The position numbers were made by a program, and so were the translations under genes. Below, in pieces: positions 1 to 64,000 of a stretch of 64,000 nucleotides of DNA. The notes under the pieces were generated by a model. The model saw only the letters and a program-made list of their open reading frames with translations, was not told the origin of the DNA and made no database searches. Location: contig NC_134847.1 in assembly GCF_965363235.1 (NCBI RefSeq), positions 69,974,935-70,038,934 on the forward strand. The letters are read 5' to 3'. This stretch comes from Mytilus galloprovincialis (lineage: Eukaryota). Position 1 is the stretch's first letter; each line of letters starts with the position of its first letter.

Positions 1-2752
1 GAGGTTGATTGATCAATGGAAAATCAGTTTATTTCCTATATTTTCTTGGTTCCTAAGAAAGATTGGTCTTCAAGGCCTGTATCTATTTGAAAAATTCAAA
101 CAAAATTAGCTTGTGGCTAATCAGCATTTGGAGCAGGACCATTTATCTTTTGTTTAGAGGTAATTCTTTAGGATAATTATCTATATATATATAGAGAGAG
201 AGCTAACATCTATAGATCTCACAGATGCATATTTAAGTATCATTTATGATTATATCACAATTTCCTGTTTCATGTGGAAAAGACATTGAAATGATATTTA
301 TGTTTTTTGTTTTGGATTGGCTTCTGCATCAAGAGTTTTTACTAAGGTTTTAAAACCTGTCTTATGTATTTATGAAATAATGTCACTTGAAGTATATACA
401 TGCTATAATAAGTTTATACATTGATGATTCTTTTATTATGGATCAGAGTTTAGATTATTGTATTGTGAATACAGAAGAAGTGGTGCAAATGCTTGATAAG
501 CTGTGCTTCGGAATAAATTTTGAGAAGTTGAAGCACATTGTTTTCCTTTGTCTCATTATTGATACTGAGCTATTTTAGTTTTTTCTGACAGATGAGAAAT
601 GGTAAAATTATCTCCCTTGGGAAATTCTTCTTAAATAGAATTGTGTAACTGTATTATAGATGATTTACATCATTTATTGGTCTTGTGACGAATGCTTTTT
701 AATGCAGTATCTGTGGGAATGTTACATTGCAGAAACATGGCGAGAAATAATGTTGAAACACTGTATAGTTGTTACAGTGTTTATTATCATCAATAGGTGA
801 AAGTTTTTTTTTTTTTAATAATTTAAATTCAGAAATTAAAAATTTGATTTATAGACCCATCCAAATAAGTTTTTGGATTGGACCAGATTCCTCTGACATA
901 AGAAGGATTTGGGATCCAAATTTGAAGAAAATGTTTCTGTTGGTAGATGGAGCTTCTTTAAGAGTATGCACTTATTTCATATAGATTTCATAGTATTGTT
1001 GGCTATATTTTTCTTATAGAGAAAAAGTTTTAGTCACAGAGAGTTATACAATCAGAAAATACAATTTCAGTAGCTTTTATTATGCAATAGGAGGTATAAC
1101 CTCTTTGTCACTTAACATGCTTACTACAAATATTTCATTATTTGGGCTTGGTGTTCAAGAAGGAACATTTTTATCACAGCTCTTTATATTCCTGGTAAGA
1201 AAATTTTGATGCTTATCATATGTCTAAAAAATTTACAGATTCAAAAGGATGGCAATTGAAAGAAGATATATTTGTTTTGTTTTTATCACGTTTTCATTTT
1301 CAAATCTGTAGATGATTACCTCGTTGTCTTTTGACCAACAAGTTCCTTTCAGAGATGTTTGTATTTTTCATGATCAGAATTAAGACCTTATATTTTCCCA
1401 ACTTTTTCATTGTTGGGGATAATTATAAAGGAAATTATTAGTGATAAAGTTCAGAAGGCTCTTTTGATTATCCTTTTTGGCTTGCTCAGAGTTGGTTTTC
1501 TTTGCTTAGACCAATTTTAATTTTTTGCCAGTTAAACTGCTAAGCATAAAAATTAGTAACAATGTTGCATACTGAAGATAATGTCTTACCGTCAGGAAGA
1601 GACTTAATTTAACTGTATATTGTAAAAAATATAAGTGAACTAACACCTGAAGGGTTGATTGTGCAGTAGGGTAAAAGTGTGTATTATTCTCAGAAATCAC
1701 TTTAATATATACAAGAGATTTCAGAATCATTTGTAAAATATATTTACACTTCATCTTGGAGATCTTGCATCTATAATCAAGCATTATCAATATTTTTTGA
1801 GAAATTTCATTATTTGGTGTGTTCAATTAGAGAACCAATTCCTTATCACCATCTAAAAAGGATGTTATTGATTATTGAAATTTTTGTAAAACACAAGCTT
1901 TTCATATTCAGCATGTTTAATGTGTATTTTCCTTGTTCTATGTTGAAACAGACTTTATCCTTTAGGAAATAGATGTTACTTATTTTGTTTGTTTACTACA
2001 TGTATTTGTGGAAGGTTGCTTAAACCTGAATCTGCAATTGAAGAGTTAGATACTCTTTCACTTGGGAGATGATTTTAGTGCTTTCTTTTTTAAGTTCTTA
2101 ATATTCATTGGAGTATTTAACATTGAAGACTGTCTTTTATACTTGTGTCTTTATTTGCCTTGACTACATCTGGCACCTTAAAGTACTATCTTTATCAGCT
2201 GTAGATTTACATTCTATGTCTTTCATTCTGAGACATGGCACTTTATTTTTTCATATACATGAGTTTTTGAAAAATACTAGATCTGTTAGTTAGTTTACCT
2301 AATGAGGTGATCAAAGGTTTTGATAAACCAAAACTTTGTGTTGTTAAGACAATGATTTATCAGGTTTTGTGTACAAAATAGGTGAGAGAATTCATCTAAG
2401 TCTTTTTGTAAAGTTTAGATCGTTAGAGAGAGTTCTAATTTTATCCGAGGTTTTAAGGTTAACTCATTTAGAGGAACCTTTTCATAAGTGCATTTAGCTT
2501 CAGGATGTTCTATTAAGGACATTATGGCAACAGTTTTGTCTGGACATATGGTAAAACTTTTTACAAGTTCTATAACAGGAAAGTAAATAATATCAGTACT
2601 AAAACACTTTTCTTCAGTTGTAGTTACTGGATGATCTTGTGATTTTTATCCTTTATTAAATGTTGGCATTTATATAAAAATTGTTTTTAGTTTGTGTCTA
2701 CACTTTAAACAAGCTAATTCATTACTTGAGACCGAAGGCGAAATATGAATAA

Positions 2753-3139
2753 GAATGTTCCTTCATCCAAGCATATCTTGGATGTGCAGGATGAAGGTCA
2801 TTCTTAGAATATGAGCCTGAGGCTCGAAAGTAATTAATTCCCACCCTAGAGATTATCAGTCAGACCCACCCTTTTCCACTGGGTTTTATTTTTGGTCGAC
2901 ACAAACTTGCTTTAAATTATGACAAGTTATTATGGAACAGGTGCTTATATACTAGGGTCAAGGTCACTGGCCAGGTATGGTCTGGTGGTATAGTTCGTTT
3001 CTTTAAACAGAGATATTATATGTAAGCTTCACCCCTCATAGAGAAGTTAAGCTAATTCATTACTTTCGAGCCTCAGGCTCATATTCTAAGAATGACCTTC
3101 ATCCTGCACATCCAAGATATGCTTGGATGAAGGAACATT
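2753..3139. repeat. Inverted repeat: roughly 87-nt arms (2753-2838 and, reverse-complemented, 3048-3139) around a roughly 209-nt spacer; foldback/MITE-like
   Basis: The left arm aatgttccttcatccaagcatatcttggatgtgcaggatgaaggtcattcttagaatatgagcctgaggctcgaaagtaat is the reverse complement of the right arm, with one mismatch. An extra direct partial copy of the arm start (aagctaattcattact) lies at 2711-2727. Confidence 0.7.
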
Positions 3140-3448
3140 TTATAGCAATTCAAAATAAACAGTTCCTCTTCAGCATGGAAAGGAATATAATATAACTATA
3201 CAAACTGATAAACTAACTTTGTCACAACATCATTAAAGTGGAGTTAAAGTCTTATAGGATTGTAAGTATATTTTATTTCATCACCTTGCACTTTCACATT
3301 TTGACTGAACAATTTGTTCAATATTATGACCAGTTGAACAATTTGGTTTAATAAAACAAATTGCAATTTGGTCAAATTTTGAATGAGTTGTAGTTGGTGG
3401 AGAGCAACACTAACAGTCAACTCACTGTAAAAATTTTACTTGATTAAG

Positions 3449-3683
3449 GATGAAGTGATTCAGGCTGATGGACCATCAATACTGGAATTGGTTTCTGATG
3501 AAGATGTAGATACTTTGCAGTATTTAGGATGGGAAGGGGAAGAGGAACATCTTTACAGTGAATGTTTTGGCGCAGAAATGGTAGATTGTTACGATGTACT
3601 TGGCGCAGAAATGGTAGATTGTTACGATATACTTGGCGCAGACATGGAAGAAGCCGCTCCTATGCCTTACTTTCTTTCATGTG
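3449..3683 (+). CDS. Candidate acidic exon containing a 30-bp in-frame tandem repeat (GAEMVDCYDV/ILGA x3); unknown gene
   Basis: Possible AG acceptor at 3447-3448. Open frame DEVIQADGPSILELVSDEDVDTLQYLGWEGEEEHLY...AAPMPYFLSC runs to a GGTAAGT donor at 3683/3684. The ORF-track start at 3440 is TTG, not ATG. No recognisable family. Confidence 0.2.
3565..3655. repeat. 30-bp tandem repeat, 3 copies (ggcgcagaaatggtagattgttacgatgtactt)
   Basis: Direct reading; near-identical consecutive units. Confidence 0.85.
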
Positions 3684-4284
3684 GTAAGTTGATTGAGGAA
3701 CAGGATTTTAATGGGATAGGTACCCAATTCTTTATAAACCACTTACCTTTTTATGTCCTTATGTTTGTGTCTTATCTCAAACTGAACTGCTACATGTAGT
3801 AGTGCTACAAGGTATTGTTATAGAGAGAAAACACACATTTGATGTCAGAGCCCTTTTCTTTTAAAAAACAAAACCCTTGATTAACCTCTATAATATTGGG
3901 AGATTAGCTGTCCTAAGCAAGAAAATTTCTACCATTGATTAATGAATGTTTGTTTTAAAGATTTTTAGAATGATTCTGGTTATATGTAAAAAAAGATAAT
4001 GAACTCTGGTTATGATATTATAATTGTATTTTATTATCTACATTTTAAAAATTGGAATTCATAATGCTCTGATATAATTTGAACATTTGCAGCCTACATG
4101 TTTTGTCTGATGAGTTGAGAATACTGTGATGTGCAATAAATCTATATGTATGAAGGATGAGTAATTTGAGGAACTTTAGACATATATATGTAGTGTCTTT
4201 AGTAAACAGCCAATTTATATATTTTTTTATTTTATTGTATGTTTTTAATGCCACTTTAAGCATCGCTTTTGGGCTATTTCATGG

Positions 4285-5565
4285 TAATCGGTTTTTATTG
4301 GGATACGATTGCTTTCAAGCAATCTGTAGACTTATACCAGTGGCTCAGAGCAATGCCCTCACGTCAATCGTTTTATTCTAAACATTAAGGAACATCTCAG
4401 ATGATTGTCTTGCTTTAAAAGGTAAAACCAAACAAAGAGATTGAACTTAAACATCTTTAATATAATGTTCTTTTCATAATCTTCATGTTTGATATTTCTC
4501 TTGACTTATATGCATGTTTTTAACAACACGGAAAATCAGAATTAAGCAGTATTTATCTTTAGTGTTTTTATAAATTTAGAAACACGTCAGAGGGAATTCC
4601 CCAGTTTTGATAAACATGCGAGAGTTCTCTGAATTCCGATAAATCTATTTCTGTCATATAAGAACTGAAGTGGAGTTTCTCTTATATATGTCACCGTTAT
4701 GAAACTGATATTTGATATTGTACTTCCATAAAGAAATAGAGAACCATCTAGGTCGTTTAATTAACATTTAATATACGTTCTTGCTCAAGGGTTTGTTAAG
4801 GTAATTATGCGCATGCGTATAGTTTTCTTGACTTTATGGGGTATTAGATTGAATGGTTGCTCTGGATTCCCCACTCAGTTGATTGATTTTAAACTCATGG
4901 GATCGTTTCTATATTTGTCTGATACTGAGGGTTATTATTGTTTCATAATTTTAAATCATATGCATCATTTAAATTAAAATAAATGTATTATCACATCGCA
5001 ACACCCCTTACGGCGAAATGGAGTCATCCATATTATCGTTACGAGTTGTCTCCCTTCTGGAAGTAACTTCCGTAAATTCTGAAAACAAAACATGTCGAGA
5101 AAAATTAACTCGTTTTGTCGATAAATGTCGTGTTAGATTAAATACGATTGCAGTTTTAACCGAGGAATGTGTACGGGAAGGAGTCATGACCACTGACCCA
5201 AAGGAAATTAAATATTTTTGAAAGAGTTAGGAATGGGGTTCCTCCTAGAATTATCGTAGGAAAATAGGTGATAAGATACGAAGTGAAATACCTTCTCTCA
5301 CTCTGAGTCTCTGCTGTACATGTGACCTCTGTGGAAAGTAAACATGGAATTTATAGTACAAAAATAAAACACAATGAATACATTGTTCGTACACTTGTAT
5401 CTGGGATTGGCTATTTTGTAACTTCAGATTACGTAAATTACATTTTACATGTGCAGTTGAATTAGCTTTGAAAATAATATTATCCAGCTACTTGTATACA
5501 TGTGTCAATGAAAACAATGGCAATCGTATCCCTCAGAGCAATCTGCTCTTTGATTGGTGTAGGAA
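4285..5565. repeat. Dispersed repeat family, roughly 1.3 kb, copy 1 (uninterrupted); second copy at 28670-32222
   Basis: Long collinear identity with 28670-29655 (gggatacgattgctt...gataagatacgaagtgaa), then with 30470-30495 and 31580-32222 of copy 2. Confidence 0.75.
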
Positions 5566-6374
5566 GCCGGAGTGCCCAGAAAAAACACTGACCTAACAGC
5601 CAATTAAAGTCTGAAGATTTGTACAACGATACTGATAAAAGATTAAAAAAAATATATGAACAAGATAAAATGAAAATGTTTTGAAAATTATTTTAGCATA
5701 ACAAAACATCATTGCCATTGTCAATCCCTTCTCAAAATGAAATAAAATAATAAAAGTTTCTTTTTTGTTTTAAAAAAAAGAACTCTTTCATTTAGGTAAA
5801 CTTGTGTTTGATTCTATAATCTTACACTCCATTGAAAAAATAACTTTACTCCATTTCAGATAAGCATGTAGCCTAATGTTCTCAACCTTATACTAAAGTA
5901 AAAGTGAATTTTATTTTTGACACCCCAATAATGGCCTGAGACCACAATTATCCCCCTTTGATTTTAATTGTCTTCGTCTTTTCACAGTACTTTAATTCAT
6001 AAAAATCTTAAAGTTAAGTTTCTTCTCTTATCTTGTCAATGAAAGCTTGTATTTCCAGCAGTCTTAAAGGATGCTATTTTCACAGCCCTATTCAACATTT
6101 ATTGATTTGGGATACTTTTGAAAAGTAACAGTGTAACATTCTTTCAACCCATACTTATATTTAATGATCTAATGATTAGACAGAATGGTATTGCACATTT
6201 ACACATCCCATAGAGAAAACAGACCCAAACTCAGCCAAGAGTCTACGGTTATGTTTCTTAAACGAAGATAAGATATTCATACTTCTTTAATTTGATTGCT
6301 CAAGGGAAACAATCAAAATAAATAACAAGTCTTACTTTGAGAGCATTAGCATTGGACGACATTATTGTTTTCAG

Positions 6375-6532
6375 AAATAATGGATCAAATTAATAAGGTT
6401 GAGTCAACACATGTGGATTTAACAGCTGAAGAGAGAAACTTGTTGTCAGATGTATTTAGAAGAGAAATCTTAACTAAAAGAACAATTTTGAGAAATAATG
6501 GCCGTAATGAACACAAAGAAAACAAGGGAAAG
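6375..6532 (+). CDS. 14-3-3 protein-like internal exon (helix 3 region with the EERNLLS motif)
   Basis: Acceptor ttttcag at 6373-6374. Translation ..IMDQINKVESTHVDLTAEERNLLSDVFRREILTKRTILRNNGRNEHKENKGK, where the NEERNLLS core is a 14-3-3 signature. Donor GTATAG at 6533. The ATG at 6380 is internal; N-terminal exon(s) were not found. Confidence 0.55.
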
Positions 6533-8994
6533 GTATAGGAATAAATCTCTGTTTTGTTTCAATTTTGTTAAAACCCAAAATGATTGTTAAAAAGTTATTT
6601 TATTTCATCTAACAGGCAAGCTACTAGAATAACATTCTTTCTCTTGTATTTTTGTATTGACCAAACGGGACTATCTTAAATTCTACAATGTAAATAAATG
6701 CAAGGTATACAGCTATTTGCGCTGCTTCTTACCTTTAAACTATGACCCTTACTCATAAGATAAACGGTGAGGCATACAGCTAAATGCTCTGCTTCTTACA
6801 TCTAGTAACCCATGGGCAGAGCCTTGGTGTAAGACAAATATAATGTAACGTTCTGAACAATACATGACAAGGTTGCGCTATATATGACATTATCGATACA
6901 GCTAATAACATAAAGTAAAAAGTACGTTAATTACTAATATACTAATCACTGTTGATAACTTCTGATAACTTATACAAAATCTTTTAATACAATAGTAACA
7001 CTATTTTTTACTTGGGAATAACTAGTGCACACATTTACAACAAAAAATCAATCACTTTTGTCTCTAGGTGACCGTGATAATAATTTTAAACTTTCATTCC
7101 AGGAGTTCTAATATTTCTTTTGAAAAGAAAATATTTTTAATCTTGATAAGGTTTTCTGTTATTCAAAACTGATTTTTATGCAGTTAAGCTGCATTATGCG
7201 AGCACCCGAGATTTGTGTTCTACCCAATAAATGCTGAAATACTTGCCATTGTTATTACCTAGCTGGCTACTATGTTATATATAACTAATTGAACACTTTT
7301 TTAATACTTTTAAATCTGGATTTCAAAAAATATGACAAGAAAAACCTAAAATGATGGTCGAATCGCCCAAAAGTTTTGAAGTTGCACATAGGAAGTAGTG
7401 CTTATTAGGAATCCTTGTGTAGTTTATTATTGCCTGTGCTTTTGGCTAAGATGTCAAAGAACAATTGTATGAAATATTTAATCGTCGAAAATCTCTTAAG
7501 ACAAGTAGTTTAGATTTCCAAAATGGCAAAAGTCGTAGGAATATTGTTTGTTGTCAATATGTAGTACAACTACGTCAGTAGTCTATTATATAATAAGTTC
7601 AACTGGTCATGCTGTTGGCGGCAATTTCAAATTAGGAGACGAATTTTTGTATCTTTTCAATTTTGAGGCAGGGATTCAAATTAGAGGTGGTCTAAGGTCC
7701 GCGACCATCCACTTTTGCAATCGGAATTTCGGATGGTTCATAGCTATGCCAGACAGACCTTCCACTTGAAAGAAAATAAAAAATAACTTTGCAAGCCTTT
7801 TCACCAAAGTCTCCAAATAAACAAAAACTTATTTTCATCATTATTATTCATGACAGCAATGTTCATTTTGATCAACCGCTAGCTTTATACAGAAAATCGC
7901 CGACAAATAATGTGTAAATTTGAGTAAAAATGTATCTGACTGACAAAATCAACATTGTAAACATAAACAATGGATGCCGTAATTACAATATCGATCCGAT
8001 TCCGGAAGCGGATAAGGGTAAATCCTGGGTTTTGGCGATCAACTACACAAAAATCCAGGCAGTTGACAAAATACATCTATGCATGGTTAATGAATATAAA
8101 CACTAGAATTGAAAACCAAAAGATATATGTAAAAGAAAGAAAAAGCAAAAAATATTTTATACAGAAACTCATATTTACTTTTTGACAAATTTTAATGTCA
8201 AAATCCAATACAATGTGACAGCTGGGAACAGTATATCTAACAATATATATGTTCCTGGTCACAGTATAAATTATCTTTATCTTTATGCATGTAAGATGCT
8301 TTTAAAGTGTAAACATATTACTGCAATTTTATAGGGGTATTTTTCTCTCAATTTTGAAGTGGGTCTCATTGCGGTCTAAGCGTGACGCGGGATTGCCGAT
8401 TTTTTGTAAGCATGACGTGGGAAAGTCAAATTATTGTGCCGTAAAAACGGGAATAAAGGTCTACCTTTACTATGAGCAGGTTATTCAGACCTCACCTTTA
8501 ATCCCTGTAGTAGGGAATTGTCTGATTTGTGTCTCATAACTTTTGTACTTATAGAACACAAACTCAGTTTTCTTTCCAGGGAAACTTGTCCATTCATACC
8601 ATTACATATTCGTAATAAGTCAACTTGTACTACTAGCAGTCAACTAAAACCAACGTTAACTACCAAGTAGAACAACTGCAATCATTGCGAACTTGTACCA
8701 CTGCAGACTCACCATAAAAAATATACATTGAAATATGCATTGCTTTTGAAACCTTGATAACATATAAATTATGTGCCTTAATAATTAATTCATTAGATAA
8801 ACATAAATGTACTATATATGAATGTTTAATGTTGAAGCAACAATGCCACAGTTTTCGTAATTACGTTTGTCTTGGTTTTTGGTTAACTGCCTTCAGCGCT
8901 TACAGCGCTTTGATTTAAAAATAGTCAAGGATTTTACTTTTTTATTAGTTTTTAAAAATGTTTAATGATATTAAATTTTAATTTTAGAGCTACT

Positions 8995-9990
8995 TTTTAT
9001 ACGATCTTACCAGGATCTTCCCCAAAAAGTTTGCAGACATACATTTGTATTACATTGTCGTCGTCAGCGTCGTCCAAAGTTTAAGACATTTGGTTTCTGG
9101 ACAATAACTTTAGAATAAGTGAATAGAAATCTATGAAATTTAAACACAAGGTTTATAACCACAAAAGGAAGGTTAGGTATGATTTTTGAAGTTGTGGTCC
9201 TCACAGTTAAGGAATAAGGGGCCAAAATGGGACCCAAATAAGCATTTTTCGAGTTTCCAGATATTAACTTGTGAAATGATGTATGGATCTCTCTGAAATA
9301 TACTACAAGGTTCCATATCAGAAAGGGATGGTTGTGATTGGCTTTGGGGGGTTAGGCTCAAACCGTTTAGGAACTAGAGGCAAAATAGGGGTAAAACAAG
9401 GGTGTTCTGGTTAATGGACAATTACTTTTAATTAAATGTTAAGTTTGGATTACCTCCCTTACACGGATTTTAAATTATTAAATGGGTAATTATGATTGCA
9501 ATCTCCATTGGACATTTGAATTCAGATTATTACCTTATCTTTAGGGAAAGAATATTATTTTTCTTAAGATTTAAAAAATTGAAAAGAGATTTTCAAAATA
9601 AATTTATTTGCCAATAAAGGGGAGTGAACAAAAATTTAGGGATCATTATTTTGTTTGGAGGGGTGGGGGTTAATTCTCAACAGCATAGTGAATTGCACCA
9701 AAAAAATGGGGTTATTTTTTTTTTGGGGGGGGGGGGTCAATTTGTAATAGCATGGTGTATTGCACAATAGCAAAAATTTTAATATAAATTCAAATCATTC
9801 ATATGACCGATTTTAAGTTCTTTGACTACAGTTATTCTCTGTGAGAAACCTGTTATGTGTCAGATATTGAATTACAATCCAAATTCAGACCTGTATCAAG
9901 AGCTAATATTGTGTCCATTTTTGTCCCAACTGTTCAGGGTTCGACCTTTTCAGTCGTATCTAGCTGTGCTTGGCGAAGCAATTTATTGGG
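8995..9990. mobile_element. Roughly 1-kb relative of the 2-kb composite element (see 15440-17435): 5' tttttatacgatc, 3' gttcagggttcgacc...cagtcgtatctagctg
   Basis: Shares the head (ttatacga.., gtcgtcgtc, aataactttagaataagtgaatagaaatctatgaaatttaaacacaaggtttataaccacaaaaggaaggtt) and the tail (gtcagaaacct..tgtgtca...aatccaaattcagac...gttcagggttcgacc) with copies A and B. Confidence 0.4.
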
Positions 9991-10043
9991 TTGTATTCTT
10001 TTTTTATTTGGGTAATCATATTAAACTACAGTTCATTTTGTAG

Positions 10044-10144
10044 ATGGATCTTAAGAATATTTGCCATAGTATTTTAGACATTTTAGATAACAAACTAATT
10101 CCTTATGCAGCAAGTGAAGAATCCAAAGTTTTCTACTATAAAAT
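10044..10144 (+). CDS. 14-3-3 protein-like exon
   Basis: Acceptor tttgtag at 10042-10043. [33 protein letters not shown] matches 14-3-3 ICNDVLELLDKYLIP...SKVFYLKMKGDY. Donor AT|GTAAGT at 10145. The split codon AT+G gives the conserved KM-KGEYY junction. Confidence 0.65.
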
Positions 10145-10354
10145 GTAAGTTTCACAAAAATTTCTTCAAATGTTAAAAGACCAAAGATTAAATTCTTCTA
10201 ATGTATTATTGGAAATTTCTTGACCACTTAGATTATTTATTCTATAAATTAAAGTTTAACTAAAAACTTTATGAATGACTGTTCTGTAGGTATTTTAGTA
10301 TAAAGTAAAAATCATTGATTGATCCAAAAATGTTTCAAGATTGTCATTATCTTT

Positions 10355-10500
10355 GTTTTTATAGCTGCCTATATGCTGTATGGGCTTTGCTCATTGTTGA
10401 AGGCTGTACAGTCACCTAGTGTTGTTAATTTCTGTGTCATTTGGTCTCTTATGGAGAGTTGTCTTATTGGCAATCAGACCACATTTTCTTTTTTATATTT
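10355..10500. repeat. SINE-like short interspersed repeat (family whose 5' head is gatgtggtatgattgccaatgagacaactctcca), full-length copy in reverse orientation
   Basis: Ends with ...atggagagttgtcttattggcaatcagaccacat, the reverse complement of the head seen at 11040, 13115, 13935, 22222, 28082 and 38062. Its body (gctttgctcattgttgaaggctgtacagt..acc) recurs at 23710-23830 and 34228-34330. Confidence 0.5.
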
Positions 10501-10520
10501 TGACCTTCCAAAATTTCCAG

Positions 10521-10879
10521 GAAAGGAGAATATTACCAATACTTAGCAGACTATTACCAATTCTTAAATGAAACTGTCACAGGAAATGATAAAAATGAAG
10601 CCACAGAAATTTTTTTAGCTGCATATAACATTGCAAGTGATACAGCATCTGCAGGTCTAGCACCTACTCATCCTGTATGTCTAGATTTAGCACTTAGTTT
10701 GTCTGCATTATATCACGATGTTCTCAACTCCCCAGATAAAGCATGTAGTATAGCAAAATCAGCATTTGATCAGGCAATATCAGAGCTAGATTGTTTAAGT
10801 GAAGAGAGCTATAAAGATTCAGCTGTAAAAATGCAGTTGTTAAGAGATAATTTAACACTGTGGACTGCTGAAGGTGAAG
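10521..10879 (+). CDS. 14-3-3 protein-like exon (C-terminal half, helices 6-9)
   Basis: Acceptor ttccag at 10519-10520. (M)[120 protein letters not shown] aligns along its length with canonical 14-3-3 ([24 protein letters not shown]). Donor G|GTAAGT at 10880. The C-terminal tail exon was not located. Confidence 0.8.
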
Positions 10880-11104
10880 GTAAGTTTAGTGTTTATTTGG
10901 TAAAGCTACCATAATTACTGTCTTGACTGCATCAGAGTTGCAGAAGTGCAAGAAAGTACCAAAATAAAACCTTAGGCATGCTTTGGACATTGATAGCACC
11001 AACAATTGTTTATAGAGTATAAAGGAATCAGATGTGTTATGATTACCAATGAGACATCTAACCATATAAACCAAATGTAAAGATGAAAGCAATCTTTGGC
11101 GATG

Positions 11105-11470
11105 AGTAAAATCTGTTCCATAAAGCAGTCTATCTTGTATCTGGTATCGCTGATGAGTTTATTTACAACCACTGGGTCGATACCACTGCTGGTGGAGTTT
11201 TAATACCCCGAGGGTTTCACAAGCCTGGTAGTCAGTTCTGTGCTGACATGAATTATCATTGATATGGTCATATTTATAAATTAACTGTTCACAAAATAAA
11301 TTTAGAATTTTTGAAATACTAAGGTTTTTTTACTTCAGGAATAGATTATGTTAGCCATATTTGGCACAACTTTTAGTAACTTTGGTCCTCAATGCTCTTC
11401 AACTTCGTACTTTATTTGGCCTTTTTAACTTTTTTTCATATTCATAAATTAAGGAAGCTGGCTAATGTCA
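11105..11470. repeat. Solo, degenerate copy of the 359-bp hammerhead-ribozyme repeat unit (retrozyme-like); ribozyme core not intact
   Basis: Collinear with the 46031-46826 unit (..gctgatgagtttatttacaaccactgggtcgataccactgctggtgg...ccccgagggt...ggaatagattatgttagccatatttggcacaacttttagtaactttggtcctcaatgctcttcaacttcgtactttatttggcc), but it has lost the GAAAC/helix III part. Confidence 0.5.
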
Positions 11471-11869
11471 TGTTTTAAATTTTTGGTCAGATTTTTGGAA
11501 TCCTCTGGTTTTATCCATTTAAATGCCTTGGAAAATTTTGCCCGGTGACCCCCATTTTTCTTTTTGAAAATCTTTTACATGTATAATAATAAGCCATCTG
11601 TAAAAGTCTTATAAAATTTTAATTACTTTTTAACAGTTTTTGAGAACATAGACATGTCAATGATAAAGCTATGAAAAGTCAAGAGAGAAAATTTTCCGGC
11701 CAAAATTTCAATGGCTAATATCTCGAAAACAATCACGGTGACCTATATATTTTTTCGGCTCTTTGGATTCCTTTTTTAATTTCCTATCAATATAAACTAG
11801 TGTTTTGAAAAGTTAATTACTTTGAAACTGAGAAGCGAACTCCCTTAACTGTTTACTGTTAACTGGTCT

Positions 11870-12060
11870 AAGAAGTCAAACTACTGTATAACTAAGACTG
11901 TCAATACTGAGGTTGTGAGTTTGAATCCTGCACGGAGCAGGTGCACTTTACTGCAATCTTAATTGACTTGGGGTTTCTGTTTTTATCAAAATGTAGTTGT
12001 TTCAAGGCACTCTGGCTTCCACCACCAGTAAAAACTGCCACAAAATAGTGTGTTAAACAC
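11870..12060 (+). repeat. SINE-like repeat with a tRNA-like B-box (gagtttgaatcctgca); second copy at 12640-12960
   Basis: Shared gtcaa(t/c)actgaggt..(a/g)agtt(t/c)gaa(t/c)cctgca..aggtgcac..aatcttaattgact...ggcactc(t/a)ggcttcc..cacca..aaaactg(c/a)cac..caaaatag between the two copies. B-box resemblance to GGTTCGAATCC. Confidence 0.4.
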
Positions 12061-12215
12061 CAATCAATCAATCTTTGAAACTATTAAGTTTATGCAATAC
12101 ATGTTTGCATAAAATACTTTCATCATAATATTCAATTGTTATCACTTTAAGCTTTGGCTAGATATTACAGCATGTGCACTCTTGTTAATATCTGATTTTA
12201 GATCTTGAAACTGAT

Positions 12216-12579
12216 ATGTCACCAGAACAAAAGGGTTATGCCAGGTTTATTGATTCAGACGAAGATGCTAATGAATTATTTAGCTTTAAAATTTCTTCAT
12301 ATGCATCATGTGAGGATTTTGAGGAAGATGAAATTCTTGAAGAAGCTACGAGTATGATTTCTGAAGAAGGCCAATATAAGTCAAGCTCTGATGAAGATGT
12401 GCAGATAATGCCATTAGTATTAGATGCTGGATCACTCATGATGAAGGCAGGATTTGCTGGAGATGATCATCCTAGAGCTAATTTCCCAACAGCTGTAGGT
12501 AGACCTAGACATCAAGGGGTAATGGTTGGAATGGGACAGAAGGATGCATATGTTGGATTTGAAGCCTGTGGAAAACCAG
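12216..12579 (+). CDS. First coding exon: acidic N-terminal extension fused to an actin N-terminal fragment (actin residues about 8-62)
   Basis: Genuine ATG at 12216 with an upstream in-frame stop. ...[54 protein letters not shown] is near-identical to conventional actin ([50 protein letters not shown]). Donor G|GTATAA at 12580, phase 1. Confidence 0.6.
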
Positions 12580-12639
12580 GTATAAAACTTTCTGTTTAAC
12601 CATAACGGTTTGATACTGTGTTGATCATAAGGAAATGGG

Positions 12640-12960
12640 TCTACTTTATCACTAGCTAGTCAACACTGAGGTATTAAGTTCAAACCCTGCATTAAACAGG
12701 TGCACAGGACTCTAATAATCTTAATTGACTAGAATTGACAGTTTTCCTAATAATCTTAATTGACTAGAATTGACAGTTTTCCTAATAATCTTAATTGACT
12801 AGAATTGACAGTTTTCCTAATAATCTTAATTGACTAGAATTGACAGTTTTCCTAATAATCTTAGTTGACTAGAATTGACAGTTTTCCTATCTAAGGTCGT
12901 GGTTCTCTTTTGGCACTCAGGCTTCCTTCACCAACAAAACTGACCACCGCAAAATAGCAC
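12640..12960 (+). repeat. SINE-like repeat copy 2, carrying an internal 31-bp minisatellite (12718-12875, about 5 copies of taataatcttaattgactagaattgacagttttcc)
   Basis: See 11870-12060; the tandem units were read directly. Confidence 0.45.
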
Positions 12961-13500
12961 AGAAGTGTTTAAAGTAACTTTAACACCAAAAGAGAAGAGG
13001 GATAAAAAGATGATAAGGAAATAATATTTTGAAATAATACCATAAACAATATATTTTTCTTATTATCTATCCTGTGATGAAAGTCACTTAATATAATACA
13101 TATGAAAATATGGAGATGTGATTTGATTGCCAATATGCAAAGAGACAACTATTATCTATTAAAGTTCAATAAAGGCAAAAGTATGTCCTGCACAAATGAG
13201 AAAAACACCTCATTTTCATGGTTTACTATTTAAAGGTTTTGAACGATTCTACAGTGCACATGCATATTCATGTGGCATGGTTCTTCTTGACTGCATTTAC
13301 ATAGATCATTGATAATGTAAAGTTTCTGTGATACTTGTAGTTAAACCTTTATCTTAAAAACTTCCAATATAAAATCAATCAATGAAGTAGGATAAACCCT
13401 CTTAAGCATAATTGATTGAGATGTGTACCAAATGTCTTTTATGATTCAGTTTGTTGAATTTAGCTTCTCTCTTTATGATATAATTGTTTTTGTCTTTCAG

Positions 13501-13548
13501 CTAAAGGAAAAGAGCTCGAAAAGAAAGAAGTAAAGCAGAGAGGTGCAG
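13501..13548 (+). CDS. Candidate 48-nt micro-exon (AKGKELEKKEVKQRGAG) linking the actin-like exon to the proline-rich exon
   Basis: Acceptor tctttcag at 13499-13500 and donor G|GTAATT at 13549. Only one of three frames is open, and it is the frame demanded by the phase-1 end of exon 12216-12579. It also hands phase 1 to the exon at 17762. Confidence 0.3.
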
Positions 13549-14571
13549 GTAATTGTATTTCTGATTTTTAAAAAAACAACTTCACAATTGTACTTCATCA
13601 TTTAGCTGCTGATTCTGTTGTAGCACTAAGCCACCGACACTTTTCATCTGAACCAAATAGACATTTAAACTTTGGTCAATACTCAAATAAGCAAATAATT
13701 TCTAAAACCTAAAGAAAATTTTAAATGTCTCAGATTTTTGCAGCGTACGTTTGCCTTCTCTATAACAAAATCCCCTATTTCCCTTATTTCACAAACTTAT
13801 TACAAATGGTTCTTTTGCCTTGTATAATACTGCAATAAAGATAATTCACTCACAATATTGAATAAAGATGTCATTATACTTCCAAAGAAAAACTATCTAA
13901 ACACAAATAAATTTTTCCTAAAATTCCATACCTTTAAAGATGAAGATGTGGTTTGATTGCCAATGAGACATCCAAATGATACGAAAATTAACAGTTATAG
14001 GTCACTTTACAACCTTCAACAATGAGCAAAGCCCTTACCACATATAGTCAGCTATAAGAGGCTCCAATATCACAAATGTAAAAGAATTCAAACGAGAAAA
14101 CTAACCGCATGATTAATGTACAAAAAAAAGACTGAAGAGCAAGTATGTAACATAGCAACAAAAGACAACCTCTAAATTACAGGCTATTAACTAGGGACAG
14201 GCACATAAATACAGAATGTTGTAGGGCTAAACATTATAGCTGGCTGCCTGATTTATGAAAAATTTCCCTTGAGGAATGTTGACATTCGATTTAAAATCCT
14301 CCATAACATTATCTAAATATCTAAATAAAAAAAAGCCATCCAAAGGGGTTGGAAATATATTTAAGCACTTAATTATACTCATTCAAATCCTTAATAAGGG
14401 GTCTGACATGAAAATATAAAACAATTCAAATGAGAAAACTAACAGATTAAATTAAAAACAAAACAATTTAAGAAAAAAATAATTAAAGATATGAACTAAT
14501 AACCACTGAACAACAGGCAACCTGACTTTGAACTGGCACATAAAGAATGTGATAGGGTCAACATGTTTGTT

Positions 14572-14955
14572 AGTGCTTAACTCTCACACTAGTCTTAGAC
14601 AGTGGTGTTTAACTCTCACACTAATCTTAGACAGTGGTGTTTAAGTCTCACACTAGTCTTAGACAGTGGTGTTTAAGTCTCACACTAGTCTTAGACAGTG
14701 GTGTTTAACTCTCACACTAGTCTTAGACAGTGGTGTTTAACTCTCACACTAGTCTTAGACAGTGGTGTTTAACTCTCACACTAGTCTTAGACAGTGGTGT
14801 TTAAGTCTCACACTAGTCTTAGACAGTGGTGTTTAAGTCTCACACTAGTCTTAGACAGTGGTGTTTAACTCTCACACTAGTCTTAGACAGTGGTGTTTAA
14901 CTCTCACACTAGTCTTAGACAGTGGTGTTTAACTCTCACACTATTCTTACACATT
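14572..14955. repeat. Minisatellite: 30-bp unit (ttaa[c/g]tctcacactagtcttagacagtggtgt) x about 13, near-perfect
   Basis: Direct reading. No unique spacers between units, so not CRISPR. Confidence 0.9.
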
Positions 14956-15439
14956 GGACTAAACCGTTAAAATTAGTTGCAATTGGTTTAAGTCAAAAGA
15001 TCAGTAATAGTCATGAAAACAACTAAAGTGCTAAAAAAACAGGCAAAAAAAACCCAGAGATAAGAGAATTTGCAGTTAATATATTTTGTGCTGTTGTCAT
15101 CCTTTTGTTGAACATTTTCATATTTGCCTGGCAAGTCATAAATGTTGGCATAAATGATGAACAGCAGTTCACAATTAGACTTGACAAAACAAGTGGGATC
15201 TCTATACTATTACAATAAAAAATTTTAGAATGAGGAAGGGAAAAAAATTTATGTTTAATTTGAAAAGAACCTCAACCTGAGTGACAAATAACTCATTGGT
15301 GGACAAAAGTTATCTGATAAAAAAAAACACACACTTTGATATGAAACTTTCTACAAGAACAATTTTATAAGAAAAAAAAACATAAAACTCTCATAATAAG
15401 ATGGCACTAATTATAAACTCATGTAATACAACAGATTTA

Positions 15440-15495
15440 TTTTTATACGACCGCAAAATTTGAAAAATTTTTCGTCGTATATTGCTATCACGTTG

Positions 15496-15533
<38 letters not shown>

Positions 15534-17435
15534 CGAATACTTTTAGTTTTCGCACTCTAACTTTAGTAAAAGTGAATGGAAATCTATGAAATTTTAACAC
15601 AAGGTTTATGACCACAAAAGGAAGGTTGGTATTGATTTTGGGAGTTTTGGTCCCAACATTTTAGGAATTAGGGGCCAAAAAGGGCCCAAATAAGCATTTT
15701 CTTGGTTTTCGCACTATAACTTTAGTTTAAGTTAATAGAAATCTATGAAATTTTGACACAAGGTTTATGACCACAAAAGAACGGTTGGGATTGATTTTGG
15801 GAGTTTTGGTCTCAACAGTTTAGGAATTAGGGGCCAAAAAAGGGCCCAAATAAGCATTATTCTTGGTTTTCGCACAATAACTTTAGTTTAAGTAAATAGA
15901 AATCAATGAAATTTAAACACAATGTTAATGACTACAAAAGGAAGGTTGGTATTGATTTTGGGAGTTTAGGTCCCAACAGTTTAGGAATTAGGGGCCAAAA
16001 AGGGACCCAAATAAGCATTTTTCTTGGTTTTCGCACCATAACATTAGTACAAGTAAATAGAAATCTATGAAATTTAAACACAAGGTTTATGACCATAAAA
16101 GGAAGGTTGGTATTGATTTTGGGAGTTTTGGTCCCAACAGAATAAGGGGCCCAAAGGGTCCAAAATTAAACTTTGTTTGATTTCATCAAAATTGAATAAT
16201 TGGGGTTCTTTGATATGCCGAATCTAACTGTCATGACTGTGTATGTAGATTCTTAACTTTTGGTCCCGTTTTCAAATTGGTCTACATTAAGGTCCAAAGG
16301 GTCCAAAATTAAACTTAGTTTGATTTTGACAAAAAATGAATCAGTTAGGTTCTTTGATATGCTGAATCTAAAAAATGTACTTAGATTCTTGATTATTGGC
16401 CCAGTTTTCAAGTTGGTCCAAATCGGGGTCCAAAATTAAACTTTGTTTGATTTCATCAAAAATTGAATAAATGTAGTTCTTTGATATACCAAATCTAACT
16501 GTGTATGTAGATTCTTCATTTTTGGTCCTGTTTTCAAATTGGTCTACACTAAAGTCCAAAGGGTCCAAAATTAAACTTAGTCTGATTTTAACAAAAATTG
16601 AAATCTTGGGGTTCTTTGATATGCTGAATCCAAAAATGTATTTAGATTTTTTATTATGGGCCCAGTTTTCAAGTTGGTCCAAATCAGGATCTAAAATTAT
16701 TATATTAAGTATTGTGCAATAGCAAGTCTTTTCAATTGCACAGTATTGCGCAATGGCAAGAAATATCTAATTGCACAATATTGTGAAATAGCAAATTTTT
16801 TTTTAATTAGAGTTATCTTTCTTTGTCCAGAATAGTAAGCAAGAAATATCTAATTGCAAAATATTGTGCAATAGCAAGATTTTTTTTTAATTGGAGTTAT
16901 CTTTCTTTGTCCAGAATCAACTTAAATCTTTGTTATATACAATATACAATGTATATTCACTTTTTACTACCAACTGATAAATTAAAATAATCTTTACCAT
17001 TCAGTGATAACAAGCAGTTTTTTTACATCTTAATATTTTATGATGTATTTAAATGAGTAGTTATTGTTGCAAACTCCATTAGAAATTTTAATTGAGATTA
17101 GTTTTGGAATAAGGGAAAGGGGGATGTGATTAAAAAAATTGGGTTCAATTTTTCTCATTTGAAATTTCATAAATAAAAAAGAAAATTTCTTCAAACATTT
17201 TTTTGAGAGGATTAATATTCCAACAGCATAGTGAATTGCTCTAAGAGAAAACAAAAATTTTAAGTTCATTAGAACACATTCATTCTGTGTCAGAAACCTA
17301 TGCTGTGTCAACTATTTAATCACAATCCAAATTTAGAGCTGAATCCAGCTTGAATGTTGTGTCCATACTTGCCCCAACCGTTCAGGGTTCAACCTCTGCG
17401 GTCGTATAAAGCTGCGCCCTGCGGAGCATCTGGTT
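15440..17435. mobile_element. About 2-kb composite non-autonomous element, copy A
   Basis: Starts tttttatacgaccgc and ends ...gcggtcgtataaagctgcgccctgcggagcatctggtt. It contains (GTC)12 at 15495-15533, about 4 copies of a roughly 180-bp subrepeat, about 2.5 copies of a roughly 250-bp subrepeat (ggtccaaaattaaact...) and attgcacaatagcaag repeats. It is over 97% identical to 25977-27961. No ORF with any recognisable domain. Confidence 0.7.
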
Positions 17436-17761
17436 GACTTTGTTAAATGAACTAAGGATTAGCATCCAGTGGCAAATATTTCATGCAAATGCATTATGAA
17501 AACAGATAAACATTACTAGTACAATAAAATCCCCGAGTCCATGGCTGATAAATTATAATTAAGCCCTCTGCTATTCCTGTGTTTGCTAGTGAGGTCAGAA
17601 TTATATATTCATGCAAATGTGTAACCTACATATAATATTTATTCATATACTCATATTTATTGAATACACTAGAAAAGGTTGAAGATTATAATTTTTTTAG
17701 AAATATTAAGATACAATATTGAATGAAAAAATAGTTGATTTACAATTTTTGCATTTTGTAG

Positions 17762-18801
17762 ATACTTTGATGAAATATAGCAGGTCTTTAACCTTATCTT
17801 CAGATGAAGATACAATAGAATCTAGTGTACCTGACAAACATCAAGCATTAAAAAAACTATCTTATTCACCAAAAATGTTACCCCTAGTTCAGAAAAAAAA
17901 AATGTCAGAAGAACAACAACTATCAGACATGTTTTCTTTTGGTTCATTAATAAAAATACCACCAACCCAACCAGATGCATCACCACAATTTCAAACCCAA
18001 ATGCGTACTCCCAAACTATTCAGAGGAATGCCACCTTCACAACCACCAAGAGGAATGCATGTTGTTGGCTCTTCATCAGTAAAGTCAGATCCTCCATCGA
18101 TACAAATGTACTCTCCAATGTCTGCTGCACTAGCATTTCCAGAAGCAATATGTGATGAACTGTTGCCACAACAGGTTGGTCCACAGTTTGGAATACCCCC
18201 TCCTCCACCCCCTCTAGCATCATCAAGAGGGATACCACCACCCCCACCGCCTCTTCCATCAAGAGGAATGCCACCTCCAGCATCCCTACAATCAAGAGGA
18301 ATGCCAGTTAAAATTAAATGCTCAGCATCAGGAATGCCACCACTGCATCAACAGGGAAAACCACAACCACCTTTGCAGTCATCAAAACAAATGGACTCTT
18401 TAGTGTCTGGTGCACCACCACCTTCACTACTAAAAGAATTGAATCGTATGCTACCGGAACCAAGGTATGGTCCTCCAAAAGGAATACCACCACCGCCACC
18501 ACCACCAACAGGATTGCCGATTCCAAAAACACCATTTGGTCCTAGGGAAATGGCAAAGAGTAGTTCTTCTCATCTAAAACAAAATCAAGTATTTTCATCA
18601 ACATCACCAAGAGCACAATTACTTTCAGACATTTCAGATGGATCTTCAGCTAAAAAAATGAGTGGTTTAACTGCTCGTGGAGGATCAGCTCGTGTTTTGG
18701 GGAGTATAACAAAACCACTATCAATAATTGAGAAGGATATACCTAGCCAATTAGATTCTGCTGATAGCGTTCAAAAACAAAGTAATACTGAAGAATTAAT
18801 G
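17762..18801 (+). CDS. Large exon encoding a proline-rich (formin FH1-like G[IM]PPPPPP x4) region plus a WH2 actin-binding motif (RAQLLSDISDGSSAKK, WIP/verprolin-type)
   Basis: Acceptor ttttgtag at 17760-17761. About 1.04 kb open frame ..TLMKYSRSLTLSSDEDT...FGIPPPPPPLASSRGIPPPPPPLPSRGMPPP...GIPPPPPPPTGLP...SPRAQLLSDISDGSSAKKMSGLTARGG...NTEELM. Donor ATG|GTAAGT at 18802. The entry phase matches the upstream exons. The ORF-track start at 17719 is TTG. Confidence 0.65.
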
Positions 18802-19550
18802 GTAAGTAAAAAGATACCTGTACTTATAATATGAATGTCAAATGAATGATTAATTTGAACCAATTATAGATAATGACAAATGAAAAAGTTAGTTTAATTT
18901 GAACCAATTTTAGATAATATCAAACAAATAGTTCCGATTTTGAAAACTTAGTTTAAAAGTGTTGTTTTTACGATTTGCAAAATCTCATTTCCACCATCAG
19001 ATATATATGATATTATGATTCCTTGGGTTGCGAGTGTTTTCTATTTTAAAAGGAAATCTAAACTTCTTGTTCTTTTTCACATCGATTTATGTAATAGCAA
19101 AGAACAACTACTATCCTATATATGTCAGCATTTATATACTTGGCAAACGACTGTTCAGTCAACTTTGAATCCCTGCCATTGTTGTGATATGCTGAATAGA
19201 TTTGAACTGGTAGATGCGAAGCAGTCAGCTGTGAACAATAAAAACTCTTGTTAAAACTTATTTCAGTCACATTGTTTAACATGGAGCAAAAGCTCTCACC
19301 TCACTGCAAGTTTAAGACCTTAATAGCACTGGTTTATTGGAAATTCTTTGCAAACTAAATTAATGATTATGCCACAACTGTAAAAGAACAAAGCCATTCA
19401 GTAATATCAATAAAATAAATCACAGGCACATAGATCGAGATATATATGTTATATAACTTGGCAGGCAATGCTATATGTATAGGGCAAAAAATTAGATACA
19501 CTTTGTTAGATGAAAAACCTCATTTTTAAAATGATTTCTTAATTTTCTAG

Positions 19551-19609
19551 GTTGATTCCCATGCTTCATTATTTGATAATCTAAGGTCTAGAAAGTTTAA
19601 AAAGAGGAT
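19551..19609 (+). CDS. Candidate small exon (VDSHASLFDNLRSRKFKKR), amphipathic/basic, possibly a WASP 'C' (connector)-like helix
   Basis: Acceptor ttttctag at 19549-19550 and donor AT|GTAAGT at 19610. Only frame 0 is open, matching the phase-0 end of the previous exon. Confidence 0.3.
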
Positions 19610-21039
19610 GTAAGTATAAGGAAATACTGTGGATTCATTATTACATTTGTATTATGTGTTGGATACCACTTTTCATGGGCTTTGTGGGTAAAGGTGAAAC
19701 TGACAAATTTAAATATTCAACCAATGAGAAAGTTTATATGTATAGGATTGTATACAGACATTGACAAAACCATGAAACCAAATATCCACTGAAATGCAAG
19801 TTTTCTCAATCCACGAAAATTAGTACCCACAAAAAATTAATGTCATTTTATTTTGGTTAACAAGCATTTTTCTAGTTTTTAGACATTAACTTGTGTTCAA
19901 GTGTATGGATTTCTCTGAAATTGTACTGCAATGTACCATACCTTAAAGGGAAAGCTGGGATTGAGTTTGATAATTACTAAAAGGGAATTGAATAAAATTT
20001 GGGTAGGAACTTTTTTTCATATTTTTTTTTTTCTCTTCAAAATTTTCCATTTTGCAATTTATAGATAAAAGCAAAATAATACTGATATGGCAGGAGATAC
20101 ACCAAACATGATTTGTAAACTATATATGAAGTATTGTGCAATAGCATAGTATTGCACAATAGCAAAGTATTGCGCAATAGCAAGAACTCTTCAATTGCAC
20201 AGTATTGCACAATAGCAAGAAATCTTCAATTGCACAGTATGGGGCAAAAGCAAGTAATATCCAATTGCATAGTATTGCACAATAGCCCAATAGTGTGCAA
20301 TAACCTGAAATCTTCAATTGCAAATGGTATTGTGTAATGGCAAGAAATATTCAATTGAAAGTTAATACAAATATTTCAAGATCTTTCCCCACATTTATTT
20401 TGTGTCTCAGTATCAAGCTTGAGTATTGTGTCCAAACTGTTCAGGGTTCAATTTCTGCTGTCGTATCAAGCTGAGCTCGGTAAAGCAATTGATCCCATCT
20501 GTTTGCAAAGGCTTTAAATCTTTTGTAGGGGTTAAAACTGAGTTCAAATCAATGAATGTCAGCATATTAGAGGATTGAGGGACTAATGACTTATCCTAGG
20601 GTTTGATTGCTGTTTTGAAATTTATAATTGCAGTTCACATAATTTAAGAAAAACATTCACAATGATTTCAAAAAAAATGTCAGACCAGCTGAAATAAAAT
20701 TTGGAATCCCTTTAGGATGACAATTAATTATCAGTTATCAAAAAGAAAAAAAGTAGACATTTCTGGATTAAAAATATGTGTGGAATGATTGTAATTGAAA
20801 CAAATATGAAAAAAAGTTTACTTACTTTAAATGTTGATAATGTTTCATTTAAAACCATAACAAGCCCCTTATATATCCCTTTCAAACTTGAAAAGAGGAC
20901 TTCTACAACTGCTGCTTTGAAAAAAAAGTTTTTTTTATCATAGAAGTCAACATTGTTGATGTTCTAGTCAGAATGGCAGGATCAAAGCGCTATGTATGGC
21001 AAGCTGTTTTTATATTTAATCAATTTAAAGATATCTTGT

Positions 21040-21245
21040 AAAGTTAATAAGATATCTTATAAAGTATACAAGATATCTTATTTAATTTATAAGATATCTT
21101 ATTTATTCTATAAGATATCTTATATCTTTTCAAAGATATCTTTTAAACAAATAATTTATAAGATATCTTGTATAGTTTATGAGATATCTTTAAAAGTAAA
21201 TAAGATATCTTATTTTCTTTATAAGATATCTTATTTTTTCAAACT
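21040..21245. repeat. Array of a roughly 21-bp unit with a palindromic core AAGATATCTT (contains GATATC), about 10 copies
   Basis: Direct reading: ataagatatcttat + about 9-nt AT spacer, repeated. Same family at 21730-21850 and 22960-23275. Confidence 0.8.
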
Positions 21246-21729
21246 ATTTGAAATATGACATATTATTAATTTTATTTTAAAACAGTTACCTTATATAAAA
21301 TCTGTTGACTTTGATGCAAGTAATAATCAAGGAGAGATTGTGATGAAAAAAAAAACCATCGAAATATAATAGAAGTAAGCTAACAAAATAGTTTTTGTCA
21401 CATTTGGATAGAATAAAAGAGAGGTATGTTAACCATGGTTATAAAAAATGTAGATGACCATGCCAGCACAAGTGACTGGTTCAAAGAATGTGAAAATTCC
21501 TGTAATTTTTGTATCATATCCATTTGTGGACTAAGTCTCATTCTTGTCACTATTTCTGACTGACGAATTATGAAAGGGAGAGCATTTTGAGTTTATCAAC
21601 CCCCCCCCAAAAAAATGGAACTTAATAAAATATTTCAATTCTTTATAATAGTTTCGTAAATTCTTATTTCTAGATAAACAGAAAACAAATTGAAATGAGA
21701 TTGGTTATACATATTTTGAGTGAGACTTA

Positions 21730-21850
21730 TTTTATTTTAAATAGAATATCTTTAATAGTAATTAAGAAATCTTATATATTAAATAAGATATCTCTATTAT
21801 TAAATAACATATCTCTATTATTAAATAAGATATCTTATATATATTTGATA
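21730..21850. repeat. Degenerate block of the AAGATATCTT-core minisatellite
   Basis: aagaaatcttat, aagatatctctat, aagatatcttat copies. Confidence 0.6.
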
Positions 21851-22959
21851 TAATAAATAAGAATCTATCAAACAATAAACAATTACAAGTAAGAATTCTA
21901 ACAAACTAAATGTGATAAGTTTTTATGTTTATTTGATTTTATTTTTTTAAAGCAGAATTACCTAGAAAAAAGGACAAAAGAAATATCCTTGTTTTTATTG
22001 GGATTTTCGTTCTGGTAGTAAACTGTTATTTTCATATCTTTGCAATTTTTCCTGCTTGAAGCACATTAAATAAATTTCATTCATTTTGATAGGAAGCAAG
22101 GAATTGCCCTTTTCTCTTTCATTTATCGTGAAATAATCATTTACAATGAAACAGTGGATATGCATGTATCCCCCCTTTACCCATTTTTAGTAATTTGTAT
22201 GTTAACAAAATAGATAGAGGAAAATGTGGTAATTTACAATGAGACAACTCTCCATTCAAGTAAAAAATTATAAAAGTAAACCATTAAAGGTCAAGGTACA
22301 GCCTTCAATCCGAAGCTTTGGCTCACACTGAACAACAAGCTATAATTTTAGGGCTCCAAAAATTTATAGCTATAATAATATAGTGTAAAACAATTCAAAG
22401 GGGGAAACCAACGGCCTTATCTGTATATACCATGCACTTCCATTTAATACAGCAGAGAATAAATGTTTGCCAATAGAATTTAATAAAATTTGATAACAAA
22501 AATGGAGAAAACAAGCATTTATATATAGCTTTTATAAGTGCACAGTAATTATTTTGACATTATGCTGATGATCAGGGTTTGAATCTCAACAGGTATCATT
22601 AGTTGTAATCAAATCAAATACTGATGTTAACCAATTATAAATTTTTGGTGCATGCGAATTTAAATCAAAGATAGTTGTCTCTTTTTATTGTGAAATTATA
22701 TATGATCATATATCAATGTACATAACGGTGGCAAAACAGAAGTCAATTTTATTATTAATATATTACTGCTGGTGGGTGGTGAAGGACACTTAATATTTTA
22801 TTCTCCTCCTTTGGAGGTGTGCCTACACTGGCAGAATCTAACACAGATACAGATATGAATTAGCAACCTTGATCTGAATTGCTTTTGATTTTTTGATTGG
22901 TCAAACTTTTTTCCAACATACAGGGATACTTTATTTTAATTCGTAAAAAGAAAAGAAGA

Positions 22960-23275
22960 TATATTATTTAGTTAATAAGATATCTTATTTAGTTTTAAAG
23001 ATATCTTATTAAGTTTATAAGATATCTTTATAAGAAACTATATAAAAGATATCTTATATAGTTTATAAGATATTTTATAAACTTAATGAGATATCTTTTA
23101 AACTAAATAAGATATCTTATATGTTAAATAAGATATCTTGATAACAAGTTTTAATAAGATATCTTATTTATTTATCAAGATATCTCTATTAATTTATAAG
23201 ATATCTATTAATTTATAAGATATCTTATTTAATTATAAAGATATCTGATTTAACTTTCTACGATATCTTGAAAGT
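22960..23275. repeat. Array of the AAGATATCTT-core unit, about 17 copies
   Basis: Direct reading; unit phase about 19-21 bp, the same orientation of the unit+spacer as block 21040-21245. Confidence 0.8.
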
Positions 23276-23438
23276 GAATAAATATAAAAATGGCTTGCCA
23301 TAGCTATTCTGATTAGATCATATTTTAGATATTAAAACTTTATCAAAAGCCTTATTATGATTTAGATGATATACATTCTGATTGTGTAACAGTTTTATTA
23401 CAAAATAATAAATAAATCTTGATATCATATATTTGTAG

Positions 23439-23543
23439 GGGTAAGGCAAATGTCACAGACTATGCAGATAACCGATGGCATGTTGATGAAGATGATGAAG
23501 ATGATGAAGATGGTGATGATGATAACAGAGGAATGATGACTAA
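23439..23543 (+). CDS. Candidate exon encoding a W + poly-acidic stretch (NRWHVDEDDEDDEDGDDD), WASP-family 'A' region-like
   Basis: Acceptor atttgtag at 23437-23438 and donor AAG|GTAAAA at 23544. The split codon AT|G from exon 19551-19609 gives M-GKANVTDYADNRWHVDEDDEDDEDGDDDNRGMMTK in an open frame. Confidence 0.4.
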
Positions 23544-24047
23544 GGTAAAAAATAACAGGCTTAATAAAAAATAAATACTAATTAAGAAAGGTTAGAACTC
23601 AGATAATTAAATGAACAGTTTGTTTATGTGTTACATATTTGTTTTTCGTTCATTTTTTTATATAAATAAGGCCGTTAGTTTTCTCGTTTGAATTGTTATA
23701 CATTAGTTATTTCTATGCCTTTTATAGCTGACTATGCAGTATTGGTTTTGCTCATTGTTGAATGTGATACAGTGACCCACAGTTTTTATGACATTTGGTC
23801 TCTAATGGACAGTCATCTCATTTCAATTATAATACATCTTTTTATGTTCATATATAAACATAAATTCCAATGAGACATTTCAACATGTGTGCTTTTGTAT
23901 TTAAATATGCACACAAACTCAACCAGGTTTAGCTTATGTATCTCTGTATGTTAGTCATTTGATAGGAATGGAAAATATTCATGAAAGAAGATTGATATTA
24001 GATTAGATTAGATTAGATTATTAATGAGTTTTATAATATATAATCAG

Positions 24048-24206
24048 TTGGTGACAAGTGATGTTCATGGAATGAAAGTCAAGCTTTCAACAGAATCAGC
24101 AAAGCCAAGAGGATTTCTTTGCAAAATAGGAAGCGCAGTTAGCCCACGTCGAAGAGCAGCAATAGAGGCTAAAGATAGAGATTCATATGGGATAGATGTG
24201 AAAAAG
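24048..24206 (+). CDS. Candidate exon (LVTSDVHGMKVKLSTESAKPRGFLCKIGSAVSPRRRAAIEAKDRDSYGIDVKK), unknown domain; same or a neighbouring gene
   Basis: Acceptor aatcag at 24046-24047 and donor AAG|GTAATA at 24207; phase 0 to 0; 53 open codons. Confidence 0.3.
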
Positions 24207-25976
24207 GTAATATAATTTCAATATTGATGTTCCCGTCATAGTGGAGGGGAAATTAAGTTATAACCTTGTCCGTCTGTACATCTGTATGTTCTTAATTTGG
24301 TTTCTATTCTCTAACTTTAGTTTGCCTCAACCAAATGTTATGAAACTTAAACAAAATGTTAAATTACAGTCGACTGTTTTAATTGCATAATTCGTTGAAT
24401 TGCATACTTTTCTCCTGCACAAAGCCATTTCCTATTCATCTAATGTTAAATTGTCCAGTTATATGCATAGCCTTACAAGTGGCCTTTTGGTTAATTGCAT
24501 AGAAAATATTCACCAGCTAGATATGCTTAGTTAAAACTGACAAGATTTTTGATCGGAAACGTCATTTTGGTAAGTATATTTTTCTTGAATGCATCATAAT
24601 TTTCGTTATTATTTCATGTTTTCCTTTGTGTTGTTTAAATAAAGTTTTAAAACAGTTTCTTTCGTGTTCATATGATTATTAAAAAAGCCCATGTTCTATT
24701 TTAAGGTCATAAAAATGTTAACAGGTGATTGTGGTAAAAAACAAGACCATCCTATCTCAAAAGGTGTTAATTATTGATTGGATTTCATACATTGTTCATA
24801 GATTACATTTGGGTGAATTTTAAAAACAATAACCCCTGCTAATTATTGATCATTATCCCACGTGGATCATGTGTACTGTCATAATTTGGCTTGGGGCGAT
24901 CTACACATATGTTTAATATTACAGCCTATAGGGCATTTATATATGGTTGAAGAATTTTTATACATCAATCTTTAATTTAATATTTTTTTTAAAGAACATT
25001 AACTTCTAATTATTCTATTTTCTCACTTTCAACACTCATGTTCATCAAATAACCCATGCAGGGCCCCATTACCCGTTAACTGCTTTGCATATACGAAACT
25101 AACGTGGTTAGAGAAACAGTATTACATCACTGTGCAAGTGTTTAATACTGCAAATCAAAGGCAGTCCAGTACACATTCATTATTATTAGCTCACCTGGCC
25201 CTTCTAAGTGAGCTTTTCTCATCACTTTGCGTCCATTGTCGTCCATTTGTTGTCTTTAACTTTTACAAAAATCTTCTCCTCTGACACTACTGGGCAAAAT
25301 TTCACCAAACTTGGCCTTAATCATCACTAGGGGTATCTTTTACAAAATGTGTCCAGTGACCCAGCCCACCAACCAAGATGGCCGCCATGGCTAAAAATAA
25401 AACATAGGAGTAAAATGTAGATTTTGGCTTATATCTCTGAAACCAAAGCATTTAAAGCAAATCTGACATGGGGTTGAAATTGTTTATCAGATCAAGATCT
25501 ATCTGCCCTCAAATTTTCAGACAAATCAGACAACCAGTTGTTAGGTTGCTCTCAGACAGCCCCCAAAATATTAATTTTAAGGAAATTTTGCAGTTTTTGG
25601 TTATTATCTTGAATACTATTATAGATAGAGATAAACTGTAAACAGCAATAATTTTCAGTAAAGTAAGATCTACAAATATGTCAACATGACCAAAATGGTC
25701 AGTTGAACCCTTAAGGAGTTATTGCCCTTTATAGTCAATTTTTAACAATTTTCATTAATTTGGTAAATTTTTGTAAATTTTTACAAAATAATTTCCTCTG
25801 TTACTAATGGGCAAAGTTTTTTGTTTCTATTCTCTTACTTTAGTTTGCCTCATCCAAATGTTATGAAACTGCTACACAATACTTTCGACCACAAAACATA
25901 GTTAAAGTTTGAATTTTGGTGGCGTCAATTCTACTGTTCTAGGAATCTGCCCTTAACAAATTAAAAAATTGCTGAT

Positions 25977-27961
25977 TTTTATACGACCGCAAATTTTGAA
26001 AAAATTTTCGTCGTATATTGCTATCACGTTGGCGTCGGCGTCGTCGTCGTCATCCGGCGTCCGAATACTTTTAGTTTTCGCACTCTAACTTTAGTAAAAG
26101 TGAATGGAAATCTATGAAATTTTAACACAAGGTTTATGACCACAAAAGGAAGGTTGGTATTGATTTTGGGAGTTTTGGTCCCAACATTTTAGGAATTAGG
26201 GGCCAAAAAGGGCCCAAATAAGCATTTTCTTGGTTTTCGCACTATAACTTTAGTTTAAGTTAATAGAAATCTATGAAATTTTGACACAAGGTTTATGACC
26301 ACAAAAGAACGGTTGGGATTGATTTTGGGAGTTTTGGTCTCAACAGTTTAGGAATTAGGGGCCAAAAAAGGGCCCAAATAAGCATTATTCTTGGTTTTCG
26401 CACAATAACATTAGTTTAAGTAAGTAGAAATCAATGAAATTTAAACACAATGTTAATGACTACAAAAGGAAGGTTGGTATTGATTTTGGGAGTTTAGGTC
26501 CCAACAGTTTAGGAATTAGGGGCCAAAAAGGGACCCAAATAAGCATTTTTCTTGGTTTTCGCACCATAACGTTAGTATAAGTAAATAGAAATCTATGAAA
26601 TTTAAACACAAGGTTTATGACCATAAAAGAAAGGTTGGGTTTGATTTTGGGAGTTTTGGTCCCAACATAATAAGGGGCCCAAAGGGTCCAAAATTAAACT
26701 TTTGTTTGATTTCATCAAAATTGAATAATTGGGGTTCTTTGATATGCTGAATCTAACTGTCATGACTGTGTATGTAGATTCTTAACTTTTGGTCCCGTTT
26801 TCAAATTGGTCTACATTAAGGTCCAAAGGGTCCAAAATTAAACTTAGTTTGATTTTGACAAAAAATGAATCAGTTAGGTTCTTTGATATGCTGAATCTAA
26901 AAATGTACTTAGATTCTTGATTATTGGCCCAGTTTTCAAGTTGGTCCAAATCGGGGTCCAAAATTAAACTTTGTTTGATTTCATCAAAAATTGAATAAAT
27001 GGGGTTCTTTGATATACCAAATCTAACTGTGTATGTAGATTCTTCATTTTTGGTCCTGTTTTCAAATTGGTCTACACTAAAGTCTAAAGGGTCCAAAATT
27101 AAACTTAGTCTGATTTTAACAAAAATTGAAATCTTGAAGTTCTTTGATATGCTGAATCCAAAAATGTACTTAGATTTTTTATTATGGGCCCAGTTTTCAA
27201 GTTGGTCCAAATCAGGATCTAAAATTATTATATTAAGTATTGTGCAATAGCAAGTCTTTTCAATTGCACAGTATTGCGCAATGGCAAGAAATATCTAATT
27301 GCACAATATTGTGAAATATCAAATTTTTTTTTAATTAGAGTTATCTTTCTTTGTCCAGAATAGTAAGCAAGAAATATCTAATTGCAAAATATTGTGCAAT
27401 AGCAAGATTTTTTTTTAATTGGAGTTATCTTTCTTTGTCCAGAATCAACTTAAATCTTTGTTATATACAATATACAATGTATATTCACTTTTTACTACCA
27501 ACTGATAAATTAAAATAATCTTTACCATTCAGTGATAACAAGCAGTTTTTTTACATCTTAATATTTTATGATGTATTTAAATGAGTAGTTATTGTTGCAA
27601 ACTCCATTAGAAATTTTAATTGAGATTAGTTTTGGAATAAGGGAAAGGGGGATGTGATTAAAAAAATTGGGTTCAATTTTTCTCATTTGAAATTTCATAA
27701 ATAAAAAAGAAAATTTCTTCAAACATTTTTTTGAGAGGATTAATATTCAACAGCATAGTGAATTGCTCTAAGAGAAACAAAAATTTTAAGTTCATTAGAA
27801 CACATTCATTCTGTGTCAGAAACCTATGCTGTGTCAACTATTTATTCACAATCCAAATTTAGAGCTGAATCCAGCTTGAATGTTGTGTCCATACTTGCCC
27901 TAACCGTTCAGGGTTCAACCTCTGCGGTCGTATAAAGCTACGCCCTGCGGAGCATCTGGTT
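25977..27961. mobile_element. About 2-kb composite non-autonomous element, copy B
   Basis: Collinear with 15440-17435 over its whole length, including the GTC microsatellite (shorter here) and all subrepeats. Flanked on both sides by copies of a roughly 130-bp local repeat (tctcttactttagtttgcctcaaccaaatgttatgaaac) at about 25830 and 27975, also at 24255 and 28195. Confidence 0.7.
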
Positions 27962-29655
27962 TTCATTTCCATTCCCTTACTTAAGTTTGCCTCAACTAAA
28001 TGTTATGAAACATATAAAAAATGCTTAAGTTCCAATTTTGGTGGCATCACTTATGCTTTTCTATAGTTATAGATATAAGAAGATGTGGTATGAGTGCCAA
28101 TGAGACAACTCTCCATCCAAGTCACATTTTGTAAAAGGAAACCATTTTATACCTCTTTACAAATGGAAAAGATGCTGATTTTTTTTGTTTCGTTCTCTTA
28201 CTTAAGTTTGTCTCAACTAAATGTTATAAAACATGCACACAATGTTTATTACCACAAAACTCAGATCAAGTACAAAGGAGTAGGTCCGTTAAGGGCCGAT
28301 TTCAAGTTCATCTAACGAAAGATATTAGACACTTTTTAAACACTCAAGTGTCTATTTCAATTGATTCAATTAGTTTATGTGAATGATTTTAACTGATTTA
28401 GTCATTAAAAACACTCCGATTCAAGCTTAAGGAGGCTCGCGGGTATAAGATTTTCAGAAAAAAATTAAACATTAATTTTTCATTACAAATTTTATTGATT
28501 ACCTTAAGTAGCTGTTACTTTATCATATGGTACAAAAATCATTCCAAAAAATCAATTCGTGTTGGCCCCAGCGGACTTTTAAACTGTAGATGCCATTGAA
28601 AAGCTTCAAATTATCTCCCTTTGGTGCAAAAAGCCATTTTTTGGCATAAAAATTGAAATATCTTTTTTAACTCATCGGTGACCTATATTTTTGGGATACG
28701 ATTGCTTTTAAGCAATCTGTAGACTTTTACCGTTTACTCGGGGCTCATTCCCTCACGTCAACCGTTTTATTCTAAACATTCAGCAACATCTCAGATTCTG
28801 ATGATTGTCTTGCTTTAAAAGGTAAAAACAAGCAAAAGGATTGAACATAAACAACTTTCCTGTAATGTTCTTCTCATAATCTTCATGTTTGATTTTTCCC
28901 TTGACTTATATGCGTGTTTTTAACAACACGGAAAATCAGAATTAAGCAGTATTTATATTTAGTGTTTTTATAAATTTAGAAACACGTCAGAGGGAATTCC
29001 TCAGTTTTGATAAATGCGAGAGTTCTTTGAATTCCGATAATCCTATTTCTGTCATATAAGAACTGAAGTGGAGTTTTCTATATTTTACCGTTATGAAACT
29101 GATACTGTACTCTCATAAAGAAATAAGAAATTGAGACTCATTCATCATATCATAAATTAAATAAACGTTCTTGTTCCAAATCGCGAGTCGTCGGTTTGTT
29201 TATGTATTAATGCGCATGTGTATAGTTTTCTTGATTTCAAGGGGTATCAGATTGAGTGGTTGTTCTGGATTCCCCGCTTATTAATTAATTTGAAACTCAT
29301 TGAATTCTTTCTATGTCTGCCTGCTATTGAGGGTTTAATAATGTTGTTGCATAATTTAAAATCATATGCATCATTTAAATTAAAATCAATGAAGTTTTAC
29401 CTATAACACCCCTTTAGCCGAAATGGAGTCTTCCATATTATCGTTTCGAGTTGTCTCCCTTTCAGAAGTATTTCCCGTCAAAATCTTCAAGAAAAAATTA
29501 ACTTGTCGATAAACGTCGTATTATATTAAGAACGATCTCAATTTAAACAGAGGAGTGTATATGGAAGGGTTCATGCCCACTGACCCAAAGGAAAAGATTT
29601 AGAAATGGGGTTCCTCCTAGAATTAACGGTGATAAGATACGAAGTGAATAGTCCG

Positions 29656-29990
29656 AGATTACTGGGTACAAGTCAAATCGGCACCCGTAGAAAAAGTCAA
29701 ATCGGCACCTATTTAAAAGTCAATTCGGCATCCAATAATATTTGATATAATATACGGGACTGGGAAATGGGGTTCCTCCTAGAATTAACGGTGATAAGAT
29801 ACGAAGTGAATAGTCCCGAGATTATTGGTTACTTGTAGTGAAATCGGCACCTGGTCAAATCGGCACCCAAAGAAAAAGTCAAATCGGCACCTGGTTAAAT
29901 CGGCATCTAGTCAAATCGGCACCTATATATTTAAAATTCAATTCGGCATCCAATAATACTTGATATAATATATCGGACTGGGACTATTTA
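29656..29990. repeat. About 165-bp tandem duplication with tcaaatcggcacc subrepeats (about 9 copies of caaatcggcac/caattcggcat)
   Basis: ggaaatggggttcctcctagaattaacggtgataagatacgaagtgaatagtcc(c)gagatta...caaatcggcacc... occurs twice in tandem. Confidence 0.6.
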
Positions 29991-30059
29991 AGTTAACTTT
30001 GTAATTTAAGTATACTAGCATAAAAGTCCCCCACGGTCCCAGCTTGTCTGGCAAATCAG

Positions 30060-30300
30060 CCGTCACAAAGCTTTACATAAAAAGATAGTCATAAATATAC
30101 CAGATTATGTAGAAGAACAAGGCAGGACAACACGGCAATACCACCGAAGCAAATTTAGAAACCTTCAAACTTCAACAAACACCTACAAATACAGCTTCTT
30201 TCCACGTACCATCAAAGACTGGAATACTCTACCAATAAGACTGTTAAATATAGAAGATGCAGAGGCATTCAAGAACAGCCTCACATCTTATTTAACAGAG
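30060..30300 (+). mobile_element. Short 3' fragment of a retroelement ORF (...YSFFPRTIKDWNTLPIRLLNIEDAEAFKNSLTSYLTE*)
   Basis: Open frame ending in a stop at about 30300. I recall the SFFPRTIxDWNxLP motif as a conserved C-terminus of retroelement-encoded proteins in marine invertebrates; this was not verified here. Confidence 0.3.
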
Positions 30301-30505
30301 TAGTCACGCAACAAACATTTGATTTTAATTTCACATGTAAATACGTTTTTAATGAGCACCATATTGAATGACCAAATTAGTACTTGCGTGATGGGTCTTA
30401 GACCCTTTGCATTTCAACGACATAGATGTAGATGTAGATGTCGGACATCAGAGTAATCTCGAACTATGAAATGAAATACCTTCTCTCTCTCTCTTCAGGG
30501 CCGTA

Positions 30506-31579
30506 ACTACCTATGAGGCAGGGGAGGCAACTGCCTCTCCTGAATTTTCTACACCATTTTTTTTTAAGTAATAAAATGAAATATTGACAATATGTACACG
30601 AATAACTTGAATTTGTATTATAAACAATACAAGTTTACAGTTTTAACAGTGTTATCATGATACGTGATATATGTCATTTTCCAGATTTTTGATCGATAGT
30701 GGCCGTCCGTCTGTTATTCAGTATTTGTAAGAGAACACATATGAAACTTTGCTTTCGACAATTTTGAATAAAACTTAACTGTTCACATGTATTGAGGGGC
30801 TCAATTAAGCGGAGGAGGTTCCCTTTGTATTATGAATCTTTAATGATACCAGAAATTCGTTACCGACTGAATCAGCTGTTGGATCATTTATTTTAACGTC
30901 TCCAGATCGTACGAGAACATTGTGGTCAATGCCTTAGTAGTTAGTAGTTAAACACTCCCATTCGTTGTAGCAGTGACTTTCTATACTAAGTATATACTAG
31001 TATAGAAAGTCCCTGGTTGTAGTTATATACATGTCTGTTCAGCTGTCAACAATATTGAAATTCAAGGTCCTCGATAAAAAAAAAATATCTTCCGTTCTAT
31101 GATCTTGCTTTTTTAACTTACCAGTTTGATTTCTAACTAAAATATCTTTAAATACAGATAATAATTGTTTGCATAAAAATTGCTTCCAGGATCCAGCAAT
31201 ACTGATGTTTCTTAAAGTAAGGAAATCGAAGGAAAACAGGTCATTTTTAGCCACTGATTCTATTGAGAAAACAATCCGCTGTCACAAGGTATTTAATGTT
31301 AATAATTATAGGTCAAAGTACGGCCTTCAAGACGGAGCCTGGGCTCACCCCGAACAACACTCTCAGCAATCTCAGCTTGTTTTTGCATAAAATTTGCTTC
31401 CAGGTTCAAGCAATCCTTAAAGTAAGGAAATCAAAGGAAAAAGGGTGATTTTTAGGCATTTTACTGAGAGAAAAAAAAAAATGGCGGGGGCTGCGCCCCA
31501 ACCCCCTTCTCTTGGGGGCATCAGTCGGCTACCCACAAACCCCTGCCTCCCCTGAATTGGAACCCTAGTTACGGCCCTG
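30506..31579. mobile_element. 1.07-kb non-autonomous DNA transposon-like element with 14-bp TIR CAGGGCCGTAACTA, nested inside repeat copy 2
   Basis: The left end cagggccgtaactacc and the right end ..ctagttacggccctg are reverse complements. It contains an internal roughly 150-bp tandem duplicate (gcataaaa(a/t)ttgcttccagg..taaagtaaggaaatc(g/a)aaggaaaa). The corresponding site in copy 1 (about 5290) is empty. The TSD is unclear because the flank is a CT run. Confidence 0.65.
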
Positions 31580-31875
31580 CTCTCAGTGACTGCTGTGGAA
31601 ATTAAACTTGGAATTGATAGCACACAAATAAAACACAATAAGTACATTGCTCGTACACTTGTATCCGGGATTAGCTATTTTTAAAGTTGAGTGACTATTC
31701 AGATTTATATTACCTTTGCATGTGCAGTTGAATTAGTTTTTGCGGTCATAAAACTTTCGAGTCAGTTTTTTTGTATTCACACTCGAAAATGAATCAATGA
31801 AATTGCTTGATTTCTTGTTTCGAGCATGATTTTTGTGCTCCAAGCACTGAGCAAAGTTTTATGCCTTCAAGGCCA

Positions 31876-32009
31876 TAGTCCAAATAATTATGACGTCTTG
31901 GAAGGCTATTATAATTTTTTTCTTTGAAGCCTTACTTCGACGTCGAAGTAAGGCGTCAACCAAAAATAATTATAATAGCCTTTCAAGACGTCATAGTTAT
32001 TTGGACAAT
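31876..32009. mobile_element. 134-bp palindromic MITE with 8-bp target-site duplication CAAGGCCA
   Basis: The arms tagtccaaataattatgacgtcttggaaggctattataatt and aattataatagcctttcaagacgtcatagttatttggacaat pair nearly perfectly. caaggcca sits at 31868-31875 and 32010-32017. It lies in a roughly 400-bp segment absent from copy 1 of the host repeat. Confidence 0.65.
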
Positions 32010-32889
32010 CAAGGCCAGGGCTGCCAAAAATGTGTGAGACTCACGCATGTTCATGCTTTTTTGCAGCAGTATCCTTGGATCAATTTTTTCCTCTTTGATC
32101 TTTTCTATTTTGGCCAAATCTCACGAATTTGCTTGGTGAAAAGTTGGCAGAACTGCTATACATGTGTCAATGAAAACTATATGGCAATCGTATCCCTCAG
32201 AGCATTCTGCTCTTTGATTTATTGTAGTTTTCGAATAAGCTGTACATAGACTAAATAATAGTAAAATTTTAACGATTTCTGTAATTTAGTTATTTTTTTA
32301 TTTCGATATTGCCGCTATTTCTCCTATTAGTTCAACAGAAAAAAGGGACATTAACAAAAATGTATGCTCCTTTCGAAGGCAGATTGTGAGCGTAAATGAA
32401 CGGTGACCCCATTTTTTTATTTCATTTTTCTATTAAGTATAAGATAAAGTTCATTTATAGAAAAATATAGAGAAATCCTATATTAAATAAAAAATTTCAT
32501 TTAGACCCGCGAGCCCCCTTAAATATGAAAAATCTATAAAATATGCAAAAAAACGTCACTTTTTAGATGGTTTTTGTCAAAAATGAAAGTGGCTGCATCC
32601 GTGTTTATCCTCAACCTTTAAATATATTATGTATCATCATCAAATACAACTTACATTTCAATATTATGAATGAACAACAAAGCGACTACTTTCATTTAAG
32701 ATGGAAACCATCTAAAATTAAACTAAAATGCTAAAATTGTGAAGATTTCAGTAATTTAGCATGACTTAATGATGCTAGTACCCGATATATGTGCATTGTT
32801 TGGTCAAATACAGCCCATATTTATGTAGCAGAAGCATTCTACTTTCCAATAGATAGCTTAAAGATTACATTTTCACAATTTTATAAAAC

Positions 32890-34215
32890 TGCTATATTTT
32901 GGGGCCCAAAGGGTCCAAAATTACACTTTGTTTGATTTCATCAAAAATTGAATAATTGGGGTTCTTTGATATGCTGAATCTAACTGTGTATGTAGATTCT
33001 TAATTTTTGGTCCCGTTTTCAAATTGGTCTACATTAAGGTCCAAAGGGTCCAAAATTAAGCTGAAGTTTGATTTTAACAAAAATTGAATTCTTGGGGTTC
33101 TTTGATATGCTGAATCTTAACATGTACCTATAAGATTTTTGATTATAGGCCCAGTTTCAAGTTGGTCCAAATTGGGGTCCAAAATTAAACTTTGTTTGAT
33201 TTCAACAAAAATTGAATATATGGGGATCTTTGATATATGCTGAATCTAACCATGTATTTAGATTTTTAACCGGATTTTTGTGAGAAAAATGTCGGTTATT
33301 GATTTGGGGATGTACGGCGGGCAGTCGGGCGGGCGGCAACCAAATGTTGTCCGTGCATTTACTCATGAACTGTTCAACCAAAGCTTTTAAAATCTTAATA
33401 TGTTGTTACTGACAACAAAATGAAGGTCAAGTTCAATAATGATGATTTTGACCTATACCGTTCTGGAGTTATGGTTCTTGAAAGATTGAAAAATGGCATT
33501 TCCAGTCGTGTCCATTCATTTACGCATGAACTGTTCAACCAAAGCTTCCCAAATTTTAATATGTTGTTACTGATGACAAATAGAGGTCAAGTTCAATAAT
33601 GTCGATTTTGACTTTTACCGTTCATCAGTTATGGTTCTTGAAAGATAGAAAAATGGTGTTGTTGCATTTACTCATGAACCATTCAACCTATAAGCTTTAC
33701 AAATTTTAATATGTTGATACTGATGACAAAATGGATGTCAAATTTGATATTGACGATTTTCACTTTCACCGTTCATCAGTTATGGTTCTTGTGATATTGG
33801 CAGGACACAATTAAATGTTAATAAATCCGGTTTGCTGTCGTTGTGACAGCCTCTTGTTGATATTTGGGCTGGTTATCAAATTGGTCCACATTGAGGTCTA
33901 AAGGGTCAAAACTTGAACTTTATTTGATTTCATCAAAAATTGAATTCTTAGAGTTCTTTGATATGGCGAATCTAACCATGTGTTTAGATTTTGGATATTG
34001 GACCATAATAGGTAAATGTCCAATTTAAAATTTTTAAGTTTTTAAGTTTGAGTTCTTAGACCACATTCAATCTGTGTCAGAAACCTATATTGTGTCAACT
34101 TTTTAATCACAATCCAAATTCAGAGCTGTATCAAGCTTGAATGTTGTGTCCATACTTGCCCTAACTGTTTAGTGTTCGAACTCTGCGGTCGTATAAAGCT
34201 GTGCCCTGCAGAGCA
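32890..34215. mobile_element. 5'-truncated relative of the 2-kb composite element, with a different internal 165-bp tandem array (33345-33830, x3)
   Basis: Shares the ggtccaaaattaaact...ttctttgatatgctgaatctaac subrepeats and the 3' end ...gtgtcagaaacctat..tgtgtcaac...ctgcggtcgtataaagctgtgccctgcagagcagctggtt. Confidence 0.5.
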
Positions 34216-37200
34216 GCTGGTTAACTTTTATAGCTGACTGTATGGAGTATTGGTTTTGCTCATTGTTGAACGCAATATGGGGACCCATAATTGTTACTTT
34301 CTCTGTCATTTGGTCTCTGATAAATGTTTTTGAACACTAGAGAAGTTTTCTTGTTATACCAAACCATATGTTTTTCAATAAAAGGCACACTTTTTGTTCA
34401 TCCGGCATATGGTTACTCTAAATAAACATTTGATTAGTTTAATTATTTAATTACAGATTGTATCTACCCGTTTTGCAATTGCTGTATCACCCCTTGCATC
34501 TATTCCACTAGCTGCGTCTTATCATGTGTGTTGGTAAAGTTTTGTGATCTTAATATAAAGGCTGTTTGGTTGTATTTTGTTTGTGAGATTAACATTCACC
34601 ATTTGCTTCACCCAATTCTGAACCTGTTTTTTTAACAAACTGTCCGGGATTGTCGTCAGTAGCGAACAAAACGCAAAATTTGCACTAAATTTTGTCCTGT
34701 GAAGTTGAATATAAGACAATGCCTGGGAAATGGTGCAGCCACGCATATTAGAAGCATCTTTTTTACACGTACATTTCACGTTTATGAAATGGAAAAGAAC
34801 TAGGTGGATTCCAGTTTTCATTTAGAATGCTATACATTTGAGCACTAGGTACAGATGTTGAAATAAAGTTTGCAATATCCTTAGATTCAGCAAGTGTCAT
34901 TTTCTAAAAAAAATCTTATATTTGATAGGGTGAAAAAGTATTTTTCTTCAAATCAAGCTAACAAAAAACGTCGTTTTAAGGTAGCACAATACAAAGATTT
35001 TTTTCCTTCCAATCACTAACCTTTAAAATGCTTTAACTTTCTTATGAATGCATAGAAAATAATAAAAGAGGTATATATAGATAGATAAAAGATTAATCTT
35101 TTAAATGAATGCAATATTTTTATTTTGCAATCATTATGTAATCAATTATTATGTAATTAGTGGCAAAATCTGGGTAAGTTCACTTGAATGAATTTAGCTC
35201 TATCATCTCTTTAACTATACAGAAAATTTTAACGGAATCTTAATCAACACATCATGGGCTTCAAAAGGGTGTCTCAGATTGTCTCTATGGTGTTCATTCT
35301 CTCATAAATCTCTAATTAGTGTAAACATCCTAACCACATAAAAGAAGATAATGTTCAATTAGGTGTAAAATTTGTTTTTTACATTCTATCTGAAATCTGA
35401 GACACCCTTTTGTAGATAATGGCCATAGGAACAACATATAATAAAATCAACCCTCTAGGGATACCTATGCAGAAGCTAATTTCATTTGAAAGTGGAAATT
35501 TGGTGAAAAATAGTTTAGACACAGTTAACATTATAATTGGTTACATAATTGTTGCATAATACTAACATTGCATTTATTTGAAAGAGTAATCTGTTAGCTA
35601 TCCAAAATTACCACTTTTATAAATTTTCAAGCATTATTAAGAAATTTACAGCATTTTAAAACTTGGAGTTATAAAATCTTTGTATTGTGCTACCTTAATC
35701 CTAAAACCAACAAATTAATAAAATATAGGGATACCTGCCTTTGATTGTCTTAATTAAATCCTTTGATCCTCTAAGTATCAAGTTACCCTCAGGCCAATGT
35801 AATTATGACATGTGTATATTTAAAGGAGTGTAGCGACAACGTGTCACCCTATTCAGTGCTAGATATTCAATTTATAGTAAAGATAACATTAGAACAGGAA
35901 ATGGTTAATACAAAAATTATTTTAAGATTTTCAAGCGGGGGGGGAGGGGGGTTTGTGACACCCCCCCCCCCCCCAAGACCCCCTTAAATCCGCTAGTGAT
36001 CCATACGCACAGGTAAAAAATGTTGCATCTTCATCTTGCTTAGATGGAGCAAGGAAAATCTGAACTAAGCCCATATGATCATTGCAAACAGGAAAAACAT
36101 GAAGGCGCTGTATAACCATGCAGATTATTTGACGTTAGAAACTTTTCTTACTGTCCTTCCAACCACAATACTGCTGTCAAATATAAGATTGAGTCGGAAA
36201 CTTTTACATTAACTATTTATGCCTTGAACAATGGTAATTTCGAGAAACAATAAAATTCTGTTTGAAATATATGAATTGATTGGTATTTTAAAACCTTCTA
36301 ACTTAGGAACAGACTATCTTTCTGCGCTTGATATGCTACACATAGAAACATGGCAATCAAAATTTGCATCTTTTAAGGAAAGAACACTGAAATTTTTGTT
36401 GTAAACAAGTAATTTTTATGCCCCATTTATTGGCATTATGTTATCTGGTATTTACATACTTTTGTTCGTCCGTCTGCCCCTCATCCAATTAAAATTTTGG
36501 GTCAAGGTAGATTTTGATGAAGTTGAAGATCAATCAACTTTAAACATATTACACATGTTCCTTATGCTATGATCTTTCTATTTTCAATGCAATATTAGAT
36601 TTTTACCCAAATTTCATGGTCCACTGAATTTGGAAAAAAATATTATTGTGAGTGGGGCATCCCATTCTTGTGTATAAATAGATCATAAATATCATTTGAA
36701 CACTATTCAATATTTTCCAGGCACTTATTTATTCAAATTATTGAAATGCATGAAACAAAAATCTAATCAGTGTCAGAATCTGGGCAAGTTCACATGCAGA
36801 CAGGAAAAATGTCCAGTCCAAAAAGATATCATTTTTTGCATAAAATGGTCCAAATATAATTTTACTTTGATCTTAAACGGTAAAAGCACACAATTTGATA
36901 TTTTTCTTGGAAAAAGCACTTGCTTGTGTTCTATAATTTTCAAAATATCATGAATTATGGCATTATGGTTCTCATGGTTCATGAAATTTAAGATGTGGAG
37001 ATAATATTGCTTTAATTCTATTTTCTCATATGAACCCTTTATTATACATTTTAAATTGAAAAAGTTAAATTCTACAAATTGAGTTCTACTCACTATGGTT
37101 ATTTTTTACCCTGCATGGTGCTATAAATTGTAGTTACTCATAGAATGATTTATTGAACACCCAAAGGCATTGCACTATTTTGACTTAATCTTTATTTATT

Positions 37201-37439
37201 TTAATGTAGGTGTCATCAAGATCAGAAACAGTTGGGCAACAAGGTATAGATAGTATGTTCAAGATTTGTGTACAGTTTACATATGTTTTAGATGTTTACA
37301 ATGTTTATAATATAGTAACTGCATTTCCCACATTTATGTCAAATACTGTAGATTGATTATTATTGGTGCTGTGACCCTTTGAGAGAGTACCTGAATTAAT
37401 ACGTAGTTTTGATTCAAAGAGGGTTAGAGCTATATGTTA

Positions 37440-37700
37440 TGATAACCAAACTAGCATTTTATTTTCAACGCCCCTGAGTTGTTTCTACTGGTATAAAATG
37501 TCATCTTTTGTCTTGTCTATCCTCTGTCATTGTTAACAATGTTTTCTCAATGCTCTTCAACTTTGTACTTTATTTGGCCTTTTTAACTTTTTTGGATTCG
37601 AGCATCACTGATGAGTCTTTTGTAGACGAAACGCGCGTCTGGCGTATATACTAAATTCAGTCCTGGTATCTATGATGAGTTTATTCATTTCACTTTCACA
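37440..37700 (+). repeat. Solo partial copy of the hammerhead-ribozyme (retrozyme-like) repeat unit with an intact-looking ribozyme
   Basis: ..ctcaatgctcttcaactttgtactttatttggcctttttaac..gagcatcaCTGATGAGtcttttgtagaCGAAACgcgcgtctggcgta: core motifs and both closed helices present. Confidence 0.6.
37598..37647 (+). ncRNA. Type-I hammerhead ribozyme motif (solo)
   Basis: CUGAUGA; helix II GUC/GAC with loop UUUUGUA; GAAAC; helix III ACGC/GCGU with loop GCGUCUG; GUA cleavage triplet. Confidence 0.55.
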
Positions 37701-38326
37701 TTTGGCCATGACAAGATTGACCTAAGGGGTTATCAATTTGGTGATGATGTCTTAAGTGTTTTATTGGAGACCATATTTTTGTCCTTATACGGCTGTATCT
37801 TATTTAGATATGTTGGCATGATTACTATCATTTCTGTATTTACACCTCCTGTTAGGGCACAATTTGCATCCCATATAAAACATGCTAATCTTGGGAGAGG
37901 TGCCATTTTTTATGTCCTGAAATATCAGAAATAATTCAAAGCCAACAATTTCTTTAAGCTGAGGAAAGTAAAAATTTCTGATAGAATTGAAATTCAATTA
38001 GGCTAGATAAAAATTGGTCCTATCGGATTTAAACCTGTTTAAGTCATTTATGAATAAGAATGATGTGGTATGATTGCCAATGAGACAACTCTCCACTAGA
38101 GACCAAACAACCTACATGTTCATTTAATACAAAACTTTTACAGAAAAGAAAATAAGCAAATCAGTATTGTTACCCTCAACAAACTTGATACTACAGCCGA
38201 TGAGATTAATACCGAGTACCCTCAACAAACTTGATACTACAGCCGATGAGATTAATACCGAGTAATGAAAGAAAAAATAAATCTCCTTGTTGAACATTGT
38301 TACATATTTGTTATTTATAATTATAG

Positions 38327-38439
38327 GTCCTTCAACTGATTTGGCTGATTATGGAATCGGTTCAACTATAAAACCAGTGAAGACAGGAGGAACAGTAGAT
38401 AAATATAGTATAAATAAAATATTTGCTATTCAAGAAGAG
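38327..38439 (+). CDS. Internal exon of a + strand gene (..GPSTDLADYGIGSTIKPVKTGGTVDKYSINKIFAIQEE)
   Basis: Acceptor ttatag at 38325-38326 and donor GAG|GTAGGT at 38440; single open frame. Confidence 0.4.
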
Positions 38440-38838
38440 GTAGGTCTTAATTTACAGACACCAATGTTAATAATTAGTCTAAATGGGGGATAATGTTATA
38501 TTTGGTTTTCTGTTAGAATATTAAGTCTGAACACAAATGTGACCTCTTCCAGTTTAGACAAAAACCACCATAAAATTAGCATAAATGTTAAAATTGTGAA
38601 GATTTCAGTAATATTAAACGAATTTATGATGTTATTCCCTTTTGCATGTGCAATGTATTAACAAATACAACACATATTCTACTTTCAAATAAATAGCTAA
38701 AAGTGCTCATTTTAACCCATTTGTTATAATCCTATGATTTGGGGCCAAAAAGAGGTTTTACCTGGCCTACTCATTTTGAAACAGATCTAGATAAATAGTA
38801 TATAACTACAAGATGTTGAAATTTGCCTTTATTTCCAG

Positions 38839-38938
38839 GATGGTAGTTGGAAGTTTTCTCAACAGTTATGTACCTTACTTGGTATAGAATATGATGCTTG
38901 TATGAAAATACTTAAAGAGGCAGGGATAAAATCATTAG
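38839..38938 (+). CDS. Internal exon (DGSWKFSQQLCTLLGIEYDACMKILKEAGIKSL)
   Basis: Acceptor tttccag at 38837-38838, phase 0, matching the previous exon. Donor G|GTAAC at 38939. The QEE-DGSWKxSxxLxxLLGI pattern resembles the C-terminal regions of VWA5A/PARP4-type proteins, a weak call from memory. Confidence 0.4.
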
Positions 38939-39618
38939 GTAACTTTGGACATTCATTTATGCATGCTCATGTTTTGATTAAAATAAAAAAAGAGTAAACT
39001 GTCTACTTGCATTTTTATTGTCTGGTAAAGGTTGCTAAGATTAGACATAACAAACAAACATTTGTTTATCGTCATTTACCTCCAACACTAAAATTAAAAT
39101 ATAGTGAATTTTTTTGTTACGCCTGAGGTAAATGGATGCTTATTGTATTTATTATAATTAGTGAGAAAGTTACATTAAAAAACTATGTATGACAAACAGA
39201 AACTTTGTATTACATGGTATCTGTATTCAATGTGTGAAGCATCCTGGTATTCTACCTTCTGAAATATAAAGCTATATCAAAAGAATTAACCTTTACTATG
39301 ACACTGACAAGGAAAAGCAGGTAAGACAAACGGTCTTGTCAAACCCTTTAAGCTATAACTTTTATAATTTGTATAGCAAAGTCAAGTTTGGAAAACTTCT
39401 GTCAACATTATGTCATTTTGTTTAATTCATCATTTTGCATCAGTAAAACTCATTTGGCTGACTATAAATACAGTTGATGTGTGCATATCTACATTTAGTA
39501 ACTATATTTACACATCTTTTATTAAACCAAAAATATATAAGACTTAAGAAATATTTATTTCACATGTGAACAATTATGTATGTAAAGAGATACAGAATTT
39601 CTGTGTTTTTGATTTCAG

Positions 39619-39938
39619 CTTCGAAAATACAAGAAGAAATTATGATATTACTTGCCACATCTTTAACACTTCTTGTGATCATCCAGCTGATATCTCCTGA
39701 TTTTGTATCTGACCACATTCTGGAACAGTCGTCATGGCAACAACAGCTAACACAATGGCTGTCAGATAGTACTAAAACACCAATCACAAGGCAGATAGGT
39801 TTTAAGACCCCAACCGATTTGTTAAAAATGGTAACCTTCTATCAGCAAAAAGAGGCTGAATATAAATGGACCTCGGACATGTTAGAATTGGGCCATTGTT
39901 GGGGCCATGTTGCTGCTAAAATGTTACATGTAGTTTAG
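39619..39938 (+). CDS. Terminal coding exon (..ASKIQEEIMILLATSLTLLVIIQLISPDFVSDHILEQSSWQQQLTQWLSDSTKTPITRQIGFKTPTDLLKMVTFYQQKEAEYKWTSDMLELGHCWGHVAAKMLHVV*)
   Basis: Acceptor gatttcag at 39617-39618. The phase-1 entry matches the previous exon. The stop is at 39936-39938. Confidence 0.45.
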
Positions 39939-41017
39939 TGCTAATTGTAGACCAATAAGCCACTACTATATATTGTTTTCCTAAATTTCATTGTGCCTTA
40001 AGATTTAATTGATAATGGAGTAAAATATAGCAAATGCTTTCAAAAAACTCCTTGTTCTTGTTTTATCAAGTAAGTATTGACCTAATTGTTGGCATAGTAA
40101 TTGCAATTTGATTATTATTGATTGAGCTTTTTTTTTTATTTCATTTTTTATTATGTTTTTTATAAAGAAAAACCAAATATAAATAATGATTAAAAAAAAT
40201 TCTTTTCCCTATGTACCAAGGTAGCTCTTCAGTATTTATGCTAATAAATATGACATGGTTTTATTTTTTCTCTTTGATTCTAAGAGATTTGAATAATCTA
40301 TATGACTAGCCATTCAAAATGTAGCATTTTACAATATTTATGATATTAGTTATTCAGTGCAAATGTATTGGTTACCACGGAGATAGAAAACTTTGTTCCT
40401 TATAATGTTGTTTACAAAATATTCATTTATTTATTTTATTTATGTATTTATTTTTTTCAAACAAAAGTTAACAAAATTTGAAAAAAGAATTTTAATTAAC
40501 ACTGTCCATCTCAAAATATCTAAATAAAGAAAAAATATTTTATTGGTAATAATGATATAATAATACATAGATGATGGCGTCCTGCAAATTTCTGTTGAAT
40601 ATATTGAATTAATGTTTGAAAGTCAAATAAAAGTTTACCTTTCATGATATGTACAAATTGTTGAACAAAAAGACAAATTTTCATGAAATCTCAATTAAAC
40701 TGCAAGAGAAAAATTGAGTTACTGCAAGTGCTCTGCACAAATAAGTTTTATGTTATACAAATTTCAAAATGCCATTATTATACAATTTACAAAGGCTATG
40801 ATATCATGGATATTATAACTTTTATTTAATTTATTAACACAAATTGTAAAATAAAATTTAGTTTTTTGTAAATTTTTGTAATAACATTTTTTAAAGCATA
40901 TTGTTTTATTATTATTTCTATGTATGTTATTTGATTAATGATTTAATTGTTTGTTTTACGTTTTTTTTTTAATTCATAATTTTATTGTCTAATGATGTTT
41001 ACATTATGCTATCAATT

Positions 41018-42332
41018 CTGTAACATATTTGTAACACTCAGAAACGTGTCCTTCCCCCTAAACGTGTCCGATTCCCCCAAACGTGTCCACATCGACGTCA
41101 CTGAACTGCAAAAACATGTCTAGTTGTCAAAGGGCGCCAAATCGTGTCATTTGTATAAACGCTCAAACGTGTCCATTTTTAAAATAAACCCCCAATCTTG
41201 TCCAATCCCCCAAACGTGTCCATATCAAGCTTTTTATTTTACTGGAACTATCATTAGTGTTCATATTATAAAAACGTAGGTTATTTGTGTGGTTTTTTTT
41301 ATTATTATTATTGTATACTCATTTTACGATCTTTTACTATTTCATTAAAAGATCAGAATAAATTACTTAAATTCTTTTTCTATGTTTGTAGCATTTCACT
41401 CTTTATAATGTGCCATAAGTTGTATTTTGGAAGGCAACATTTTTTTTTAATTTCTGCAACTTTTATTTGAAACGGCCTCTATATTACATAACAGACATTG
41501 AAGTAGTTTCTTACTGATGTCATAAACAAATCGGTCTTTACTCGCATTTATTTTTTTTTAGATTAAAATCCCAACTAGTGGTCATCCCAAATAACCGTAA
41601 AAATTAATGCCCAATTTTAAACTCCCGATTTGATGATAGAACCTATCTACAGTATATATCGTTAATATGATATCGTTCAAATAACGAATGAAATATTTGG
41701 CACTGGACGTTATTTCTCTTGTTCGTGTGTCTTTAGTGACGCTCGTAACCTAAAATTTATTAAAAATTAGAACTGTTAAAAAAAGATGGGAGGTCAATTC
41801 GACTGAAAGCCCATCGTGCAATATTCTGATTAATATAAAATGCATCATCGGAGTTTATTAGTATAAAATAATTTACATAGTAAACGATTAATTGAACTGT
41901 ACTAGAATTATTTGTATGCTCGCTTTAAATGAGCATGAAATACTTGCAACTGGACAATAAGCAAATTCAGTCAAAAGTTAATGCATATGTTACATATTAA
42001 ATTTTCAGTATTGATAATCATTAACAACCGTCATTGAACAAATTAATGCTAATAAATTACCACTTCATCAACTGTGTCCCCCATCATAGAACTGCCGTGA
42101 ACGTTATTGATGTCGCGTTTAGGACATGTATTAGCTCTAAAAGACGCGAGACGTTCTGTCGTTTAAAAGTGGACACGTTTGGGCGAATAACAATAGTATC
42201 GGGCACGTTTGGGGGTTCTGAAATCGGACACGTTTGAGGAACATTGAATATTATGGACATGTTTGGGGAGAATAGACACGTTTGGGGGAATCGGACACGT
42301 TTGGGGGGGAAGGACACGTTTGGGAGTGTTAC
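41018..42332. mobile_element. 1.3-kb non-autonomous TIR DNA transposon-like element with at least 6 subterminal repeats per arm of CCCCAAACGTGTCC
   Basis: The left end gtaacactcagaaacgtgtcc and the right end ggacacgtttgggagtgttac are reverse complements. Arms at about 41018-41230 and 42140-42332 are rich in aaacgtgtcc / ggacacgttt. Both flanks read atattt (41012-41017 and 42333-42338), a putative 6-bp TSD. Confidence 0.65.
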
Positions 42333-44319
42333 ATATTTAAGTGGTCACATTTTGGACATCTTCAGAACTTCATTTGTCTTTATACAGATTGTCAATTGTA
42401 TTATGTATTATATTGTTTAACATTTTTGTTCATAAAACACAAATTACTGCTGCTAGATAGTACAAAAATATTCACTTTTAACTATGTTTTGATTGCTTAA
42501 CTGTGATTTATATATAATTGTTATGTTTTAATTTATCTAAATTGGTTTTGGTATTGAACCTATTATAACCATGTATCTATTATTAACTGATGGTAATGAT
42601 GCAATTATATTAAATTTTTGTTAATCAGTTTCAGTTACAAAATGCCCCTACTATCATGGATCTCTGTTTAATCTAATCTAAAGTCACTTGAAACAAACAG
42701 TTTCACCTGATACATAAAGATTTCACTACCAAATAGGTATTTGAAGGGCTAAAGATGATATTAAATTCACTTAATATCATGTTTTATAGTCATATTTTTA
42801 GCAGTAAGTTTATTAAGTTTTTTTCCTGTGATGAAAATGTTTTTGTTATATCTATTTTTAGCATTTAACAAATTGCTTTATACTTTGTGATAGAAAAAAA
42901 GGTTTTGGTTTTGTGATAATGATTTGTATTATGGTTTAATATATTTAATAAAAAAAAGGATAGGATTAAATTTGTTATTCTAATTCTGCCACTAAATGGA
43001 AAATGAAAATAACATTTTTATAAATTTGTACATGTATAAAGCACATGGTCAGATTTCATGAATAGTTTTAGTTGTAGTTTTTATCATCAAGTAAATAAAT
43101 GTGTTTAATGAAAGTTTAGTCAAAAGAAAATGCAGAAACACTATAAAAGTGGGGCGGATTCAGAATAAACTGAAAACATCATGGCTAAGAACGAAAAAGA
43201 CAAACAGACAAATAATAGTACATGCCATAATATAGGAAACTTAAGGCTTAGCAACAAGAACCCCATCAAAAACTAGGGATTATCTTAGGTGCTCCAAAAT
43301 GATAAGTAGATACTGCTCCACATAACTGTCAACTAACTTGTGATGGCATCCGTAAAATTTACGAAGGAATGCTTTTAACTTTACCATTTGAAACTCTTTG
43401 TTTTAAAAAATCTTCCTTATGAACAGCAACCCTCTACGAAAGAAATCATGGTAGGAAATACAAGCACGAGCATAGATCGTATCAATTGGGAGGCATATAC
43501 TCTGTATGCAGGCGCTGCTGGAATGTTGCTACATAGAAATGGAAAGTTTACAATTGGGAAGCTGAAATAATCTCTATTGTCGAAAAGTTTTGTTTCTGTC
43601 AATTTCTAGATGTAAGTTGAGAACTGAGGCAGACTTAGCTGTATCCGTTATCTCTAGCTCGACAGGATAGATGCATTTAACATAGTTATCAAATTTGACA
43701 CAATTTCCCACTAAACGCTTAACTGCTGGCTGAGAAGGATGTGAAATGTCAAATTTAAAGAAACTATTTGCATATCTGTCAACTTCTCAAAAAATCAAAG
43801 GGGAGATTGTTCCCTCAACAGGACCTAATGCATCTCTTATATATGACATAAGCAATTATTAACAGAATCATATCTAGCATACTTTGGTTTTGAAAAATTG
43901 TATTTGTGCTATAATTTCATTGAATCTTCTTTAATTGGCTGTTTTGATATATTATCAGTTTCAATGATGAGTTCACTTGAAATTACAGAGTTCTGTATCA
44001 TCGACTAATGTAGAAATAATGAAATCTTGAAGAGACTAACACAGGAATAGTTTATTTTGTTCTATTTGACTTTAAAACAAGATTTTATTATAAACTAAGC
44101 AATGAGGGAACAATAATCCGCTGAACACATTTGGAAATTAAAGTTTTGATGGTAGTCAAAATATTATTCTTTACAAACAAGTTTATTGTGATTCATCTAA
44201 AAAAATCACGAATTTCCTTATAATTGCATAACAAATATTTTATCAACAAAATTTTATTTTGAATGGCAAAATGTAAATATTTGTAGAAGTTACAAATTAA
44301 ATTGAATTTTAGTTAGTTG

Positions 44320-44480
44320 CATTTGCACAACTTTTTGGGAATTTTGTGTTCTCAATACTCTTCAGTTTTGTACTTGTTTCGATCTAAAACTGCATGTATT
44401 TTGATCTGAGTGTCACTGATGAGTCTTATGTAGAAGAAACGCGCGTCTGACATATTAAATTATAATCCTGGTACCTTCGA
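44320..44480 (+). repeat. Fragment of the retrozyme-like unit with a mutated hammerhead (helix II G:A mismatch, helix III disrupted)
   Basis: gtgtcaCTGATGAGtcttatgtagaaGAAACgcgcgtctgacat. Confidence 0.5.
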
Positions 44481-45229
44481 TAACTATTCACAGAAGCAAT
44501 ATCTAAGGAAATCTGTGAGTAAAATTTTAGACCATGACCAGCATAAAATTTAAATCATAATGATCAGATCAAAATTTCCATTTACTTGGATTCAATGAAC
44601 AATTAATCTAAATGACAATCAGCCTCATGTAGCACACATACCCCATTAAAATGAGCATGGATAGAATTTAAGCTATTGTTGATTTATTTTCTTCTGATTG
44701 TACCAATTGTCGTGGATTGGAGAGAATCATATTCTCGTGGATGTTTGATCTTGCAGATTTGACAAAGTCTACATACAAATGTGGAAAAGTTCTAATCCGC
44801 TGAACATTTTGATATGTTGTTTCACCTTTACACATGAAATGACCCCAGCAAATGATATCCTAAGAATGTTTTAGAATTTACAACATTTAACTGAAATACT
44901 GTAAAAAAAAACCACTTCAGTTTGGGTAAACATGTAGTTATGTGGATAATTGTGACCTCAACAGATTGATCTCTGCCCGTTTAATGTTCAGTGGCAATTG
45001 TTTCATGCATATTAAGGTTGATGTAAATATTTGGTACATTGGCCAAATGTAGGATTTGCCTGTACATGCTGTAAGGAGATGTAGAATGTCAGCTCTCGAA
45101 AACCACAGATGAAAACTTTCAAAATGAAGCTCTTAACAAAATATGCAGATGGTAGGAACAATGTCACTGACCTATTTAATCAAATTAAGCTACCAACAAA
45201 AGCCAGATTCAAGCACATTTTCTGTTGAA

Positions 45230-45320
45230 AGTTCACTGATGAGTCTTTTGTAGACGAGACGAGCGTCTGGTGTAAATATAACATTTCAATCCTGGTATCT
45301 ATGATGAGTTTATTCATAGC
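45230..45320 (+). repeat. Degenerate fragment of the retrozyme-like unit (GAAAC mutated to GAGAC)
   Basis: ttcaCTGATGAGtcttttgtagacgagacgagcgtctggtgta. Confidence 0.45.
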
Positions 45321-46384
45321 TAAAATTAAAAAAACAAGATTAAGCTGGATACATTAGATGACATTATAATAGTGTGTTGTATTATAGTTTAGCTACCTTG
45401 GTTGAGTTGACTATGGAATAATATATAAAATTCCTAGATGCAACCAGAAAAAAAATAATGAATTAGCGAATCTGAAAATTTACATTACTTTAATGCTATA
45501 GTTTTTGATGGTGATGTATCGTTTAAAACAGTTAAAGTATGACTTTAAGAAGAAGCGTGCATTTGAAAAGGAAAACACACCTAGTGGGCAACGCTTTCCA
45601 CGTTTTATACACTCAACACCCGACTAAAAGTCTCAAGGAATTCAAAGATGAGAAGATACATGGTTAATTCTACGAACCCGAAATTCAGAAGACAGCCTAA
45701 GACGTGAACTGCATTTAAAAGATCTAGCGAAAGCTATACAGGAACATAGTCTGTATATTGGCATATAATATGTTTTTCCCTTTTACACCGACCCACGGAA
45801 TCCGCGATCGCCTATGTAAATTCCATCCCGAAGTATCAGCTAGGAATTCTACACCAAATGAAGTTTATACCCTCAGTATATTTTTTTGGATCAAACAATC
45901 AGACTACAGTTAAAACAACTCATCAAGCTGATTTGTCTTAACCGTTCGATAAGACTACTAGTATGAAGGTTACTTAGACGTTGAACAGCAATCCATCATT
46001 AGATCATGCTTTGTCTGAATTGATAAACGGTTATATGAGTCTTATGTAGACGAAACGCGCGTCTGGCGTACTAAATTAAAATCCTGGTACCTTTGATAAC
46101 TATTTACACCACTGGGTCGATGCCACTGCTGGTGGACGTTTCGTCCCCGAGGGTATCACCAGCCCAGTTGTCAACACTTAGGTGAAGAAATGAATATCAA
46201 TAATGTGGTCATTTATTTTTATAAATTTCCTGTTTACAAAACTTTGAATTTTTCGAAAAACTAAAGATTTTCCTATCCCAGGCAAAGATTACCTTAGCCG
46301 TATTTGGCACAACTTTTTGGAATTTTGGATCCTCAATGCTCTTCAACTTTGTACTTGTTTGGCCTTATAAATTCTTTGATATGA

Positions 46385-46430
46385 GCGTCACTGATGAGTC
46401 TTATGTAGACGAAACGCGCGTCTGGCGTAC
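46385..46430 (+). ncRNA. Type-I hammerhead ribozyme (complete core), unit 2 of the array
   Basis: CUGAUGA at 46391-46397; helix II GUC-UUAUGUA-GAC; GAAAC at 46411-46415; helix III ACGC-GCGUCUG-GCGU; cleavage after GUA at about 46429. Confidence 0.65.
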
Positions 46431-46743
46431 TAAATTAAAATCCTGGTACCTTTGATAACTATTTACACCACTGGGTCGATGCCACTGCTGGTGGACGTTT
46501 CGTCCCCGAGGGTATCACCAGCCCAGTAGTCAACACTTAGGTGTTGAAATGAATATCAATAATGTGGTCATTTATTTTTATAAATTTCCAGTTTACAAAA
46601 CTTTGAATTTTTCGAAAAACTAAGGATTTTCTTATCCCAGGCATAGATTACCTTAGCCGTATTTGGCACAAATTTTTGGAATTTTGGATCCTCAATGCTC
46701 TTCAACTTTGTACTTGTTTGGCTTTACAAATACTTTAATATGA

Positions 46744-46790
46744 GCGTCACTGATGAGTCTTATGTAGACGAAACGCGCGTCTGGCGTACT
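46744..46790 (+). ncRNA. Type-I hammerhead ribozyme (complete core), unit 3 of the array
   Basis: Identical motif; CUGAUGA at 46750-46756 and GAAAC at 46770-46774. Confidence 0.65.
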
Positions 46791-46935
46791 AAATTAAAAT
46801 CCTGGTACCTTTGATAACTATATACGTCTTGATCTCGCAGCAGTATGTCTCTATTCAAGACAAAATATTGTCCAGGTTTTTATGCTGTTCTTTCAATTTC
46901 TTATTCGCTTGTCTCTTCAGATTTTTCTTGCATGT

Positions 46936-47247
46936 TTACATCAGCTCTTGCCAATTCTTTGGAAACTAGCCTTTCGTCACCAGCTAATCAGCTACTTTCC
47001 TTCGGAAAGTTTACGAATATAATGGTTGTACACATTTCGTTTCATCATCCACACTGGCCCTGTGAGCTGTCAAATTGATGAAGCAAGTGATTACATCAGC
47101 TCTTGCCAATTCTTTGGAAACTAGCCTTTCGTCACCAGCTAATCAGCTACTTTCCTTCGGAAAGTTTACGAATATAATGGTTGTACACATTTCGTTTCAT
47201 CATCCACACTGGCCCTGTGAGCTGTCAAATTGATGAAGCAAGTGATT
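46936..47247. repeat. 157-bp tandem duplication (x2)
   Basis: acatcagctcttgccaattctttggaaactagcctttcgtcaccagctaatcagctactttccttcggaaagtttacgaatataatggttgtacacatttcgtttcatcatccacactggccctgtgagctgtcaaattgatgaagcaagtgatt is repeated exactly. Confidence 0.85.
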
Positions 47248-48423
47248 TTCATCTTGAGGTCGTCGAACGTATTAGTCAGGTTCCTTCTTCGCTCCCTCAA
47301 TAAAATCCAAACTTGTCGATCTAACATGCTTTATTTGACGACATTAAACTTGGTGTTTTTCATTTTAATAATGTCTATATATATGTTTTCGATAAAGATA
47401 AAGCTCCTATTAAAGTTTTACTCTGCTACGAATTTCGTTCCTTTCTTCTTTGTTGTAATGTACTATTATATCATTTGTTTATCTATTTTATAATTATCTG
47501 TTATGAGTGTTCCTATGTTTGTTTGTACTGTATTACTGCCACGTAGTGTTGTCATTCAAGCGGTGTTTGCAATATTGACACATAAGCTGGAGGTTTGGCT
47601 AACCATAAGACCAGGTTCAACTCACCATTTTGTCTAAAAAAATGTCCTGTACTGAGGAATATGGCAGTTGTTATTTTAGTCTGTTTCTATGTGTGTTAAC
47701 ATTAGAATTTGAAATGTTGGTGTTCATTGTATTTTGTTGTTTCTTTCCTCCTATATTTCACCAAGAGCTATCGTATCTAGAATGAGTTTTTTTAATACGC
47801 TAGATACATTTGTTTTAGTTTGCTACCCGGATTTGTTTTTGCTTAATCGAACTATGAATATTAAACAGCGGTATACTTTGTCTTTATCTGTTTCTAGTTT
47901 GGACGTCAACGCTCTTGCAGATGCATGTGTTCCATGATATTGCTGAACACCGAATGGTTTATAAGTTTGAAAAAGTTTTTCTAAGAGTCGGTCTATGCCT
48001 TGGCGTGAAGACTTGTGTGCATGTTGATACACATTTTGAGCCATGAAGACTCCTCGAATCCGATAACTGATGTGGTTGATCAAAGTCAATTGTCATTGCT
48101 AAGCACTGTTTCAAATTGTTGTTATGGAGTATACACTTTTTGCAGTTATTCAGGTTATTCAGTTCGTCCACCTTGTTGATATCTTTGTTCTCGTTCTCAT
48201 TTATTCCTATATTCCCATGCTCCAACATAGAATCGTCATGTTTGAAGTGGAATTCTTGGGGTAATCGATGTCGCATTGAACCATGTACCCCTTCTCGTGA
48301 TAGTTTTAGGGGACGACCATTTGATATTCGGTGGGAGGGGGGGGGGGAATGGTGGCAGGAGGATTTTGAAAATAAATAACTCAGCCTTGATACTCACAAA
48401 AATAATAATAAAAGTATAAATAC

Positions 48424-49611
48424 TAGGGATGTCAAAAGATCAGAAATTTAATACTCGGATACTCGGTCAAGATACTCGAGTACTCGCGAGTAATCGGATG
48501 AATCTTAAACGTCTATTGAAAAATTTAGATTTAAGGTGGGATGCAGTGTTTTTGTTATTACCTTTCATAAACATAAGTCAAACGTACTTCAAACATAGCT
48601 TGCTCCTCTGTTTTTTGTTTGTAGTCAATTTAACAATGAATTACCGACCGCCGTTTCTACAAATAACCTATCATAATACCAATCATTGCTTGTGTACGTG
48701 TTCATGAACCAAATTTCAATAAAATCAAAAATATTTGAATATAAAGTCCGACACAGTATACAATATATAATATGTATCATCTGTTCCTGAGGAGTTGGTA
48801 TCTTTAATGATACGACTTGTCCGTTAATTTGTCAACAAGAATATTGGACTTCAAATTACATGTGCTTTTTCGTGCTGCACAGTCTTACTTGTTCTGTGTT
48901 GTTTGGTTTTATTTGGCTCCATCGTTTTTCTGATTTTCTTTTATTTTTTTGCCACGACGTTGTCAGTTTATTTTCGACATTTGAGTTTGAATGTCGCTCT
49001 CGTAATTTCGTCTATCTTTTAATTGTAAATTAAACAATTATAGTTAAATTTCAAATATTGTGTAATTAGATTAATTTAAATGTAAATCGCATACCAATCA
49101 CGTTTACATAGAAGTCTTGATTAACAAACAAAGATAAGTTTTACGGCTTGTGATGAGTTAATTATTAATCCATGAAAGTGTTGATCTGTGTACAAACACC
49201 GTTAAATATGACTGTCTCCAATCAGTTGCGTATGGTTTATCGCAGGTCATTTTGTTCTTGTTTAGAAATATGATATGGTCAATAATTTCAGACGAAAGAC
49301 TGTTTGACTTTCCATTTTTTTTGTTACAAGTAATGCACATGAAAACATTCCCGCGGAATAAAAGAACTTTGCTGGTACTACTATAACAAATAGAAGCCTC
49401 ATAATAATCATATTTATGCTCTTAATTGGTTTTATTTAAATAAAGTATTACGAATGTGATATTTCAACGGTACTAAAGTGAGTGGAAATGTGAAGAGAAC
49501 ATATCTCAAGATATACAACAGGCAAACGAGTAACCGAGTACTAAAACTGTACTCGAGTACTAGGTCTTCCGATCGAGTACCCGAGTACTCGAGTACTCGT
49601 TGCCATCCCTA
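48424..49611. mobile_element. Non-autonomous hAT-superfamily element (1188 bp) with Ac-like TIR TAGGGATG.CAA and a perfect 8-bp TSD ATAAATAC
   Basis: Left tagggatgtcaaaag and right cgttgccatcccta. The TSD ataaatac sits at 48416-48423 and 49612-49619. Subterminal gagtactcg / cgagtact repeats in both arms. No transposase ORF. Confidence 0.8.
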
Positions 49612-50689
49612 ATAAATACTATTTAAATATACTTGAAATGTTTGAAAATTGGTTTCATTTAACTTTAGGTATATTTTCTCAGGAACTCTTACCTCGCGTT
49701 TATTACAAGGCCGGTCTCCATACCAACTTATGTTCACGGCGAGTGCCTTGCAAGAAGCAAGCTCTGTTCTCCCTCAGACGTAGCCCCTGATTTTTCGGGA
49801 TCAATGTTTCTTATTTATTTGTCATTTGTTCATTTACCCTTCTGTATTCTGTTTGTGTTGCATTCATTTTGTAATTGAGCAATTTTGTTATTAACCTGAT
49901 CATTAGGTCTTTTGATGTTGTCCCTAGAAACTTAAGTCTTACACTGAATCTATACATTTTGCTGTGAGACCAAGAAAGGGTCTGGGGAACACCCAGATAG
50001 CATGATTTTGCATCATTTGTTCTACATCTTCTGTGCCTTCAGTGGCTCCAAAATCCTTTAAAAAAATGTTTGCCTCGCTCCGCTTGGCTTGTGGAAACAT
50101 GTTTTCCAAGACTAGTTACAACCAAACTTTGATACTGTGTATTTATGCAATACGTACATGTATATGCAGTTGGGAATATAGAAGATTCATTTCTGCAGAG
50201 GATGATGATTAATTCTGATTAAATGGTACATAACGTCTTGACTATACATGTATAATTTTATAATAAACAAATACTTTTAAAATTGTATATTTTTGAATAT
50301 CAAAGCTATAGTTGTGAAAATAAATAATCAGTCCCTTGCTTTAATGAAAATAAAAAATCTTGCTTCAATACTGCAGAAAATAGATTACCTGTCCGCTTAG
50401 TTTACAAAAATAAATAACCGATCAAAAACAAATCCTATTGTCCCCCCACCCCACCCCGAATATTTTAAAATGGTCGTCCACTTAGTAGTTTAGAATTTCT
50501 TCAATATCCGCAGGTTCCGTCTGCTCAAAATATCCTGTAGGTAGGGGTTGTGTCATAATCCATCTCTACAGGTAGGTTTGATAATTGTTCGGTTGTGTTT
50601 TGTCGTAGTCGGTTATGTACGGTCTGTTATCCTTGTTCTGTCGATAAAATACTATGGCCACGACTTATCTGGTGGCTTGTTTACCTCAG

Positions 50690-50890
50690 GAATAGATTAC
50701 CTTAGATGTATTTGGCAAAACTTTTAGGAATTTTTGGTCCTCAATGCTCTTCAACTTCGTACTTTATTTGGCCTTTTATAACATTTTTGATTTGAGCGTC
50801 CCTGATGAGTATTTTGTAGACGAAACGCGCGCCTGGCGTAAATATTAAATTTTATTCCTGGTATCTATGATGAGTTTATTTCCAAACATC
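50690..50890 (+). repeat. Solo copy of the retrozyme-like unit with a near-intact hammerhead (50793-50841)
   Basis: ..ctcaatgctcttcaacttcgtactttatttggcc..gagcgtccCTGATGAGtattttgtagaCGAAACgcgcgcctggcgtaa; helix II has one A:G mismatch. Confidence 0.55.
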
Positions 50891-51321
50891 AGTAGCATGT
50901 CTTGATTGCTGTGCTTTAGTTTTTTTGTTGGTTTAGCTTAGTGCTCATGCATGTATATAATATATAGTATTTAAAATTAGTTCAGCGAAAATGTGCATAA
51001 AATGTATGGTCTATATGTCTTTTATGTTTTAATATTAGTATTGAGTATGATTATTGTGAAAATGTATGTATTTGTCGGTTATAAAAGTTCAAACAGATTA
51101 TTTTTAATTGTTATGTGACATGCTGCCTATAAATAAAGCTTTGAATTGAGTTGAACTGACCAACAGTTCAAATCTGACTCTTTGTCTTGAGCGCTGCGTT
51201 ACAGACTCGTATCCTGGTAATAGTACTCAGTTGGAATTAAACTGTTAACCTGTAGTTTTCATGCACACAAGTATTACAAAAGTTTCGTCAACAGTAATAC
51301 ATCGAGTAGCATATAATATTA

Positions 51322-51461
51322 GTTATCTTGGTGTAATCAGGGGTGTACAGAATTTTACACCGTTGTTGAAAATTCATACACCCTGAGGCGCAGCCGAATG
51401 GGTGTATGAATTTTCAACAACGGTGTAAAATTCCGTACACCCCTGATTACACCAAGATAAC
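51322..51461. repeat. 140-nt near-perfect hairpin (62-bp stem with 1 mismatch, about 17-nt loop)
   Basis: gttatcttggtgtaatcaggggtgtacagaattttacaccgttgttgaaaattcatacaccc-tgaggcgcagccgaatg-gggtgtatgaattttcaacaacggtgtaaaattccgtacacccctgattacaccaagataac. Confidence 0.85.
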
Positions 51462-51639
51462 GAATTTATTTCTTATGAACAATTCTATTACTCATTTTTA
51501 AACCAGGATGTAAAAAATTTCCAGTTTAACAATATTTCAATGGCGAACTTGCTGTGCATTGTCAACTACTTTTTTTCTTTATTTTAGGGAAAATTCCTTA
51601 ATTATTTTGTTCTTTTGAATTGTTGGGGAAACAAAAAAT

Positions 51640-51694
51640 TAAAAATATTTTTTTTATTTTTTTTTTTTTTGACTGATTTTATTATTTTTATTTG

Positions 51695-51747
<53 letters not shown>

Positions 51748-51760
51748 TACATACTTTATT
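51640..51760. repeat. Long poly(T)/poly(A) tracts
   Basis: Direct reading. Confidence 0.9.
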
Positions 51761-52388
51761 GAAAACTTTCACATTTGTTAGTTTGATACAGAAAGTACCG
51801 GTACCTTATCCCGGCCTCGTTAAACATTAGATTGTATATTTAGAAAAATTGTTAGTAATTGTTAGTACTCAAAATTACAAAATATATATACAGTATATTA
51901 TTGTGTATCAATTATTTCAATATTGATCAATAAAGTGAGAATTTTATTTAAGAAAGAATGTGAGAAGAGAAGAGAAAATAATTTTTTTTTTTTTTTTTTG
52001 GCAAAATTTTAATATTTAAAATTTTCGTCAAAATCTTATTTGTAATTTTTTTTTGGCAAAATTTTATTTATCCCCGGGTGAACAAGGGTGGGGTGTTATT
52101 TACACCGGGGTTATTAACCAATCAGATTGCAGTATTTCTGCTGCATAAGAAATAAATATTGTTACAATCGTTCTTACACACGAAAGTGTCTAAATACACC
52201 GTTTGCGCATGAGCACATTTGTCGACGCCAATGTCTTCAACGTTGAGTTTGCTGTAAAAGTCTTGTTTGGATGCTAGTTCGTTCAATCTTCTTCAATCTT
52301 TTCTAACCATTTATGTATTCTTAGGGTCTTAGGGATACTTCCATTTGTAGCAACAACATGAAGTGTTCATCACATGTCGTCCTAAATG

Positions 52389-52616
52389 AGGGCCCTCATG
52401 GGGTTTTTGATTATGTGATTACTTGGCCGTTTTTTAATGATTATTTGATTATTAAGCCAAATATTTCATGATTATTTGATTACCTAGGACTGTATTTTTA
52501 GTTTATGATTATTTGATTACTAAAGATAAGCAAATATTTAATGATTATGTGATTATATTGGCAAAAAAATGATGATTATGTGATTACTAGGACCCCCCCC
52601 CCCCCCATGAGGGGCC
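52389..52616. mobile_element. 228-bp MITE with about 14-bp TIR (gggccctcatgggg / ccccatgaggggcc) and a 9-bp TSD TCCTAAATG; internal tgattatttgattac tandem repeats
   Basis: tcctaaatg at 52380-52388 and 52617-52625 flanks the element. A 9-bp TSD is Mutator-like. Confidence 0.7.
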
Positions 52617-52769
52617 TCCTAAATGTCTTGAATTGATTAAAACGATTTGGGAACAAACCGTGATGGTTTGTTGTCCCAGTTACAGCGGTTGTTTGCATGA
52701 CCTTGATATCCCTTGGAGACGATTGTGATTGAGAAACTTGTGTTTCCCTAGAGCTTTCTCATTGATATA

Positions 52770-52935
52770 TAGACAATAATTGTTTAGTGTCTTTAAATAT
52801 CGGCTGTATTTGTACGAGGCTAGGAAACAAGGTGTATGCGAGCGTTTAGCGAGCATCTACGCCTGTTTCGAGCCGAGTACAAATACAGCTGATATTTAAA
52901 GACACTAAACAGTTATATAATTATTGTCTTTGTCC
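52770..52935. repeat. Inverted repeat, about 55-bp arms (gacaataattgtttagtgtctttaaatatcggctgtatttgtac / its reverse complement)
   Basis: Direct reading. Confidence 0.7.
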
Positions 52936-53971
52936 TGCAATTAATTCTGTATTTTATTTGTGTTTTGAAAGACACGAACACACATGTATTGCATTTATTT
53001 TCGATTTGAAATCAATACAGTAACCACACCTTCAGCTGAAGACGGGTTCGCAAAAAAAGAATCTCGAATGGTCAACAATAATACATCGCTCAAGGTGAAT
53101 ACTTATCTATTTAACATAACAACAAATTTCAACAGTAAAAACAAATAACCAACTTAAAAATTGAAACAGGAGTGTACGAGTTGTCCTATGCTTCAGACTC
53201 GACATTCACTAAACATGCATGCTGAAATTGACATGGTTGTTACCGTATGACCATGGTCATTACCGTATGACCATGGTCATACGGTCTGATTAGTCAGAGG
53301 CTAAACGTCAGGTTCGGGTAAATCTGTTAACGATATTTCTGTTATTTCATTGGTTATAAATACTGCTTCGCGGCTGTTTCCGGAATGATTTTTGGGGAAA
53401 TGAAGGTCTTTTTAACGTCTGATTGGCTATTAATGAGTGGCATGCATTATATGTTCAACGCGTCCGTAAGTGGGGTCGGATTGAAATCATGATACTAGGT
53501 TATATGTATATATTATGATAAAGTGTTCATTTGCTATAGTGATTAGTTATGATGATAACTCACGACAAACTGTCAATTTGGTGCAGATTATATAATCATG
53601 TGACAATGTGGTGATTTAATCTTGTAATTATGTTGCTATTTTGTTAAGAAACTGTACATTTATGTATTATTGCTATTCTCTAAAAATAGAACAGTAATGC
53701 GTATAATTTACACTTTAAACTGCGTATTAAAACGGTTAAATGATTGAGATCGACGAGCATTGAGATACTTTTGTGTTAGATTTCTTCGTAAGCTTAGATT
53801 TTTTAAAAATAGTAAATACATAAAACGTATGCTCTATGTATAAAAATAATAACCATTTATTTTTCATTGCTTGGACATATTGATTAGAAAATATTAGAAT
53901 CACGGAATTTACCGAAGATGTAATTTCGTTTCCAGCATTCATCGCTTCATTGATTTCTGATGTAAATAAGG

Positions 53972-56900
53972 GTTACACTAATGACTGGACCGAATGACAG
54001 GACCGAATGACAGGACCAAATGAAAAATGCTAATAACTTTTTCATTTCGCAAAGGATTGATCTCAAATTTGAAATATAATAAGATTTCATCATTTGATAA
54101 ATAGATTTAAGAAAAAAATTAAAAAGTTTTGTAAGAAACTTTAGAAAACGTGACATGACCAACTCTGATAATGACAGGACCAACATCGAGAATGACAGGA
54201 CCAAATCAAATTGCTAATAACTTTTTTGTTTTTCAAACGAATTATTTCAGATTTGAAATATAAAATGGATGTCATATTTTGAAACCAAATTGTTATAAAA
54301 ATTATAGATTTATTTTCAAAAACTTTCGAAAAGGTGGCATGACCATCGCTGATTGACATGATCAACCTCGACAATGACAGGACCAGATGAAATTGCTAAT
54401 TTCTCTTTTATTTCTCAAAATATTTTTCTGAAATTTGAAATATAATAAGATTTCATCATTTATCAAATAAATTTAAAAAAAAAATACACAAAAAATATGT
54501 AAGAAACTTTAGAAAACGTGACATTACCAACTCTGATAATGACAGGACCAACTTCGACAATAACAGGACCAAATAAAAATGCTAATTTCTTTTTTATTTT
54601 TCAAAAGAATTATCTCAGATTTGAAACATAAAATGATATGTCACATTTTGAAACATTTATGTTATAAAAAATAAAGATTTATTTTCAAAAACTTTCAAAA
54701 TCGTGACATGATCCCATCGCTGACTGACATGACCAACCTCGACAATGACCTGAACAAATAAATTGCTAATAATTCTTTTATTTCGCAGAATATTTCTCTG
54801 AAAATTAAAATATGTGAAGATTATACCATTTTATACATAAATATAAGAAAAAGGTATAAAAGCTTGCTGAAATGTGAACTGTTAACGTTGTCAATAACAG
54901 GACAATCCTCGACAATTAATGACAGGACCAAATAAAAATGCTAATTATGCATAACATTTGACAGAATATTTGAAATAATGACAATTAAGACCATTTTGCA
55001 CATCATATAAGAAAAATATAGAAAAAAAAACGTATTGAAAGCTTGCGGTTGTGTGACCTGACCAACATCGGCTATGATCTGGCCAATGATTTTACTGAAA
55101 TTGTTCAATTCTGATCCATAATTAGTAAGATATATCTTATAAATTCAGGAAAATATATTCTATGGTGGTTAAAATTCTTGACCTAGCTACTAAACATGCT
55201 AAACGTATGTTGGCAGAGAGTCACAGGACATGCAGAGTCACAGGACAAAAAGACACGAATGATCACTATATTTAAGAAATATTTATATGTAATTACATTT
55301 AAGAGATTGTTCATTAAACTATAGATAAATTCAGATTTATTGAATTGTCATCATAATATTTCTTGACATCATGAAGCCCAATTTAAGCCACTTTGAAAAG
55401 GTATCAAACCTTTTAAAGTAGTCCGTGAAAATGTTTGATTCAGTATATTTTATGAAAATATTTAAAACTACCAAGAAAACATGCATGCAAGGGTCGGGCA
55501 TACTTCAAGAAATGTTTTTTTGTTTATTTATTATGAGGGGGAAAAAACTATCAAGATATACCCTGCATATACTCAAGCATACATGGAAATAATTATTTAA
55601 TGTTCTGAAAATATTTAATAAAACAACGACATGAACTATTATGTGATTTTAATTACTGTCATCACAATCTTTATTGGATTTATCAACTTATTTATGGCTT
55701 ATGTCACACCTTTTGTTTGTTACCTTATAATTGTTTTCAGACGTGTCAGATTATGTCCGGTAATTAATATACAAAATAATCTGAATGAATGAATGAATGA
55801 TCTTTATTCTCAACCCAAATACATAGTTAAGAGTTAAGATATAGCATGTGTGAAATATCAATTAATATGATAAATATTTACACCAAAGATAAATAAAGTT
55901 TGCTTTTTCCCTTATTTTCTAAAAACTTATAAATCATTCAATCTTAATGTGTTTTTTTTTAATTATTATTATTAATTTCAACCAGGATTTCTATAGTAGG
56001 AACTATGGTCATTTCACGTTTTCGTAATAAAAAAAAAATCTAGATTTTTTTCTTTAATTGATGTTTTAAAAGATGAGATCACATTTTATTTTAAATCTGA
56101 CATAATTCCTTTTCAAAATTAAAAAGTGAATAGCATTTGTATTTGGTCCTGTCCTTGTCAAGGTTTGTCCTGTCATTGTCAGTGTTGGTCAGGTCACATT
56201 ACAGCAAGCTTTTAATATTTTTTTCCCTACATTATTCCTATTTTTATGTATAAAATGGTTAAATCTGACTATATCTCAAGTTTCAGAAAAATATTTTTTA
56301 GAAATAAAAAGTAATTAGCAATTTCATCTGGTCCTGTCAGTCAGCGATGGTCATGTCACGTTTAAACTTTCTATATTTTTTATAACATTTATTTTTTTCA
56401 AAATATGACATATTATTTTATATTTCAAATCTGAGAGAATTCCTTAAAAAAAAAGAGTTATTAGCATTTTACTTTGGTCCTGTCATTGTCGATGTTGGTC
56501 ATGGTCATGTCACGTTTTCTAAAGTTTCTTACAATTTTTTTTAATTTTTTTTCTTAAATCTATTTATCAAATGATAAAATCTTATTATATATCAAATTTC
56601 AGAAAAATATTTTGAGAAATAAAAGAAATTAGCAATTTCATCTGGTCCAGTCATTGTCGAGGTTGGTCCTGTCAATCAGCGATGGTCATGTCACGTTTTC
56701 GAAAGTTTTTGAAAATAAATCTATAATTTTTATAACATTTTGGTTTCAAAATATGACATACCATTTTACATTTCAAATCTGAAATAATTCCTTTGAAAAA
56801 CAAAAAAGTTATTAGCATTTTTATTTGGTCCTGTCATTCTCGATGTTGGTCCTGTCATTATCAAAGTTGGTCATGTCACATTTTCTAAAGTTTCTTACAA

Positions 56901-57057
56901 AACTTTTTAATTTTTTTCTTAAATCTATTTATCAATTGATGAAATCTTATTATATTTCAAATTTGAGATCAATCCTTTGAGAAATGAAAAAGTTATTAGC
57001 ATTTTTCATTTGGTCCTGTCATTCGGTCCTGTCATTCGGTCCAGTCATTAGTGTAAC
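53972..57057. mobile_element. Foldback-type element (about 3.1 kb): about 1.1-kb and 0.9-kb inverted arms built from roughly 190-bp tandem subrepeats, about 1.1-kb spacer, no ORF
   Basis: Left terminus gttacactaatgactggaccgaatgacaggaccgaatgacaggaccaaatgaaaaatgctaataac; right terminus agcatttttcatttggtcctgtcattcggtcctgtcattcggtccagtcattagtgtaac (its reverse complement). Arm 1 at about 53972-55070 and arm 2 at about 56150-57057 carry gacaggacc / ggtcctgtc motifs every roughly 190 bp. Confidence 0.75.
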
Positions 57058-57757
57058 AGTGAGGAACAACCGGACGTGGAGGAAGGTGGACGTGTTTTCT
57101 GAGCTGACCTATTCTGTCGCCTACACTTACCCGCACCCACTTAGTAGTTGATTGTGTCATTACTCAAACACTAGTGCAAGTATTTGACAATTTATTGTCA
57201 TTTAATAGCGGTTTTAGCAGAAAATTCATTGCGAGTGAAGGACAGGTAACATAGCGTCACCCAGCGCCATCTTGAAAAAATTTCAAAACTTTCAAAGCAA
57301 AGGTGTTAAGTCTATACTTCACCTGAAATTAGTCTCTCCTTTCCCGGGAAACACAAGAACAATGTGTTGCTGATGTTTACTGAATTTTTAATTAACTTTT
57401 AACGAACTTTTAGTGTCCATTATTTTATCCAAATCGAGTAGTTTGAAAATGATCAGTATTCTTGTGTAGTTTCACAGTCTGTGTACTCGTTCTCATTCTT
57501 CATTTTACCTTTTATCGCTTGATAAATTTTTTAGATTTTATTGTATGTAGTAAGGTTTTTCATTTTACCTTTTAAAACACTTGAATTAAATTTTAAGCCA
57601 GTACTTTTAAGTTTGTGTTACTATAAAGTGTTTTATAATCAGTTTTTAATTTTTAAACTGTCCTTGATGTAGCACATGTTAGCAGATAAGTTATTTTTGC
57701 TCAAAATATTTTTGTGTAAATCTATTACCACACTCATTAAATTCTTTGTTTGGTAAA

Positions 57758-59770
57758 ATGGAAATTGCCAGAAGAAGAAGTGACCGAGTTAAAGGCAAGA
57801 AAGTAATGTTTACTCCCTGTAAAACTGTATCTAATACTGCAACAAAAAACAAGAAGTCTAATAGTAATAGTAGTATTAATGAAAAAACTGTTGATTATGA
57901 ATTAAATAAAAGAAAGGCTGTTAGCAAGAAGCTTGATGCTGCCGAACGGTTGTATACAGTAAAAACTGAAATAAGTCCAGGTAATCTGGTCCTTATCTTC
58001 TCTGCTGCTGCTTATGAAGAATTCAAAGTTATAACACAGTCAGTTGTAAACAACACTGGTCTGCAGATAAATAAGACTGAGACTAAGGATAAATTAGGTG
58101 CCATTGTATCTGAATCACTGGCGATCCATAATGGAAGCACAAAATTATTTGTTTTGAACTTTTTTAATACCACAACAAAAGTCCTTTTGAATGGCAACCA
58201 ATCATATATAAAGGAATTTATAACCACTGCTCTCGGGGACATATTGTGTATTCTTGACCGTAACTCCAAATTTAGTCTTATAAACAATCAAATCAGAGAA
58301 TATTGTAAAATGTTTTTAGATAACACGCAACAAAGTAATCTGGACACAGCAAGTAAAGATGAGCAAGGGGTACAAATTTTAAGTAAGAAGTCAATGGTTA
58401 GTTCTAAACAACAGACAGTGGGGACCTGTTCTAATATTAAGTCAAAAACTATTCAAAGTGACATCTTATGTCCAACATGTAAGAAAGTCTGTGGAAATGA
58501 CTCAAAGGCAGTAGAGTGTGACATATGTAATGTATGGGTCCATTATAGCTGTGAAAAACTTGGTCTAAGTGACATTCATGTAATTGAAAATGACTTAACA
58601 GCAGAGTATATCTGTATAAGCTGCAAACAGTTGAGAGCCTTGCAGGCTGATTGTGTAGCAGGAGGGTCTATCTCTGATAATAGTAATGACTCAAATAAGG
58701 GGGAAGAAATGCCAAGATCGTCCCTCTCAAGTGCTGATATTAACCCCATGGCTCGGGGGTCGGTTGTTTCTGGTGTTACTATAATACATAAAGACAATAG
58801 ACTGTTTTCTAATAATAATTCCACAAATGATGAGGATATAAATAAGGACAATTCAAGAAGTGATAGCTCCTATAGTTCCGTACAAATGGGTTCAAACATT
58901 TTAAAAGAAGAAATAATCTCTCTAAAATTAGAAATTACTCATAAAGATAAAGGAATCAAGCAAAAGGACAGTCAAATTTATAAGTTACAAACAGAAGTGT
59001 CCACTCAGAAAAAAGAGCTTGCAGCAAGTAGAGCGTATGCTATAAAACTGGAAAATGACATTAGGGATTTAGAACACTCTTTGTTAATTCAAAAACAAAA
59101 ACAAAGTTCAAGCGTGAATGCGGACTTTAACAGGCAAAGTCCTTTTAGTGATAATAGTAATAAATCCGAATCAGAAAACTTAAAAAGTTGGTTTTTTGAA
59201 CAGAGGATGAGGCAAATGGAATTGGAAATTTGTAAACAAGATAATAAAATAAGTAATCTAAGTGATAAACTGTTGGACTTGAGATTTGACAACAATAATC
59301 AATCAACACGGTCTCGACAAAGGCAAAATAGAGGGAGGCAAAATAATGCTAATAAGTACAGTAGAAACGAAAGGTCTCAATTTGATAGACATAGTGAAAA
59401 CAAGCACTGTAAATTTCAGAATGATTTTGCAGATTTTAGTGGGGGTATGTCATTTCGGCACGATGAATCCCAACCCAATAGTCTTCACATTGATAATAGT
59501 GGTAGTGAAAATGAGACCAATTCTGTGGTTAATGGTCAAACAAACAATAGTGATAATTTTTTAGGGAATATTCATTCCAGGGGGAAATCAAAATGTCAAA
59601 CACAAGCAAGGAAAAGATTTCACGAGAAATCGGAGCAAATATATATACCCCCAAGAAAGCAAATGAAACAAGTACCGCCGAGGTTCCAACGTCTTCAACA
59701 GGAAAAGTTGGGTTGCACACAGAGAGACAATTTAATGATGCCCACATTGGGTCAATCCACAAAAATGTAG
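57758..59770 (+). CDS. LINE ORF1: PHD-type zinc finger (CPTCKKVCGNDSKAVECDICNVWVHYSCEKL...CISC) plus coiled-coil protein
   Basis: First ATG at 57758 (the ORF-track start at 57746 is TTG). Cys/His spacing typical of a PHD finger. Heptad-rich LKLEITHKDKGIKQKDSQIYKLQTEVSTQKKELAASRAYAIKLENDIRDLEH. Confidence 0.7.
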   Translation: MEIARRRSDRVKGKKVMFTPCKTVSNTATKNKKSNSNSSINEKTVDYELNKRKAVSKKLDAAERLYTVKTEISPGNLVLIFSAAAYEEFKVITQSVVNNTGLQINKTETKDKLGAIVSESLAIHNGSTKLFVLNFFNTTTKVLLNGNQSYIKEFITTALGDILCILDRNSKFSLINNQIREYCKMFLDNTQQSNLDTASKDEQGVQILSKKSMVSSKQQTVGTCSNIKSKTIQSDILCPTCKKVCGNDSKAVECDICNVWVHYSCEKLGLSDIHVIENDLTAEYICISCKQLRALQADCVAGGSISDNSNDSNKGEEMPRSSLSSADINPMARGSVVSGVTIIHKDNRLFSNNNSTNDEDINKDNSRSDSSYSSVQMGSNILKEEIISLKLEITHKDKGIKQKDSQIYKLQTEVSTQKKELAASRAYAIKLENDIRDLEHSLLIQKQKQSSSVNADFNRQSPFSDNSNKSESENLKSWFFEQRMRQMELEICKQDNKISNLSDKLLDLRFDNNNQSTRSRQRQNRGRQNNANKYSRNERSQFDRHSENKHCKFQNDFADFSGGMSFRHDESQPNSLHIDNSGSENETNSVVNGQTNNSDNFLGNIHSRGKSKCQTQARKRFHEKSEQIYIPPRKQMKQVPPRFQRLQQEKLGCTQRDNLMMPTLGQSTKM

Positions 59771-62700
59771 GAAAGGATATACATGTACAAGAGCCTCATG
59801 ATAATGAAATAAGTATAGATAGCGTGCTGAACATTTTATCTTTTAACATTGAAGGTTTTTTATCTAATAATATGTATCTATCTATGCTAGAGAAAAGAGC
59901 TGATATAATTATGTTACAGGAACATTGGTTACATAATAGGGAAAAACAAGTTTTAGAGGAATTTTTAACTGACTTTTTATGTCTTGTAAAATGCTTTGAT
60001 GATGATAAGACAAATGACCCAACTGAAAGGAGGAGGGGGCATGCTGGGGTTGCAATTTGTGTTAACAAAAAATTACAAAATCTTGTTGAACTTTTACCGG
60101 ATGGATGTAATAGAGTAATAGCTATACGTCTCAACGTAAAACAGCCACTTGTGCTAATATGTGTCTATATGCCAACTAGAGGTGGAAATATCACTATTGA
60201 AGATTTTAAAACTGTACTAGATGAGCTAAGTGAAATGATAGAAAAATATCTGCCTACTTCTGACATAATTATAGGAGGTGACATGAATGCCTCACTGCAT
60301 AGAAATGAGCGTAAAATACCTCGTGACATTGTCTTTGATGAATTCTTAAAATCTAATGGTCTGTCAATACCTTCCACTTGCAAAACGCAGAGTACGTTTT
60401 TTCACTTCAATAACAGAGATGAATCTCAAATTGACTATTTTGTAGAAACTAGTGCAATGGTCAAGAAATATTTGTCATTTAATCGTGAATTTCAAAATCT
60501 ATCCATTCATGATCCAATTATGATTTCAATTAACTGTTGTATTGAAAGGATGGATATTAGCACTAGCGATCCTAGACCTTTACGTATAAAATGGGATAAA
60601 ATTGATAAACAAAAATATGAAAATTTACTTCAAGAGAGATTAACTGAATTTAGTGATGTGGCTGTGGTTGAAACTGCTGAAAATATAGAGAACATTTTAA
60701 CAAAATTTTCTGACATTATTGTGACTACTGCTGAAAGTCTATGCCCAAAAAGGAAAAAGAAATTTAAGAGGAAAAGGGACTGGACCCCAGAAATGACTGA
60801 AATTGTTAAGGAGGGTAAATTTTACTATTGGAAATGGAAAAATGAAGGTAATAAAGATAATAAATCTAGCATTAACTATATTCGAATGAAAGTGCAAAAG
60901 AAAAAACTTCGTTCTGCCCAAAGACGATTGGCTGCTGAGAAAAGAGAAAATACGTATACCAAAATTATGGAATTAAATGAGAATAATGATAAACAATTTT
61001 TCGCATTAGTAAATAAGCAGAGAAATGCAAGGTCATCCACAACTTCAATTTTGAAGGTTAACAATAGACTGTATAATAATTCAGCCTCTATTCTGGGAGC
61101 TTGGGCTGAATACTTTGAAGATTTGGCCTCGCCATCTGTGCAAGATAGATTCGATAGTAAATTTTTCAATTTGGTTAATAATGACATTGAAATATTAACT
61201 GATATTTTCTTAAGTACAAGAGAACCGATTCAGGAAGTGACTGAGTACGAATTGAATAAATGTATTTTATCTTTTAAAAATGGAAAAGCTCCAGATGTTG
61301 ATAAATTCACCATAGAACACTTGAAATATGGAGGACAGACAGTTGTAAATATACTAACTAAATTGATAAACTTGATTTTTAAAACTGTTGCTGTCCCAAA
61401 TAATTTAAAAATAGGGATAGGATGCCCTCTGTTTAAAAATGGAGGAAAACCAAAAGAAGATCCAAATTCATATAGACGTATAACTATAACTAGTGCTATT
61501 GGAAAAACTATAGAAAAGCTACATTTATCCCGTAACAAAAGCTCTATTAAAAATCAGCAAAGTAGATTACAAAAAGGGTTCACTGAAGGGGAATCCCCTA
61601 CTGTAGCGGGGCTGGTTGTAACTGAACTAAGAATAGAAGCTAAAGAAAAACGTTTACCCATATATATTGGATTAACTGATGCTAAAAAAGCGTTTGATAT
61701 AGTATGGCATGCTGGCCTATTTAGAGAAATGCATAAAATGAACATATCTGGAGATAATTGGTTATTATTTAGGGCATGGTATGAAGACTTAACTACAAAA
61801 GTAAAATGGGAAGGAAATTATTCACGTGGGTTTAAAGAAAAACAAGGCGTCCGTCAAGGAGGTGTTTGGTCTCCAACTGCGTATAAAGTTTTTATTAACT
61901 CTTTACTGAAAATTTATGAGGAAAACAAAATTGGGTCGTACATAGGTTCAATATACTGTGGTGCTCCAACTGTAGCAGACGATGTTACATTGATAGCTAA
62001 TGATCCATATGAACTACAAACTATGATTAATATTCAAATGGACCATGCAAATAAATTTAGATATTCGATTAGTGAACAGAAATCCTGTGTATTGAAAATA
62101 GGAGACAAGTCAGAACATTCCTGGTATATGAACGACCAAAAGTTAAATACACCAATTAATGCTACCCACTTAGGAATAAAAAGGGACATAAATTCTAAAT
62201 TTGGAGTTAAAGAAGTTGTACCAGATAGAATACAAACTGCTCGTAAAACAGTATATGCATTGATGGGCGCTGGTCTCTATGGCCTGAATGGGATAAATCC
62301 GAAGGTCTCAGTTCACATGATAAAGTGCTTTGTCATTCCGAGGCTACTGTATGGCCTGGATATTATTCGATTAACAAAAACTGATATAGCAAAACTATCT
62401 GTTTATTATATACAATTGTTGAAACAAATCCAGCATCTGCCGTCACGCACTGCGAATTCTGCTGTTTTAGTCCTGACTGGTCAGCTTCCTATAGAATCTG
62501 AAATCCACAAAAAAATGCTTTCCCTATTTCGTAACATTGCAGATAATCACGGGTCAGTTGAACGCAGTATCGCTCAAAGACAGCTTGCTTTGAAAACAAG
62601 AGACTCTGAAAGCTGGTTTATTCAAATTATAAAATTAACAGAAATGTATGAATTGCCATCTCCTATAGAGGTACTGGATCTAGTCCCAGAAAAGCATATT

Positions 62701-63243
62701 TGGAAAAAATTGGTTTATAACGCAGTGAATGACTATTGGAAAAACATTTTAATTCTTGAAGCTAGGACAAAAGTATCTATGAAAATGTTAAATGTTGATA
62801 ACTTTAAAGTTGGTGTAGTTCATAATATCTGGGAGAGTAGTGGTTCAGAACTTTTATCCGTTAAAAGAGCATGTGTCAAAGCCAAAATATTAAGTGGGAC
62901 TTACACTCTTCAAGCTGATCGAGCAAAATTTAATGGAAATAGAACAAGTTCTTTATGCCCTCTGTGTTTTAAACAATCTGAAGACTTAATGCACTTTCTT
63001 ATAAAATGTAACTCTTTGGAAGGAGTGAGAAGGAAATTCATTATGCTACTAAGAAATCTACTAAATGATAAGATAAATGCTCTTCTTGTGGATGATTTAT
63101 TTAACTTTGAAGATAATCTATTACAATTAATAGTGGACTGTACAAAATTCCAGTTTTTAAAACAATTATGGACAACTATTGAGCGCCTGTCAAGCAGCTT
63201 ATGTTTTGGTCTACATCAGAAGAGAACTAGCTTGTTACTATAA
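59593..63243 (+). CDS. LINE ORF2: AP-endonuclease (EEP) domain, reverse transcriptase, C-terminal Cys-rich motif
   Basis: N-terminal LSFNIEGF..IIMLQEHW..GGDMNA. RT motifs FKNGGKPKEDPNSYRRITITSAIGK, LTDAKKAFD, GVRQGGVWSPTAYKVFIN, APTVADDVTLIA. C-terminal CPLCFKQSEDLMHFLIKC. Overlaps ORF1 by 178 nt in another frame. Confidence 0.8.
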   Translation: MSNTSKEKISREIGANIYTPKKANETSTAEVPTSSTGKVGLHTERQFNDAHIGSIHKNVGKDIHVQEPHDNEISIDSVLNILSFNIEGFLSNNMYLSMLEKRADIIMLQEHWLHNREKQVLEEFLTDFLCLVKCFDDDKTNDPTERRRGHAGVAICVNKKLQNLVELLPDGCNRVIAIRLNVKQPLVLICVYMPTRGGNITIEDFKTVLDELSEMIEKYLPTSDIIIGGDMNASLHRNERKIPRDIVFDEFLKSNGLSIPSTCKTQSTFFHFNNRDESQIDYFVETSAMVKKYLSFNREFQNLSIHDPIMISINCCIERMDISTSDPRPLRIKWDKIDKQKYENLLQERLTEFSDVAVVETAENIENILTKFSDIIVTTAESLCPKRKKKFKRKRDWTPEMTEIVKEGKFYYWKWKNEGNKDNKSSINYIRMKVQKKKLRSAQRRLAAEKRENTYTKIMELNENNDKQFFALVNKQRNARSSTTSILKVNNRLYNNSASILGAWAEYFEDLASPSVQDRFDSKFFNLVNNDIEILTDIFLSTREPIQEVTEYELNKCILSFKNGKAPDVDKFTIEHLKYGGQTVVNILTKLINLIFKTVAVPNNLKIGIGCPLFKNGGKPKEDPNSYRRITITSAIGKTIEKLHLSRNKSSIKNQQSRLQKGFTEGESPTVAGLVVTELRIEAKEKRLPIYIGLTDAKKAFDIVWHAGLFREMHKMNISGDNWLLFRAWYEDLTTKVKWEGNYSRGFKEKQGVRQGGVWSPTAYKVFINSLLKIYEENKIGSYIGSIYCGAPTVADDVTLIANDPYELQTMINIQMDHANKFRYSISEQKSCVLKIGDKSEHSWYMNDQKLNTPINATHLGIKRDINSKFGVKEVVPDRIQTARKTVYALMGAGLYGLNGINPKVSVHMIKCFVIPRLLYGLDIIRLTKTDIAKLSVYYIQLLKQIQHLPSRTANSAVLVLTGQLPIESEIHKKMLSLFRNIADNHGSVERSIAQRQLALKTRDSESWFIQIIKLTEMYELPSPIEVLDLVPEKHIWKKLVYNAVNDYWKNILILEARTKVSMKMLNVDNFKVGVVHNIWESSGSELLSVKRACVKAKILSGTYTLQADRAKFNGNRTSSLCPLCFKQSEDLMHFLIKCNSLEGVRRKFIMLLRNLLNDKINALLVDDLFNFEDNLLQLIVDCTKFQFLKQLWTTIERLSSSLCFGLHQKRTSLLL

Positions 63244-64000
63244 AGACTGTTCATATAGTTTTCCAAGTTAAAGAGACATATATAGTGAAATTTATTTTTT
63301 GAGTGTGGTATAGATGATAATGATAAGCAAAGATTTAAACTGATTGTTAAAGTTAGGTGGTCTTTTTAACGCTTATATGATAGGTGATAACTTTACATAT
63401 TATTTTTAGATTTTAAATGTTTATTTGTCGCTAAGTTTTAAGTACAAATAACAATGTAATGGTTCATTACCTTAAGTTTAAGAATAAACTACTCTGTAAT
63501 GAGGCTCTTTGGTTAGGGGTATATACTAGGTATAAGTGTAAGGGTTAGGACTTACAGTTTGCATTTGATGAGTATGTTTAAGTATAAGGAATGTGAATTA
63601 GACATTTGCTGAGCTGAGCAAGTTTCACAGTCTATGTGCTTGGTGGATAGATGTGATGTATATATATTCTTCCGATGAGGAGAGAGACTCAAGTGAGATA
63701 AAGGACAAAATAACAATGGATGAATCTATCAAGTTTTAGATTTTAAAATATGACTGTATATACAGTTTGAATACTTTTAAATAAGTGTGGTGGCGGTGTA
63801 TATAAGTGTATAAAGAAGATGTTTTTAATCCAATAGTGAATATAAGGGATTCTACACTTCAAGAGGATATTCCAACTGAAGTGGTTCATCTGATAAAGGT
63901 GGAAAGTACAGAATAGGTAACAGGTAACAGGTAACCCTGTAAATAAACAAACCCGACGATACTTATTATATTATAGAAGAATACAAAAATTACAAGGTGA

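Follow-up and report, generated by a model that had tools for sequence, protein, structure and literature searches.

A probable Helentron-type repeat in Mytilus galloprovincialis and the elements nested in one of its two copies

The 64,000-nt stretch of DNA analysed here (the window; all coordinates are positions within it) contains two copies of a 1.26-kb repeat, one uninterrupted (copy 1) and one interrupted (copy 2). Judging from its sequence, the repeat is most probably a non-coding, non-autonomous Helentron-type rolling-circle transposon (HINE), and copy 2 would later have been hit by other elements. The locus is an ordinary case of nested transposons, read by the standard logic of paralogous empty sites. 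The features are listed in Table 1.

Table 1. Features of the two repeat copies and of the segments found in copy 2.
Feature	Position	Strand	Basis
HINE-like repeat copy 1, uninterrupted	4295..5555	+	BLASTN alignment and termini
HINE-like repeat copy 2, interrupted	28688..32219	+	BLASTN alignment and termini
Tandem duplication across left host/element junction	29602..29983	+	self-comparison, direct-repeat search
Insertion a, non-autonomous TIR element	29648..30467		inverted-repeat and direct-repeat search, sequence read directly, TRF
5'-truncated non-LTR retrotransposon 3' end, in insertion a	30063..30440	+	homology to other copies and profile search
Insertion b, 1,084-bp non-coding TIR element	30496..31579		inverted-repeat and direct-repeat search
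Segment c, composite	31741..32156		alignment gap and inverted-repeat search
Palindromic MITE, 134-135 bp, ATAGTCC...GGACAAT, in segment c	31875..32009		self-comparison, inverted-repeat search, fold

Copies and termini of the repeat

When copy 1 was compared with the whole window by BLASTN, three collinear plus-strand blocks of 79-94% identity were obtained: 4295-5287 against 28688-29648 (79.1%, 1,024 columns, E = 0), 5322-5469 against 31586-31740 (79.9%, E = 6e-34) and 5495-5555 against 32157-32219 (93.7%, E = 2e-20). These blocks confirmed the two collinear copies, one of them interrupted three times, that an earlier note on this DNA had described, although its outer limits (4285-5565 and 28670-32222) had to be moved to those in Table 1. 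The host sequence of copy 2 consists of 28688-29647, 30468-30495, 31580-31740 and 32157-32219. With the extra segments removed, the copies are 83-85% identical (83% across 1,215 aligned positions), a divergence of about 0.17 substitutions per site. They lie 24 kb apart in the same orientation in repeat-rich DNA. The homology edges are sharp and the flanks unrelated, with no further BLASTN match in the 1.5 kb examined, and the copies probably represent two independent insertions.

Two more copies were found on public metagenome contigs (L026 and L035), again between unrelated flanks. One of them, at 94.5-94.7% identity, is nearer to copy 2 than copy 1 is. Divergence is greatest in copy 1 (K2P distance 0.17-0.19 from copy 2 and from L026, 0.10 from the short L035), which lacks a 6-bp and a 13-bp stretch that both copy 2 and L026 contain; L035 also has the 6-bp stretch and stops before the 13-bp site. 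The 3' end of the family is covered by two copies only.

By published definitions, HINEs have subterminal inverted repeats (subTIRs) of 11-15 nt, and a T-run of 2-5 nt separates the 5' one from the terminus. A short inverted repeat complementary to the 5' subTIR partly overlaps it, and the 3' subTIR, which stops tens of nucleotides short of its terminus, is followed by a short palindrome; HINEs have T-rich boundaries, no target site duplication (TSD) and no coding capacity (PMC4067079, PMC7492417). In copy 1, a 5' T-run is followed by the subTIR GGGATACGATTGC at 4300-4312, and the 3' subTIR GCAATCGTATCCC lies at 5520-5532. The pair is 13 nt long, 100% complementary and perfect in both copies (28693-28705 and 32184-32196 in copy 2). 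The 5' subTIR is preceded by TT/TTTTT at the homology edge, and the 3' one lies 23 nt inside the boundary in both copies. Nested in the 5' subTIR is a hairpin, GATTGCTT-TC-AAGCAATC at 4307-4324 in copy 1, which is kept with variable loop nucleotides (NN) in all four copies, L026 having one stem mismatch; its DNA fold gave z = -2.7 and -3.9. A palindrome with a 6-bp stem, AGAGCA-(A/T)TC-TGCTCT, follows 2 nt past the 3' subTIR in both copies. In copy 1 it reads AGAGCA-ATC-TGCTCT at 5535-5549, and the element ends ...TTGATT at 5555. Its fold z of only -1.5 to -1.8 is due to the short stem.

All four left ends run from unrelated flank through a T-run into GGGATACGATTGC, the T-run being TTTTT in three copies and TTTTTATT in copy 1. 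On inspection of the flanks, the left junctions fell within the T-run in 4/4 copies, the element end was TT, and no TSD of any length was seen around copy 1 or copy 2. From this flank inspection, insertion would have occurred between two Ts without a TSD. No Rep/helicase ORF was present among the window ORFs of at least 110 aa, and TRF detected no tandem array within 4295-5555. The window also contains two canonical HINEs with tandem repeats, (GTC)n and 161-bp units, at 15439-17435 and 25975-27961; they are laid out in the same way, and ATACGA is the subTIR core there too. Compared by published descriptions, the layout is also like that of Cg_HINE of Crassostrea gigas, Drosophila DINE-1 and the bivalve Pearl-type elements, whereas the left-flank microsatellite and the central ~160-bp tandem array that are common in bivalve HINEs (frequent, not obligatory) are missing from this family. 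The earlier note had given the repeat without a Helentron-type assignment.

Elements within copy 2

Insertion a, in the first gap, is bounded by the terminal inverted repeats (TIRs) ATAGTCCGAGATTACT (29648-29663) and AGTAATCTCGAACTAT (30452-30467), which are 15/16 complementary. Reading the sequence directly, we found a 7-bp TSD, GAAGTGA at 29641-29647 and GAAATGA at 30468-30474 (6/7 match), whose counterpart in copy 1 is 5280-5286. The element measured about 280 bp before secondary events and contains a GTCAAATCGGCACC minisatellite (TRF 29670-29734). A tandem duplication spans its left junction, with unit 1 at 29602-29763 (162 bp) and unit 2 at 29764-29983; the first 53 nt (29602-29654 and 29764-29816, spacing 162) are 100% identical, and unit 2 is longer because the minisatellite has expanded. 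This duplication and a retrotransposon (LINE) fragment are secondary events inside insertion a or across its left junction. Both had been recognized in the earlier note, which missed the enclosing TIR element and its 7-bp TSD.

Of its ORF, the LINE fragment retains only the C-terminal tail, 80 intact codons that end ...YKYSFFPRTIKDWNTLP...SYLTE*; the rest is a 3' UTR and a short tandem repeat, (TAGATG)3, at 30423-30440. In this it resembles 5'-truncated copies of non-LTR retrotransposons. An independent copy on ENA contig L011 matches it at 98.6% identity; the homology begins abruptly at 30063, and L011 extends upstream, continuing the ORF. Since the host copies are only 83-85% identical to each other, the fragment is much younger than the repeat. 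The ORF fragment had eight homologues (E 8e-45 to 7e-8), and a profile of its homologues matched amino acids 721-847 of P0040 (850 aa) and 523-646 of P0145 (653 aa), both of which carry RVT_1 upstream of the matched C-terminus. The flanks of the fragment share only GTC, with no clear TSD. Its C-terminal motif ...FFPRTI.DWN.LP... may indicate a CR1/L2-like affinity. The self-comparison of the window gave no nucleotide match between it and the full-length LINE at 57746-63243, and the ORF2 C-termini look unrelated by eye, which places the two in different families.

Insertion b lies 14 bp downstream of the insertion a site in HINE coordinates. Its TIRs, CAGGGCCGTAACTA (30496-30509) and TAGTTACGGCCCTG (31566-31579), are perfect over 14 nt; such a TIR element had been reported before, with a start at 30506 that proved to be 10 bp off. 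G-rich motifs lie inverted in its subterminal regions, and inside it are direct repeats (31168-31274 and 31382-31475) and a ~60-bp piece (~31296-31359) of an unrelated interspersed repeat. Its putative TSD is degenerate, CTCTCTT at 30489-30495 and CTCTCAG at 31580-31586 (best 5/7, in a CT-rich context), and the counterpart in copy 1 is CTCTGAG at 5301-5307.

In the third gap, 416 bp (segment c) replace 25 bp of copy 1 (5470-5494). No TIR/TSD pair was found at the outer edges of the segment, and its boundaries are therefore not precisely callable. Within it lie an inverted-repeat unit of ~131 bp, whose arms are at 31740-31757 and 31853-31870, then the palindromic MITE and finally ~147 bp (32010-32156) whose ends, CAGGGCTGCCAA / TTGGCAGAACTG, are weak. 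The MITE, the only clean insertion in the segment, has arms at 31875-31921 and 31963-32009 that are 91% complementary, and its DNA fold reaches -53.7 kcal/mol (z = -19). Its TSD is CAAGGCC (31868-31874 and 32010-32016, 7/7), readable as 7 bp or as 8 bp (CAAGGCCA) because CAAGGCC(A) stands on both sides. The MITE within the gap and its flanking repeat agree with the earlier description, which gave an 8-bp TSD; the gap as a whole is not a clean insertion.

The TIRs of insertions a (16 nt) and b (14 nt) sit exactly at alignment breakpoints, for which we estimated a chance expectation of ~1e-6 to 1e-5 each, with a tolerance of +/-10 nt. No second copy of insertion a, insertion b or segment c was found in the window, the retrieved loci or public collections, so their mobility is read from the termini only. 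Insertions a and b and the MITE resemble non-autonomous TIR transposons or MITEs (hAT-, P- or Mutator-like) in their short TIRs, lack of coding sequence and target duplication, and the palindromic structure of MITEs is seen in the 135-bp element only. An 8-bp TSD is expected of hAT elements. At insertion a only 7 bp fits in register, at insertion b the best match is 5/7, and the MITE allows both lengths, 7 and 8 bp. No transposase partner turned up, and any superfamily placement of these elements would be tentative. Copy 2 contains three unrelated non-autonomous elements inside ~200 bp of HINE sequence, two of which end in ATAGTCC...GGACTAT, and L026 is broken ~6 bp or less from the insertion a site. 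It nevertheless seems unlikely that small DNA transposons with unusual 7-bp TSDs land preferentially in the 3' quarter of this HINE family.

Proposed history and alternative explanations

The observed alignment, termini, duplications, retrotransposon homology and extra copies elsewhere are consistent with the following history, whose order and transposition mechanisms are our reconstruction. Two HINE copies would have landed independently in T-rich sites, without TSDs, and then diverged. Copy 2 would have received a ~280-bp cut-and-paste TIR element with a 7-bp duplication, into which a young 5'-truncated LINE copy was presumably reverse-transcribed; the arrival of the LINE at this locus is part of the reconstruction, and the fragment could already have belonged to element a before a inserted. 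Slippage or unequal exchange may then have duplicated 162 bp in tandem, copying the left junction, and expanded the minisatellite. Afterwards the 1,084-bp TIR element would have inserted, and the region near the 3' end would have been remodelled by at least one small inverted-repeat element, including the palindromic MITE. Alternatively, a master copy may already have carried insertions a, b and c when copy 2 transposed.

The extra pieces in copy 2 might instead be ancestral to the repeat family and deleted from copy 1. Copy 1 is the most divergent copy and has private deletions of 6 bp and 13 bp when set against copy 2 and L026, signs of insertion are missing from segment c, and sites b and c are covered by copies 1 and 2 only. 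However, the deletions would have had to be precise, excising whole units with 16-nt and 14-nt TIRs at their ends plus one copy of a flanking direct repeat, and the LINE fragment, at 98.6% to its other copy, is far younger than host copies at 83-85%. Whether other family members contain the extra segments, as the earlier note had asked, was answered for the first site only, where L026 lacks the insertion a sequence, yet diverges from both window copies. Ancestral segments are very unlikely on this evidence. The two copies do work as a pair of filled and empty sites, and exactly at the alignment breakpoints three or more of the extra pieces in copy 2 show signatures of insertion. The 6-bp and 13-bp differences do not allow copy 1 to serve as the clean pre-insertion reference it had been taken for, and the precise boundaries expected from it were obtained at base level for only two or three junctions.

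Concerning the repeat itself, the perfect 13-nt inverted repeat near both ends would also suit a classical cut-and-paste TIR transposon or a long MITE. We consider this improbable, because in both copies the right arm lies 23 nt inside the boundary and the left one stands at it, behind a T-run, neither copy has a TSD, the asymmetric arrangement of 5' nested hairpin and 3' palindrome is that described for HINE/DINE-1 (PMC4067079, PMC7492417), and the canonical HINEs in the window are built alike. A local segmental duplication of non-mobile DNA, since diverged, would account for two copies in the same orientation 24 kb apart in one window, but it is extremely unlikely given that the homology ends abruptly on both sides and that two more copies, one of them closer to copy 2, occur on unrelated metagenome contigs with other flanks.

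Significance of the locus

Paralogous empty sites are a standard method in Helentron/HINE papers (PMC4067079; PMC7492417 Supplementary Figure S2). The reference copy used here differs from that standard in being ~15-17% diverged with indels of its own, and the locus shows that diverged paralogous copies make imperfect "empty sites". Its significance lies mostly in annotation and raises no new biological question. Base-level ends are given for the 280-bp TIR element, the 1,084-bp TIR element and the palindromic MITE, and the locus can seed a repeat library of the source genome. In the unlikely case that the ATAGTCC elements and the 7-bp TSD mark a transposon group not described before, its first insertion pair on record would be the one at this locus. 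The 1.26-kb repeat, if a HINE, would add a tandem-repeat-free family to the Helentron-derived elements that fill bivalve genomes.

The two repeat copies and their relatives

Copy 1, extended by 1.5 kb of flank, was compared with the window by BLASTN, and three collinear blocks on the plus strand paired it with copy 2 (Table). A gap-tolerant global alignment of the copies agreed with these blocks. When the three extra segments of copy 2 were left out, the copies were 83% identical over 1,215 aligned positions, and their flanks did not align to each other. The earlier note had described one continuous and one interrupted 1.3-kb repeat; both repeats are real, but the limits proposed for them were 3-18 bp too wide.

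When metagenome contigs were scanned for the structural pattern GGGATACGATTGC-N(2-8)-GCAATC, 36 loci came back, two of which were true relatives (L026 and L035). At all four left junctions unrelated flank was followed by a T-run and GGGATACGATTGC; the T-run was TTTTT in three and TTTTTATT in copy 1. The K2P distances were 0.17 between copies 1 and 2, 0.055 between copy 2 and L035, and 0.11 between copy 2 and L026. Since independent copies carry the T-run and GGGATACGATTGC after unrelated flanks, the sequences indicate that the 1.3-kb unit is a mobile family whose copies are dispersed, rather than the product of a local duplication. L026 has nested inserts of its own, at positions other than those in copy 2, and thus small transposons commonly colonise these copies. 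A metagenome scan for AATGGGGTTCCTCCTAGAATTA, viral-contig scans for the repeat ends and two genome-contig scans each gave 0 matches. The open frames of repeat and inserts were all joined into a 1,558-aa query, aimed at other repeat copies via spurious gene calls, and a protein search with it found no match.

Homology begins with the T-run and at once GGGATACGATTGC, of which GCAATCGTATCCC near the right end is the perfect reverse complement (inverted-repeat scan); by our estimate, about 0.02 such 13-mers are expected by chance in 1.45 kb. This pair of subterminal inverted repeats (subTIRs) is asymmetric: the right arm is succeeded by 23 further conserved nt, which include the palindrome AGAGCA-ATC-TGCTCT and have TTGATT as their last bases. 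A hairpin, GATTGCTT-TC-AAGCAATC, overlaps the left subTIR, with fold z-scores of -2.7 (copy 1) and -3.9 (copy 2). Neither copy is flanked by direct repeats. Published Helentron-associated interspersed elements (HINEs) have subTIRs of 12-15 nt, set in by a few nt at the 5' end and by tens of nt at the 3' end. Runs of 2-5 T mark their boundaries, the target is TT and there is a 3' palindrome; in DINE-1 and Cg_HINE the 5' subTIR is also complementary to a short inverted repeat (PMC4067079, PMC7492417). In its subTIRs, hairpin, palindrome and T-run, the 1.3-kb repeat has this layout. A canonical Helitron was ruled out, as there is no 5' TC, no 3' CTRR and no A/T target. The repeat is very probably a tandem-repeat-free HINE family, an identification added here to the earlier description. 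From general knowledge, HINE copies would be mobilised in trans by the Rep/helicase protein of a Helentron, and their transposition would be single-stranded and of rolling-circle type, leaving no duplication.

The window also holds two canonical bivalve-type HINEs. Each starts with TTTTT-ATACGACCGCA, the inverted repeat CGTCGTAT and a (GTC)n microsatellite, continues with arrays of 161-bp and roughly 135/262-bp tandem repeats, and ends with the 3' subTIR TGCGGTCGTAT, a palindrome and, about 28 nt after TGCGGTCGTAT, a last GGTT. Their overall plan and their subTIR core, ATACGA, are shared with the 1.3-kb repeat. Partial copies related to them are present at 9057-9980 and at about 32900-34228 (3' subTIR at 34185). 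Directly downstream of a HINE is a 371-aa proline-rich ORF (17719-18834) with repeated GIPPPPPP motifs; a search of 5.8 billion clustered proteins found no homologue of it at E <= 1e-5.

Positions of the features, in the window unless a contig is named
Feature	Position	Strand	Details
Block 1, copy 1 against copy 2	4295-5287; 28688-29648	+	79.1% identity, E = 0 (BLASTN)
Block 2, copy 1 against copy 2	5322-5469; 31586-31740	+	79.9% identity (BLASTN)
Block 3, copy 1 against copy 2	5495-5555; 32157-32219	+	93.7% identity (BLASTN)
SubTIRs of copy 1	4300-4312; 5520-5532		GGGATACGATTGC; GCAATCGTATCCC
Terminal signature of 1.3-kb HINE-like family			TTTTTGGGATACGATTGC ... GCAATCGTATCCC + palindrome
HINE copy L026	JACSEI010000943.1		equivalent of window 4295-5280
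HINE copy L035	ORXM01016288		marine metagenome; first roughly 460 bp of repeat
1.08-kb TIR element	L026 660-1741		GTCTCACTAATTAG...CTAATTAGTGAGAC; 8-bp direct repeat CATGCGTG
84-bp insert	L026 2150-2233		flanked by GGGTTCCTCCTA
TIRs of gap-1 element (site a)	29648-29663; 30452-30467		ATAGTCCGAGATTACT; AGTAATCTCGAACTAT; 15/16 complementary (inverted-repeat scan)
Gap-2 element (site b)	30496-31579		
Gap 3 (site c)	31741-32156		416 bp; 25 bp in copy 1 (5470-5494)
Palindromic MITE in gap 3	31875-32009		perfect CAAGGCC(A) duplication
Interspersed-repeat fragments	22211-22430; 13942-14169; 23618-23729; 10389-10488; 28070-28149; 38054-38095; 31296-31359		
Interspersed-repeat fragment	L035 2200-2460	minus	beside truncated HINE
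Two canonical bivalve-type HINEs	15439-17435; 25975-27961	as 1.3-kb copies	98.2% identical mutually
Full-length LINE, apparently intact	57746-63243		ORF1 674 aa, PHD finger
Very young tandem arrays	46035-46825; 46936-47247		359 bp x 2.2, 96%; 155 bp x 2, 100%
Very young tandem arrays	14573-14957; 12712-12889		32 bp x 12, 97%; 35 bp x 5, 99%

The three extra segments of copy 2

Gap 1 had been described as a tandem duplication plus a retroelement fragment, an account that overlooked the terminal-inverted-repeat (TIR) element that carries them. The left TIR starts exactly at the alignment breakpoint, and the segment is flanked by GAAGTGA (29641-29647) and GAAATGA (30468-30474), which match at six of seven positions. 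Copy 1 has one GAAGTGA (5280-5286), followed by AATACC as in copy 2. TIRs at the breakpoint and a 7-nt flanking repeat identify gap 1 as a TIR element with a target-site duplication (TSD), a fourth mobile element at the locus. An 8-bp TSD was dropped because it is out of register. The element contains a GTCAAATCGGCACC minisatellite. The same minisatellite recurs, with ATAGTCC before it, at 4140-4226 of an 831-kb contig from a related organism (L001, ENA ERZ21930238); this ATAGTCC was considered as a homologous element end and dropped, since no matching right end was found.

The 3' end of a retrotransposon also lies in gap 1. Its 88-aa translation found eight homologues (E 8e-45 to 7e-8), and a profile of these matched 5,969 representatives, including the C-termini of two proteins of 850 aa (P0040) and 653 aa (P0145), both with RVT_1 upstream. 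One ENA contig, L011, matches 30063-30431 at 98.6% identity; in it the ORF continues upstream, where the window stops matching. This LINE copy is 5'-truncated at 30063, carries a terminal (TAGATG)3 at 30423-30440, and is far younger than its host. By general knowledge, such a fragment would come from target-primed reverse transcription that halted early. The sequence at 29602-29763 recurs at 29764-29983. As this unit holds 46 nt of HINE sequence together with the TIR element's left end, the 162-bp duplication postdates the TIR-element insertion. This duplication and the LINE fragment are probably the youngest changes at the locus. Replication slippage or unequal exchange may, on general grounds, account for the duplication and for minisatellite growth.

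The edges of gap 2 are perfect 14-nt TIRs in the inverted-repeat scan. The element is 1,084 bp long; the earlier note had recognised it as one of 1.07 kb, with its start placed 10 bp off. It has inverted G-rich subterminal motifs and internal direct repeats, and no ORF longer than 86 codons. The best reading of its TSD is 7 bp, CTCTCTT / CTCTCAG, with CTCTGAG in copy 1 (5301-5307); with five of seven positions matching within a CT-rich stretch, this is weak evidence. Removal of the element and one repeat in silico gave a good alignment with copy 1. A viral-contig scan for its TIR gave three matches, each of 16-17 nt, in a GC-rich contig and due to chance. About 60 bp of the element (roughly 31296-31359) is a fragment of an unrelated interspersed repeat. 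This repeat (consensus ...GAAGATGTGGTATGAGTGCCAATGAGACAACTCTCCA...GGTCAAAGTACGGCCTTCAACACGGAGC...) is abundant, with fragments across the window.

At gap 3 the 416 bp of copy 2 replace 25 bp seen in copy 1, so that each has sequence of its own. The left edge of this gap is an 18-nt inverted repeat (83%) with a partner at 31853-31870, and the 131-bp unit that they delimit forms a fold over its full length (z = -2.6). The palindromic MITE reported earlier, with an 8-bp TSD, follows this unit and its duplication is perfect; viral-contig scans for this MITE gave 0 matches. The ends of the final 147 bp, CAGGGCTGCCAA / TTGGCAGAACTG, are only weak, and 32016-32155 was dropped as a separate MITE since it has no end-to-end fold (z = -1.6). 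No TSD was found around the whole segment or its sub-units. Precise boundaries, claimed for all the inserts, thus hold in gap 3 for the palindromic MITE but not for the rest, which is without a TSD. This MITE and the gap-1 element have the terminus ATAGTCC in common, and a 7-bp duplication fits both. TIR elements of this kind would generally be moved by cut-and-paste transposases with staggered 7-bp cuts, and TSDs of 7 bp argue against a typical hAT element.

Other sequences of the window

The window is AT-rich (32% GC) and eukaryotic in appearance, with many arrays of roughly 160-bp tandem repeats, and the kinds of repeat in it agree with those known from bivalve molluscs (PMC7492417). Across the entire window, scans with Rfam (gathering thresholds) and for tRNAs gave no matches, and a SINE, tRNA or known-RNA reading is therefore not supported. 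In the full-length LINE, a 1,216-aa ORF2 with Exo_endo_phos and RVT_1 domains overlaps ORF1. This LINE and the fragment in copy 2 belong to different families, and no exact copy of it is on record in the gene-position collection. Just upstream are two inverted arrays of about 1 kb each (53972-55067 and 56005-57057), made of 184/368-bp tandem repeats with 84% identity between arms. Elsewhere, the C-terminal half of a 127-aa ORF (12216-12599) resembles the actin N-terminal region, and an actin-like gene probably has an exon here.

Insertion or deletion at the three sites

The paralogous empty-site logic is a routine method of the field (PMC4067079, PMC7492417). The extra segments could instead reflect loss from copy 1. 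Precise deletion there is very unlikely at site a, at site b and at the palindromic MITE, because TIRs and direct repeats sit at independently defined breakpoints. L026 is without gap-1 element sequence at site a, and it also diverges from copies 1 and 2 alike about 6 bp or less from that site; its 300-bp tail (2256-2563) did not align to copy 1 or copy 2 beyond chance. The outer parts of site c may be insertions into copy 2 or losses from copy 1; among the copies found, only copies 1 and 2 reach sites b and c. When each inserted piece was searched against the window by sensitive BLAST, only exact 14-16-nt matches (E 0.005-0.025) appeared outside the query regions.

Insertion into copy 2 is thus favoured at site a, at site b and for the palindromic MITE, and some inserts may have been acquired in a progenitor before copy 2 transposed. 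The empty-site reasoning of the earlier note was sound, its finding on the two copies is real, and the remaining items that it described were all found in the window. Its use of copy 1 as a pre-insertion reference is limited, since stretches of 6 bp and 13 bp are missing only from copy 1 in the four-way alignment of copies 1 and 2, L026 and L035, so that copy 1 does not preserve the ancestral form intact. To the earlier description, our analysis adds the probable HINE identity, the TIR element carrying gap 1, corrected coordinates and these limits of copy 1 as a reference. These results show anatomy and relative ages, and the locus is an ordinary case of nested transposons in the repeat-rich genome of an invertebrate.

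What the first reader, a model, noticed from the sequence alone, without database searches (positions are those of the whole stretch)
11105..50890. Six dispersed copies of the ribozyme repeat in 40 kb, forming a decay series
Sequence shows the copies at 11105-11470, 37440-37700, 44320-44480, 45230-45320, 46031-46826 and 50690-50890.
- Intact core: the array units and the 37598 copy.
- Single helix II mismatch: 50793 and 44416.
- GAAAC mutated to GAGAC: 45235.
- Truncated after CUGAUGAG: 11150.

Most solo copies keep the same upstream segment (ggcacaacttttag..ctcaatgctcttcaacttygtactttatttggcc) and a downstream ctatgatgagtttatt motif. Inference: the whole unit is mobilised, presumably by retrotransposition in trans (for example by LINEs such as the one at 57058), rather than being a local satellite only.
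Basis: partly seen in the sequence, partly recalled or inferred. Interest (0 to 1): 0.65.

Follow-up and report, generated by a model that had tools for sequence, protein, structure and literature searches.

The report
Dispersed copies of known mussel retrozyme
The six repeats are copies of the hammerhead-ribozyme "retrozyme" already published for Mytilus mussels; one 2.2-unit array could still release an RNA circle, and four of the other five are front-truncated, dead retrocopies that all stop at the same 3' position as the array.

Summary
Six loci, all on the + strand, are homologous to one 353-359-bp unit that carries a type-I hammerhead (Rfam RF00163, 33.0 bits against a 34 cut-off, E 2.6e-5).

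It is not new. The copies match the published Mytilus galloprovincialis genomic retrozyme clone Mg353 at 83-93%.

Several details are wrong:
- The 11150 "CUGAUGAG" is the downstream motif, not the ribozyme, and that copy has no hammerhead.
- The 50793 copy has three defects, including cleavage-site GUC to GCC.
- The copies belong to two subfamilies, so they are not one decay series.

The mobilisation idea is supported. No flanks are shared, 5' ends are scattered, and 23 of 29 insertions stop within one stretch of at most 16 nt, 40-46 nt past the cleavage site (5 of 6 in the window; the rest on 17 mussel contigs). This pattern indicates target-primed reverse transcription.

The neighbouring LINE shows no sign of being the partner: no shared 3' tail, and no poly(A). 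A Penelope-like element, as the literature proposes, fits better but was not found. The fixed 3' end, and occasional 16-35-nt tails before the target duplication, are a small addition.

The parts
46035..46825 (+). Retrozyme array, subfamily B: a 5'-truncated first unit that starts inside the hammerhead at ATGAG, followed by two full 359-bp units. It ends at the canonical 3' terminus ...GATAACTATATAC.
   Evidence: TRF gives period 359, 2.2 copies, 96% matches. BLAST and nhmmer agree. The sequence was read.
46385..46428 (+). Complete type-I hammerhead. The core is CUGAUGA...GAAA, helix II is GUCU/AGAC, helix III is the palindrome ACGCGCGU, and cleavage falls after C46422 (GUC|UGG).
   Evidence: Rfam RF00163, 33.0 bits, E 2.6e-5, model positions 1-45 of 45.
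46744..46787 (+). Second complete type-I hammerhead, identical to the first. Cleavage falls after C46781.
   Evidence: Rfam RF00163, 33.0 bits.
46035..46069 (+). Partial hammerhead at the 5' edge of the array. It lacks the 5' strand of helix I and the CUG of the core, so it is not expected to cleave on its own.
   Evidence: Rfam partial match, model positions 10-39, 17.6 bits; sequence.
46423..46781 (+). The only segment in the window flanked by two complete ribozymes: a 359-nt monomer that could be excised and circularised. GC is 38%.
   Evidence: Coordinates follow from the two cleavage sites. The fold gives -84.2 kcal/mol, z -1.68. GC.
37540..37687 (+). Solo copy, subfamily A, unit positions 208-353, 93% identical to Mg353. 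The core is intact, helix I has a G to A mismatch, and the 3' end is canonical (...GATGAGTTTATTCA).
44313..44492 (+). Solo copy, subfamily B, unit positions 191-359 (+5). The hammerhead has GAC to GAA (C11.1 to A) and a compensated helix I. The 3' end is canonical.
   Evidence: (28.5 bits).
44493..44522 (+). A 30-nt tail of non-retrozyme sequence between the canonical 3' end and the downstream copy of the candidate target-site duplication. AATTTTAG lies at 44305-44312 and again at 44523-44530.
   Evidence: The tail shares no word of 8 nt or more with the unit.
45233..45316 (+). Solo copy, subfamily A, unit positions 273-353. It is 5'-truncated within the 5' strand of helix I. The core is mutated (GAAAC to GAGAC) and helix III carries C to A. 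The 3' end is canonical.
50680..50881 (+). Solo copy, subfamily A, unit positions about 148/165-353, 88% identical to Mg353. The hammerhead has three changes, including GUC to GCC. The 3' end is canonical.
11137..11436 (+). Hammerhead-less copy, subfamily A, 83% identical to Mg353. It starts about 25 nt before the unit boundary, crosses it (GAGTTTATT|TACAACC) and stops just upstream of the ribozyme. Its 3' end is not canonical.

Best explanation
These are copies of the non-LTR retrozyme family already described in Mytilus mussels. It is a non-coding unit of 353-359 nt that carries a type-I hammerhead whose helix III is a palindrome.

Shown here:
- sequence identity with the published clone;
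- a full-length hammerhead match;
- two subfamilies;
- no shared flanks;
- preferential conservation of the ribozyme;
- a fixed 3' end with scattered 5' ends.

Inferred mechanism:
1. Tandem copies are transcribed.
2. Two adjacent ribozymes cut out a monomer that a host ligase circularises. In this window only 46423-46781 qualifies.
3. A reverse transcriptase supplied in trans copies a multimeric or circular template by target-primed reverse transcription.
4. That synthesis always starts at one site 40-46 nt downstream of the cleavage site, and often falls off early.

The result is either partial tandems (the array) or 5'-truncated fragments shorter than one unit that hold a single ribozyme. 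Such fragments cannot form circles and decay; these are the solo copies.

The helper is most likely a Penelope-like element, not the APE-type LINE at 57-63 kb. That last step is the weakest inference.
For: Identity:
- Mg353 from the supplement of PMC7229834 aligns with all copies, at 93% for the 37-kb copy and 83-88% for the other subfamily-A copies.
- Unit length and GC (359 bp, 38%) fit the published 350-390 bp and under 50% GC.

Ribozyme:
- RF00163 matches over its full length.
- ACGCGCGU is self-complementary, as read directly from the sequence.

Independent insertions:
- No flanks are shared.
- Two subfamilies are present.

Anatomy typical of target-primed reverse transcription:
- 5 of 6 window copies end at ...GATGAGTTTATT or ...GATAACTAT plus 0-6 nt (P about 1e-6).
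- 23 of 29 insertions do so when 17 mussel contigs are added (P about 4e-26).
- 11 of 15 do so among copies that were not used to find the contigs (P about 2e-12).
- 5' ends range from unit position 83 to 308.

Selection on source copies:
- The hammerhead diverges 5.1% from consensus against 11.5-12.2% in the adjoining repeat sequence.

Features resembling Penelope-like elements:
- The ribozyme sits near the 3' end, and the copies show partial tandems and heavy 5' truncation. All of these are described for these elements in PMC8557442.
- In 3 of 18 insertions the sequence that abuts the 5' junction recurs 24-36 nt past the 3' end (2% in mismatched controls, P 0.005), leaving a non-retrozyme tail of about 16-35 nt, like the 30-40-bp tail of Penelope-like elements.
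- One head-to-head inverted pair was seen (L010).
Against: - No Penelope-like reverse transcriptase or GIY-YIG reading frame was found in the window or on the fetched contigs. The helper is therefore not identified, and no similarity to a pseudo-LTR was tested in mussel.
- Clear target-site duplications are missing from most insertions.
- The tail plus duplication pattern rests on three cases.
- 6 of 29 copies, including the 11-kb copy, have non-canonical 3' ends that need secondary deletions or rearrangements to explain.
- The hammerhead scores 1 bit below Rfam's gathering score.
- There is no covariation within this family.
- Cleavage and circle formation were not tested for these particular copies.
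- Part of the excess divergence outside the hammerhead reflects differences between the two subfamilies rather than decay.
Confidence: 0.72

Rival explanations
1. This is a local satellite spread by DNA-level processes only, such as segmental duplication, unequal crossing-over or reintegration of excised DNA circles. No RNA intermediate would be involved.
For: - The copies lie within 40 kb and all on one strand.
- Three of them sit within 2.5 kb of each other (44.3-46.8 kb).
- The array is a tandem repeat.
Against: - No flanking sequence is shared.
- The copies belong to two subfamilies.
- Fragments shorter than one unit with one common end and scattered other ends are not what unequal crossing-over or random circle breakage produces (23 of 29 common ends, P about 4e-26).
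- A similar density, 8-9 extra copies in 78 kb, is seen on unrelated contigs. The clustering may therefore be simply the genome-wide density.
Confidence: 0.05
2. The copies are SINE-like elements mobilised by an APE-type LINE such as the one at 57.7-63.2 kb.
For: - An apparently intact LINE, with ORF1 carrying a PHD finger and ORF2 carrying APE endonuclease and reverse transcriptase, lies 7 kb away.
- A fixed 3' end with 5' truncation is equally typical of LINE-driven retroposition.
- PMC7229834 leaves LINEs open as helpers.
Against: - There is no similarity between the unit or its 3' tail and this LINE, including the 757 nt after the ORF2 stop.
- The insertions have no poly(A) or microsatellite tail.
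- The hammerhead near the 3' end, the partial tandems and the tails are traits of Penelope-like elements.
Confidence: 0.12
3. The short solo copies are not retrozyme copies. They are 5'-truncated 3' ends (pseudo-LTR fragments) of an autonomous Penelope-like element that shares its terminal region with the retrozyme.
For: - Most insertions of Penelope-like elements are 5'-truncated and keep only the terminal repeat, and in Xenopus the pseudo-LTRs are homologous to retrozymes.
- The shortest copies (45 kb at 84 bp; 37 kb at 148 bp) hold only the ribozyme-proximal part, so they cannot be told apart from such fragments.
Against: - The longer truncated copies stay collinear with the retrozyme unit far upstream of the ribozyme and do not run into coding sequence. 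Examples are the 50-kb copy from unit position about 148, L010 from position 83 and L011 from position 97.
- Arrays cross the terminus straight into the next retrozyme unit.
- No reading frame of a Penelope-like element was seen next to any copy.
Confidence: 0.1

Closest known systems
Mytilus galloprovincialis non-LTR retrozyme (genomic clone Mg353; Cervera & de la Pena 2020, PMC7229834)
   Same: - The unit sequence is the same: 83-93% identity for subfamily A, and the subfamily B array is clearly homologous.
- The type-I hammerhead is the same, and the unit length of 353-359 bp falls within the published 350-390 bp.
- GC content is low and the units are arranged in tandem.
- The two hammerhead variants here differ in loop 2 (UCUUUUGUAGA against UCUUAUGUAGA) and beyond helix I, which agrees with the paper's 'HHR A' and 'HHR B'.
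   Different: Nothing essential differs. The papers read here describe tandem repeats and their RNA circles. They do not describe the junction anatomy of dispersed partial copies, and PMC7761336 states that no conserved motif points to the helper element.
Penelope-like elements and their hammerhead-bearing pseudo-LTRs (PMC8557442; bioRxiv 10.64898/2026.07.22.740005)
   Same: - A hammerhead lies close to the 3' end.
- Copies show heavy 5' truncation and head-to-tail partial tandems.
- An inverted 5'-truncated neighbour occurs occasionally.
- There is an extra tail of some tens of bp at one end.
- Target-site duplications are often not discernible.
   Different: - There is no reading frame.
- The hammerhead here is canonical and has a helix III, whereas those of Penelope-like elements are usually minimal variants.
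- Insertion into (TA)n was not seen.
- Sequence homology to a mussel Penelope-like element was not tested.
Newt satellite 2 and Schistosoma Sm-alpha hammerhead repeats
   Same: These are tandem or dispersed repeats of about 300 bp that carry a type-I hammerhead with a weak or palindromic helix III. According to the reviews read here, such ribozymes can act as dimers.
   Different: They share no sequence with the mussel unit. They are different lineages of the same class.
LINE-dependent SINEs
   Same: They are non-coding, short and dispersed, with a fixed 3' end and variable 5' truncation, and they are mobilised in trans.
   Different: - The mussel unit has no tRNA, 5S or 7SL head and no poly(A) or microsatellite tail.
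- It shares no 3' tail with the neighbouring LINE.
- It contains a self-cleaving ribozyme.
- It forms tandem multimers.

Membership tests
Type-I hammerhead ribozyme (Rfam RF00163) | Conserved catalytic core CUGAUGA ... GAAA with an NUH cleavage triplet | tested here: met
   - The array copies and the 37-kb copy have CUGAUGA, GAAA and GUC.
- The 45-kb copy has GAGA in place of GAAA, and the 50-kb copy has GCC in place of GUC.
- The 44-kb copy loses the G10.1-C11.1 pair.
Type-I hammerhead ribozyme (Rfam RF00163) | Three helices around the core, with helix I open (type I topology) | tested here: met
   The match covers the full model, positions 1-45 of 45. In 22 copies, 90% of cells form standard pairs, against 17-51% when the partners are slid. 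That control is weak, because the structure was derived from these sequences.
Type-I hammerhead ribozyme (Rfam RF00163) | Score at or above Rfam's gathering threshold (34 bits) | tested here: not met
   The best score is 33.0 bits, E 2.6e-5, and the gathering-threshold scan gave no hit. The shortfall is 1 bit. The same ribozyme sequence was shown to self-cleave in vitro in PMC7229834.
Type-I hammerhead ribozyme (Rfam RF00163) | Compensatory base changes that support the helices | tested here: inconclusive
   Only one double change was found (helix I of the 44-kb copy), which is no better than shuffles. The copies are too similar to each other for this test.
Type-I hammerhead ribozyme (Rfam RF00163) | Self-cleavage activity | not testable with these tools
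   Activity was published for the near-identical Mg353 clone (kobs about 0.1 per min), not for these copies.
Metazoan non-LTR retrozyme | Tandem repeats of 150-450 bp, each unit carrying a type-I hammerhead | tested here: met
   The array has a 359-bp period and 2.2 copies, with a hammerhead in each unit. Arrays are also present on L002, L010, L011 and L017.
Metazoan non-LTR retrozyme | Sequence homology to a published family member | tested here: met
   The copies are 83-93% identical to Mg353.
Metazoan non-LTR retrozyme | Low GC (under 50%) and non-coding | tested here: met
   GC is 38%. The unit holds only stop-to-stop frames of 76 aa or less, and none of the 48 database relatives of the longest frame carries a Pfam domain.
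Metazoan non-LTR retrozyme | Expression as circular RNA of monomer length | not testable with these tools
   This was published for mussel tissues. In the window, only 46423-46781 is flanked by two complete ribozymes.
Non-autonomous element mobilised by a Penelope-like element | Fixed 3' end with frequent 5' truncation and partial head-to-tail tandems | tested here: met
   23 of 29 insertions share the 3' end, and 5' ends range from unit position 83 to 308.
Non-autonomous element mobilised by a Penelope-like element | [quoted passage not shown] | tested here: inconclusive
   In 3 of 18 insertions the sequence abutting the 5' junction recurs 24-36 nt past the 3' end, leaving a tail of about 16-35 nt (P 0.005). 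One inverted pair was seen on L010, but its two copies belong to different subfamilies.
Non-autonomous element mobilised by a Penelope-like element | Sequence similarity of the 3' region to the pseudo-LTR or 3' end of an autonomous Penelope-like element in the same genome | not tested
   No mussel sequence of such an element was available. None is present in the window or on the fetched contigs.
LINE-dependent SINE | 3' tail shared with the partner LINE, or a poly(A) or microsatellite tail | tested here: not met
   The LINE at 57.7-63.2 kb shows no similarity to the unit. None of 22 insertion 3' ends has an A-rich or microsatellite tail. Other LINE families of the genome were not tested.

The most novel reading that the evidence does not exclude
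Mussel retrozyme insertions have a precise 3' terminus, ...CCTGGTAYCTWTGATRASTWT plus 0-6 nt, lying 40-46 nt downstream of the ribozyme cleavage site. They also show scattered 5' truncation, and sometimes a 16-35-nt non-templated tail before the target-site duplication.

If this holds genome-wide and has not been reported, reverse transcription starts at a defined internal site of a circular or multimeric template, not at the end produced by ribozyme cleavage. The terminal 40-90 nt, including the hammerhead, would then be the recognition module for the helper reverse transcriptase.

That would give a direct way to identify the autonomous partner in invertebrates. PMC7761336 calls this undeducible, and the 2026 preprint left invertebrates unexamined.
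Probability: 0.45. Interest if true: 0.5.

Novelty: already known. Interest (0 to 1): 0.27.

Why it matters
As it stands, this is a correct spotting of a published element family, so it adds little.

The junction analysis gives a modest, testable handle on an open question: which enzyme mobilises animal retrozymes, and from which point on the RNA. If the fixed terminus holds genome-wide, searching mussel Penelope-like elements and LINEs for the same 3' end would name the partner. It would also show that the ribozyme-proximal 3' module, rather than the cleavage-generated RNA end, is what reverse transcription starts from.

The copy density is also worth noting. The window holds about 1 copy per 10 kb, and the unrelated contigs held 8-9 further copies, besides those used to find them, in 78 kb. 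This suggests that truncated copies may far outnumber the roughly 5000 ribozyme motifs counted in 2020. The estimate is rough, because those contigs were chosen for holding a copy.

Tried and rejected
- The Rfam gathering-threshold scan of the whole window found nothing. The hammerheads appeared only in the E-value scan.
- Compensatory-change analysis on 22 hammerheads was uninformative: one double change, no better than shuffles.
- An unanchored search for target-site duplications gave only weak enrichment (7 of 18 with a shared word of at least 8 nt, against 17% in controls). Most insertions show no clear duplication. Only the tightly anchored test was significant.
- A search for a Penelope-like helper failed. 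Pfam scans of 13 of the window's 28 reading frames of at least 85 aa found only the LINE and an actin fragment. Gene tables of 12 fetched contigs showed a Pao LTR element, a 7tm receptor, a faint B-box hit and adh_short fragments, but no RVT plus GIY-YIG.
- The supplement of PMC8557442, which would hold consensus sequences of Penelope-like elements, is not held as text.
- The origin of the 3' tails is unexplained. They share no word of 8 nt or more with the unit and have no convincing nearby template.
- The monomer fold is only marginally more stable than shuffles (z -1.68), so I make no claim about a rod-like structure.
- A fuzzy-regex scan timed out and was replaced by blastn-short.
- I considered a second half-ribozyme or a C/D-box snoRNA at the ATGATGAG motif and rejected both. 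The only Rfam hit was SNORD50 at E 8.2.

Full report
**1. What is there**

The window holds one tandem array at 46035-46825, with a 359-bp period, 2.2 copies and 96% matches. Each full unit carries the sequence GCGUCA-CUGAUGA-GUCUUAUGUAGAC-GAAA-CGCGCGUC|UGGCGU.

A gathering-threshold Rfam scan of the whole window returned nothing. An E-value scan of 44-51.2 kb returned Hammerhead_1 (RF00163) over the full model at 46385-46428 and 46744-46787: 33.0 bits against a gathering score of 34, E 2.6e-5. It also gave 28.5 bits at 44410-44453 and a partial match at 46035-46063.

Three searches each find the same six loci, all on the + strand, and nothing else:
- BLAST of the unit against the window;
- BLAST with two subfamily consensus sequences;
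- an nhmmer profile.

The refined extents are 11137-11436, 37540-37687, 44313-44492, 45233-45316, 46035-46825 and 50680-50881. The 23-nt 3'-tail motif alone occurs 8 times against 0.00 expected.

**2. It is a published element**

The supplement of Cervera & de la Pena 2020 (PMC7229834) prints a Mytilus galloprovincialis genomic retrozyme clone, Mg353. That clone contains the same hammerhead. Both are therefore plain internal retrozyme sequence.

| Copy | Subfamily | Identity to subfamily reference (A = Mg353, B = first full array unit) |
|---|---|---|
| 37 kb | A | 93% |
| 50 kb | A | 88% |
| 45 kb | A | 85% |
| 11 kb | A | 83% |
| 44 kb | B | 82% |
| array (second full unit) | B | 97% |

Subfamily B has the tail ...CCTTTGATAACTAT and loop 2 UUAUG. 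This fits the paper's two ribozyme variants.

The paper reports about 5000 hammerhead motifs, units of 350-390 bp, in-vitro self-cleavage and abundant circular RNA in mussel tissues. The unit here is 359 bp with 38% GC. The window is thus from a Mytilus-type mussel, and the element is already known.

**3.

- **11150 copy.** It is not 'truncated after CUGAUGAG'. Its gCTGATGAGtttatt is the homologue of ctATGATGAGtttatt. The copy begins about 25 nt before the unit boundary, crosses it, and stops just before the ribozyme, so it has no hammerhead.
- **50793 copy.** It has three changes: A to C before CUGAUGA, helix II C to A, and GUC to GCC at the cleavage site.
- **44416 copy.** It loses the core-adjacent G10.1-C11.1 pair, but has a compensated helix I (GUGUCA/UGACAU).
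- **37598 copy.** It has an intact core but a helix I mismatch.
- **45235 copy.** It has GAGAC as stated, plus a helix III change, and is cut within helix I.

Because two subfamilies are involved, the copies are not one decay series.

Only 46423-46781 is flanked by two complete ribozymes, so only that segment could give a circle.

**4. Independent insertions, not duplications**

Pairwise BLAST of each copy with 1.5 kb of flank on each side shows no similarity outside the repeat.

The second test, no preferential conservation of the ribozyme, is not met either. In an alignment of 23 copies:
- the hammerhead diverges 5.1% from consensus;
- the retrozyme sequence on either side diverges 11.5% and 12.2% (Fisher P 7e-10);
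- the 11 core bases diverge 2.4%.

Part of the difference outside the hammerhead is between subfamilies. Compensatory analysis is uninformative, with one double change that is no better than shuffles.

**5. Junction anatomy**

I permuted the unit so that it ends at ...GAGTTTATT (subfamily A) or ...GATAACTAT (subfamily B). Five of the six window copies then end there, plus 0-6 nt. Their 5' ends lie at unit positions of about 148, 191, 208, 273 and 291.

To see whether this holds elsewhere I fetched mussel DNA from public assemblies:
- five contigs from a scan for the ribozyme sequence;
- twelve contigs found through database 'proteins' that are translations of a retrozyme pseudo-ORF.

Neither route selects on what lies 3' of the terminus.

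| Set of insertions | Ending in the same stretch of at most 16 nt | P under a uniform null |
|---|---|---|
| All with a visible 3' end | 23 of 29 | about 4e-26 |
| Copies not used to find the contigs | 11 of 15 | about 2e-12 |
| Window only | 5 of 6 | about 1e-6 |

5' ends range from unit position 83 to 308, and arrays simply read through the terminus into the next unit.

The terminus lies 40-46 nt downstream of the ribozyme cleavage site. It is therefore not the end of a self-cleaved RNA. A common 3' end with variable 5' truncation is the classical signature of target-primed reverse transcription; this rests on established knowledge of LINE, SINE and Penelope-like insertions. There is no poly(A) or microsatellite tail.

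**6. Target-site duplications and tails**

Most insertions show no clear duplication. In a tightly anchored test, however, the 7-8 nt that abut the 5' junction recur 24-36 nt beyond the canonical 3' end in three insertions:
- the 44-kb copy, with AATTTTAG at 44305-44312 and 44523-44530;
- L006, with TCTTAGAA;
- L008, with AAACTCA.

That is 3 of 18 against 2% in mismatched controls, P 0.005. A fourth insertion (L007) has ATTTTCAG directly abutting both ends.

The intervening 16-35 nt resemble neither the unit nor nearby DNA. This looks like the 30-40-bp 'tail' described for insertions of Penelope-like elements in PMC8557442, but it rests on few cases.

L010 also shows a head-to-head inverted 5'-truncated copy 27 bp from a 1.5-unit copy. 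Because the two belong to different subfamilies, this may be two separate events.

**7. Which helper?**

It is real and apparently intact in its reading frames, with ORF1 carrying a PHD finger and ORF2 carrying APE endonuclease and reverse transcriptase. It shares nothing with the unit or its tail, including the 757 nt after the ORF2 stop.

The literature favours Penelope-like elements:
- they carry type-I hammerheads near their 3' ends, form partial tandems and co-occur with retrozymes;
- a July 2026 preprint shows that Xenopus retrozymes are homologous to the pseudo-LTRs of these elements, and states that invertebrates were not examined.

The anatomy found here fits that view. I found no reading frame of a Penelope-like element in the window or on the fetched contigs, and I had no mussel consensus to compare with. 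The helper assignment therefore remains an inference.

**8. Verdict**

The finding is a correct recognition of a known mobile element family, with some errors of detail and an unsupported choice of helper. The fixed 3' terminus and the occasional tails are a small addition that I did not see described in the papers I could read. They would make the helper question directly testable in a full genome.

The apparent clustering, six copies in 40 kb, may just be the normal density. Unrelated contigs held 8-9 further copies in 78 kb. Because those contigs were chosen for holding one copy, local clustering cannot be excluded.

Noticed in passing
window 57746-63243 (+), with 5' UTR from about 57050: An apparently intact non-LTR retrotransposon: ORF1 of 674 aa with a PHD finger, overlapping ORF2 of 1216 aa with APE endonuclease and reverse transcriptase. 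It sits between inverted blocks of a 184/368-bp satellite (53980-54852 and 56143-57049, whose short repeats AATGACAGGACCG and TCATTCGGTCCTG are near reverse complements). Its 3' UTR holds (ACAGGTA)n-like repeats near 63915-63940.
   Followed up: partly
window 12216-12599 (+): A reading frame of 127 aa matches the N-terminal part of actin (Pfam PF00022, E 4.5e-11, profile positions 4-54). It is probably an actin exon or a pseudogene fragment, about 800 bp downstream of the hammerhead-less retrozyme copy.
   Followed up: no
window 46936-47247: A 155-bp unit repeated exactly twice at 100% identity, starting 110 bp downstream of the retrozyme array. It looks like a very recent tandem duplication. 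Any relation to the array is unknown.
   Followed up: no
window 15546-16801 and 26074-27445: Two copies, about 10.5 kb apart, of the same composite repeat: a 161-bp unit repeated 3.7 times, then 262-bp and 135-bp units, then 35-bp repeats. This is probably another tandem-repeat-bearing mobile element.
   Followed up: no
window 41042-41089 and 42253-42324: Short tandem repeats AAACGTGTCCATTCCCCC and ATGGACACGTTTGGGGGA are approximate reverse complements of each other and lie about 1.2 kb apart. They could be the terminal inverted repeats of a DNA transposon.
   Followed up: no
window 51648-51741: A T-rich homopolymer-like run of 94 nt (78% matches), 770 bp downstream of the 50-kb retrozyme copy.
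   Followed up: no
window 46822-46825; L001, L005, L014, L015 insertion ends: In subfamily B the terminal copies often read ...CTATATAC, whereas all internal unit junctions read ...CTATTTAC. The last few bases may come from the target or from a distinct master-copy terminus, rather than from read-through of the template.
   Followed up: partly
L010 679-1508: A 5'-truncated subfamily-A copy on the minus strand lies head-to-head, 27 bp from a 1.5-unit subfamily-B copy. This resembles the inverted arrangement of Penelope-like elements, but with two different subfamilies.
   Followed up: partly
L006 3753-8054: An intact-looking Pao/BEL-type LTR retrotransposon polyprotein of 1433 aa (RVT_1, Pao_retrotransp, integrase) and a 7tm_1 receptor gene lie on the same mussel contig as a retrozyme copy.
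   Followed up: no
window 17719-18834 (+): The longest reading frame outside the LINE (371 aa) has no Pfam match. It overlaps proline-rich CCACCCCCACC tandem repeats at 18190-18306.
   Followed up: no

Follow-up and report, generated by a model that had tools for sequence, protein, structure and literature searches.

The window analysed here, a 64,000-nucleotide stretch of the Mytilus galloprovincialis genome, harbours part of the gene for PARP4 (vault poly/mono-ADP-ribosyltransferase), and the segment 12216-24206 covers the central part of the 3' third of this gene, which is already annotated and known.

PARP4 exons in the window

Ten exons in the window are joined by a unique GT-AG splice solution, whose product is exactly residues 1253-2036 of XP_076077942.1, the RefSeq M. 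galloprovincialis "PARP4-like isoform X2" (XP_076077939.1 is isoform X1). In the RefSeq model the exon at 3449-3683 lies directly before the actin-bearing exon and its translation is exact when joined to 12202. The window is collinear with the M. edulis locus. An exhaustive phmmer search, queried with the product of exons 3-6 of an earlier, sequence-only reading, returned a sole match, the M. edulis PARP2_3_4 protein CAG2205451.1 (E 7e-83). Pfam detects BRCT, PARP, VIT, vWA and Actin in XP_076077942.1; FH2 and EVH1 domains, which had been thought possible in unassigned exons, were found by neither the FH2 nor the EVH1 family on the full protein. The protein is ordered as BRCT, PARP catalytic domain, VIT, vWA, a tether of ∼800 aa and a C-terminal MVP-interaction domain.

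Six of the ten exons had been drawn from the letters alone and four are further ones (Table 1). The six are real: their translations match RefSeq exactly, and AG/GT borders and compatible phases are found throughout. The start of the first is at 12202, preceded by an AG at 12200-01, instead of at the ATG at 12216, and this exon follows another PARP4 exon, so that it is no 5' exon. The starts at 19551 and 23439 and the end at 24206 stand, whereas the ends of the two small exons are corrected to 19609 and 23544 and the last of the six covers 24048-24206. The supposed W + acidic tail is internal, as the protein continues to the MVP-interaction domain. With the ATG at 12216 internal and the W/acidic stretch non-terminal, what these exons encode is the fast-evolving PARP4 tether that connects the vWA domain to the vault anchor. 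Since RefSeq and ENA both give computational models, exon usage is predicted from exact agreement with them, splice-site and phase logic, and conservation. The earlier observation is confirmed and its interpretation partly supported.

Table 1. Exons and exon-like segments of the PARP4 locus, in window coordinates
Feature	Position	Strand	Evidence and remarks
PARP4 exon, acidic spacer	3449..3683	+	XP_076077942.1 residues 1174-1252; donor TGTG/GTAAGT, phase 1; tblastn 100%
14-3-3-like cassette exon X1, 14-3-3 residues ~19-75	6375..6532	+	Pfam 14-3-3 23 bits; tblastn; splice sites and phase
14-3-3-like cassette exon X2, 14-3-3 residues ~89-121	10044..10144	+	tblastn E 2e-6; AG/GT borders
14-3-3-like cassette exon X3, 14-3-3 residues ~122-231	10521..10879	+	Pfam 14-3-3 121 bits, E 5e-35
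PARP4 exon, acidic leader and actin N-terminal/D-loop fragment	12202..12579	+	Pfam; tblastn; exact RefSeq translation
48-nt micro-exon (AKGKELEKKEVKQRGA)	13501..13548	+	exact RefSeq translation; M. edulis CAG2205451.1 peptide identical
Largest exon, 346 aa, disordered, Pro-rich	17762..18801	+	exact RefSeq translation; within stop-free 374-codon ORF
Small exon VDSHASLFDNLRSRKFKKR(M), basic amphipathic 'C-like' segment	19551..19609	+	exact RefSeq translation
Small exon with ..DNRWHVDEDDEDDEDGDDD.., W/acidic run	23439..23544	+	exact RefSeq translation
Exon LVTSDVHG...GIDVKK, poorly conserved tether segment	24048..24206	+	tblastn; exact RefSeq translation
Optional 33-aa exon, isoform X1 (XP_076077939.1) only	31190..31288	+	tblastn 31187-31291; borders deduced from ORF and AG/GT sites
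Small exon VSSRSETVGQQ	37210..37243	+	unique splice solution
Exon opening putative C-terminal MVP-interaction (vault-anchoring) region	38327..38439	+	exact RefSeq translation
Putative MVP-interaction domain exon (DGSWKFSQQLCTLLG..GIKSL)	38839..38938	+	exact RefSeq translation; human PARP4 alignment
Last coding exon and stop codon, C-terminal part of putative MVP-interaction domain	39619..39938	+	exact RefSeq translation

The tether, its vault anchor and the actin island

The Mytilus tether is characterized by repeat expansions, repeat-number variation and indels exceeding 100 aa between species. Identity between M. galloprovincialis and M. trossulus amounts to 62% for the acidic leader, 44% for the micro-exon, 42-77% for the large exon and only 12% for exon 24048-24206, against 95% for the actin fragment. 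The large exon has a positional counterpart in exon 30 of human PARP4, which is likewise large and disordered, and positive selection in mammalian PARP4 is confined to its large disordered exon (Daugherty et al. 2014, PMC4038475). The region coding for the vault-binding (MVP-interaction) domain extends over 37.2-39.9 kb. The C-terminal 188 aa, including exon 38839-38938, align to human PARP4 residues 1575-1637 (PDB 11jf/9bw6, E 9e-5), and PF26156 (PARP4_MVP-ID) is precomputed on Mytilus proteins; these two matches point to an MVP-interaction domain, a family that the local Pfam search of the C-terminus did not report. The MINT domain of PARP4 binds the vault wall (bioRxiv 10.64898/2026.05.01.722283).

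The actin-bearing exon, open over 12216-12579 and ending in the donor CCAG/GTATAA, encodes the acidic leader (63 aa from 12216) followed by actin residues 5-64 (∼5-62 at 12405-12579). As had been read from the sequence, this is an actin N-terminus: it shares 75% identity with human beta-actin (tblastn E 3e-22) and scores 40 bits against Pfam Actin, at profile positions 4-61 of 410. The likeness does not end at the splice donor, as had been thought, but persists for two further codons in the unspliced frame (KPGI versus KRGI); tblastn with actin detects no further actin-like pieces in the window. Among 120 listed PARP4 homologues, blastp recovers actin residues ∼5-65 in 35, always after the vWA domain; these represent five phyla, namely sponges, cnidarians, molluscs, hemichordates and echinoderms. 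Identity of these fragments to actin is 0.91 at residues 36-56, which correspond to the DNase-I-binding (D) loop, and 0.48-0.65 in the flanking segments. Compared with M. edulis, the 378 nt of the exon show zero substitutions and a single 3-nt indel, whereas the introns there differ by 4-7%. In Pinctada the actin fragment is joined seamlessly to a calmodulin fragment in one ORF. Taken together, these comparisons argue that the actin island is an ancient PARP4 feature, extending from sponges to bilaterians, and that it forms one strongly constrained stretch in the mostly disordered, fast-evolving mussel tether.

Further fragments in and around the tether

The intron just upstream of the actin exon, between 3449-3683 and 12202, accommodates a 14-3-3-like cassette. 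The acceptor of its exon X1 is in phase 1, the donor phase of exon 3449-3683; X3 ends in GAAG/GTAAGT, also in phase 1, as required by the acceptor at 12202. The three cassette exons total 618 nt, or 206 codons, and the X2-X3 junction restores the 14-3-3 sequence (..VFYYKM/..). Cassette exon X1 lies outside RefSeq isoforms X1 and X2, the cassette is unannotated and it diverges at an intron-like rate; it would be either optional or a relic. Other PARP4 tethers contain fragments of 14-3-3, ubiquitin, calmodulin, CHMP4, VAMP and HSP70-SBD.

In the large exon, proline-rich units, reported earlier as four G(I/M)PPPPPP repeats, consist of three exact GIPPPPPP (at about 18190-18510) and one GMPPP, and a WH2-like motif, PRAQLLSDISDGSSAKKM, follows at 18607-18660. 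The reading of these exons as a proline-rich, V, C, A series holds in so far as a canonical polyPro-WH2-C-acidic(W) module occupies the equivalent tether position in PARP4 orthologues of sponges: Oscarella PARP4 scores 32.6 bits against Pfam WH2, an Amphimedon segment matches N-WASP WH2 repeats (E 4e-5), and a sponge-PARP4 WH2 profile finds the mussel motif as its best non-sponge match among 120 proteins (E 0.0017). Moreover, the 'C-like' exon shows 100% identity to M. edulis and 89% to M. trossulus. By family tests, however, the mussel series fails. Its WH2-like motif reaches 13.3 bits against a Pfam cut-off of 23.1 and has AKKM where LKKV is expected, thus missing the leucine; a PDB search with the V-C-A segments gave no WASP/WIP match; neither M. 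edulis nor M. trossulus has the Trp of the W/acidic stretch; and V-C spacing is ∼55 aa in M. galloprovincialis versus more than 150 aa in M. trossulus. The acidic run in 23439-23544 is a 9-nt tandem repeat (TGATGAAGA x4.4). The WH2-like, C-like and acidic segments are statistically weak, and the series is a degenerate counterpart of the WASP-type PVCA that sponge PARP4 has in canonical form.

Possible roles and relation to known systems

A stand-alone, lineage-specific actin regulator gene, running from the ATG at 12216 to a W/acidic tail near 24.2 kb, is practically untenable. Its ORF is headed by an in-frame ATG and the exons that follow agree in phase, but a consensus acceptor precedes that ATG, coding sequence upstream of it (..DLETD) is shared by the PARP4 proteins of both M. 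edulis and M. galloprovincialis, and the RefSeq match is exact and continuous from exon 3449-3683 to 39938. The gene models at the locus contradict such a separate gene, as does the occurrence of the same actin fragment within PARP4 of five phyla. That occurrence likewise makes it very improbable that an actin pseudogene fragment was captured recently, or that homology-driven annotation placed an actin-like intronic relic in gene models: a pseudo-exon would have decayed, instead of keeping its position and its D-loop from sponges to echinoderms. Gene predictors do use protein homology, actin likeness runs past the donor, and the adjoining 14-3-3-like cassette is unannotated and diverges as introns do; nevertheless the actin exon is in phase on both sides, is free of substitutions relative to M. 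edulis and has a seamless counterpart in Pinctada.

An endogenous cytoskeletal adaptor is a more serious contender, albeit an unlikely one. Here the actin fragment, poly-proline and WH2/C/A-like segments would be working modules (for profilin, G-actin and Arp2/3) that couple vaults and PARP4 to the actin cytoskeleton or turn PARP4 into a nucleation-promoting factor; a PARP-cytoskeleton link is proposed by Perina et al. 2014 (PMC4245714). The canonical sponge modules and the well-conserved mussel 'C-like' exon speak for it. Against it stand the sub-threshold WH2, the inconstant Trp and the long, variable V-C spacing in mussels, and the co-occurring 14-3-3, ubiquitin, VAMP, CHMP4, HSP70 and calmodulin fragments are left unexplained. 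Furthermore, given the established structure of actin, a 60-residue piece of it can neither polymerise nor bind nucleotide.

The PARP4-tether account as a whole, comprising gene identity, fragments and proposed working, is very probably correct. The MVP-interaction domain would fasten PARP4 to the inside of the vault wall, with the tether linking the enzyme to this anchor. Unable to form the actin fold, the actin piece most likely imitates the actin N-terminus and D-loop, as a linear or a surface mimic, and may be presented to factors by which actin is normally recognised; the same reasoning could extend to the 14-3-3, ubiquitin, calmodulin, VAMP, CHMP4, HSP70 and WASP-VCA fragments of other PARP4 tethers. 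The preferred, if tentative, reading is that the fragments might serve as baits to which pathogen effectors are drawn, the signal being given when the tether is bound or cleaved. Its main alternative is recruitment of endogenous partners, and a tether within the vault lumen may be hard for outside factors to reach.

Vertebrate PARP4/vPARP (human Q9UKK3; PDB 9bw6, 9bw7, 11jf) has the same order of BRCT, PARP catalytic domain, VIT, vWA, long disordered tether and C-terminal MVP-interaction domain; its tether also derives largely from one big exon and, in mammals (Daugherty et al. 2014, PMC4038475) as in Mytilus, is the fast-evolving part. The mussel tether differs in its actin fragment and WH2-like motif: vertebrate tethers among the matches listed show no Pfam Actin, 14-3-3, ubiquitin, EF-hand, VAMP, Snf7 or HSP70, and most carry PF26166.

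Perina et al. 2014 (DNA Repair, PMC4245714), in the part available, note actin or actin-binding domains and 14-3-3 on PARP4-like proteins: VIT-vWA proteins with a 14-3-3 domain, some with an actin domain C-terminal to it, occur in amoebae, Capsaspora, Salpingoeca, lancelet and sea urchin. This is the same phenomenon, with the 14-3-3-then-actin order of the mussel locus. In that part of the paper, however, the extra domains are merely listed; their fragment nature, the D-loop constraint, the many other host-protein fragments and the WASP-type VCA go unmentioned, and no mollusc is named.

The mussel series shares with WASP-family VCA modules and the WIP/verprolin WH2 the succession of a proline-rich tract, an LLSDIS-G helix, a basic amphipathic segment and an acidic run, and the sponge versions are canonical. 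It departs from them in the points listed above and in not being C-terminal, and Pfam finds no WH1, GBD or SHD regulatory domains in the mussel protein.

A tentative analogy, of function only, can be drawn with the integrated decoys of plant NLRs and the protease 'tripwire' linkers of NLRP1/CARD8, in which, as in PARP4, fragments of conserved host proteins sit in a rapidly evolving modular region; PARP4 fragments are gained, lost and shuffled across lineages and paralogs, and PARP4 is suspected of an immune function. PARP4 itself has no NLR or STAND domain and is not known to have an effector, a cleavage or a signalling output. In contrast to these lineage-specific devices, the PARP4 actin module is ancient and stable.

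The window encodes the PARP4 tether

The exons between 12216 and 24206, which a sequence-only reading had taken for a stand-alone gene and a possible new actin regulator, are internal exons of an annotated mussel PARP4. Enumeration of AG/GT sites gave one unique solution with exact translation to XP_076077942.1 (the RefSeq PARP4-like isoform X2 of Mytilus galloprovincialis). Residues 1174–2036 of this protein are encoded exactly by window exons, and the window is accordingly assigned to this species. All six exons originally proposed are correct and form part of this translation, and the sequence features described for the interval are present, apart from the corrections noted here. When the protein was aligned to the window by tblastn, several exons matched at 100% and others at 92–97%, in alignments that overran the exon borders.

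The segment 12216-12579 is open, begins with ATG and ends at CCAG/GTATAA; its product is an acidic leader of 63 aa followed by an actin-like stretch. The 1040-nt large exon lies within a stop-free ORF of 374 codons, the surrounding DNA having ∼32% G+C. It contains the reported proline repeats, although as three exact GIPPPPPP and one GMPPP and not as four G(I/M)PPPPPP. AG/GT borders and matching phases are found for the micro-exon, the large exon and both small exons (starts at 19551 and 23439); the small exons are real, with their ends corrected to 19609 and 23544. The Trp/acidic stretch, whose acidic run is a 9-nt tandem repeat, is not a tail, as had been supposed, because a further exon follows at 24048-24206.

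Features located in the window (window positions)
Feature	Position	Strand	Basis or content
PARP4 exon, residues 1174-1252	3449-3683	+	translation after joining to 12202
PARP4 exons, residues 1253-2036, first five	12202-12579, 13501-13548, 17762-18801, 19551-19609, 23439-23544	+	unique splice solution
PARP4 exons, residues 1253-2036, last five	24048-24206, 37210-37243, 38327-38439, 38839-38938, 39619-39938	+	unique splice solution
Optional PARP4 exon, 33 aa	31190-31288	+	RefSeq isoform X1 only
14-3-3-like exons, 8.5-kb intron upstream of actin exon	6375-6532, 10044-10144, 10521-10879	+	Pfam and tblastn
35-bp x5 tandem repeat, near-perfect	12712-12889		
32-bp x12 array	14573-14957 (14.6-15.0 kb)		
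Composite dispersed repeat, ∼1.7 kb	15.4-17.3 kb, 26.0-27.7 kb		161-bp tandem units
LINE-type retrotransposon	57683-63240	+	long ORFs intact
ORF1-like	57683-59767	+	PHD finger
ORF2	59557-63240	+	endonuclease (Exo_endo_phos) and reverse transcriptase (RVT_1)

An exhaustive phmmer search of 1.84 billion representatives with the product of exons 3–6 returned a single match, CAG2205451.1 (E 7e-83), a 1730-aa protein named "PARP2_3_4 [Mytilus edulis]". Its order is the product of ORF 3431-3796, DLETD, the actin fragment, the micro-exon peptide and the large exon; in the window DLETD is encoded upstream of the ATG at 12216. The locus of CAG2205451.1 is collinear with window positions 3.4–28.3 kb at 88–98% identity. 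Word-indexed protein searches with window fragments produced no match. These are false negatives, as CAG2205451.1 is in that database, and word-indexed negatives for chimeric or low-complexity queries are untrustworthy because exact stretches of an indexed protein were missed. Exact look-up of the unspliced ORFs 17770-18831 and 12216-12596 also gave no match. The full protein as query retrieved at least 218 PARP4 homologues.

In the M. edulis locus of GCA_905397895.1 (L001), one additional A is present in the A-run of the large exon at ∼64490, equivalent to window position ∼18355. The resulting frameshift turns GKPQPP into GKTTTT and leaves PARP4 divided between CAG2205451.1 and a second, downstream model of 340 aa with the MVP-interaction domain. 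The extra A is probably an error of this ENA assembly, since P0002, the M. edulis protein of RefSeq, is unbroken. The 14-3-3-like exon of GCA_905397895.1 shows similar indels of one base.

The complete protein carries BRCT, PARP catalytic, VIT and vWA domains, in that order, upstream of the window. By inspection, ..LLFHAS.., ..GVYFAS.. and ..DDEYVIY.. occupy the PARP1 motif positions in the homologue P0001; these we take to be the PARP H-Y-E triad, with catalysis predicted. In a PDB sequence search, the C-terminus encoded in the window was aligned to residues 1575–1637 of human PARP4 (E 9e-5), which lie within the C-terminal region by which the human protein binds major vault protein. For the MVP-interaction domain (PF26156), precomputed matches exist on Mytilus PARP4 proteins and on the downstream model of M. 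edulis; a local Pfam copy, run on individual downstream ORFs, gave no match to it. The window region is the tether joining the ADP-ribosyltransferase/VIT/vWA body to the vault-anchoring domain. The MVP-interaction (MINT) domain would hold PARP4 to the vault, with the tether spanning the distance from enzyme to anchor. The MINT domain of PARP4 binds the inner vault wall (bioRxiv 10.64898/2026.05.01.722283), and major vault protein is documented as abundant in mussel gill (PMC5302490).

Neither FH2 nor EVH1/WH1 was detected by Pfam on the complete protein or on the conceptual product, and without FH2 the FH1-like region is not part of a formin. The interval of 13.5–17.7 kb, where the sequence-only reading had proposed to look for such a domain, consists of tandem and dispersed repeats. 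The near-perfect 35-bp repeat begins 130 bp past the donor of the actin exon. Both copies of the composite repeat lie in PARP4 introns, and the element occurs again in upstream introns of the M. edulis locus. The optional exon, confined to isoform X1 (XP_076077939.1), encodes DPAILMFLKVRKSKENRSFLATDSIEKTIRCHK; a similar peptide, KICFQVQAILKVRKSKEKG, is found ∼160 bp downstream in a different frame, which makes a local repeat a possible origin of the exon.

The actin fragment and the surrounding tether

Human beta-actin aligns to the window by tblastn over actin residues 5–64 (75% identity, E 3e-22), with no further actin-like piece elsewhere in the 64 kb. The Pfam Actin profile (PF00022) is matched with 40 bits at positions 4–61 of 410 only, and the P-loop DNGSG is replaced by DAGSL: partial match and altered loop together fall short of a complete actin/ASKHA fold, which has ∼375 aa, both phosphate-binding loops and the adenosine motif. 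The idea of an actin-related protein interrupted by a giant insert was rejected, as the window lacks other actin-like exons.

The same fragment is present in 35 of the 120 homologues listed (beta-actin blastp), always C-terminal to the vWA domain, and its carriers are sponges, cnidarians, molluscs, hemichordates and echinoderms. It extends over actin residues ∼5–65; in sponge and cnidarian proteins it may reach ∼73. When 33 different fragments were compared with actin, residues 8–20 showed an identity of 0.54, residues 21–35 of 0.65, residues 36–56, which form the D-loop, of 0.91, and residues 57–65 of 0.48; the nucleotide-binding loop is altered. Between M. galloprovincialis and M. edulis the actin exon shows 0 substitutions in 378 nt, and introns differ by 4–7%.

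The remainder of the tether follows another course. In the comparison with M. trossulus PARP4, identity is 96% in the enzymatic body and 92% in the MVP-interaction domain; between them it amounts to 62% in the acidic leader, 95% in the actin fragment, 44% in the micro-exon, 42–77% in the large exon, with insertions of 185 and 103 aa, and 12% in exon 24048-24206. Judged by its D-loop identity of 91%, its 95% identity to M. trossulus and the lack of substitutions against M. edulis, the actin fragment is a constrained island within a fast-evolving tether. It is neither a recently captured pseudogene piece, as once suggested, nor a pseudo-exon, and its counterpart occurs in PARP4 from sponges to molluscs; nor is the feature lineage-specific, being shared by five phyla among the 120 homologues listed. 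In mammals, the large disordered exon of PARP4 that corresponds to this region is subject to recurrent positive selection, and a host–pathogen interface has been proposed (PMC4038475).

Host-protein fragments and their possible role

The intron preceding the actin exon harbours three 14-3-3-like exons, mutually in frame and totalling 618 nt, of which 10521-10879 scores 121 bits with Pfam 14-3-3. The profile (PF00244) is covered at positions 11–63 and 111–223 of 223, with residues ∼89–121 supplied by tblastn; of the nine helices that a full 14-3-3 domain has, the first two were not found in the 6375-10879 cassette by Pfam or tblastn, nor were residues ∼61–88. These exons may be a rarely used PARP4 cassette or a recent relic, given that RefSeq isoforms X1 and X2 lack them and that their rate of divergence from M. 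edulis resembles that of introns. That they form an independent 14-3-3 gene nested in the intron is less likely: the entry phase 1 equals that of donor 3683 and the exit GAAG/GTAAGT, also phase 1, is what acceptor 12202 needs, so both flanks fit PARP4, and the order 14-3-3 then actin recurs in PARP4 of other phyla. Wherever the two fragments co-occur 14-3-3 comes first, sponge and hemichordate PARP4 included. A paragraph of Perina et al. 2014 (PMC4245714) already notes 14-3-3 and actin/actin-binding domains on PARP4-like proteins, with amoebae, Capsaspora, Salpingoeca, lancelet and sea urchin as carriers; it is the sole mention of "14-3-3" and "actin" domains in the searchable literature. With the gene annotated and the extra domains mentioned in 2014, the finding is to this extent already known. 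In an incomplete search of the literature, no paper was found that describes the fragment array, the D-loop-centred constraint or the sponge VCA, and nothing relevant connected PARP4 with a tripwire, an integrated decoy or WH2.

Other PARP4 tethers contain the 14-3-3 C-terminal half (residues ∼130–235), whole ubiquitin ending in RLRGG, calmodulin, CHMP4 residues 14–147, the VAMP2 SNARE motif and the HSP70 substrate-binding domain. Mytilus possesses another PARP4 paralog, whose tether combines calmodulin, CHMP4(14-147) and HSP70 substrate-binding-domain fragments, and tether contents differ among bivalve paralogs (P0007, P0018, P0041 and P0042 of Mytilus, P0008 of Pinctada, P0010-P0017 of oysters). 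In the Pinctada protein the actin fragment is fused straight to calmodulin; oyster PARP4 has actin and HSP70 fragments, to which C. virginica adds a VAMP SNARE fragment. The sponge tethers P0048 (Amphimedon) and P0049 (Ephydatia) include the C-terminal motif of ribosomal stalk P-proteins (EEEDENMGFSLFDD, SDDNMAFGLFD) adjoining the WH2-C module.

A 60-residue piece would be unable to fold as actin, and the concentration of conservation on the D-loop suggests that the fragment is most likely a mimic offered to actin-recognising factors. Tether fragments might recruit endogenous cytoskeletal partners, which we consider doubtful, or might act as bait or tripwire for pathogen effectors, a tentative proposal in its own right. 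The bait or tripwire role is favoured of the two since the fragments, each an incomplete and nearly identical copy of its parent, are modular and have been shuffled among lineages and paralogs.

The bait reading can be extended, speculatively and with little confidence, to the non-vertebrate PARP4 tether as a look-alike array of host hub proteins through which the vault would act as a sensor in innate immunity. The array would comprise the actin N-terminus/D-loop, 14-3-3 C-half, ubiquitin with intact RLRGG, calmodulin, VAMP SNARE motif, CHMP4, HSP70 substrate-binding domain, WASP VCA and ribosomal P-protein tail, serving as baits or protease tripwires for pathogen effectors. The alarm would be a tether bound or cut between ADP-ribosyltransferase and vault anchor. 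The actin exon of the mussel would belong to these baits, held identical to actin because the real target of the pathogen cannot change. The function of the vault and of PARP4 is a long-standing open question. The gene call itself is ordinary, that of an annotated mussel PARP4; what stands out is a ∼60-residue copy of the actin N-terminus/D-loop, near letter-perfect in the D-loop, kept in a hyper-variable tether from sponges to molluscs. Fragments that are effector or protease baits would provide a concrete, testable model of vault function, and fragments that recruit endogenous partners would define vault clients.

The WH2-like segment and the WASP family

The sequence-only reading had likened the segment downstream of the actin fragment to the WH2 (V), amphipathic C and acidic (A) regions of the WASP family. 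The mussel WH2 attains 13.3 bits in Pfam, against a cut-off of 23.1, and covers profile positions 2–16, the first half of the motif; it reads AKKM where the family has LKKV, outside the LKK[VT] pattern. The WH2-to-acidic segment has no WASP/WIP match in PDB at E<=10, its only match being a spurious one to a yeast E2 acidic tail. In place of the Trp of the acidic region M. edulis has RLQ; M. trossulus has a deletion there, and >100 additional residues separate its "V" from its "C". Some 240 residues lie C-terminal to the acidic/Trp stretch in the mussel protein.

Sponge PARP4 displays the order poly-proline, GRGxLLSxIKKGxxLKKV, an ALxxALSxRR helix and an acidic run with Trp. This PVCA module, P being the proline-rich part, follows the actin fragment and precedes the vault anchor in Dysidea, Halichondria, Oscarella, Ephydatia and Amphimedon. 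Oscarella PARP4 passes Pfam WH2 with 32.6 bits, and the Amphimedon segment matches the N-WASP WH2 repeats of PDB 3m3n (E 4e-5). A profile of the sponge-PARP4 WH2 finds mussel PRAQLLSDISDGSSAKKM as its best non-sponge match among 120 proteins (E 0.0017, 9.6 bits); the mussel segment is missed by the profile of the whole sponge VCA.

The proposed series thus has a counterpart in sponge PARP4, whereas the mussel version fails the Pfam, PDB and Trp tests. In our reading the mussel segment is no working VCA but what degeneration has left of an ancestral PVCA-like module. Set against the WASP family, mussel PARP4 has a sub-threshold WH2, a Trp that is not kept and a series that is not C-terminal, whereas sponge PARP4 has a canonical-type WH2, a C helix and an acidic run with Trp.

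Follow-up and report, generated by a model that had tools for sequence, protein, structure and literature searches.

A tandem repeat in mussel DNA as a probable 2.2-unit insertion of the Mytilus hammerhead retrozyme

A 359-bp sequence that carries hammerhead ribozyme motifs is repeated head to tail within a 64,000-nucleotide stretch of DNA (the window, by which we mean the whole stretch analysed). The locus raises the question of what kind of element this repeat represents, whether its ribozymes should be active and how it came to be inserted where it is. We believe that the first part of this question can be answered with a probability of roughly 90%: the array is a 2.2-unit insertion of the Mytilus non-LTR retrozyme, a non-coding and non-autonomous element that bears one type-I hammerhead in each unit of ~350-390 bp. 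Mytilus retrozymes, along with their ribozyme, self-cleavage and circRNAs, were described in a 2020 publication, and the array is one of thousands of copies. The array comprises the following features.

46035-46063, plus strand: 5'-truncated hammerhead at the array start, beginning at A6 of CUGAUGA; partial match to RF00163 (model positions 10-39, 17.6 bits)
46064-46422, plus strand: unit 1 in the cleavage-site register, with an intact ribozyme at its 3' end only
46385-46428, plus strand: complete type-I hammerhead 1; RF00163 model positions 1-45, 33.0 bits, E 3.9e-6; C17 is 46422 and the cut falls between 46422 and 46423
46423-46781, plus strand: unit 2, the sole 359-nt monomer between two complete ribozymes
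46465-46534, plus strand: conserved GC-rich hairpin of unit 2 (46106-46175 in unit 1), CACUGGGUCGAUGCC...GGGUAUCACCAGCCCAGU; 24 predicted pairs
46744-46787, plus strand: complete type-I hammerhead 2; RF00163 model positions 1-45, 33.0 bits; the cut falls between 46781 and 46782
46782-46825, plus strand: 3' tail of the array, 40-44 nt past the cleavage site, ending ...GATAACTAT(ATAC)

The 359-bp tandem repeat noted in the initial annotation is borne out by TRF, which places one array at 46035-46825 (period 359, 2.2 copies, 96% matches, 0 indels, score 1491). Alignment of the array pieces resolves two full units plus a partial third of ~80 nt, arranged plainly head to tail, with no long repeats flanking them and no LTR. 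The unit has a GC content of 38%. No ORF of at least 120 aa lies within the array, and its stop-to-stop fragments of at least 75 aa matched no Pfam domain. Between units 1 and 2, 12 of 359 positions (3.3%) are different, and all 12 are confined to unit positions 106-315 (unit 1, 46169-46378; unit 2, 46528-46737). The 149 nt that make up the ribozyme, the tail and the hairpin show 0 differences between the units (P ~0.002, for a region delimited post hoc, after the data had been seen).

At its upstream end, the array meets the flanking DNA inside the catalytic core (…ggttat/ATGAGTC…, with the slash at the junction), and position 46035 is the 5' truncation point of the insertion. A complete ribozyme had been proposed for every unit, which is not the case for the first copy: it starts inside the core, and having neither the 5' strand of helix I nor C3-G5, it should be incapable of cis cleavage. 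At the downstream end, the tail matches the full units exactly up to 46821 and continues to 46825 with one mismatch.

The identity of the repeat is established most directly by comparison with Mg353, a genomic retrozyme cloned from Mytilus galloprovincialis (Cervera & de la Peña 2020, NAR 48:5054, PMC7229834). From cut to cut, unit 46423-46781 is ~85-86% identical to this clone over 341 aligned columns. Within the ribozyme, 43 of 44 bases are identical and the sole difference lies in loop 2, and primers 110R and 109R/109D, published for this family, find their sites in the window with 1-2 mismatches. The M. galloprovincialis genome contains ~5000 type-I hammerheads within 350-390-bp repeats, and metazoan non-LTR retrozymes as a group are described as non-coding tandem repeats of 150-450 bp with low GC and one type-I hammerhead per unit (PMC7229834). 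The array has each of the corresponding properties, with a 359-bp unit in 2.2 copies, 38% GC, no LTR and homology to Mg353. Judged by this homology, the array is a genomic copy of the already described Mytilus retrozyme family, and the element itself was already known. The first reading of the locus as a retrozyme-like repeat with one type-I hammerhead per unit, and as such a potential source of small circular RNA, is thus upheld by the ~85% identity to Mg353 and by the matching primers, and the conserved GC-rich segment singled out in that reading is identical in Mg353.

Array and clone further share the cleavage site GCGCGUC/UGGCG (the slash here and below marking the cut), the same GC-rich hairpin, a low GC content and a tandem arrangement, and the 359-bp unit lies within the published range of 350-390 bp. 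They differ in loop 2, which is UUAUGU in the array and UUUUGU in the clone, and in the tail, which reads ...CCUUUGAUAACUAU in the array and ...CUAUGAUGAGUUUAUU in the clone; the array is a different subfamily variant. Both of the published ribozyme and tail variants occur in the window.

The two complete ribozymes are spaced 359 bp apart. Several elements of the initial description of these ribozymes agree with our analysis. It quoted the string gagcgtcaCTGATGAGtcttatgtagaCGAAACgcgcgtctggcgtac, which we find at 46383-46430 and again at 46742-46789; the boxes CUGAUGA and GAAA occur as described in both complete copies, and helix II is formed as described (GUCU/AGAC). The type-I topology is likewise confirmed by the full-length RF00163 alignment (model positions 1-45), in which helix I is open and helices II and III are closed. 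In this covariance-model alignment, helix I is GCGUCA/UGGCGU (6 bp), and the core CUGAUGA is followed in both complete copies by helix II (GUCU-UAUGU-AGAC, 4 bp) and then by GAAA. The short palindrome ACGCGCGU makes up helix III and, when folded alone, forms 2 bp and a GCGC loop. Cleavage is located at GUC/U, after 46422 and 46781, with C17 preceding the cut.

Helix III had originally been drawn as ACGC and GCGU enclosing a GCGUCUG loop, together with a GUA cleavage triplet, and both assignments need to be corrected. The 3' GCGU is the 3' strand of helix I, and pairing ACGC with it leaves helix I unpartnered and moves the cut, as GUA/C, 7 nt too far downstream. The real cut at GUC/U is placed 7 nt upstream both by the RF00163 alignment and by the Mg353 clone, for which the supplement of PMC7229834 marks cleavage at …GCGCGTC/TGGCG…. 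We also counted pairs across 11 aligned copies, of which the window supplied five and metagenome contigs four, the others being the published clone and the second array copy. In the model and published register, 91.7% of cells pair (87.9% in helix I), versus 62.2% (31.8% in helix I) in the register drawn originally. Because the copies are nearly identical, these pair counts alone are not decisive for the helix register, and it is the published clone that decides. On the strength of the helix I pairing and the published cleavage site, the earlier helix III and GUA register was rejected. One compensatory pair is present in helix I (columns 10-51; C-G becomes U-A in the 44410 copy), although covariation support is statistically weak, the copies being nearly identical.

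A whole-window Rfam scan at gathering thresholds yielded 0 matches, with the complete ribozymes scoring 33.0 bits against the 34-bit gathering score of RF00163, and a permissive scan of the region was needed to recover the Hammerhead_1 matches. Such a match had been named in the initial annotation as a check on its claim, and its absence at the gathering threshold would formally count against a hammerhead; this result is outweighed by homology to a ribozyme that cleaves experimentally. With an E-value of 3.9e-6 when 1 kb was searched and of 5.3e-5 for 14.5 kb, the hammerhead motif is well beyond chance although it scores 1 bit below the curated cut-off. The 1-bit shortfall reflects where that cut-off was set, and no feature of the ribozyme is missing. 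Single-sequence MFE folding of the ribozyme did not recover the hammerhead (z ~0), and MFE folding commonly misses hammerhead motifs. The more general point is that the Rfam gathering threshold misses a validated ribozyme family by 1 bit, and standard annotation consequently leaves such loci blank.

Given that 43 of 44 positions are shared with the Mg353 ribozyme, the ribozymes of the array are predicted to self-cleave. Mg353 self-cleaves in vitro with a kobs of ~0.1 per min, a construct with a single Mg353 ribozyme cleaves, and RtcB ligase circularises ~30% of the Mg353 monomer in vitro (PMC7229834). Moreover, circRNA of the Mytilus repeat accumulates and is abundant in gonad, mantle and other tissues (PMC7229834). 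The truncated start of the array limits what it could produce. Unit 1 would not be releasable as a monomer because only its 3' end carries an intact ribozyme, and at most one 359-nt monomer should be releasable from the array because only unit 2 is flanked by two intact ribozymes. If the array yields linear or circular RNA, unit 2 is the sole candidate for its precursor. For the retrozyme family, the predicted circRNA junction joins ...GCGCGUC to UGGCGUAC..., and the predicted back-splice junction, written as DNA, joins ...GAAACGCGCGUC to UGGCGUACUAAAUU.

The two ribozymes of one transcript could also cooperate as a double hammerhead. Cofolding of two 48-nt ribozyme segments gives a structure with two helices I, two helices II and an 8-bp intermolecular helix III, at -31.5 kcal/mol versus -10.0 for each single copy. 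Double-hammerhead action has been proposed for newt hammerheads and for those of Penelope-like elements (PLEs; PMC7229834).

To understand how the array might have been inserted, it is useful to consider its relatives. A BLAST search of the window with the unit and Mg353 uncovered five further pieces of the family, all on the plus strand.

11141-11435, plus strand: internal family piece without a ribozyme (Mg353 positions 24-306)
37540-37685, plus strand: solo 5'-truncated insertion of the Mg353-like subfamily (Mg353 positions 254-353 and then 1-46; RF00163 28.5 bits)
~44303-44492, plus strand: solo 5'-truncated insertion of the array's subfamily (RF00163 28.5 bits)
45233-45314, plus strand: short solo fragment that starts just before CUGAUGA and ends at the common 3' terminus
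50674-50888, plus strand: solo 5'-truncated and decayed insertion, with U16.1 changed to C and helices I and II broken

The copies in the window fall into two tail and loop-2 variants, and most are decayed. The copy at 37540-37685 has an intact hammerhead core and one A-C mismatch in helix I. In the copy at 44303-44492, helix I is compensatory (GUGUCA/UGACAU), and the copy is probably inactive because the closing pair of helix II is broken (G..A). The fragment at 45233-45314 would be dead because the GAAA of its core has become GAGA. Beyond the window, a pattern scan of metagenome contigs found four insertions on three contigs, and no further retrozyme copies were detected in bacterial and archaeal genomes or viral contigs.

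When the nine ribozyme-bearing insertions from the window and the metagenome contigs are lined up on the cleavage site, eight of them, from two subfamilies, lose homology 40-47 nt past the cut, directly after …GAGTTTATT or …GATAACTAT(T). The ninth (50674-50888) reaches +54/55, and unrelated flanks lie beyond the 3' end in all nine. Their 5' starts are scattered, at 194, ~212, 222, 254, ~310, 319 and 325 + two units in Mg353 coordinates; these are seven distinct starts, and two more are cut off by contig ends. Target-primed reverse transcription characteristically leaves a fixed 3' end together with variable 5' truncation. This combination would place the start of cDNA synthesis at a defined internal site and not at the end made by the ribozyme. 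We tentatively suggest, at somewhat less than even odds, that the shared 3' end 40-47 nt past the cut marks a specific start of reverse transcription on circular or multimeric RNA. Such an internal start site fits the published model, in which the template is circular or multimeric (legend to Figure S9), and also fits the position of hammerheads near the 3' ends of PLEs. If true, the RNA end made by the ribozyme would not be the priming end, and the 3'-terminal motif ...UCCUGGUAYCU...UAUU would serve as a handle for the partner RT. According to a 2020 review, no such conserved motif was known for metazoan retrozymes (PMC7761336).

We therefore envisage a route of four steps. Transcription of the plus strand, whether by read-through or from a promoter, would produce an RNA in which the hammerheads at 46385-46428 and 46744-46787 fold either singly or, by way of the palindromic helix III, as a double hammerhead. 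Cleavage at this second step would be expected from the near-identity to the self-cleaving Mg353 ribozyme. A host tRNA ligase of the RtcB type might then circularise the RNA, for which Mg353 in vitro and the circRNAs of the family in mussel tissues are precedents. Finally, an RT supplied in trans, for which the candidate in the literature is a Penelope-like element, would copy the circle or multimer more than once around, starting at a defined point 40-47 nt past the cut, and the cDNA would be inserted with variable 5' truncation. We infer this starting point because the nine insertions share their 3' end and have different 5' ends.

The only autonomous element in the window is an apparently intact APE-type LINE (57069-63932) that lies 10 kb from the array on the same strand. 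Its ORF2 (59593-63243, 1216 aa) carries Exo_endo_phos and RVT_1 domains and is 98% identical to a protein of M. trossulus and 94% identical to one of M. edulis, while a 6.9-kb paralogous copy of the LINE on an M. trossulus chromosome aligns with 96% identity. An exact-protein look-up of ORF2 returned no record. By these ORF2 matches, the window can be assigned to Mytilus. Outside the LINE, a Pfam scan of the window's stop-to-stop fragments of at least 75 aa, a cut-off that short or heavily decayed RT remnants could escape, found no remnant of a Penelope-type RT or of GIY-YIG and its sole matches were fragments of 14-3-3 and actin. Five insertions were inspected for target-site duplications, with no signal beyond chance, and ARAGORN found no tRNA-like head in the retrozyme. 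A B-box-like motif with one mismatch was spotted by eye.

Given these data, it seems appropriate to question whether the copies need belong to a separate non-autonomous element at all. They might instead be the 3' ends (pseudo-LTRs) of 5'-truncated PLEs, which bear hammerheads close to the 3' end, have mostly lost part of their 5' side and occur as partial tandems. The fixed 3' end and variable 5' truncation observed here are in keeping with this idea, and a 2026 preprint finds Xenopus retrozymes to be homologous to PLE pLTRs. However, there is no RT or GIY-YIG remnant upstream of the copies or elsewhere in the window outside the LINE, the points of 5' truncation fall inside the retrozyme unit itself, and the repeated sequence of the array is a whole, non-coding 359-bp unit whose end joins its start, as in the cloned circRNA consensus. 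We consider this explanation improbable. It is very improbable, in our view, that the retrozyme is a SINE-like passenger mobilised by the RT of the LINE at 57069-63932. The 3' region of this LINE shows no similarity to the retrozyme tail and ends in GGTAACA repeats, and the retrozyme insertions have neither a tRNA-like head nor a poly(A) or simple-repeat tail after them. These differences stand against the proximity and shared strand of an apparently intact LINE, against the fact that LINE and SINE insertions, too, typically combine a fixed 3' end with a truncated 5' end, and against the argument that metazoan retrozymes could count as a kind of SINE (PMC7761336).

Two other proposals concern the history of the array and not its partner. 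One inserted unit might have been multiplied in place, through tandem duplication or unequal crossing-over, as opposed to rolling-circle reverse transcription. Satellite-type expansion has been proposed for retrozyme arrays (2026 preprint), and the 3.3% difference between the units is compatible with it. Even so, the 3' terminus of the array is the same as in insertions shorter than one unit, and its arbitrary 5' truncation inside the core is what would be expected of a single insertion longer than one unit. Although we find local duplication unlikely, the two models are not mutually exclusive. The second proposal is that the array and the solo fragments are an inert fossil of the retrozyme family that is never transcribed and gives rise to no circRNA. 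Retrozymes seem to lack a promoter (PMC7761336), the array is short, its units are 3.3% apart, and a disrupted core or helix is seen in four of the window's five other copies; the divergence of the units suggests an old insertion, and the array copy may be silent. Against this, read-through transcription would suffice for expression, both complete ribozymes are intact and each is one loop base away from the active Mg353 ribozyme, and ribozyme, tail and hairpin are all spared by the differences between units. A fossil is therefore a possibility that we take seriously, but one to which we would give rather less than an even chance.

If the array is accepted as an insertion of the Mytilus non-LTR retrozyme, it can be compared with other hammerhead systems. 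An invertebrate counterpart is Sm-alpha of Schistosoma, a SINE-like, short, dispersed or tandem non-coding repeat with a type-I hammerhead; to our knowledge, its sequence is unrelated to the mussel repeat, and the two are likened by description. The retrozymes of newt (satellite 2) and axolotl (HHR_Amex1/2) similarly place a type-I hammerhead in tandem repeats of ~330-350 bp, with a weak helix III whose palindromic tetraloop permits a double hammerhead (PMC7229834). [quoted passage not shown] In contrast, there is no sequence similarity beyond the catalytic core, helix III of the mussel ribozyme has 2 bp, and a mussel construct with a single ribozyme cleaves (PMC7229834).

The hammerheads of PLE pseudo-LTRs are also of type I, are found near the 3' end of the insertion and occur in partial tandems with frequent 5' truncation, and PLEs have been proposed as both source and mobiliser of animal retrozymes (2026 preprint). 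Unlike the array, PLEs code for an RT, either alone or together with a GIY-YIG endonuclease, of which no remnant was found in the window outside the LINE, and their hammerheads are described as minimal variants (PMC7229834). Plant LTR retrozymes resemble the mussel element as non-autonomous retroelements that form circRNA through hammerhead self-cleavage, but they have type-III hammerheads, LTRs, a PBS and a PPT, 4-bp TSDs, a GC content above 55% and units of ~700 nt (PMC7229834). The mussel array is of type I with no LTRs and no detected TSDs, has a GC content of 38% and is built from 359-bp units.

The array and its relatives are also clustered, with six insertions in one orientation in the 64-kb window versus 0 in 166 kb of other Mytilus loci. 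The latter figure derives from seven further loci that were fetched by means of the LINE proteins and contained no retrozyme copy; an Rfam scan of six of these loci (139 kb) gave no match. The common 3' terminus, the variable 5' truncation and the one-orientation clustering all bear on how animal retrozymes are reverse transcribed and mobilised. If the 3' terminus and the clustering prove to be as we describe them, they would provide a concrete model of how retrozymes are copied and where they land.

Beyond the ribozyme, the repeat shows modest signs of structure. Folded as a circular monomer, unit 2 is modestly better than its shuffles (z -2.3), as are unit 1 (-0.8) and Mg353 (-1.0), and linear folds of the whole unit are likewise weakly better than shuffles. 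Among the array unit, Mg353 and the copy at 11141, the GC-rich hairpin is the best-conserved part outside the ribozyme, and its apical stem contains compensating changes (n = 3 distinct sequences).

Six separate retrozyme-derived insertions, that is, copies or pieces of the non-coding Mytilus element that carries one type-I hammerhead ribozyme per unit, are found within the 64 kb of the window:

11141-11435, + strand, retrozyme insertion
37540-37685, + strand, retrozyme insertion
44303-44492, + strand, retrozyme insertion
45233-45314, + strand, retrozyme insertion
46035-46825, + strand, retrozyme insertion (the tandem array)
50674-50888, + strand, retrozyme insertion

All six lie on the + strand, their 5' truncation points vary, and both of the subfamilies that differ in tail and loop 2 are represented among them. 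No retrozyme copies were recovered from 166 kb of Mytilus sequence searched at seven other loci. The insertions in the window are a local cluster with a single orientation.

Two further insertions, both 5'-truncated and one from each subfamily, are carried by a metagenome contig (L001; ERZ887849 NODE-20863), where they are convergent and separated by approximately 740 bp:

L001 1653-1858, + strand, 5'-truncated retrozyme insertion
L001 2596-2691, - strand, 5'-truncated retrozyme insertion

The window also holds an APE-type LINE that appears to be intact and that ends at its 3' terminus in GGTAACA repeats:

57069-63932, + strand, APE-type LINE
57746-59770, LINE ORF1, with a PHD finger
59593-63243, LINE ORF2 (1216 aa), with Exo_endo_phos and RVT_1 domains

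The closest match to its ORF2 is a Mytilus trossulus protein (98% identical), and a copy of the element on M. trossulus chromosome CM071714.1 shares 96% DNA identity with it.

Two open fragments with Pfam matches occupy 10504-10911 (+) and 12189-12596 (+); in one, the encoded sequence is a 14-3-3 protein's C-terminal half (E 1.4e-33), and in the other it is an N-terminal segment of actin (E ~1e-10). They may be exons or pieces of processed pseudogenes. The retrozyme piece at 11141-11435 sits between them.

A near-perfect hairpin at 51335-51448, whose stem spans about 50 bp, folds at -85.8 kcal/mol (z -17.6 relative to shuffled sequences), and several miRNA-precursor models match it below threshold on both strands. 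This structure is probably an inverted repeat of the foldback or MITE-like kind.

At 46936-47247, TRF reports a 155-bp unit duplicated in tandem with 100% identity; this repeat begins 110 bp beyond the 3' end of the retrozyme array and has no similarity to the retrozyme. TRF also reports a composite block of 161-bp and ~262-bp tandem repeats that is present twice (15546-16801 and 26074-27445, ~10.5 kb apart) and may be a bivalve satellite, a MITE-like element or a segmental duplication, as well as a T-rich run of 94 nt (78% T) at 51648-51741.

A tRNA search with ARAGORN found none. Within the conserved GC-rich hairpin of the retrozyme, GGGTCGATGCC at 46473-46483 (and again at 46114-46124) resembles by eye the Pol III B box GGTTCGANNCC, from which it differs at a single position, a T that is normally invariant. 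Judged in the same way, UGGCGUA at the ribozyme cleavage site is similar to the first half of an A box.

Follow-up and report, generated by a model that had tools for sequence, protein, structure and literature searches.

A probable LINE insertion within the right terminal inverted repeat of a foldback-type element in Mytilus galloprovincialis

Foldback elements are recognized by long terminal inverted repeats built from tandem repeats, a middle domain, the lack of ORFs, and target-site duplications of 8–10 bp (PMC4079207). Most have been assigned to Mutator, and the class is a structural one drawn from more than one superfamily, with Galileo placed in the P superfamily (PMC4079207); hence, structural likeness to a foldback element does not give the superfamily. 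In Drosophila, such elements are known to give rise to satellite arrays and rearrangements (PMC4079207). Bivalves harbor another group of non-autonomous elements with satellite-like repeats of ~160–190 bp, which includes pearl/CvE, MgE (from Mytilus galloprovincialis), DTC84 and Cg_HINE (PMC7492417). Among LINEs, ORF1 proteins containing a PHD finger have been described in the CR1 and L2 lineages (PMC4120745). In the searchable literature, we found no described foldback element of Mytilus or of bivalves, and no Mytilus satellitome.

We analyzed a 64,000-nt stretch of the M. galloprovincialis genome (contig NC_134847.1), hereafter the window. An earlier note on this DNA had described an intact foldback element at 53972–57057, directly abutting the 5' end of a full-length LINE. 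Our data indicate that the region is, with high probability, a non-autonomous foldback-type DNA transposon with a LINE nested in its right terminal inverted repeat. Rather than abutting the element, the LINE sits inside this repeat, 2 bp from its end. Coordinates of all features are collected in Table 1.

Table 1. Features of the foldback-type element, the LINE and the flanking duplication (positions in the window)
Feature	Position	Strand	Description and basis
Left target-site duplication, 9 bp	53961..53969	+	TGTAAATAA; read directly; identical to 63938-63946
Left arm	53970..54943	+	Begins GGGTTACACTAATGACTGGACC; gapped alignment to reverse complement of right arm; L007 match
Terminal 13-bp repeats, left tip	53980..54023	+	AATGACAGGACCG x3.4; TRF, motif scan; candidate transposase-binding sites
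184-bp subrepeat array, 368-bp A/B higher-order unit	54006..54852	+	TRF; repeat families D1, D4, D10
Degenerate subrepeat-like sequence	54943 to ~55090		Beyond left arm
Middle (loop) domain	55091..56005	.	Non-repetitive, non-coding; boundaries approximate; no arm complementarity
Degenerate subrepeats of right arm	from ~56006
Right arm	56131..57057	-	Ends ...CATTAGTGTAAC; without its last two bases
13-bp tip repeats of right arm	57006-57049		TRF
Copy-specific 11-nt 5' extension of LINE	57058..57068	+	AGTGAGGAACA; other full-length copies start at 57069
Full-length LINE	57069..63935	+	96-99.65% DNA identity to nine Mytilus copies
LINE 5'UTR	57069-57757	+
LINE ORF1	57758-59770	+	670-674 aa; PHD finger, ORF1 residues 242-293 (Pfam)
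LINE ORF2	59593-63243	+	1216 aa; Exo_endo_phos (APE) residues 82-283, RVT_1 residues 620-834 (Pfam)
LINE tail after 3'UTR	63916-63935	+	(GGTAACA)2 + GGTAAC
Last two bases of right terminal inverted repeat	63936..63937	+	CC (completing GTGTAAC/CC); displaced by LINE
Right target-site duplication, 9 bp	63938..63946	+	TGTAAATAA; directly after CC

The foldback element is AT-rich, and its two arms are made largely of tandem subrepeats. In a gapped alignment (53970–54943 versus 57057–56131), the arms match over ~975 bp, with identity declining from 99% at the tips to ~75% inward. The outer 297 nt (53972–54268 versus 56761–57057) are 97% complementary, which confirms the inverted arms originally reported, of about 1 kb each, and the 20-nt terminus is present in the window only at the two ends of the element. 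When the arm array was analyzed by TRF, a period of 184 (73% matches) and a period of 368 (84% matches) were obtained, refining the earlier figure of roughly 190 bp for the tandem subrepeats and revealing a higher-order arrangement. Each subrepeat unit carries one or two copies of the motif TGACAGGACC/TGACATGACC, and 21 bp separates the motifs where they are paired. With one mismatch allowed, the recurring motif AATGACAGGACC occurs 20 times in the window (0.12 expected), and all of these occurrences lie within the foldback element. The 184/368-bp periods are present in both arms, and both tips additionally carry 3.4 copies of the 13-bp repeat, itself a version of this motif.

As the earlier note had held, the element has no coding capacity. 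Its longest ORF (85 aa) falls within the repeats and has no Pfam match, ORFs of the middle domain are no longer than 55 aa and have no Pfam match above threshold, and no homologue was found in a collection of 5.8 billion proteins. A scan for Rfam families and tRNA in the element also found none.

To assess folding, we restored the element in silico by removing the LINE, which gives a length of 3,090 bp. The restored element is predicted to form one hairpin, in which nt 1 pairs with nt 3090 and nt 2 with nt 3089, with 861 inter-arm pairs overall and a folding energy of -870.6 kcal/mol, compared to about -240 to -280 kcal/mol for shuffled sequences. One arm folded alone showed no unusual structure (z = -1.9); the structure of the restored element lies between the arms. 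These predictions are in line with the potential for a cruciform or hairpin that had been proposed for this locus.

The left end of the element is set by a second copy of the family, found in a metagenome contig (L007:1706–2218) and 96.3% identical to the window over 513 bp. L007 matches both arms at ~96%. Its homology begins at GGGTTACAC; the two sequences part exactly before GGG, and the flank of L007 there is an unrelated, decayed LINE ORF2. The contig is mussel-like, as shown by a further repeat in it that resembles window positions 31875–32012 at 87–92% identity. By this comparison the true left end is at 53970 and reads GGGTTACAC, and the GG at 53970–53971 belongs to the element. These two bases are complementary to the CC at 63936–63937, on the far side of the LINE. 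The right terminus, GTGTAACCC, as deduced from inverted-repeat symmetry plus these two bases, is split: GTGTAAC runs up to 57057, the 6.9-kb LINE follows, and CC comes after it. The element is thus not intact in its present form, and it extends slightly past the ends first assigned to it, by 2 bp on each side. This description of the family is drawn from one complete copy, that of the window, and one further end, that of L007, the latter being the one dispersed copy seen with the same terminus in a different flank.

The sequence beyond the CC also supports this right end. After the LINE tail, the order is CC and then TGTAAATAA, which matches perfectly the 9 bp lying just before the left end. 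On the two strands of the window together, the 9-mer is found at only 5 sites and the 11-mer CCTGTAAATAA at a single one; chance would give 0.11 occurrences of the 11-mer over the 128,000 positions, and ~5e-6 at the few positions allowed beside the LINE end. We take TGTAAATAA as the target-site duplication of the foldback element, a duplication known from one insertion only. The foldback architecture that had been recognized here holds up: the element has long terminal inverted repeats built of subrepeats, a non-repetitive middle and no ORF, and a 9-bp duplication and a second dispersed copy can now be added to it.

Further copies of the foldback family were sought in several ways. A blast search of nine other Mytilus loci (~210 kb) found none, the only hit being one weak match of 52 bp to the middle domain. 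A genome-contig scan with a 25-nt double motif, a viral-contig scan for foldback sequence, and a protein query with a 78-aa ORF of the terminal arm likewise gave no match. The 16-mer GGGTTACACTAATGAC has 39 bacterial matches, which we attribute to chance; none reaches the 22-nt terminus or holds AATGACAGGACC. No autonomous partner or transposase was found in the window or in the nine Mytilus loci. Within 10 kb there is no gene usable for an empty-site comparison; apart from the LINE ORFs, just one ORF has a Pfam match, an N-terminal fragment of actin (12216–12599) that lies 41 kb away.

The limits of the LINE were obtained from nine other copies, independently of the foldback element, and run from 57069 to ~63932–63935. 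In 7/7 other full-length copies, homology begins at window position 57069 (ACCGGACGTGGAGG), and the sequences upstream differ. The 5'UTR had been placed at 57058–57757, immediately after the foldback element. The full-length LINE is real, but the family consensus begins at 57069, and the preceding 11 nt are an extension specific to this copy. In other copies with a readable target duplication, ~7–13 nt lie between the duplication and the consensus start, and the duplications themselves are ~3–7 bp. A (GGTAACA)n tail is found in 10/10 copies, with a slight variant in L006 and L049. Given that other copies have up to 3.4 tail units, the final GGTAAC could be entirely LINE tail. Alternatively, the last 3–5 nt of the LINE (AAC to GTAAC) may not be tail, but foldback-terminus sequence duplicated as the LINE target. 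The PHD-containing ORF1, the APE/RT ORF2 and the (GGTAACA)n tail indicate that the LINE probably belongs to the CR1/L2 group. Copies from M. edulis, M. galloprovincialis and the window are >99% identical, and no exact record of the window ORF1 or ORF2 product was found in public assemblies.

Taken together, these observations suggest the following history. The foldback element would have inserted at TGTAAATAA, duplicating those 9 bp; before this insertion, the site would have read ...TTCTGATGTAAATAAACAAACCCGACG... / ...TGATGTAAATAAACAAACCC..., with a single TGTAAATAA. The AATGACAGGACC motifs and the tip repeats could provide multiple binding sites for a transposase supplied in trans. Later, the young LINE, with its ORFs intact, would have integrated between GTGTAAC and CC by target-primed reverse transcription. 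The insertion point and the LINE tail have a 5-nt microhomology, GTAAC. Base pairing is possible between GUAAC of the RNA tail and a bottom strand nicked to end in ...GGGTTAC-3', and this microhomology probably aided priming. The outcome at the LINE junction would be a target duplication of 3–5 bp, or none. As the right arm now lies 6.9 kb from its terminal bases, normal excision of the foldback element is probably disabled. Judged by sequence identity, the foldback family is older than the LINE, because the LINE is 99.4–99.65% identical to its closest copies, compared to 96–97% between foldback arms or foldback copies.

One alternative is that the LINE entered a foldback end elsewhere, and that the foldback transposase then moved the 9.97-kb composite to TGTAAATAA, using the recreated CC end GGTAACCC. 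The LINE tail plus CC does rebuild 7 nt of the terminus (GTAACCC), and the target duplication does flank the composite. This history requires one extra step, however, and it would put 6.9 kb between the right-hand arrays of binding sites and the end to be cleaved. The LINE is also very young (99.65% identical to L047), whereas foldback copies have diverged by 3–4%, and recent foldback mobility is not indicated. We therefore consider this scenario unlikely. A broader proposal, to which we give somewhat less credence still, is that the GTAAC match is recurrent, such that foldback ends act as repeated landing sites for this LINE family, or that, through the GGTAACCC end, the 10-kb composite can be mobilized by the foldback transposase. 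If the composite were mobile, a DNA transposon would carry an active LINE. Around the nine other LINE copies (seven of them full length; from M. trossulus, M. galloprovincialis and M. edulis), foldback-like sequence is absent for ~7–10 kb. Hence, no general association between the LINE and foldback elements is supported. These copies speak against a strong preference for foldback ends, and thus against the earlier idea that such ends are preferred LINE targets; the number of foldback right ends examined is one.

Could the foldback element nevertheless be intact at 53972–57057, with the LINE having landed immediately outside it? Ungapped complementarity of the inverted repeats does end at 53972 and 57057, and LINE-specific sequence does start directly after 57057. 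Yet there is no target duplication about 53972–57057 (left, ...AAATAAGG; right, AGTGAGG...), L007 puts the start of the element two bases further out, at GGG, and the complementary CC and the 9-bp duplicate are located past the LINE. These data make an intact neighbor very improbable.

Equally hard to sustain is a 5' transduction, or composite retrotransposition, in which a 10-kb RNA was transcribed at another locus, from the outer edge of a foldback element through a LINE downstream of it, and reverse-transcribed into TGTAAATAA. The 9-bp duplication would then be that of the LINE event. It does flank the composite, target duplications do arise at LINE insertions, and variable extra 5' nucleotides are seen among the copies of this LINE. 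Against this, transcription would have had to begin exactly at the first foldback base as set by L007, and the CC between LINE tail and duplication goes unexplained, while it is predicted if the LINE is nested. The readable duplications of other LINE copies are shorter than 9 bp, and the 11-nt extension marks a normal LINE 5' junction within the composite. Moreover, a hairpin RNA with a ~1-kb stem is a poor template for reverse transcription.

Least credible of all is a non-transposon origin from two opposed blocks of a 184-bp satellite, created by local inversion or palindromic duplication: the arms are tandem arrays whose identity decays inward, but the termini are sharp, carry a distinct 13-bp tip repeat and recur in L007 next to unrelated sequence, the element has a 9-bp target duplication, and neither the AATGACAGGACC motif nor the subrepeats are seen elsewhere in the 64-kb window or in the other Mytilus loci (~210 kb).

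The main value of nesting as the preferred reading is for annotation. The boundary between the two elements had been misread by 2 bp on each side, and its correction turns two neighbors into one element nested in another, with relative ages. This is an ordinary nested transposon, and nothing here would surprise a transposable-element specialist. A foldback-type family of Mytilus now has defined termini (GGGTTACAC...GTGTAACCC), a 9-bp duplication and a repeat-unit structure, and a young LINE family with intact ORFs has been identified in Mytilus. Mussel genomes show large structural polymorphism. Given that foldback elements seed satellites and rearrangements in Drosophila, surveying them for this family could be useful.

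How do the two elements compare with known systems? In its domains and tail, the LINE resembles members of the CR1/L2 group (Jockey superfamily), with an APE/RT ORF2, a PHD-containing ORF1, and a 3' tail of short repeats instead of poly(A). Particular to the Mytilus family are the GGTAACA tail unit and the variable 5' extension (~7–13 nt where delimited).

The foldback element differs in architecture from pearl, MgE and other MITE-like or Helentron-derived elements of bivalves, in which a lone central array, all in one orientation, lies between unique left and right modules and long terminal inverted repeats are lacking (PMC7492417). In the Mytilus element, by its two inverted arms, the repeats extend to the termini, which sets it apart from that architecture, and a 9-bp duplication flanks the element. 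With this duplication and with long terminal inverted repeats containing several internal motifs, it resembles non-autonomous Mutator (MuDR/FB) elements. A staggered cut of 9 bp suggests a Mutator-like enzyme. Duplication length is the one trait behind this superfamily assignment, and 9 bp lies within the 9–11 bp of Mutator, a trait not exclusive to that superfamily. Merlin elements also make target duplications of 8–9 bp. A GGG-type terminus is common among MULEs.

In structure, the element resembles known foldback elements: Drosophila FB, Tetris of D. virilis, Galileo/Kepler/Newton, TFB1 of Chironomus and TU of sea urchin. As in these, there are ~1-kb arms of subrepeats, a distinct outermost domain, a non-repetitive middle domain, no ORF and an AT-rich composition. 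The duplication of 9 bp is within the 8–10-bp range of the class, and the subrepeat of 184 bp compares with ~220 bp in Tetris (PMC4079207). Unlike the named elements, that of Mytilus resides in a bivalve, has a 368-bp A/B dimer and carries a LINE 2 bp from its end.

The tail of the LINE, which reads GGTAACA GGTAACA GGTAAC, is followed by CC and then by the 9-mer TGTAAATAA. An identical 9-mer lies to the left of the foldback element, separated from the GTTACAC... of the left arm by GG, and GG and CC together add two base pairs to the inverted repeat. The 11-mer CCTGTAAATAA has a single occurrence in the window, both strands counted (0.11 expected anywhere), and its chance expectation at the few positions permitted beside the independently defined LINE end is ∼5e-6. 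Because CC and the second 9-mer lie beyond the LINE, and GG and CC complete the inverted repeat, the LINE appears to sit inside the foldback element, 2 bp from its right end. The restored element would read GGGTTACAC...GTGTAAC[LINE]CC, 3,090 bp in length, with a 9-bp target-site duplication. The earlier note had placed an intact element at 53972-57057, directly abutting a full-length LINE. These data argue against all three points: GG and CC extend the ends, the right terminus is split, and the LINE lies within rather than beside the element. The useful outcome is a corrected anatomy, that of a foldback element carrying an ordinary nested LINE.

Features of the foldback element, the putatively nested LINE and other repeats (window positions unless a locus is named)
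Feature	Position	Detail
Left 9-mer	53961-53969	TGTAAATAA
GG	53970-53971	
Left arm	53970-54943	
Outer 297 nt of arms	53972-54268, 56761-57057	
Middle	roughly 55091-56005	∼0.9 kb
Right arm	57057-56131	reverse complement
LINE 5' extension	57058-57068	AGTGAGGAACA, 11 nt
LINE homology start	57069	ACCGGACGTGGAGG...
LINE ORF1	57746/57758-59770	670 aa from ATG
LINE ORF2	59593-63243	1216 aa
LINE tail	63916-63935	
LINE homology end	about 63932-63935	
CC	63936-63937	
Right 9-mer	63938-63946	TGTAAATAA
5' junction of another LINE copy	L001:7174-7183	
Interrupted LINE copies	L049:14597-21079, L048:10050-10530, L002:13710-14300	insertions of ∼6.5, ∼0.5 and ∼0.6 kb
Actin-like ORF	12216-12599 (+)	127 aa
Composite tandem-repeat block	15437-17435, 25964-27962	two ∼2-kb copies, 10.5 kb apart
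Same block, M. edulis	L006:19700-21674	80-90% identity
21-bp repeat clusters	21010-21260, 21725-21870, 22917-23250	GC 22-25%
359-bp unit	46035-47247 (with the 155-bp duplication)	x2.2, 96% identity
Match to 359-bp unit	L002:19920-20224	∼90%
Perfect 155-bp duplication	46936-47247	

The architecture is otherwise as the earlier note described it: inverted arms with tandem subrepeats and no coding capacity. Two inverted arms lie between 53970 and 57057 in an AT-rich window (GC ∼32%). By ungapped search their outer 297 nt are 97% complementary, and gapped alignment of the left arm with the reverse complement of the right gave 99% identity over the outermost 100 columns, declining to ∼75% further in. 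Tandem Repeats Finder identified arm periods of 184 bp (73% matches) and, at a higher order, 368 bp (84% matches), as well as a 13-bp repeat, AATGACAGGACCG x3.4, at each arm tip. Allowing ≤1 mismatch, AATGACAGGACC occurs 20 times, compared to 0.12 expected, always within the element; inside the repeat units it is often paired, 21 bp apart (repeat families D4 and D10). The 20-nt terminus is found only at the two ends, and the middle is non-repetitive. The longest ORF (85 aa) is located in the repeats. Six ORFs gave no Pfam match above threshold, an ORF from the arm had no homologue in a collection of 5.8 billion proteins, and the element contained no Rfam family or tRNA.

Under DNA energy parameters, one long hairpin is predicted for the restored strand of 3,090 nt, with nucleotide 1 paired to nucleotide 3090 and 861 inter-arm pairs. 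Its energy is −870.6 kcal/mol, versus −237 to −279 for five shuffles; a single arm folded alone is unremarkable (z = −1.9). Given this hairpin, formation of a cruciform or hairpin RNA, also raised in the earlier note, is physically plausible as a predicted potential.

ORF1 of the LINE encodes a PHD finger, and ORF2 an APE endonuclease and reverse transcriptase. PHD-containing ORF1s have been reported for the CR1 and L2 lineages (PMC4120745), so the LINE probably belongs to the CR1/L2 group. ORF2 shares 98% identity with a protein of Mytilus trossulus, and close relatives of it occur in M. edulis and M. galloprovincialis; these matches identify the window as Mytilus mussel DNA. We compared the LINE with nine other copies from M. 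trossulus, M. galloprovincialis and M. edulis assemblies (loci L001-L006 and L047-L049), which are 96-99.65% identical to it. Homology starts at the same position in all seven full-length copies, and sequences upstream of this point are unrelated between copies (L001, L004, L005 and L047 among them). Where a duplication can be read, ∼7-13 copy-specific nucleotides separate it from the consensus start. Several of these 5' extensions resemble the nearby internal sequence GTGGAGGAAGGTGGA (e.g. GGTGGAGGAAATC in L004 and that of the window), and they suggest that reverse transcription ended with template switching or with untemplated addition of nucleotides. The 3' tails consist of two to three and a half GGTAACA units per copy, with no poly(A), and readable target-site duplications are short (about 3-7 bp). 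Three of the copies elsewhere are themselves interrupted by insertions, showing that mobile elements often nest in one another in Mytilus.

When metagenome contigs were scanned with the double motif, a single one matched, L007 (ENA assembly ERZ887849, contig NODE-36660, 2,218 bp). Its stretch from L007:1706 to the contig end shows 96.3% identity to the left arm of the window, and 96.9% to the right arm when the latter is reverse-complemented and its CC restored. Similarity begins exactly at GGGTTACAC, upstream of which L007 reads ...AACAATATAT and the window ...TGTAAATAA. This shared start between different flanks shows that GG belongs to the element and that the family is dispersed with a fixed terminus. 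The flank, within L007:1-1705, is an ORF2 from another LINE family, decayed, with stop codons and frameshifts and 50% amino-acid identity; homology to it stops 22 nt before the foldback terminus. Here the foldback element inserted into a LINE, a nesting opposite to that of the window. Another L007 repeat matches window 31875-32012 at 87-92%, and hence this contig of a 'metagenome' assembly is mussel-like host DNA.

The LINE is 99.4-99.65% identical to its nearest copies, compared to 96-97% for foldback arms and foldback copies. The LINE is thus younger than the foldback copies, and the simplest order is LINE integration, by target-primed reverse transcription, into a resident foldback element. 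Since the LINE sense strand is the + strand, the bottom strand at the right junction would have served as primer for first-strand synthesis. With a nick to the left of GTAAC, this primer would end in ...GGGTTAC-3', able to base-pair with the GUAAC of the (GGUAACA)n tail of the RNA. The resulting LINE target duplication would measure 3-5 bp (AAC to GTAAC), and this reading would explain why the window tail is three bases longer than the usual ...AACAGGT end. Alternatively, GGTAAC may be entirely LINE tail, inserted without duplication. Either way, 6.9 kb now separate the right arm from its terminal bases, a distance that should hamper foldback excision.

Movement of the composite as a unit by the foldback transposase, after nesting, is conceivable but not favoured; it requires an extra step, and the relative ages do not speak for it. 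Had the LINE instead carried the foldback element by 5' transduction, transcription would need to begin precisely at the foldback element's first base and CC would be unexplained; moreover, within the composite the 11-nt extension is an ordinary 5' junction of the LINE. Three observations contradict an intact element with the LINE adjacent: L007 has the GGG terminus, CC and the duplication are located on the far side of the LINE, and no target-site duplication surrounds 53972-57057. Inverted satellite blocks are contradicted by defined termini common to L007 and the window, the 9-bp duplication, and the absence of the unit from the rest of the window and the other Mytilus loci. A preference of the LINE for foldback ends, which the earlier note had entertained, is unsupported: foldback-like sequence was found near none of the nine other LINE copies, within the 7-10 kb fetched on each side. 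A weak preference may exist, one foldback right end having been seen.

Other repeats occur in the window. Clusters of a 21-bp repeat built on the palindromic AAGATATCTT lie in very AT-rich DNA, where direct and inverted matches are numerous at spacings of about 1.7-2 kb, and this region (21000-23250) may represent a further transposon, from a different family, whose ends are built of repeats. The composite block, made of 161-bp and ∼262-bp tandem repeats, is a dispersed element with satellite-like arrays. The 155-bp duplication directly follows the 359-bp repeats. The C-terminal half of the 127-aa ORF corresponds to the N-terminal part of actin (75% identity to residues 5-64 of vertebrate beta-actin), and the N-terminus of the ORF is acidic and unrelated to actin. 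No further actin exons were found in the 64-kb window; the ORF may be a fragment, chimeric exon or pseudogene.

We infer that the foldback element is a non-autonomous cut-and-paste transposon, mobilised in trans; no transposase for it was found. The AATGACAGGACC repeats, densest at the tips and present in every subrepeat, are candidate multiple transposase-binding sites, by analogy with the tandem repeats of Galileo and Tetris, for which this role has been proposed (PMC4079207). The 9-bp duplication points to a Mutator-like enzyme, a length not exclusive to Mutator; most foldback elements have been assigned to that superfamily (PMC4079207). No report of a foldback element from Mytilus or any other bivalve turned up in the searchable literature. 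The bivalve elements pearl, MgE, DTC84 and Cg_HINE, which are tandem-repeat-bearing and MITE-like or Helentron-derived, have one central array in a single orientation, unlike the Mytilus element (PMC7492417). With foldback-type transposons, by contrast, it shares long terminal inverted repeats, tandem subrepeats, a middle domain, lack of an ORF, a duplication in the 8-10 bp class and dispersed copies. It thus has each structural foldback-type feature tested, which places it by structure rather than by superfamily.
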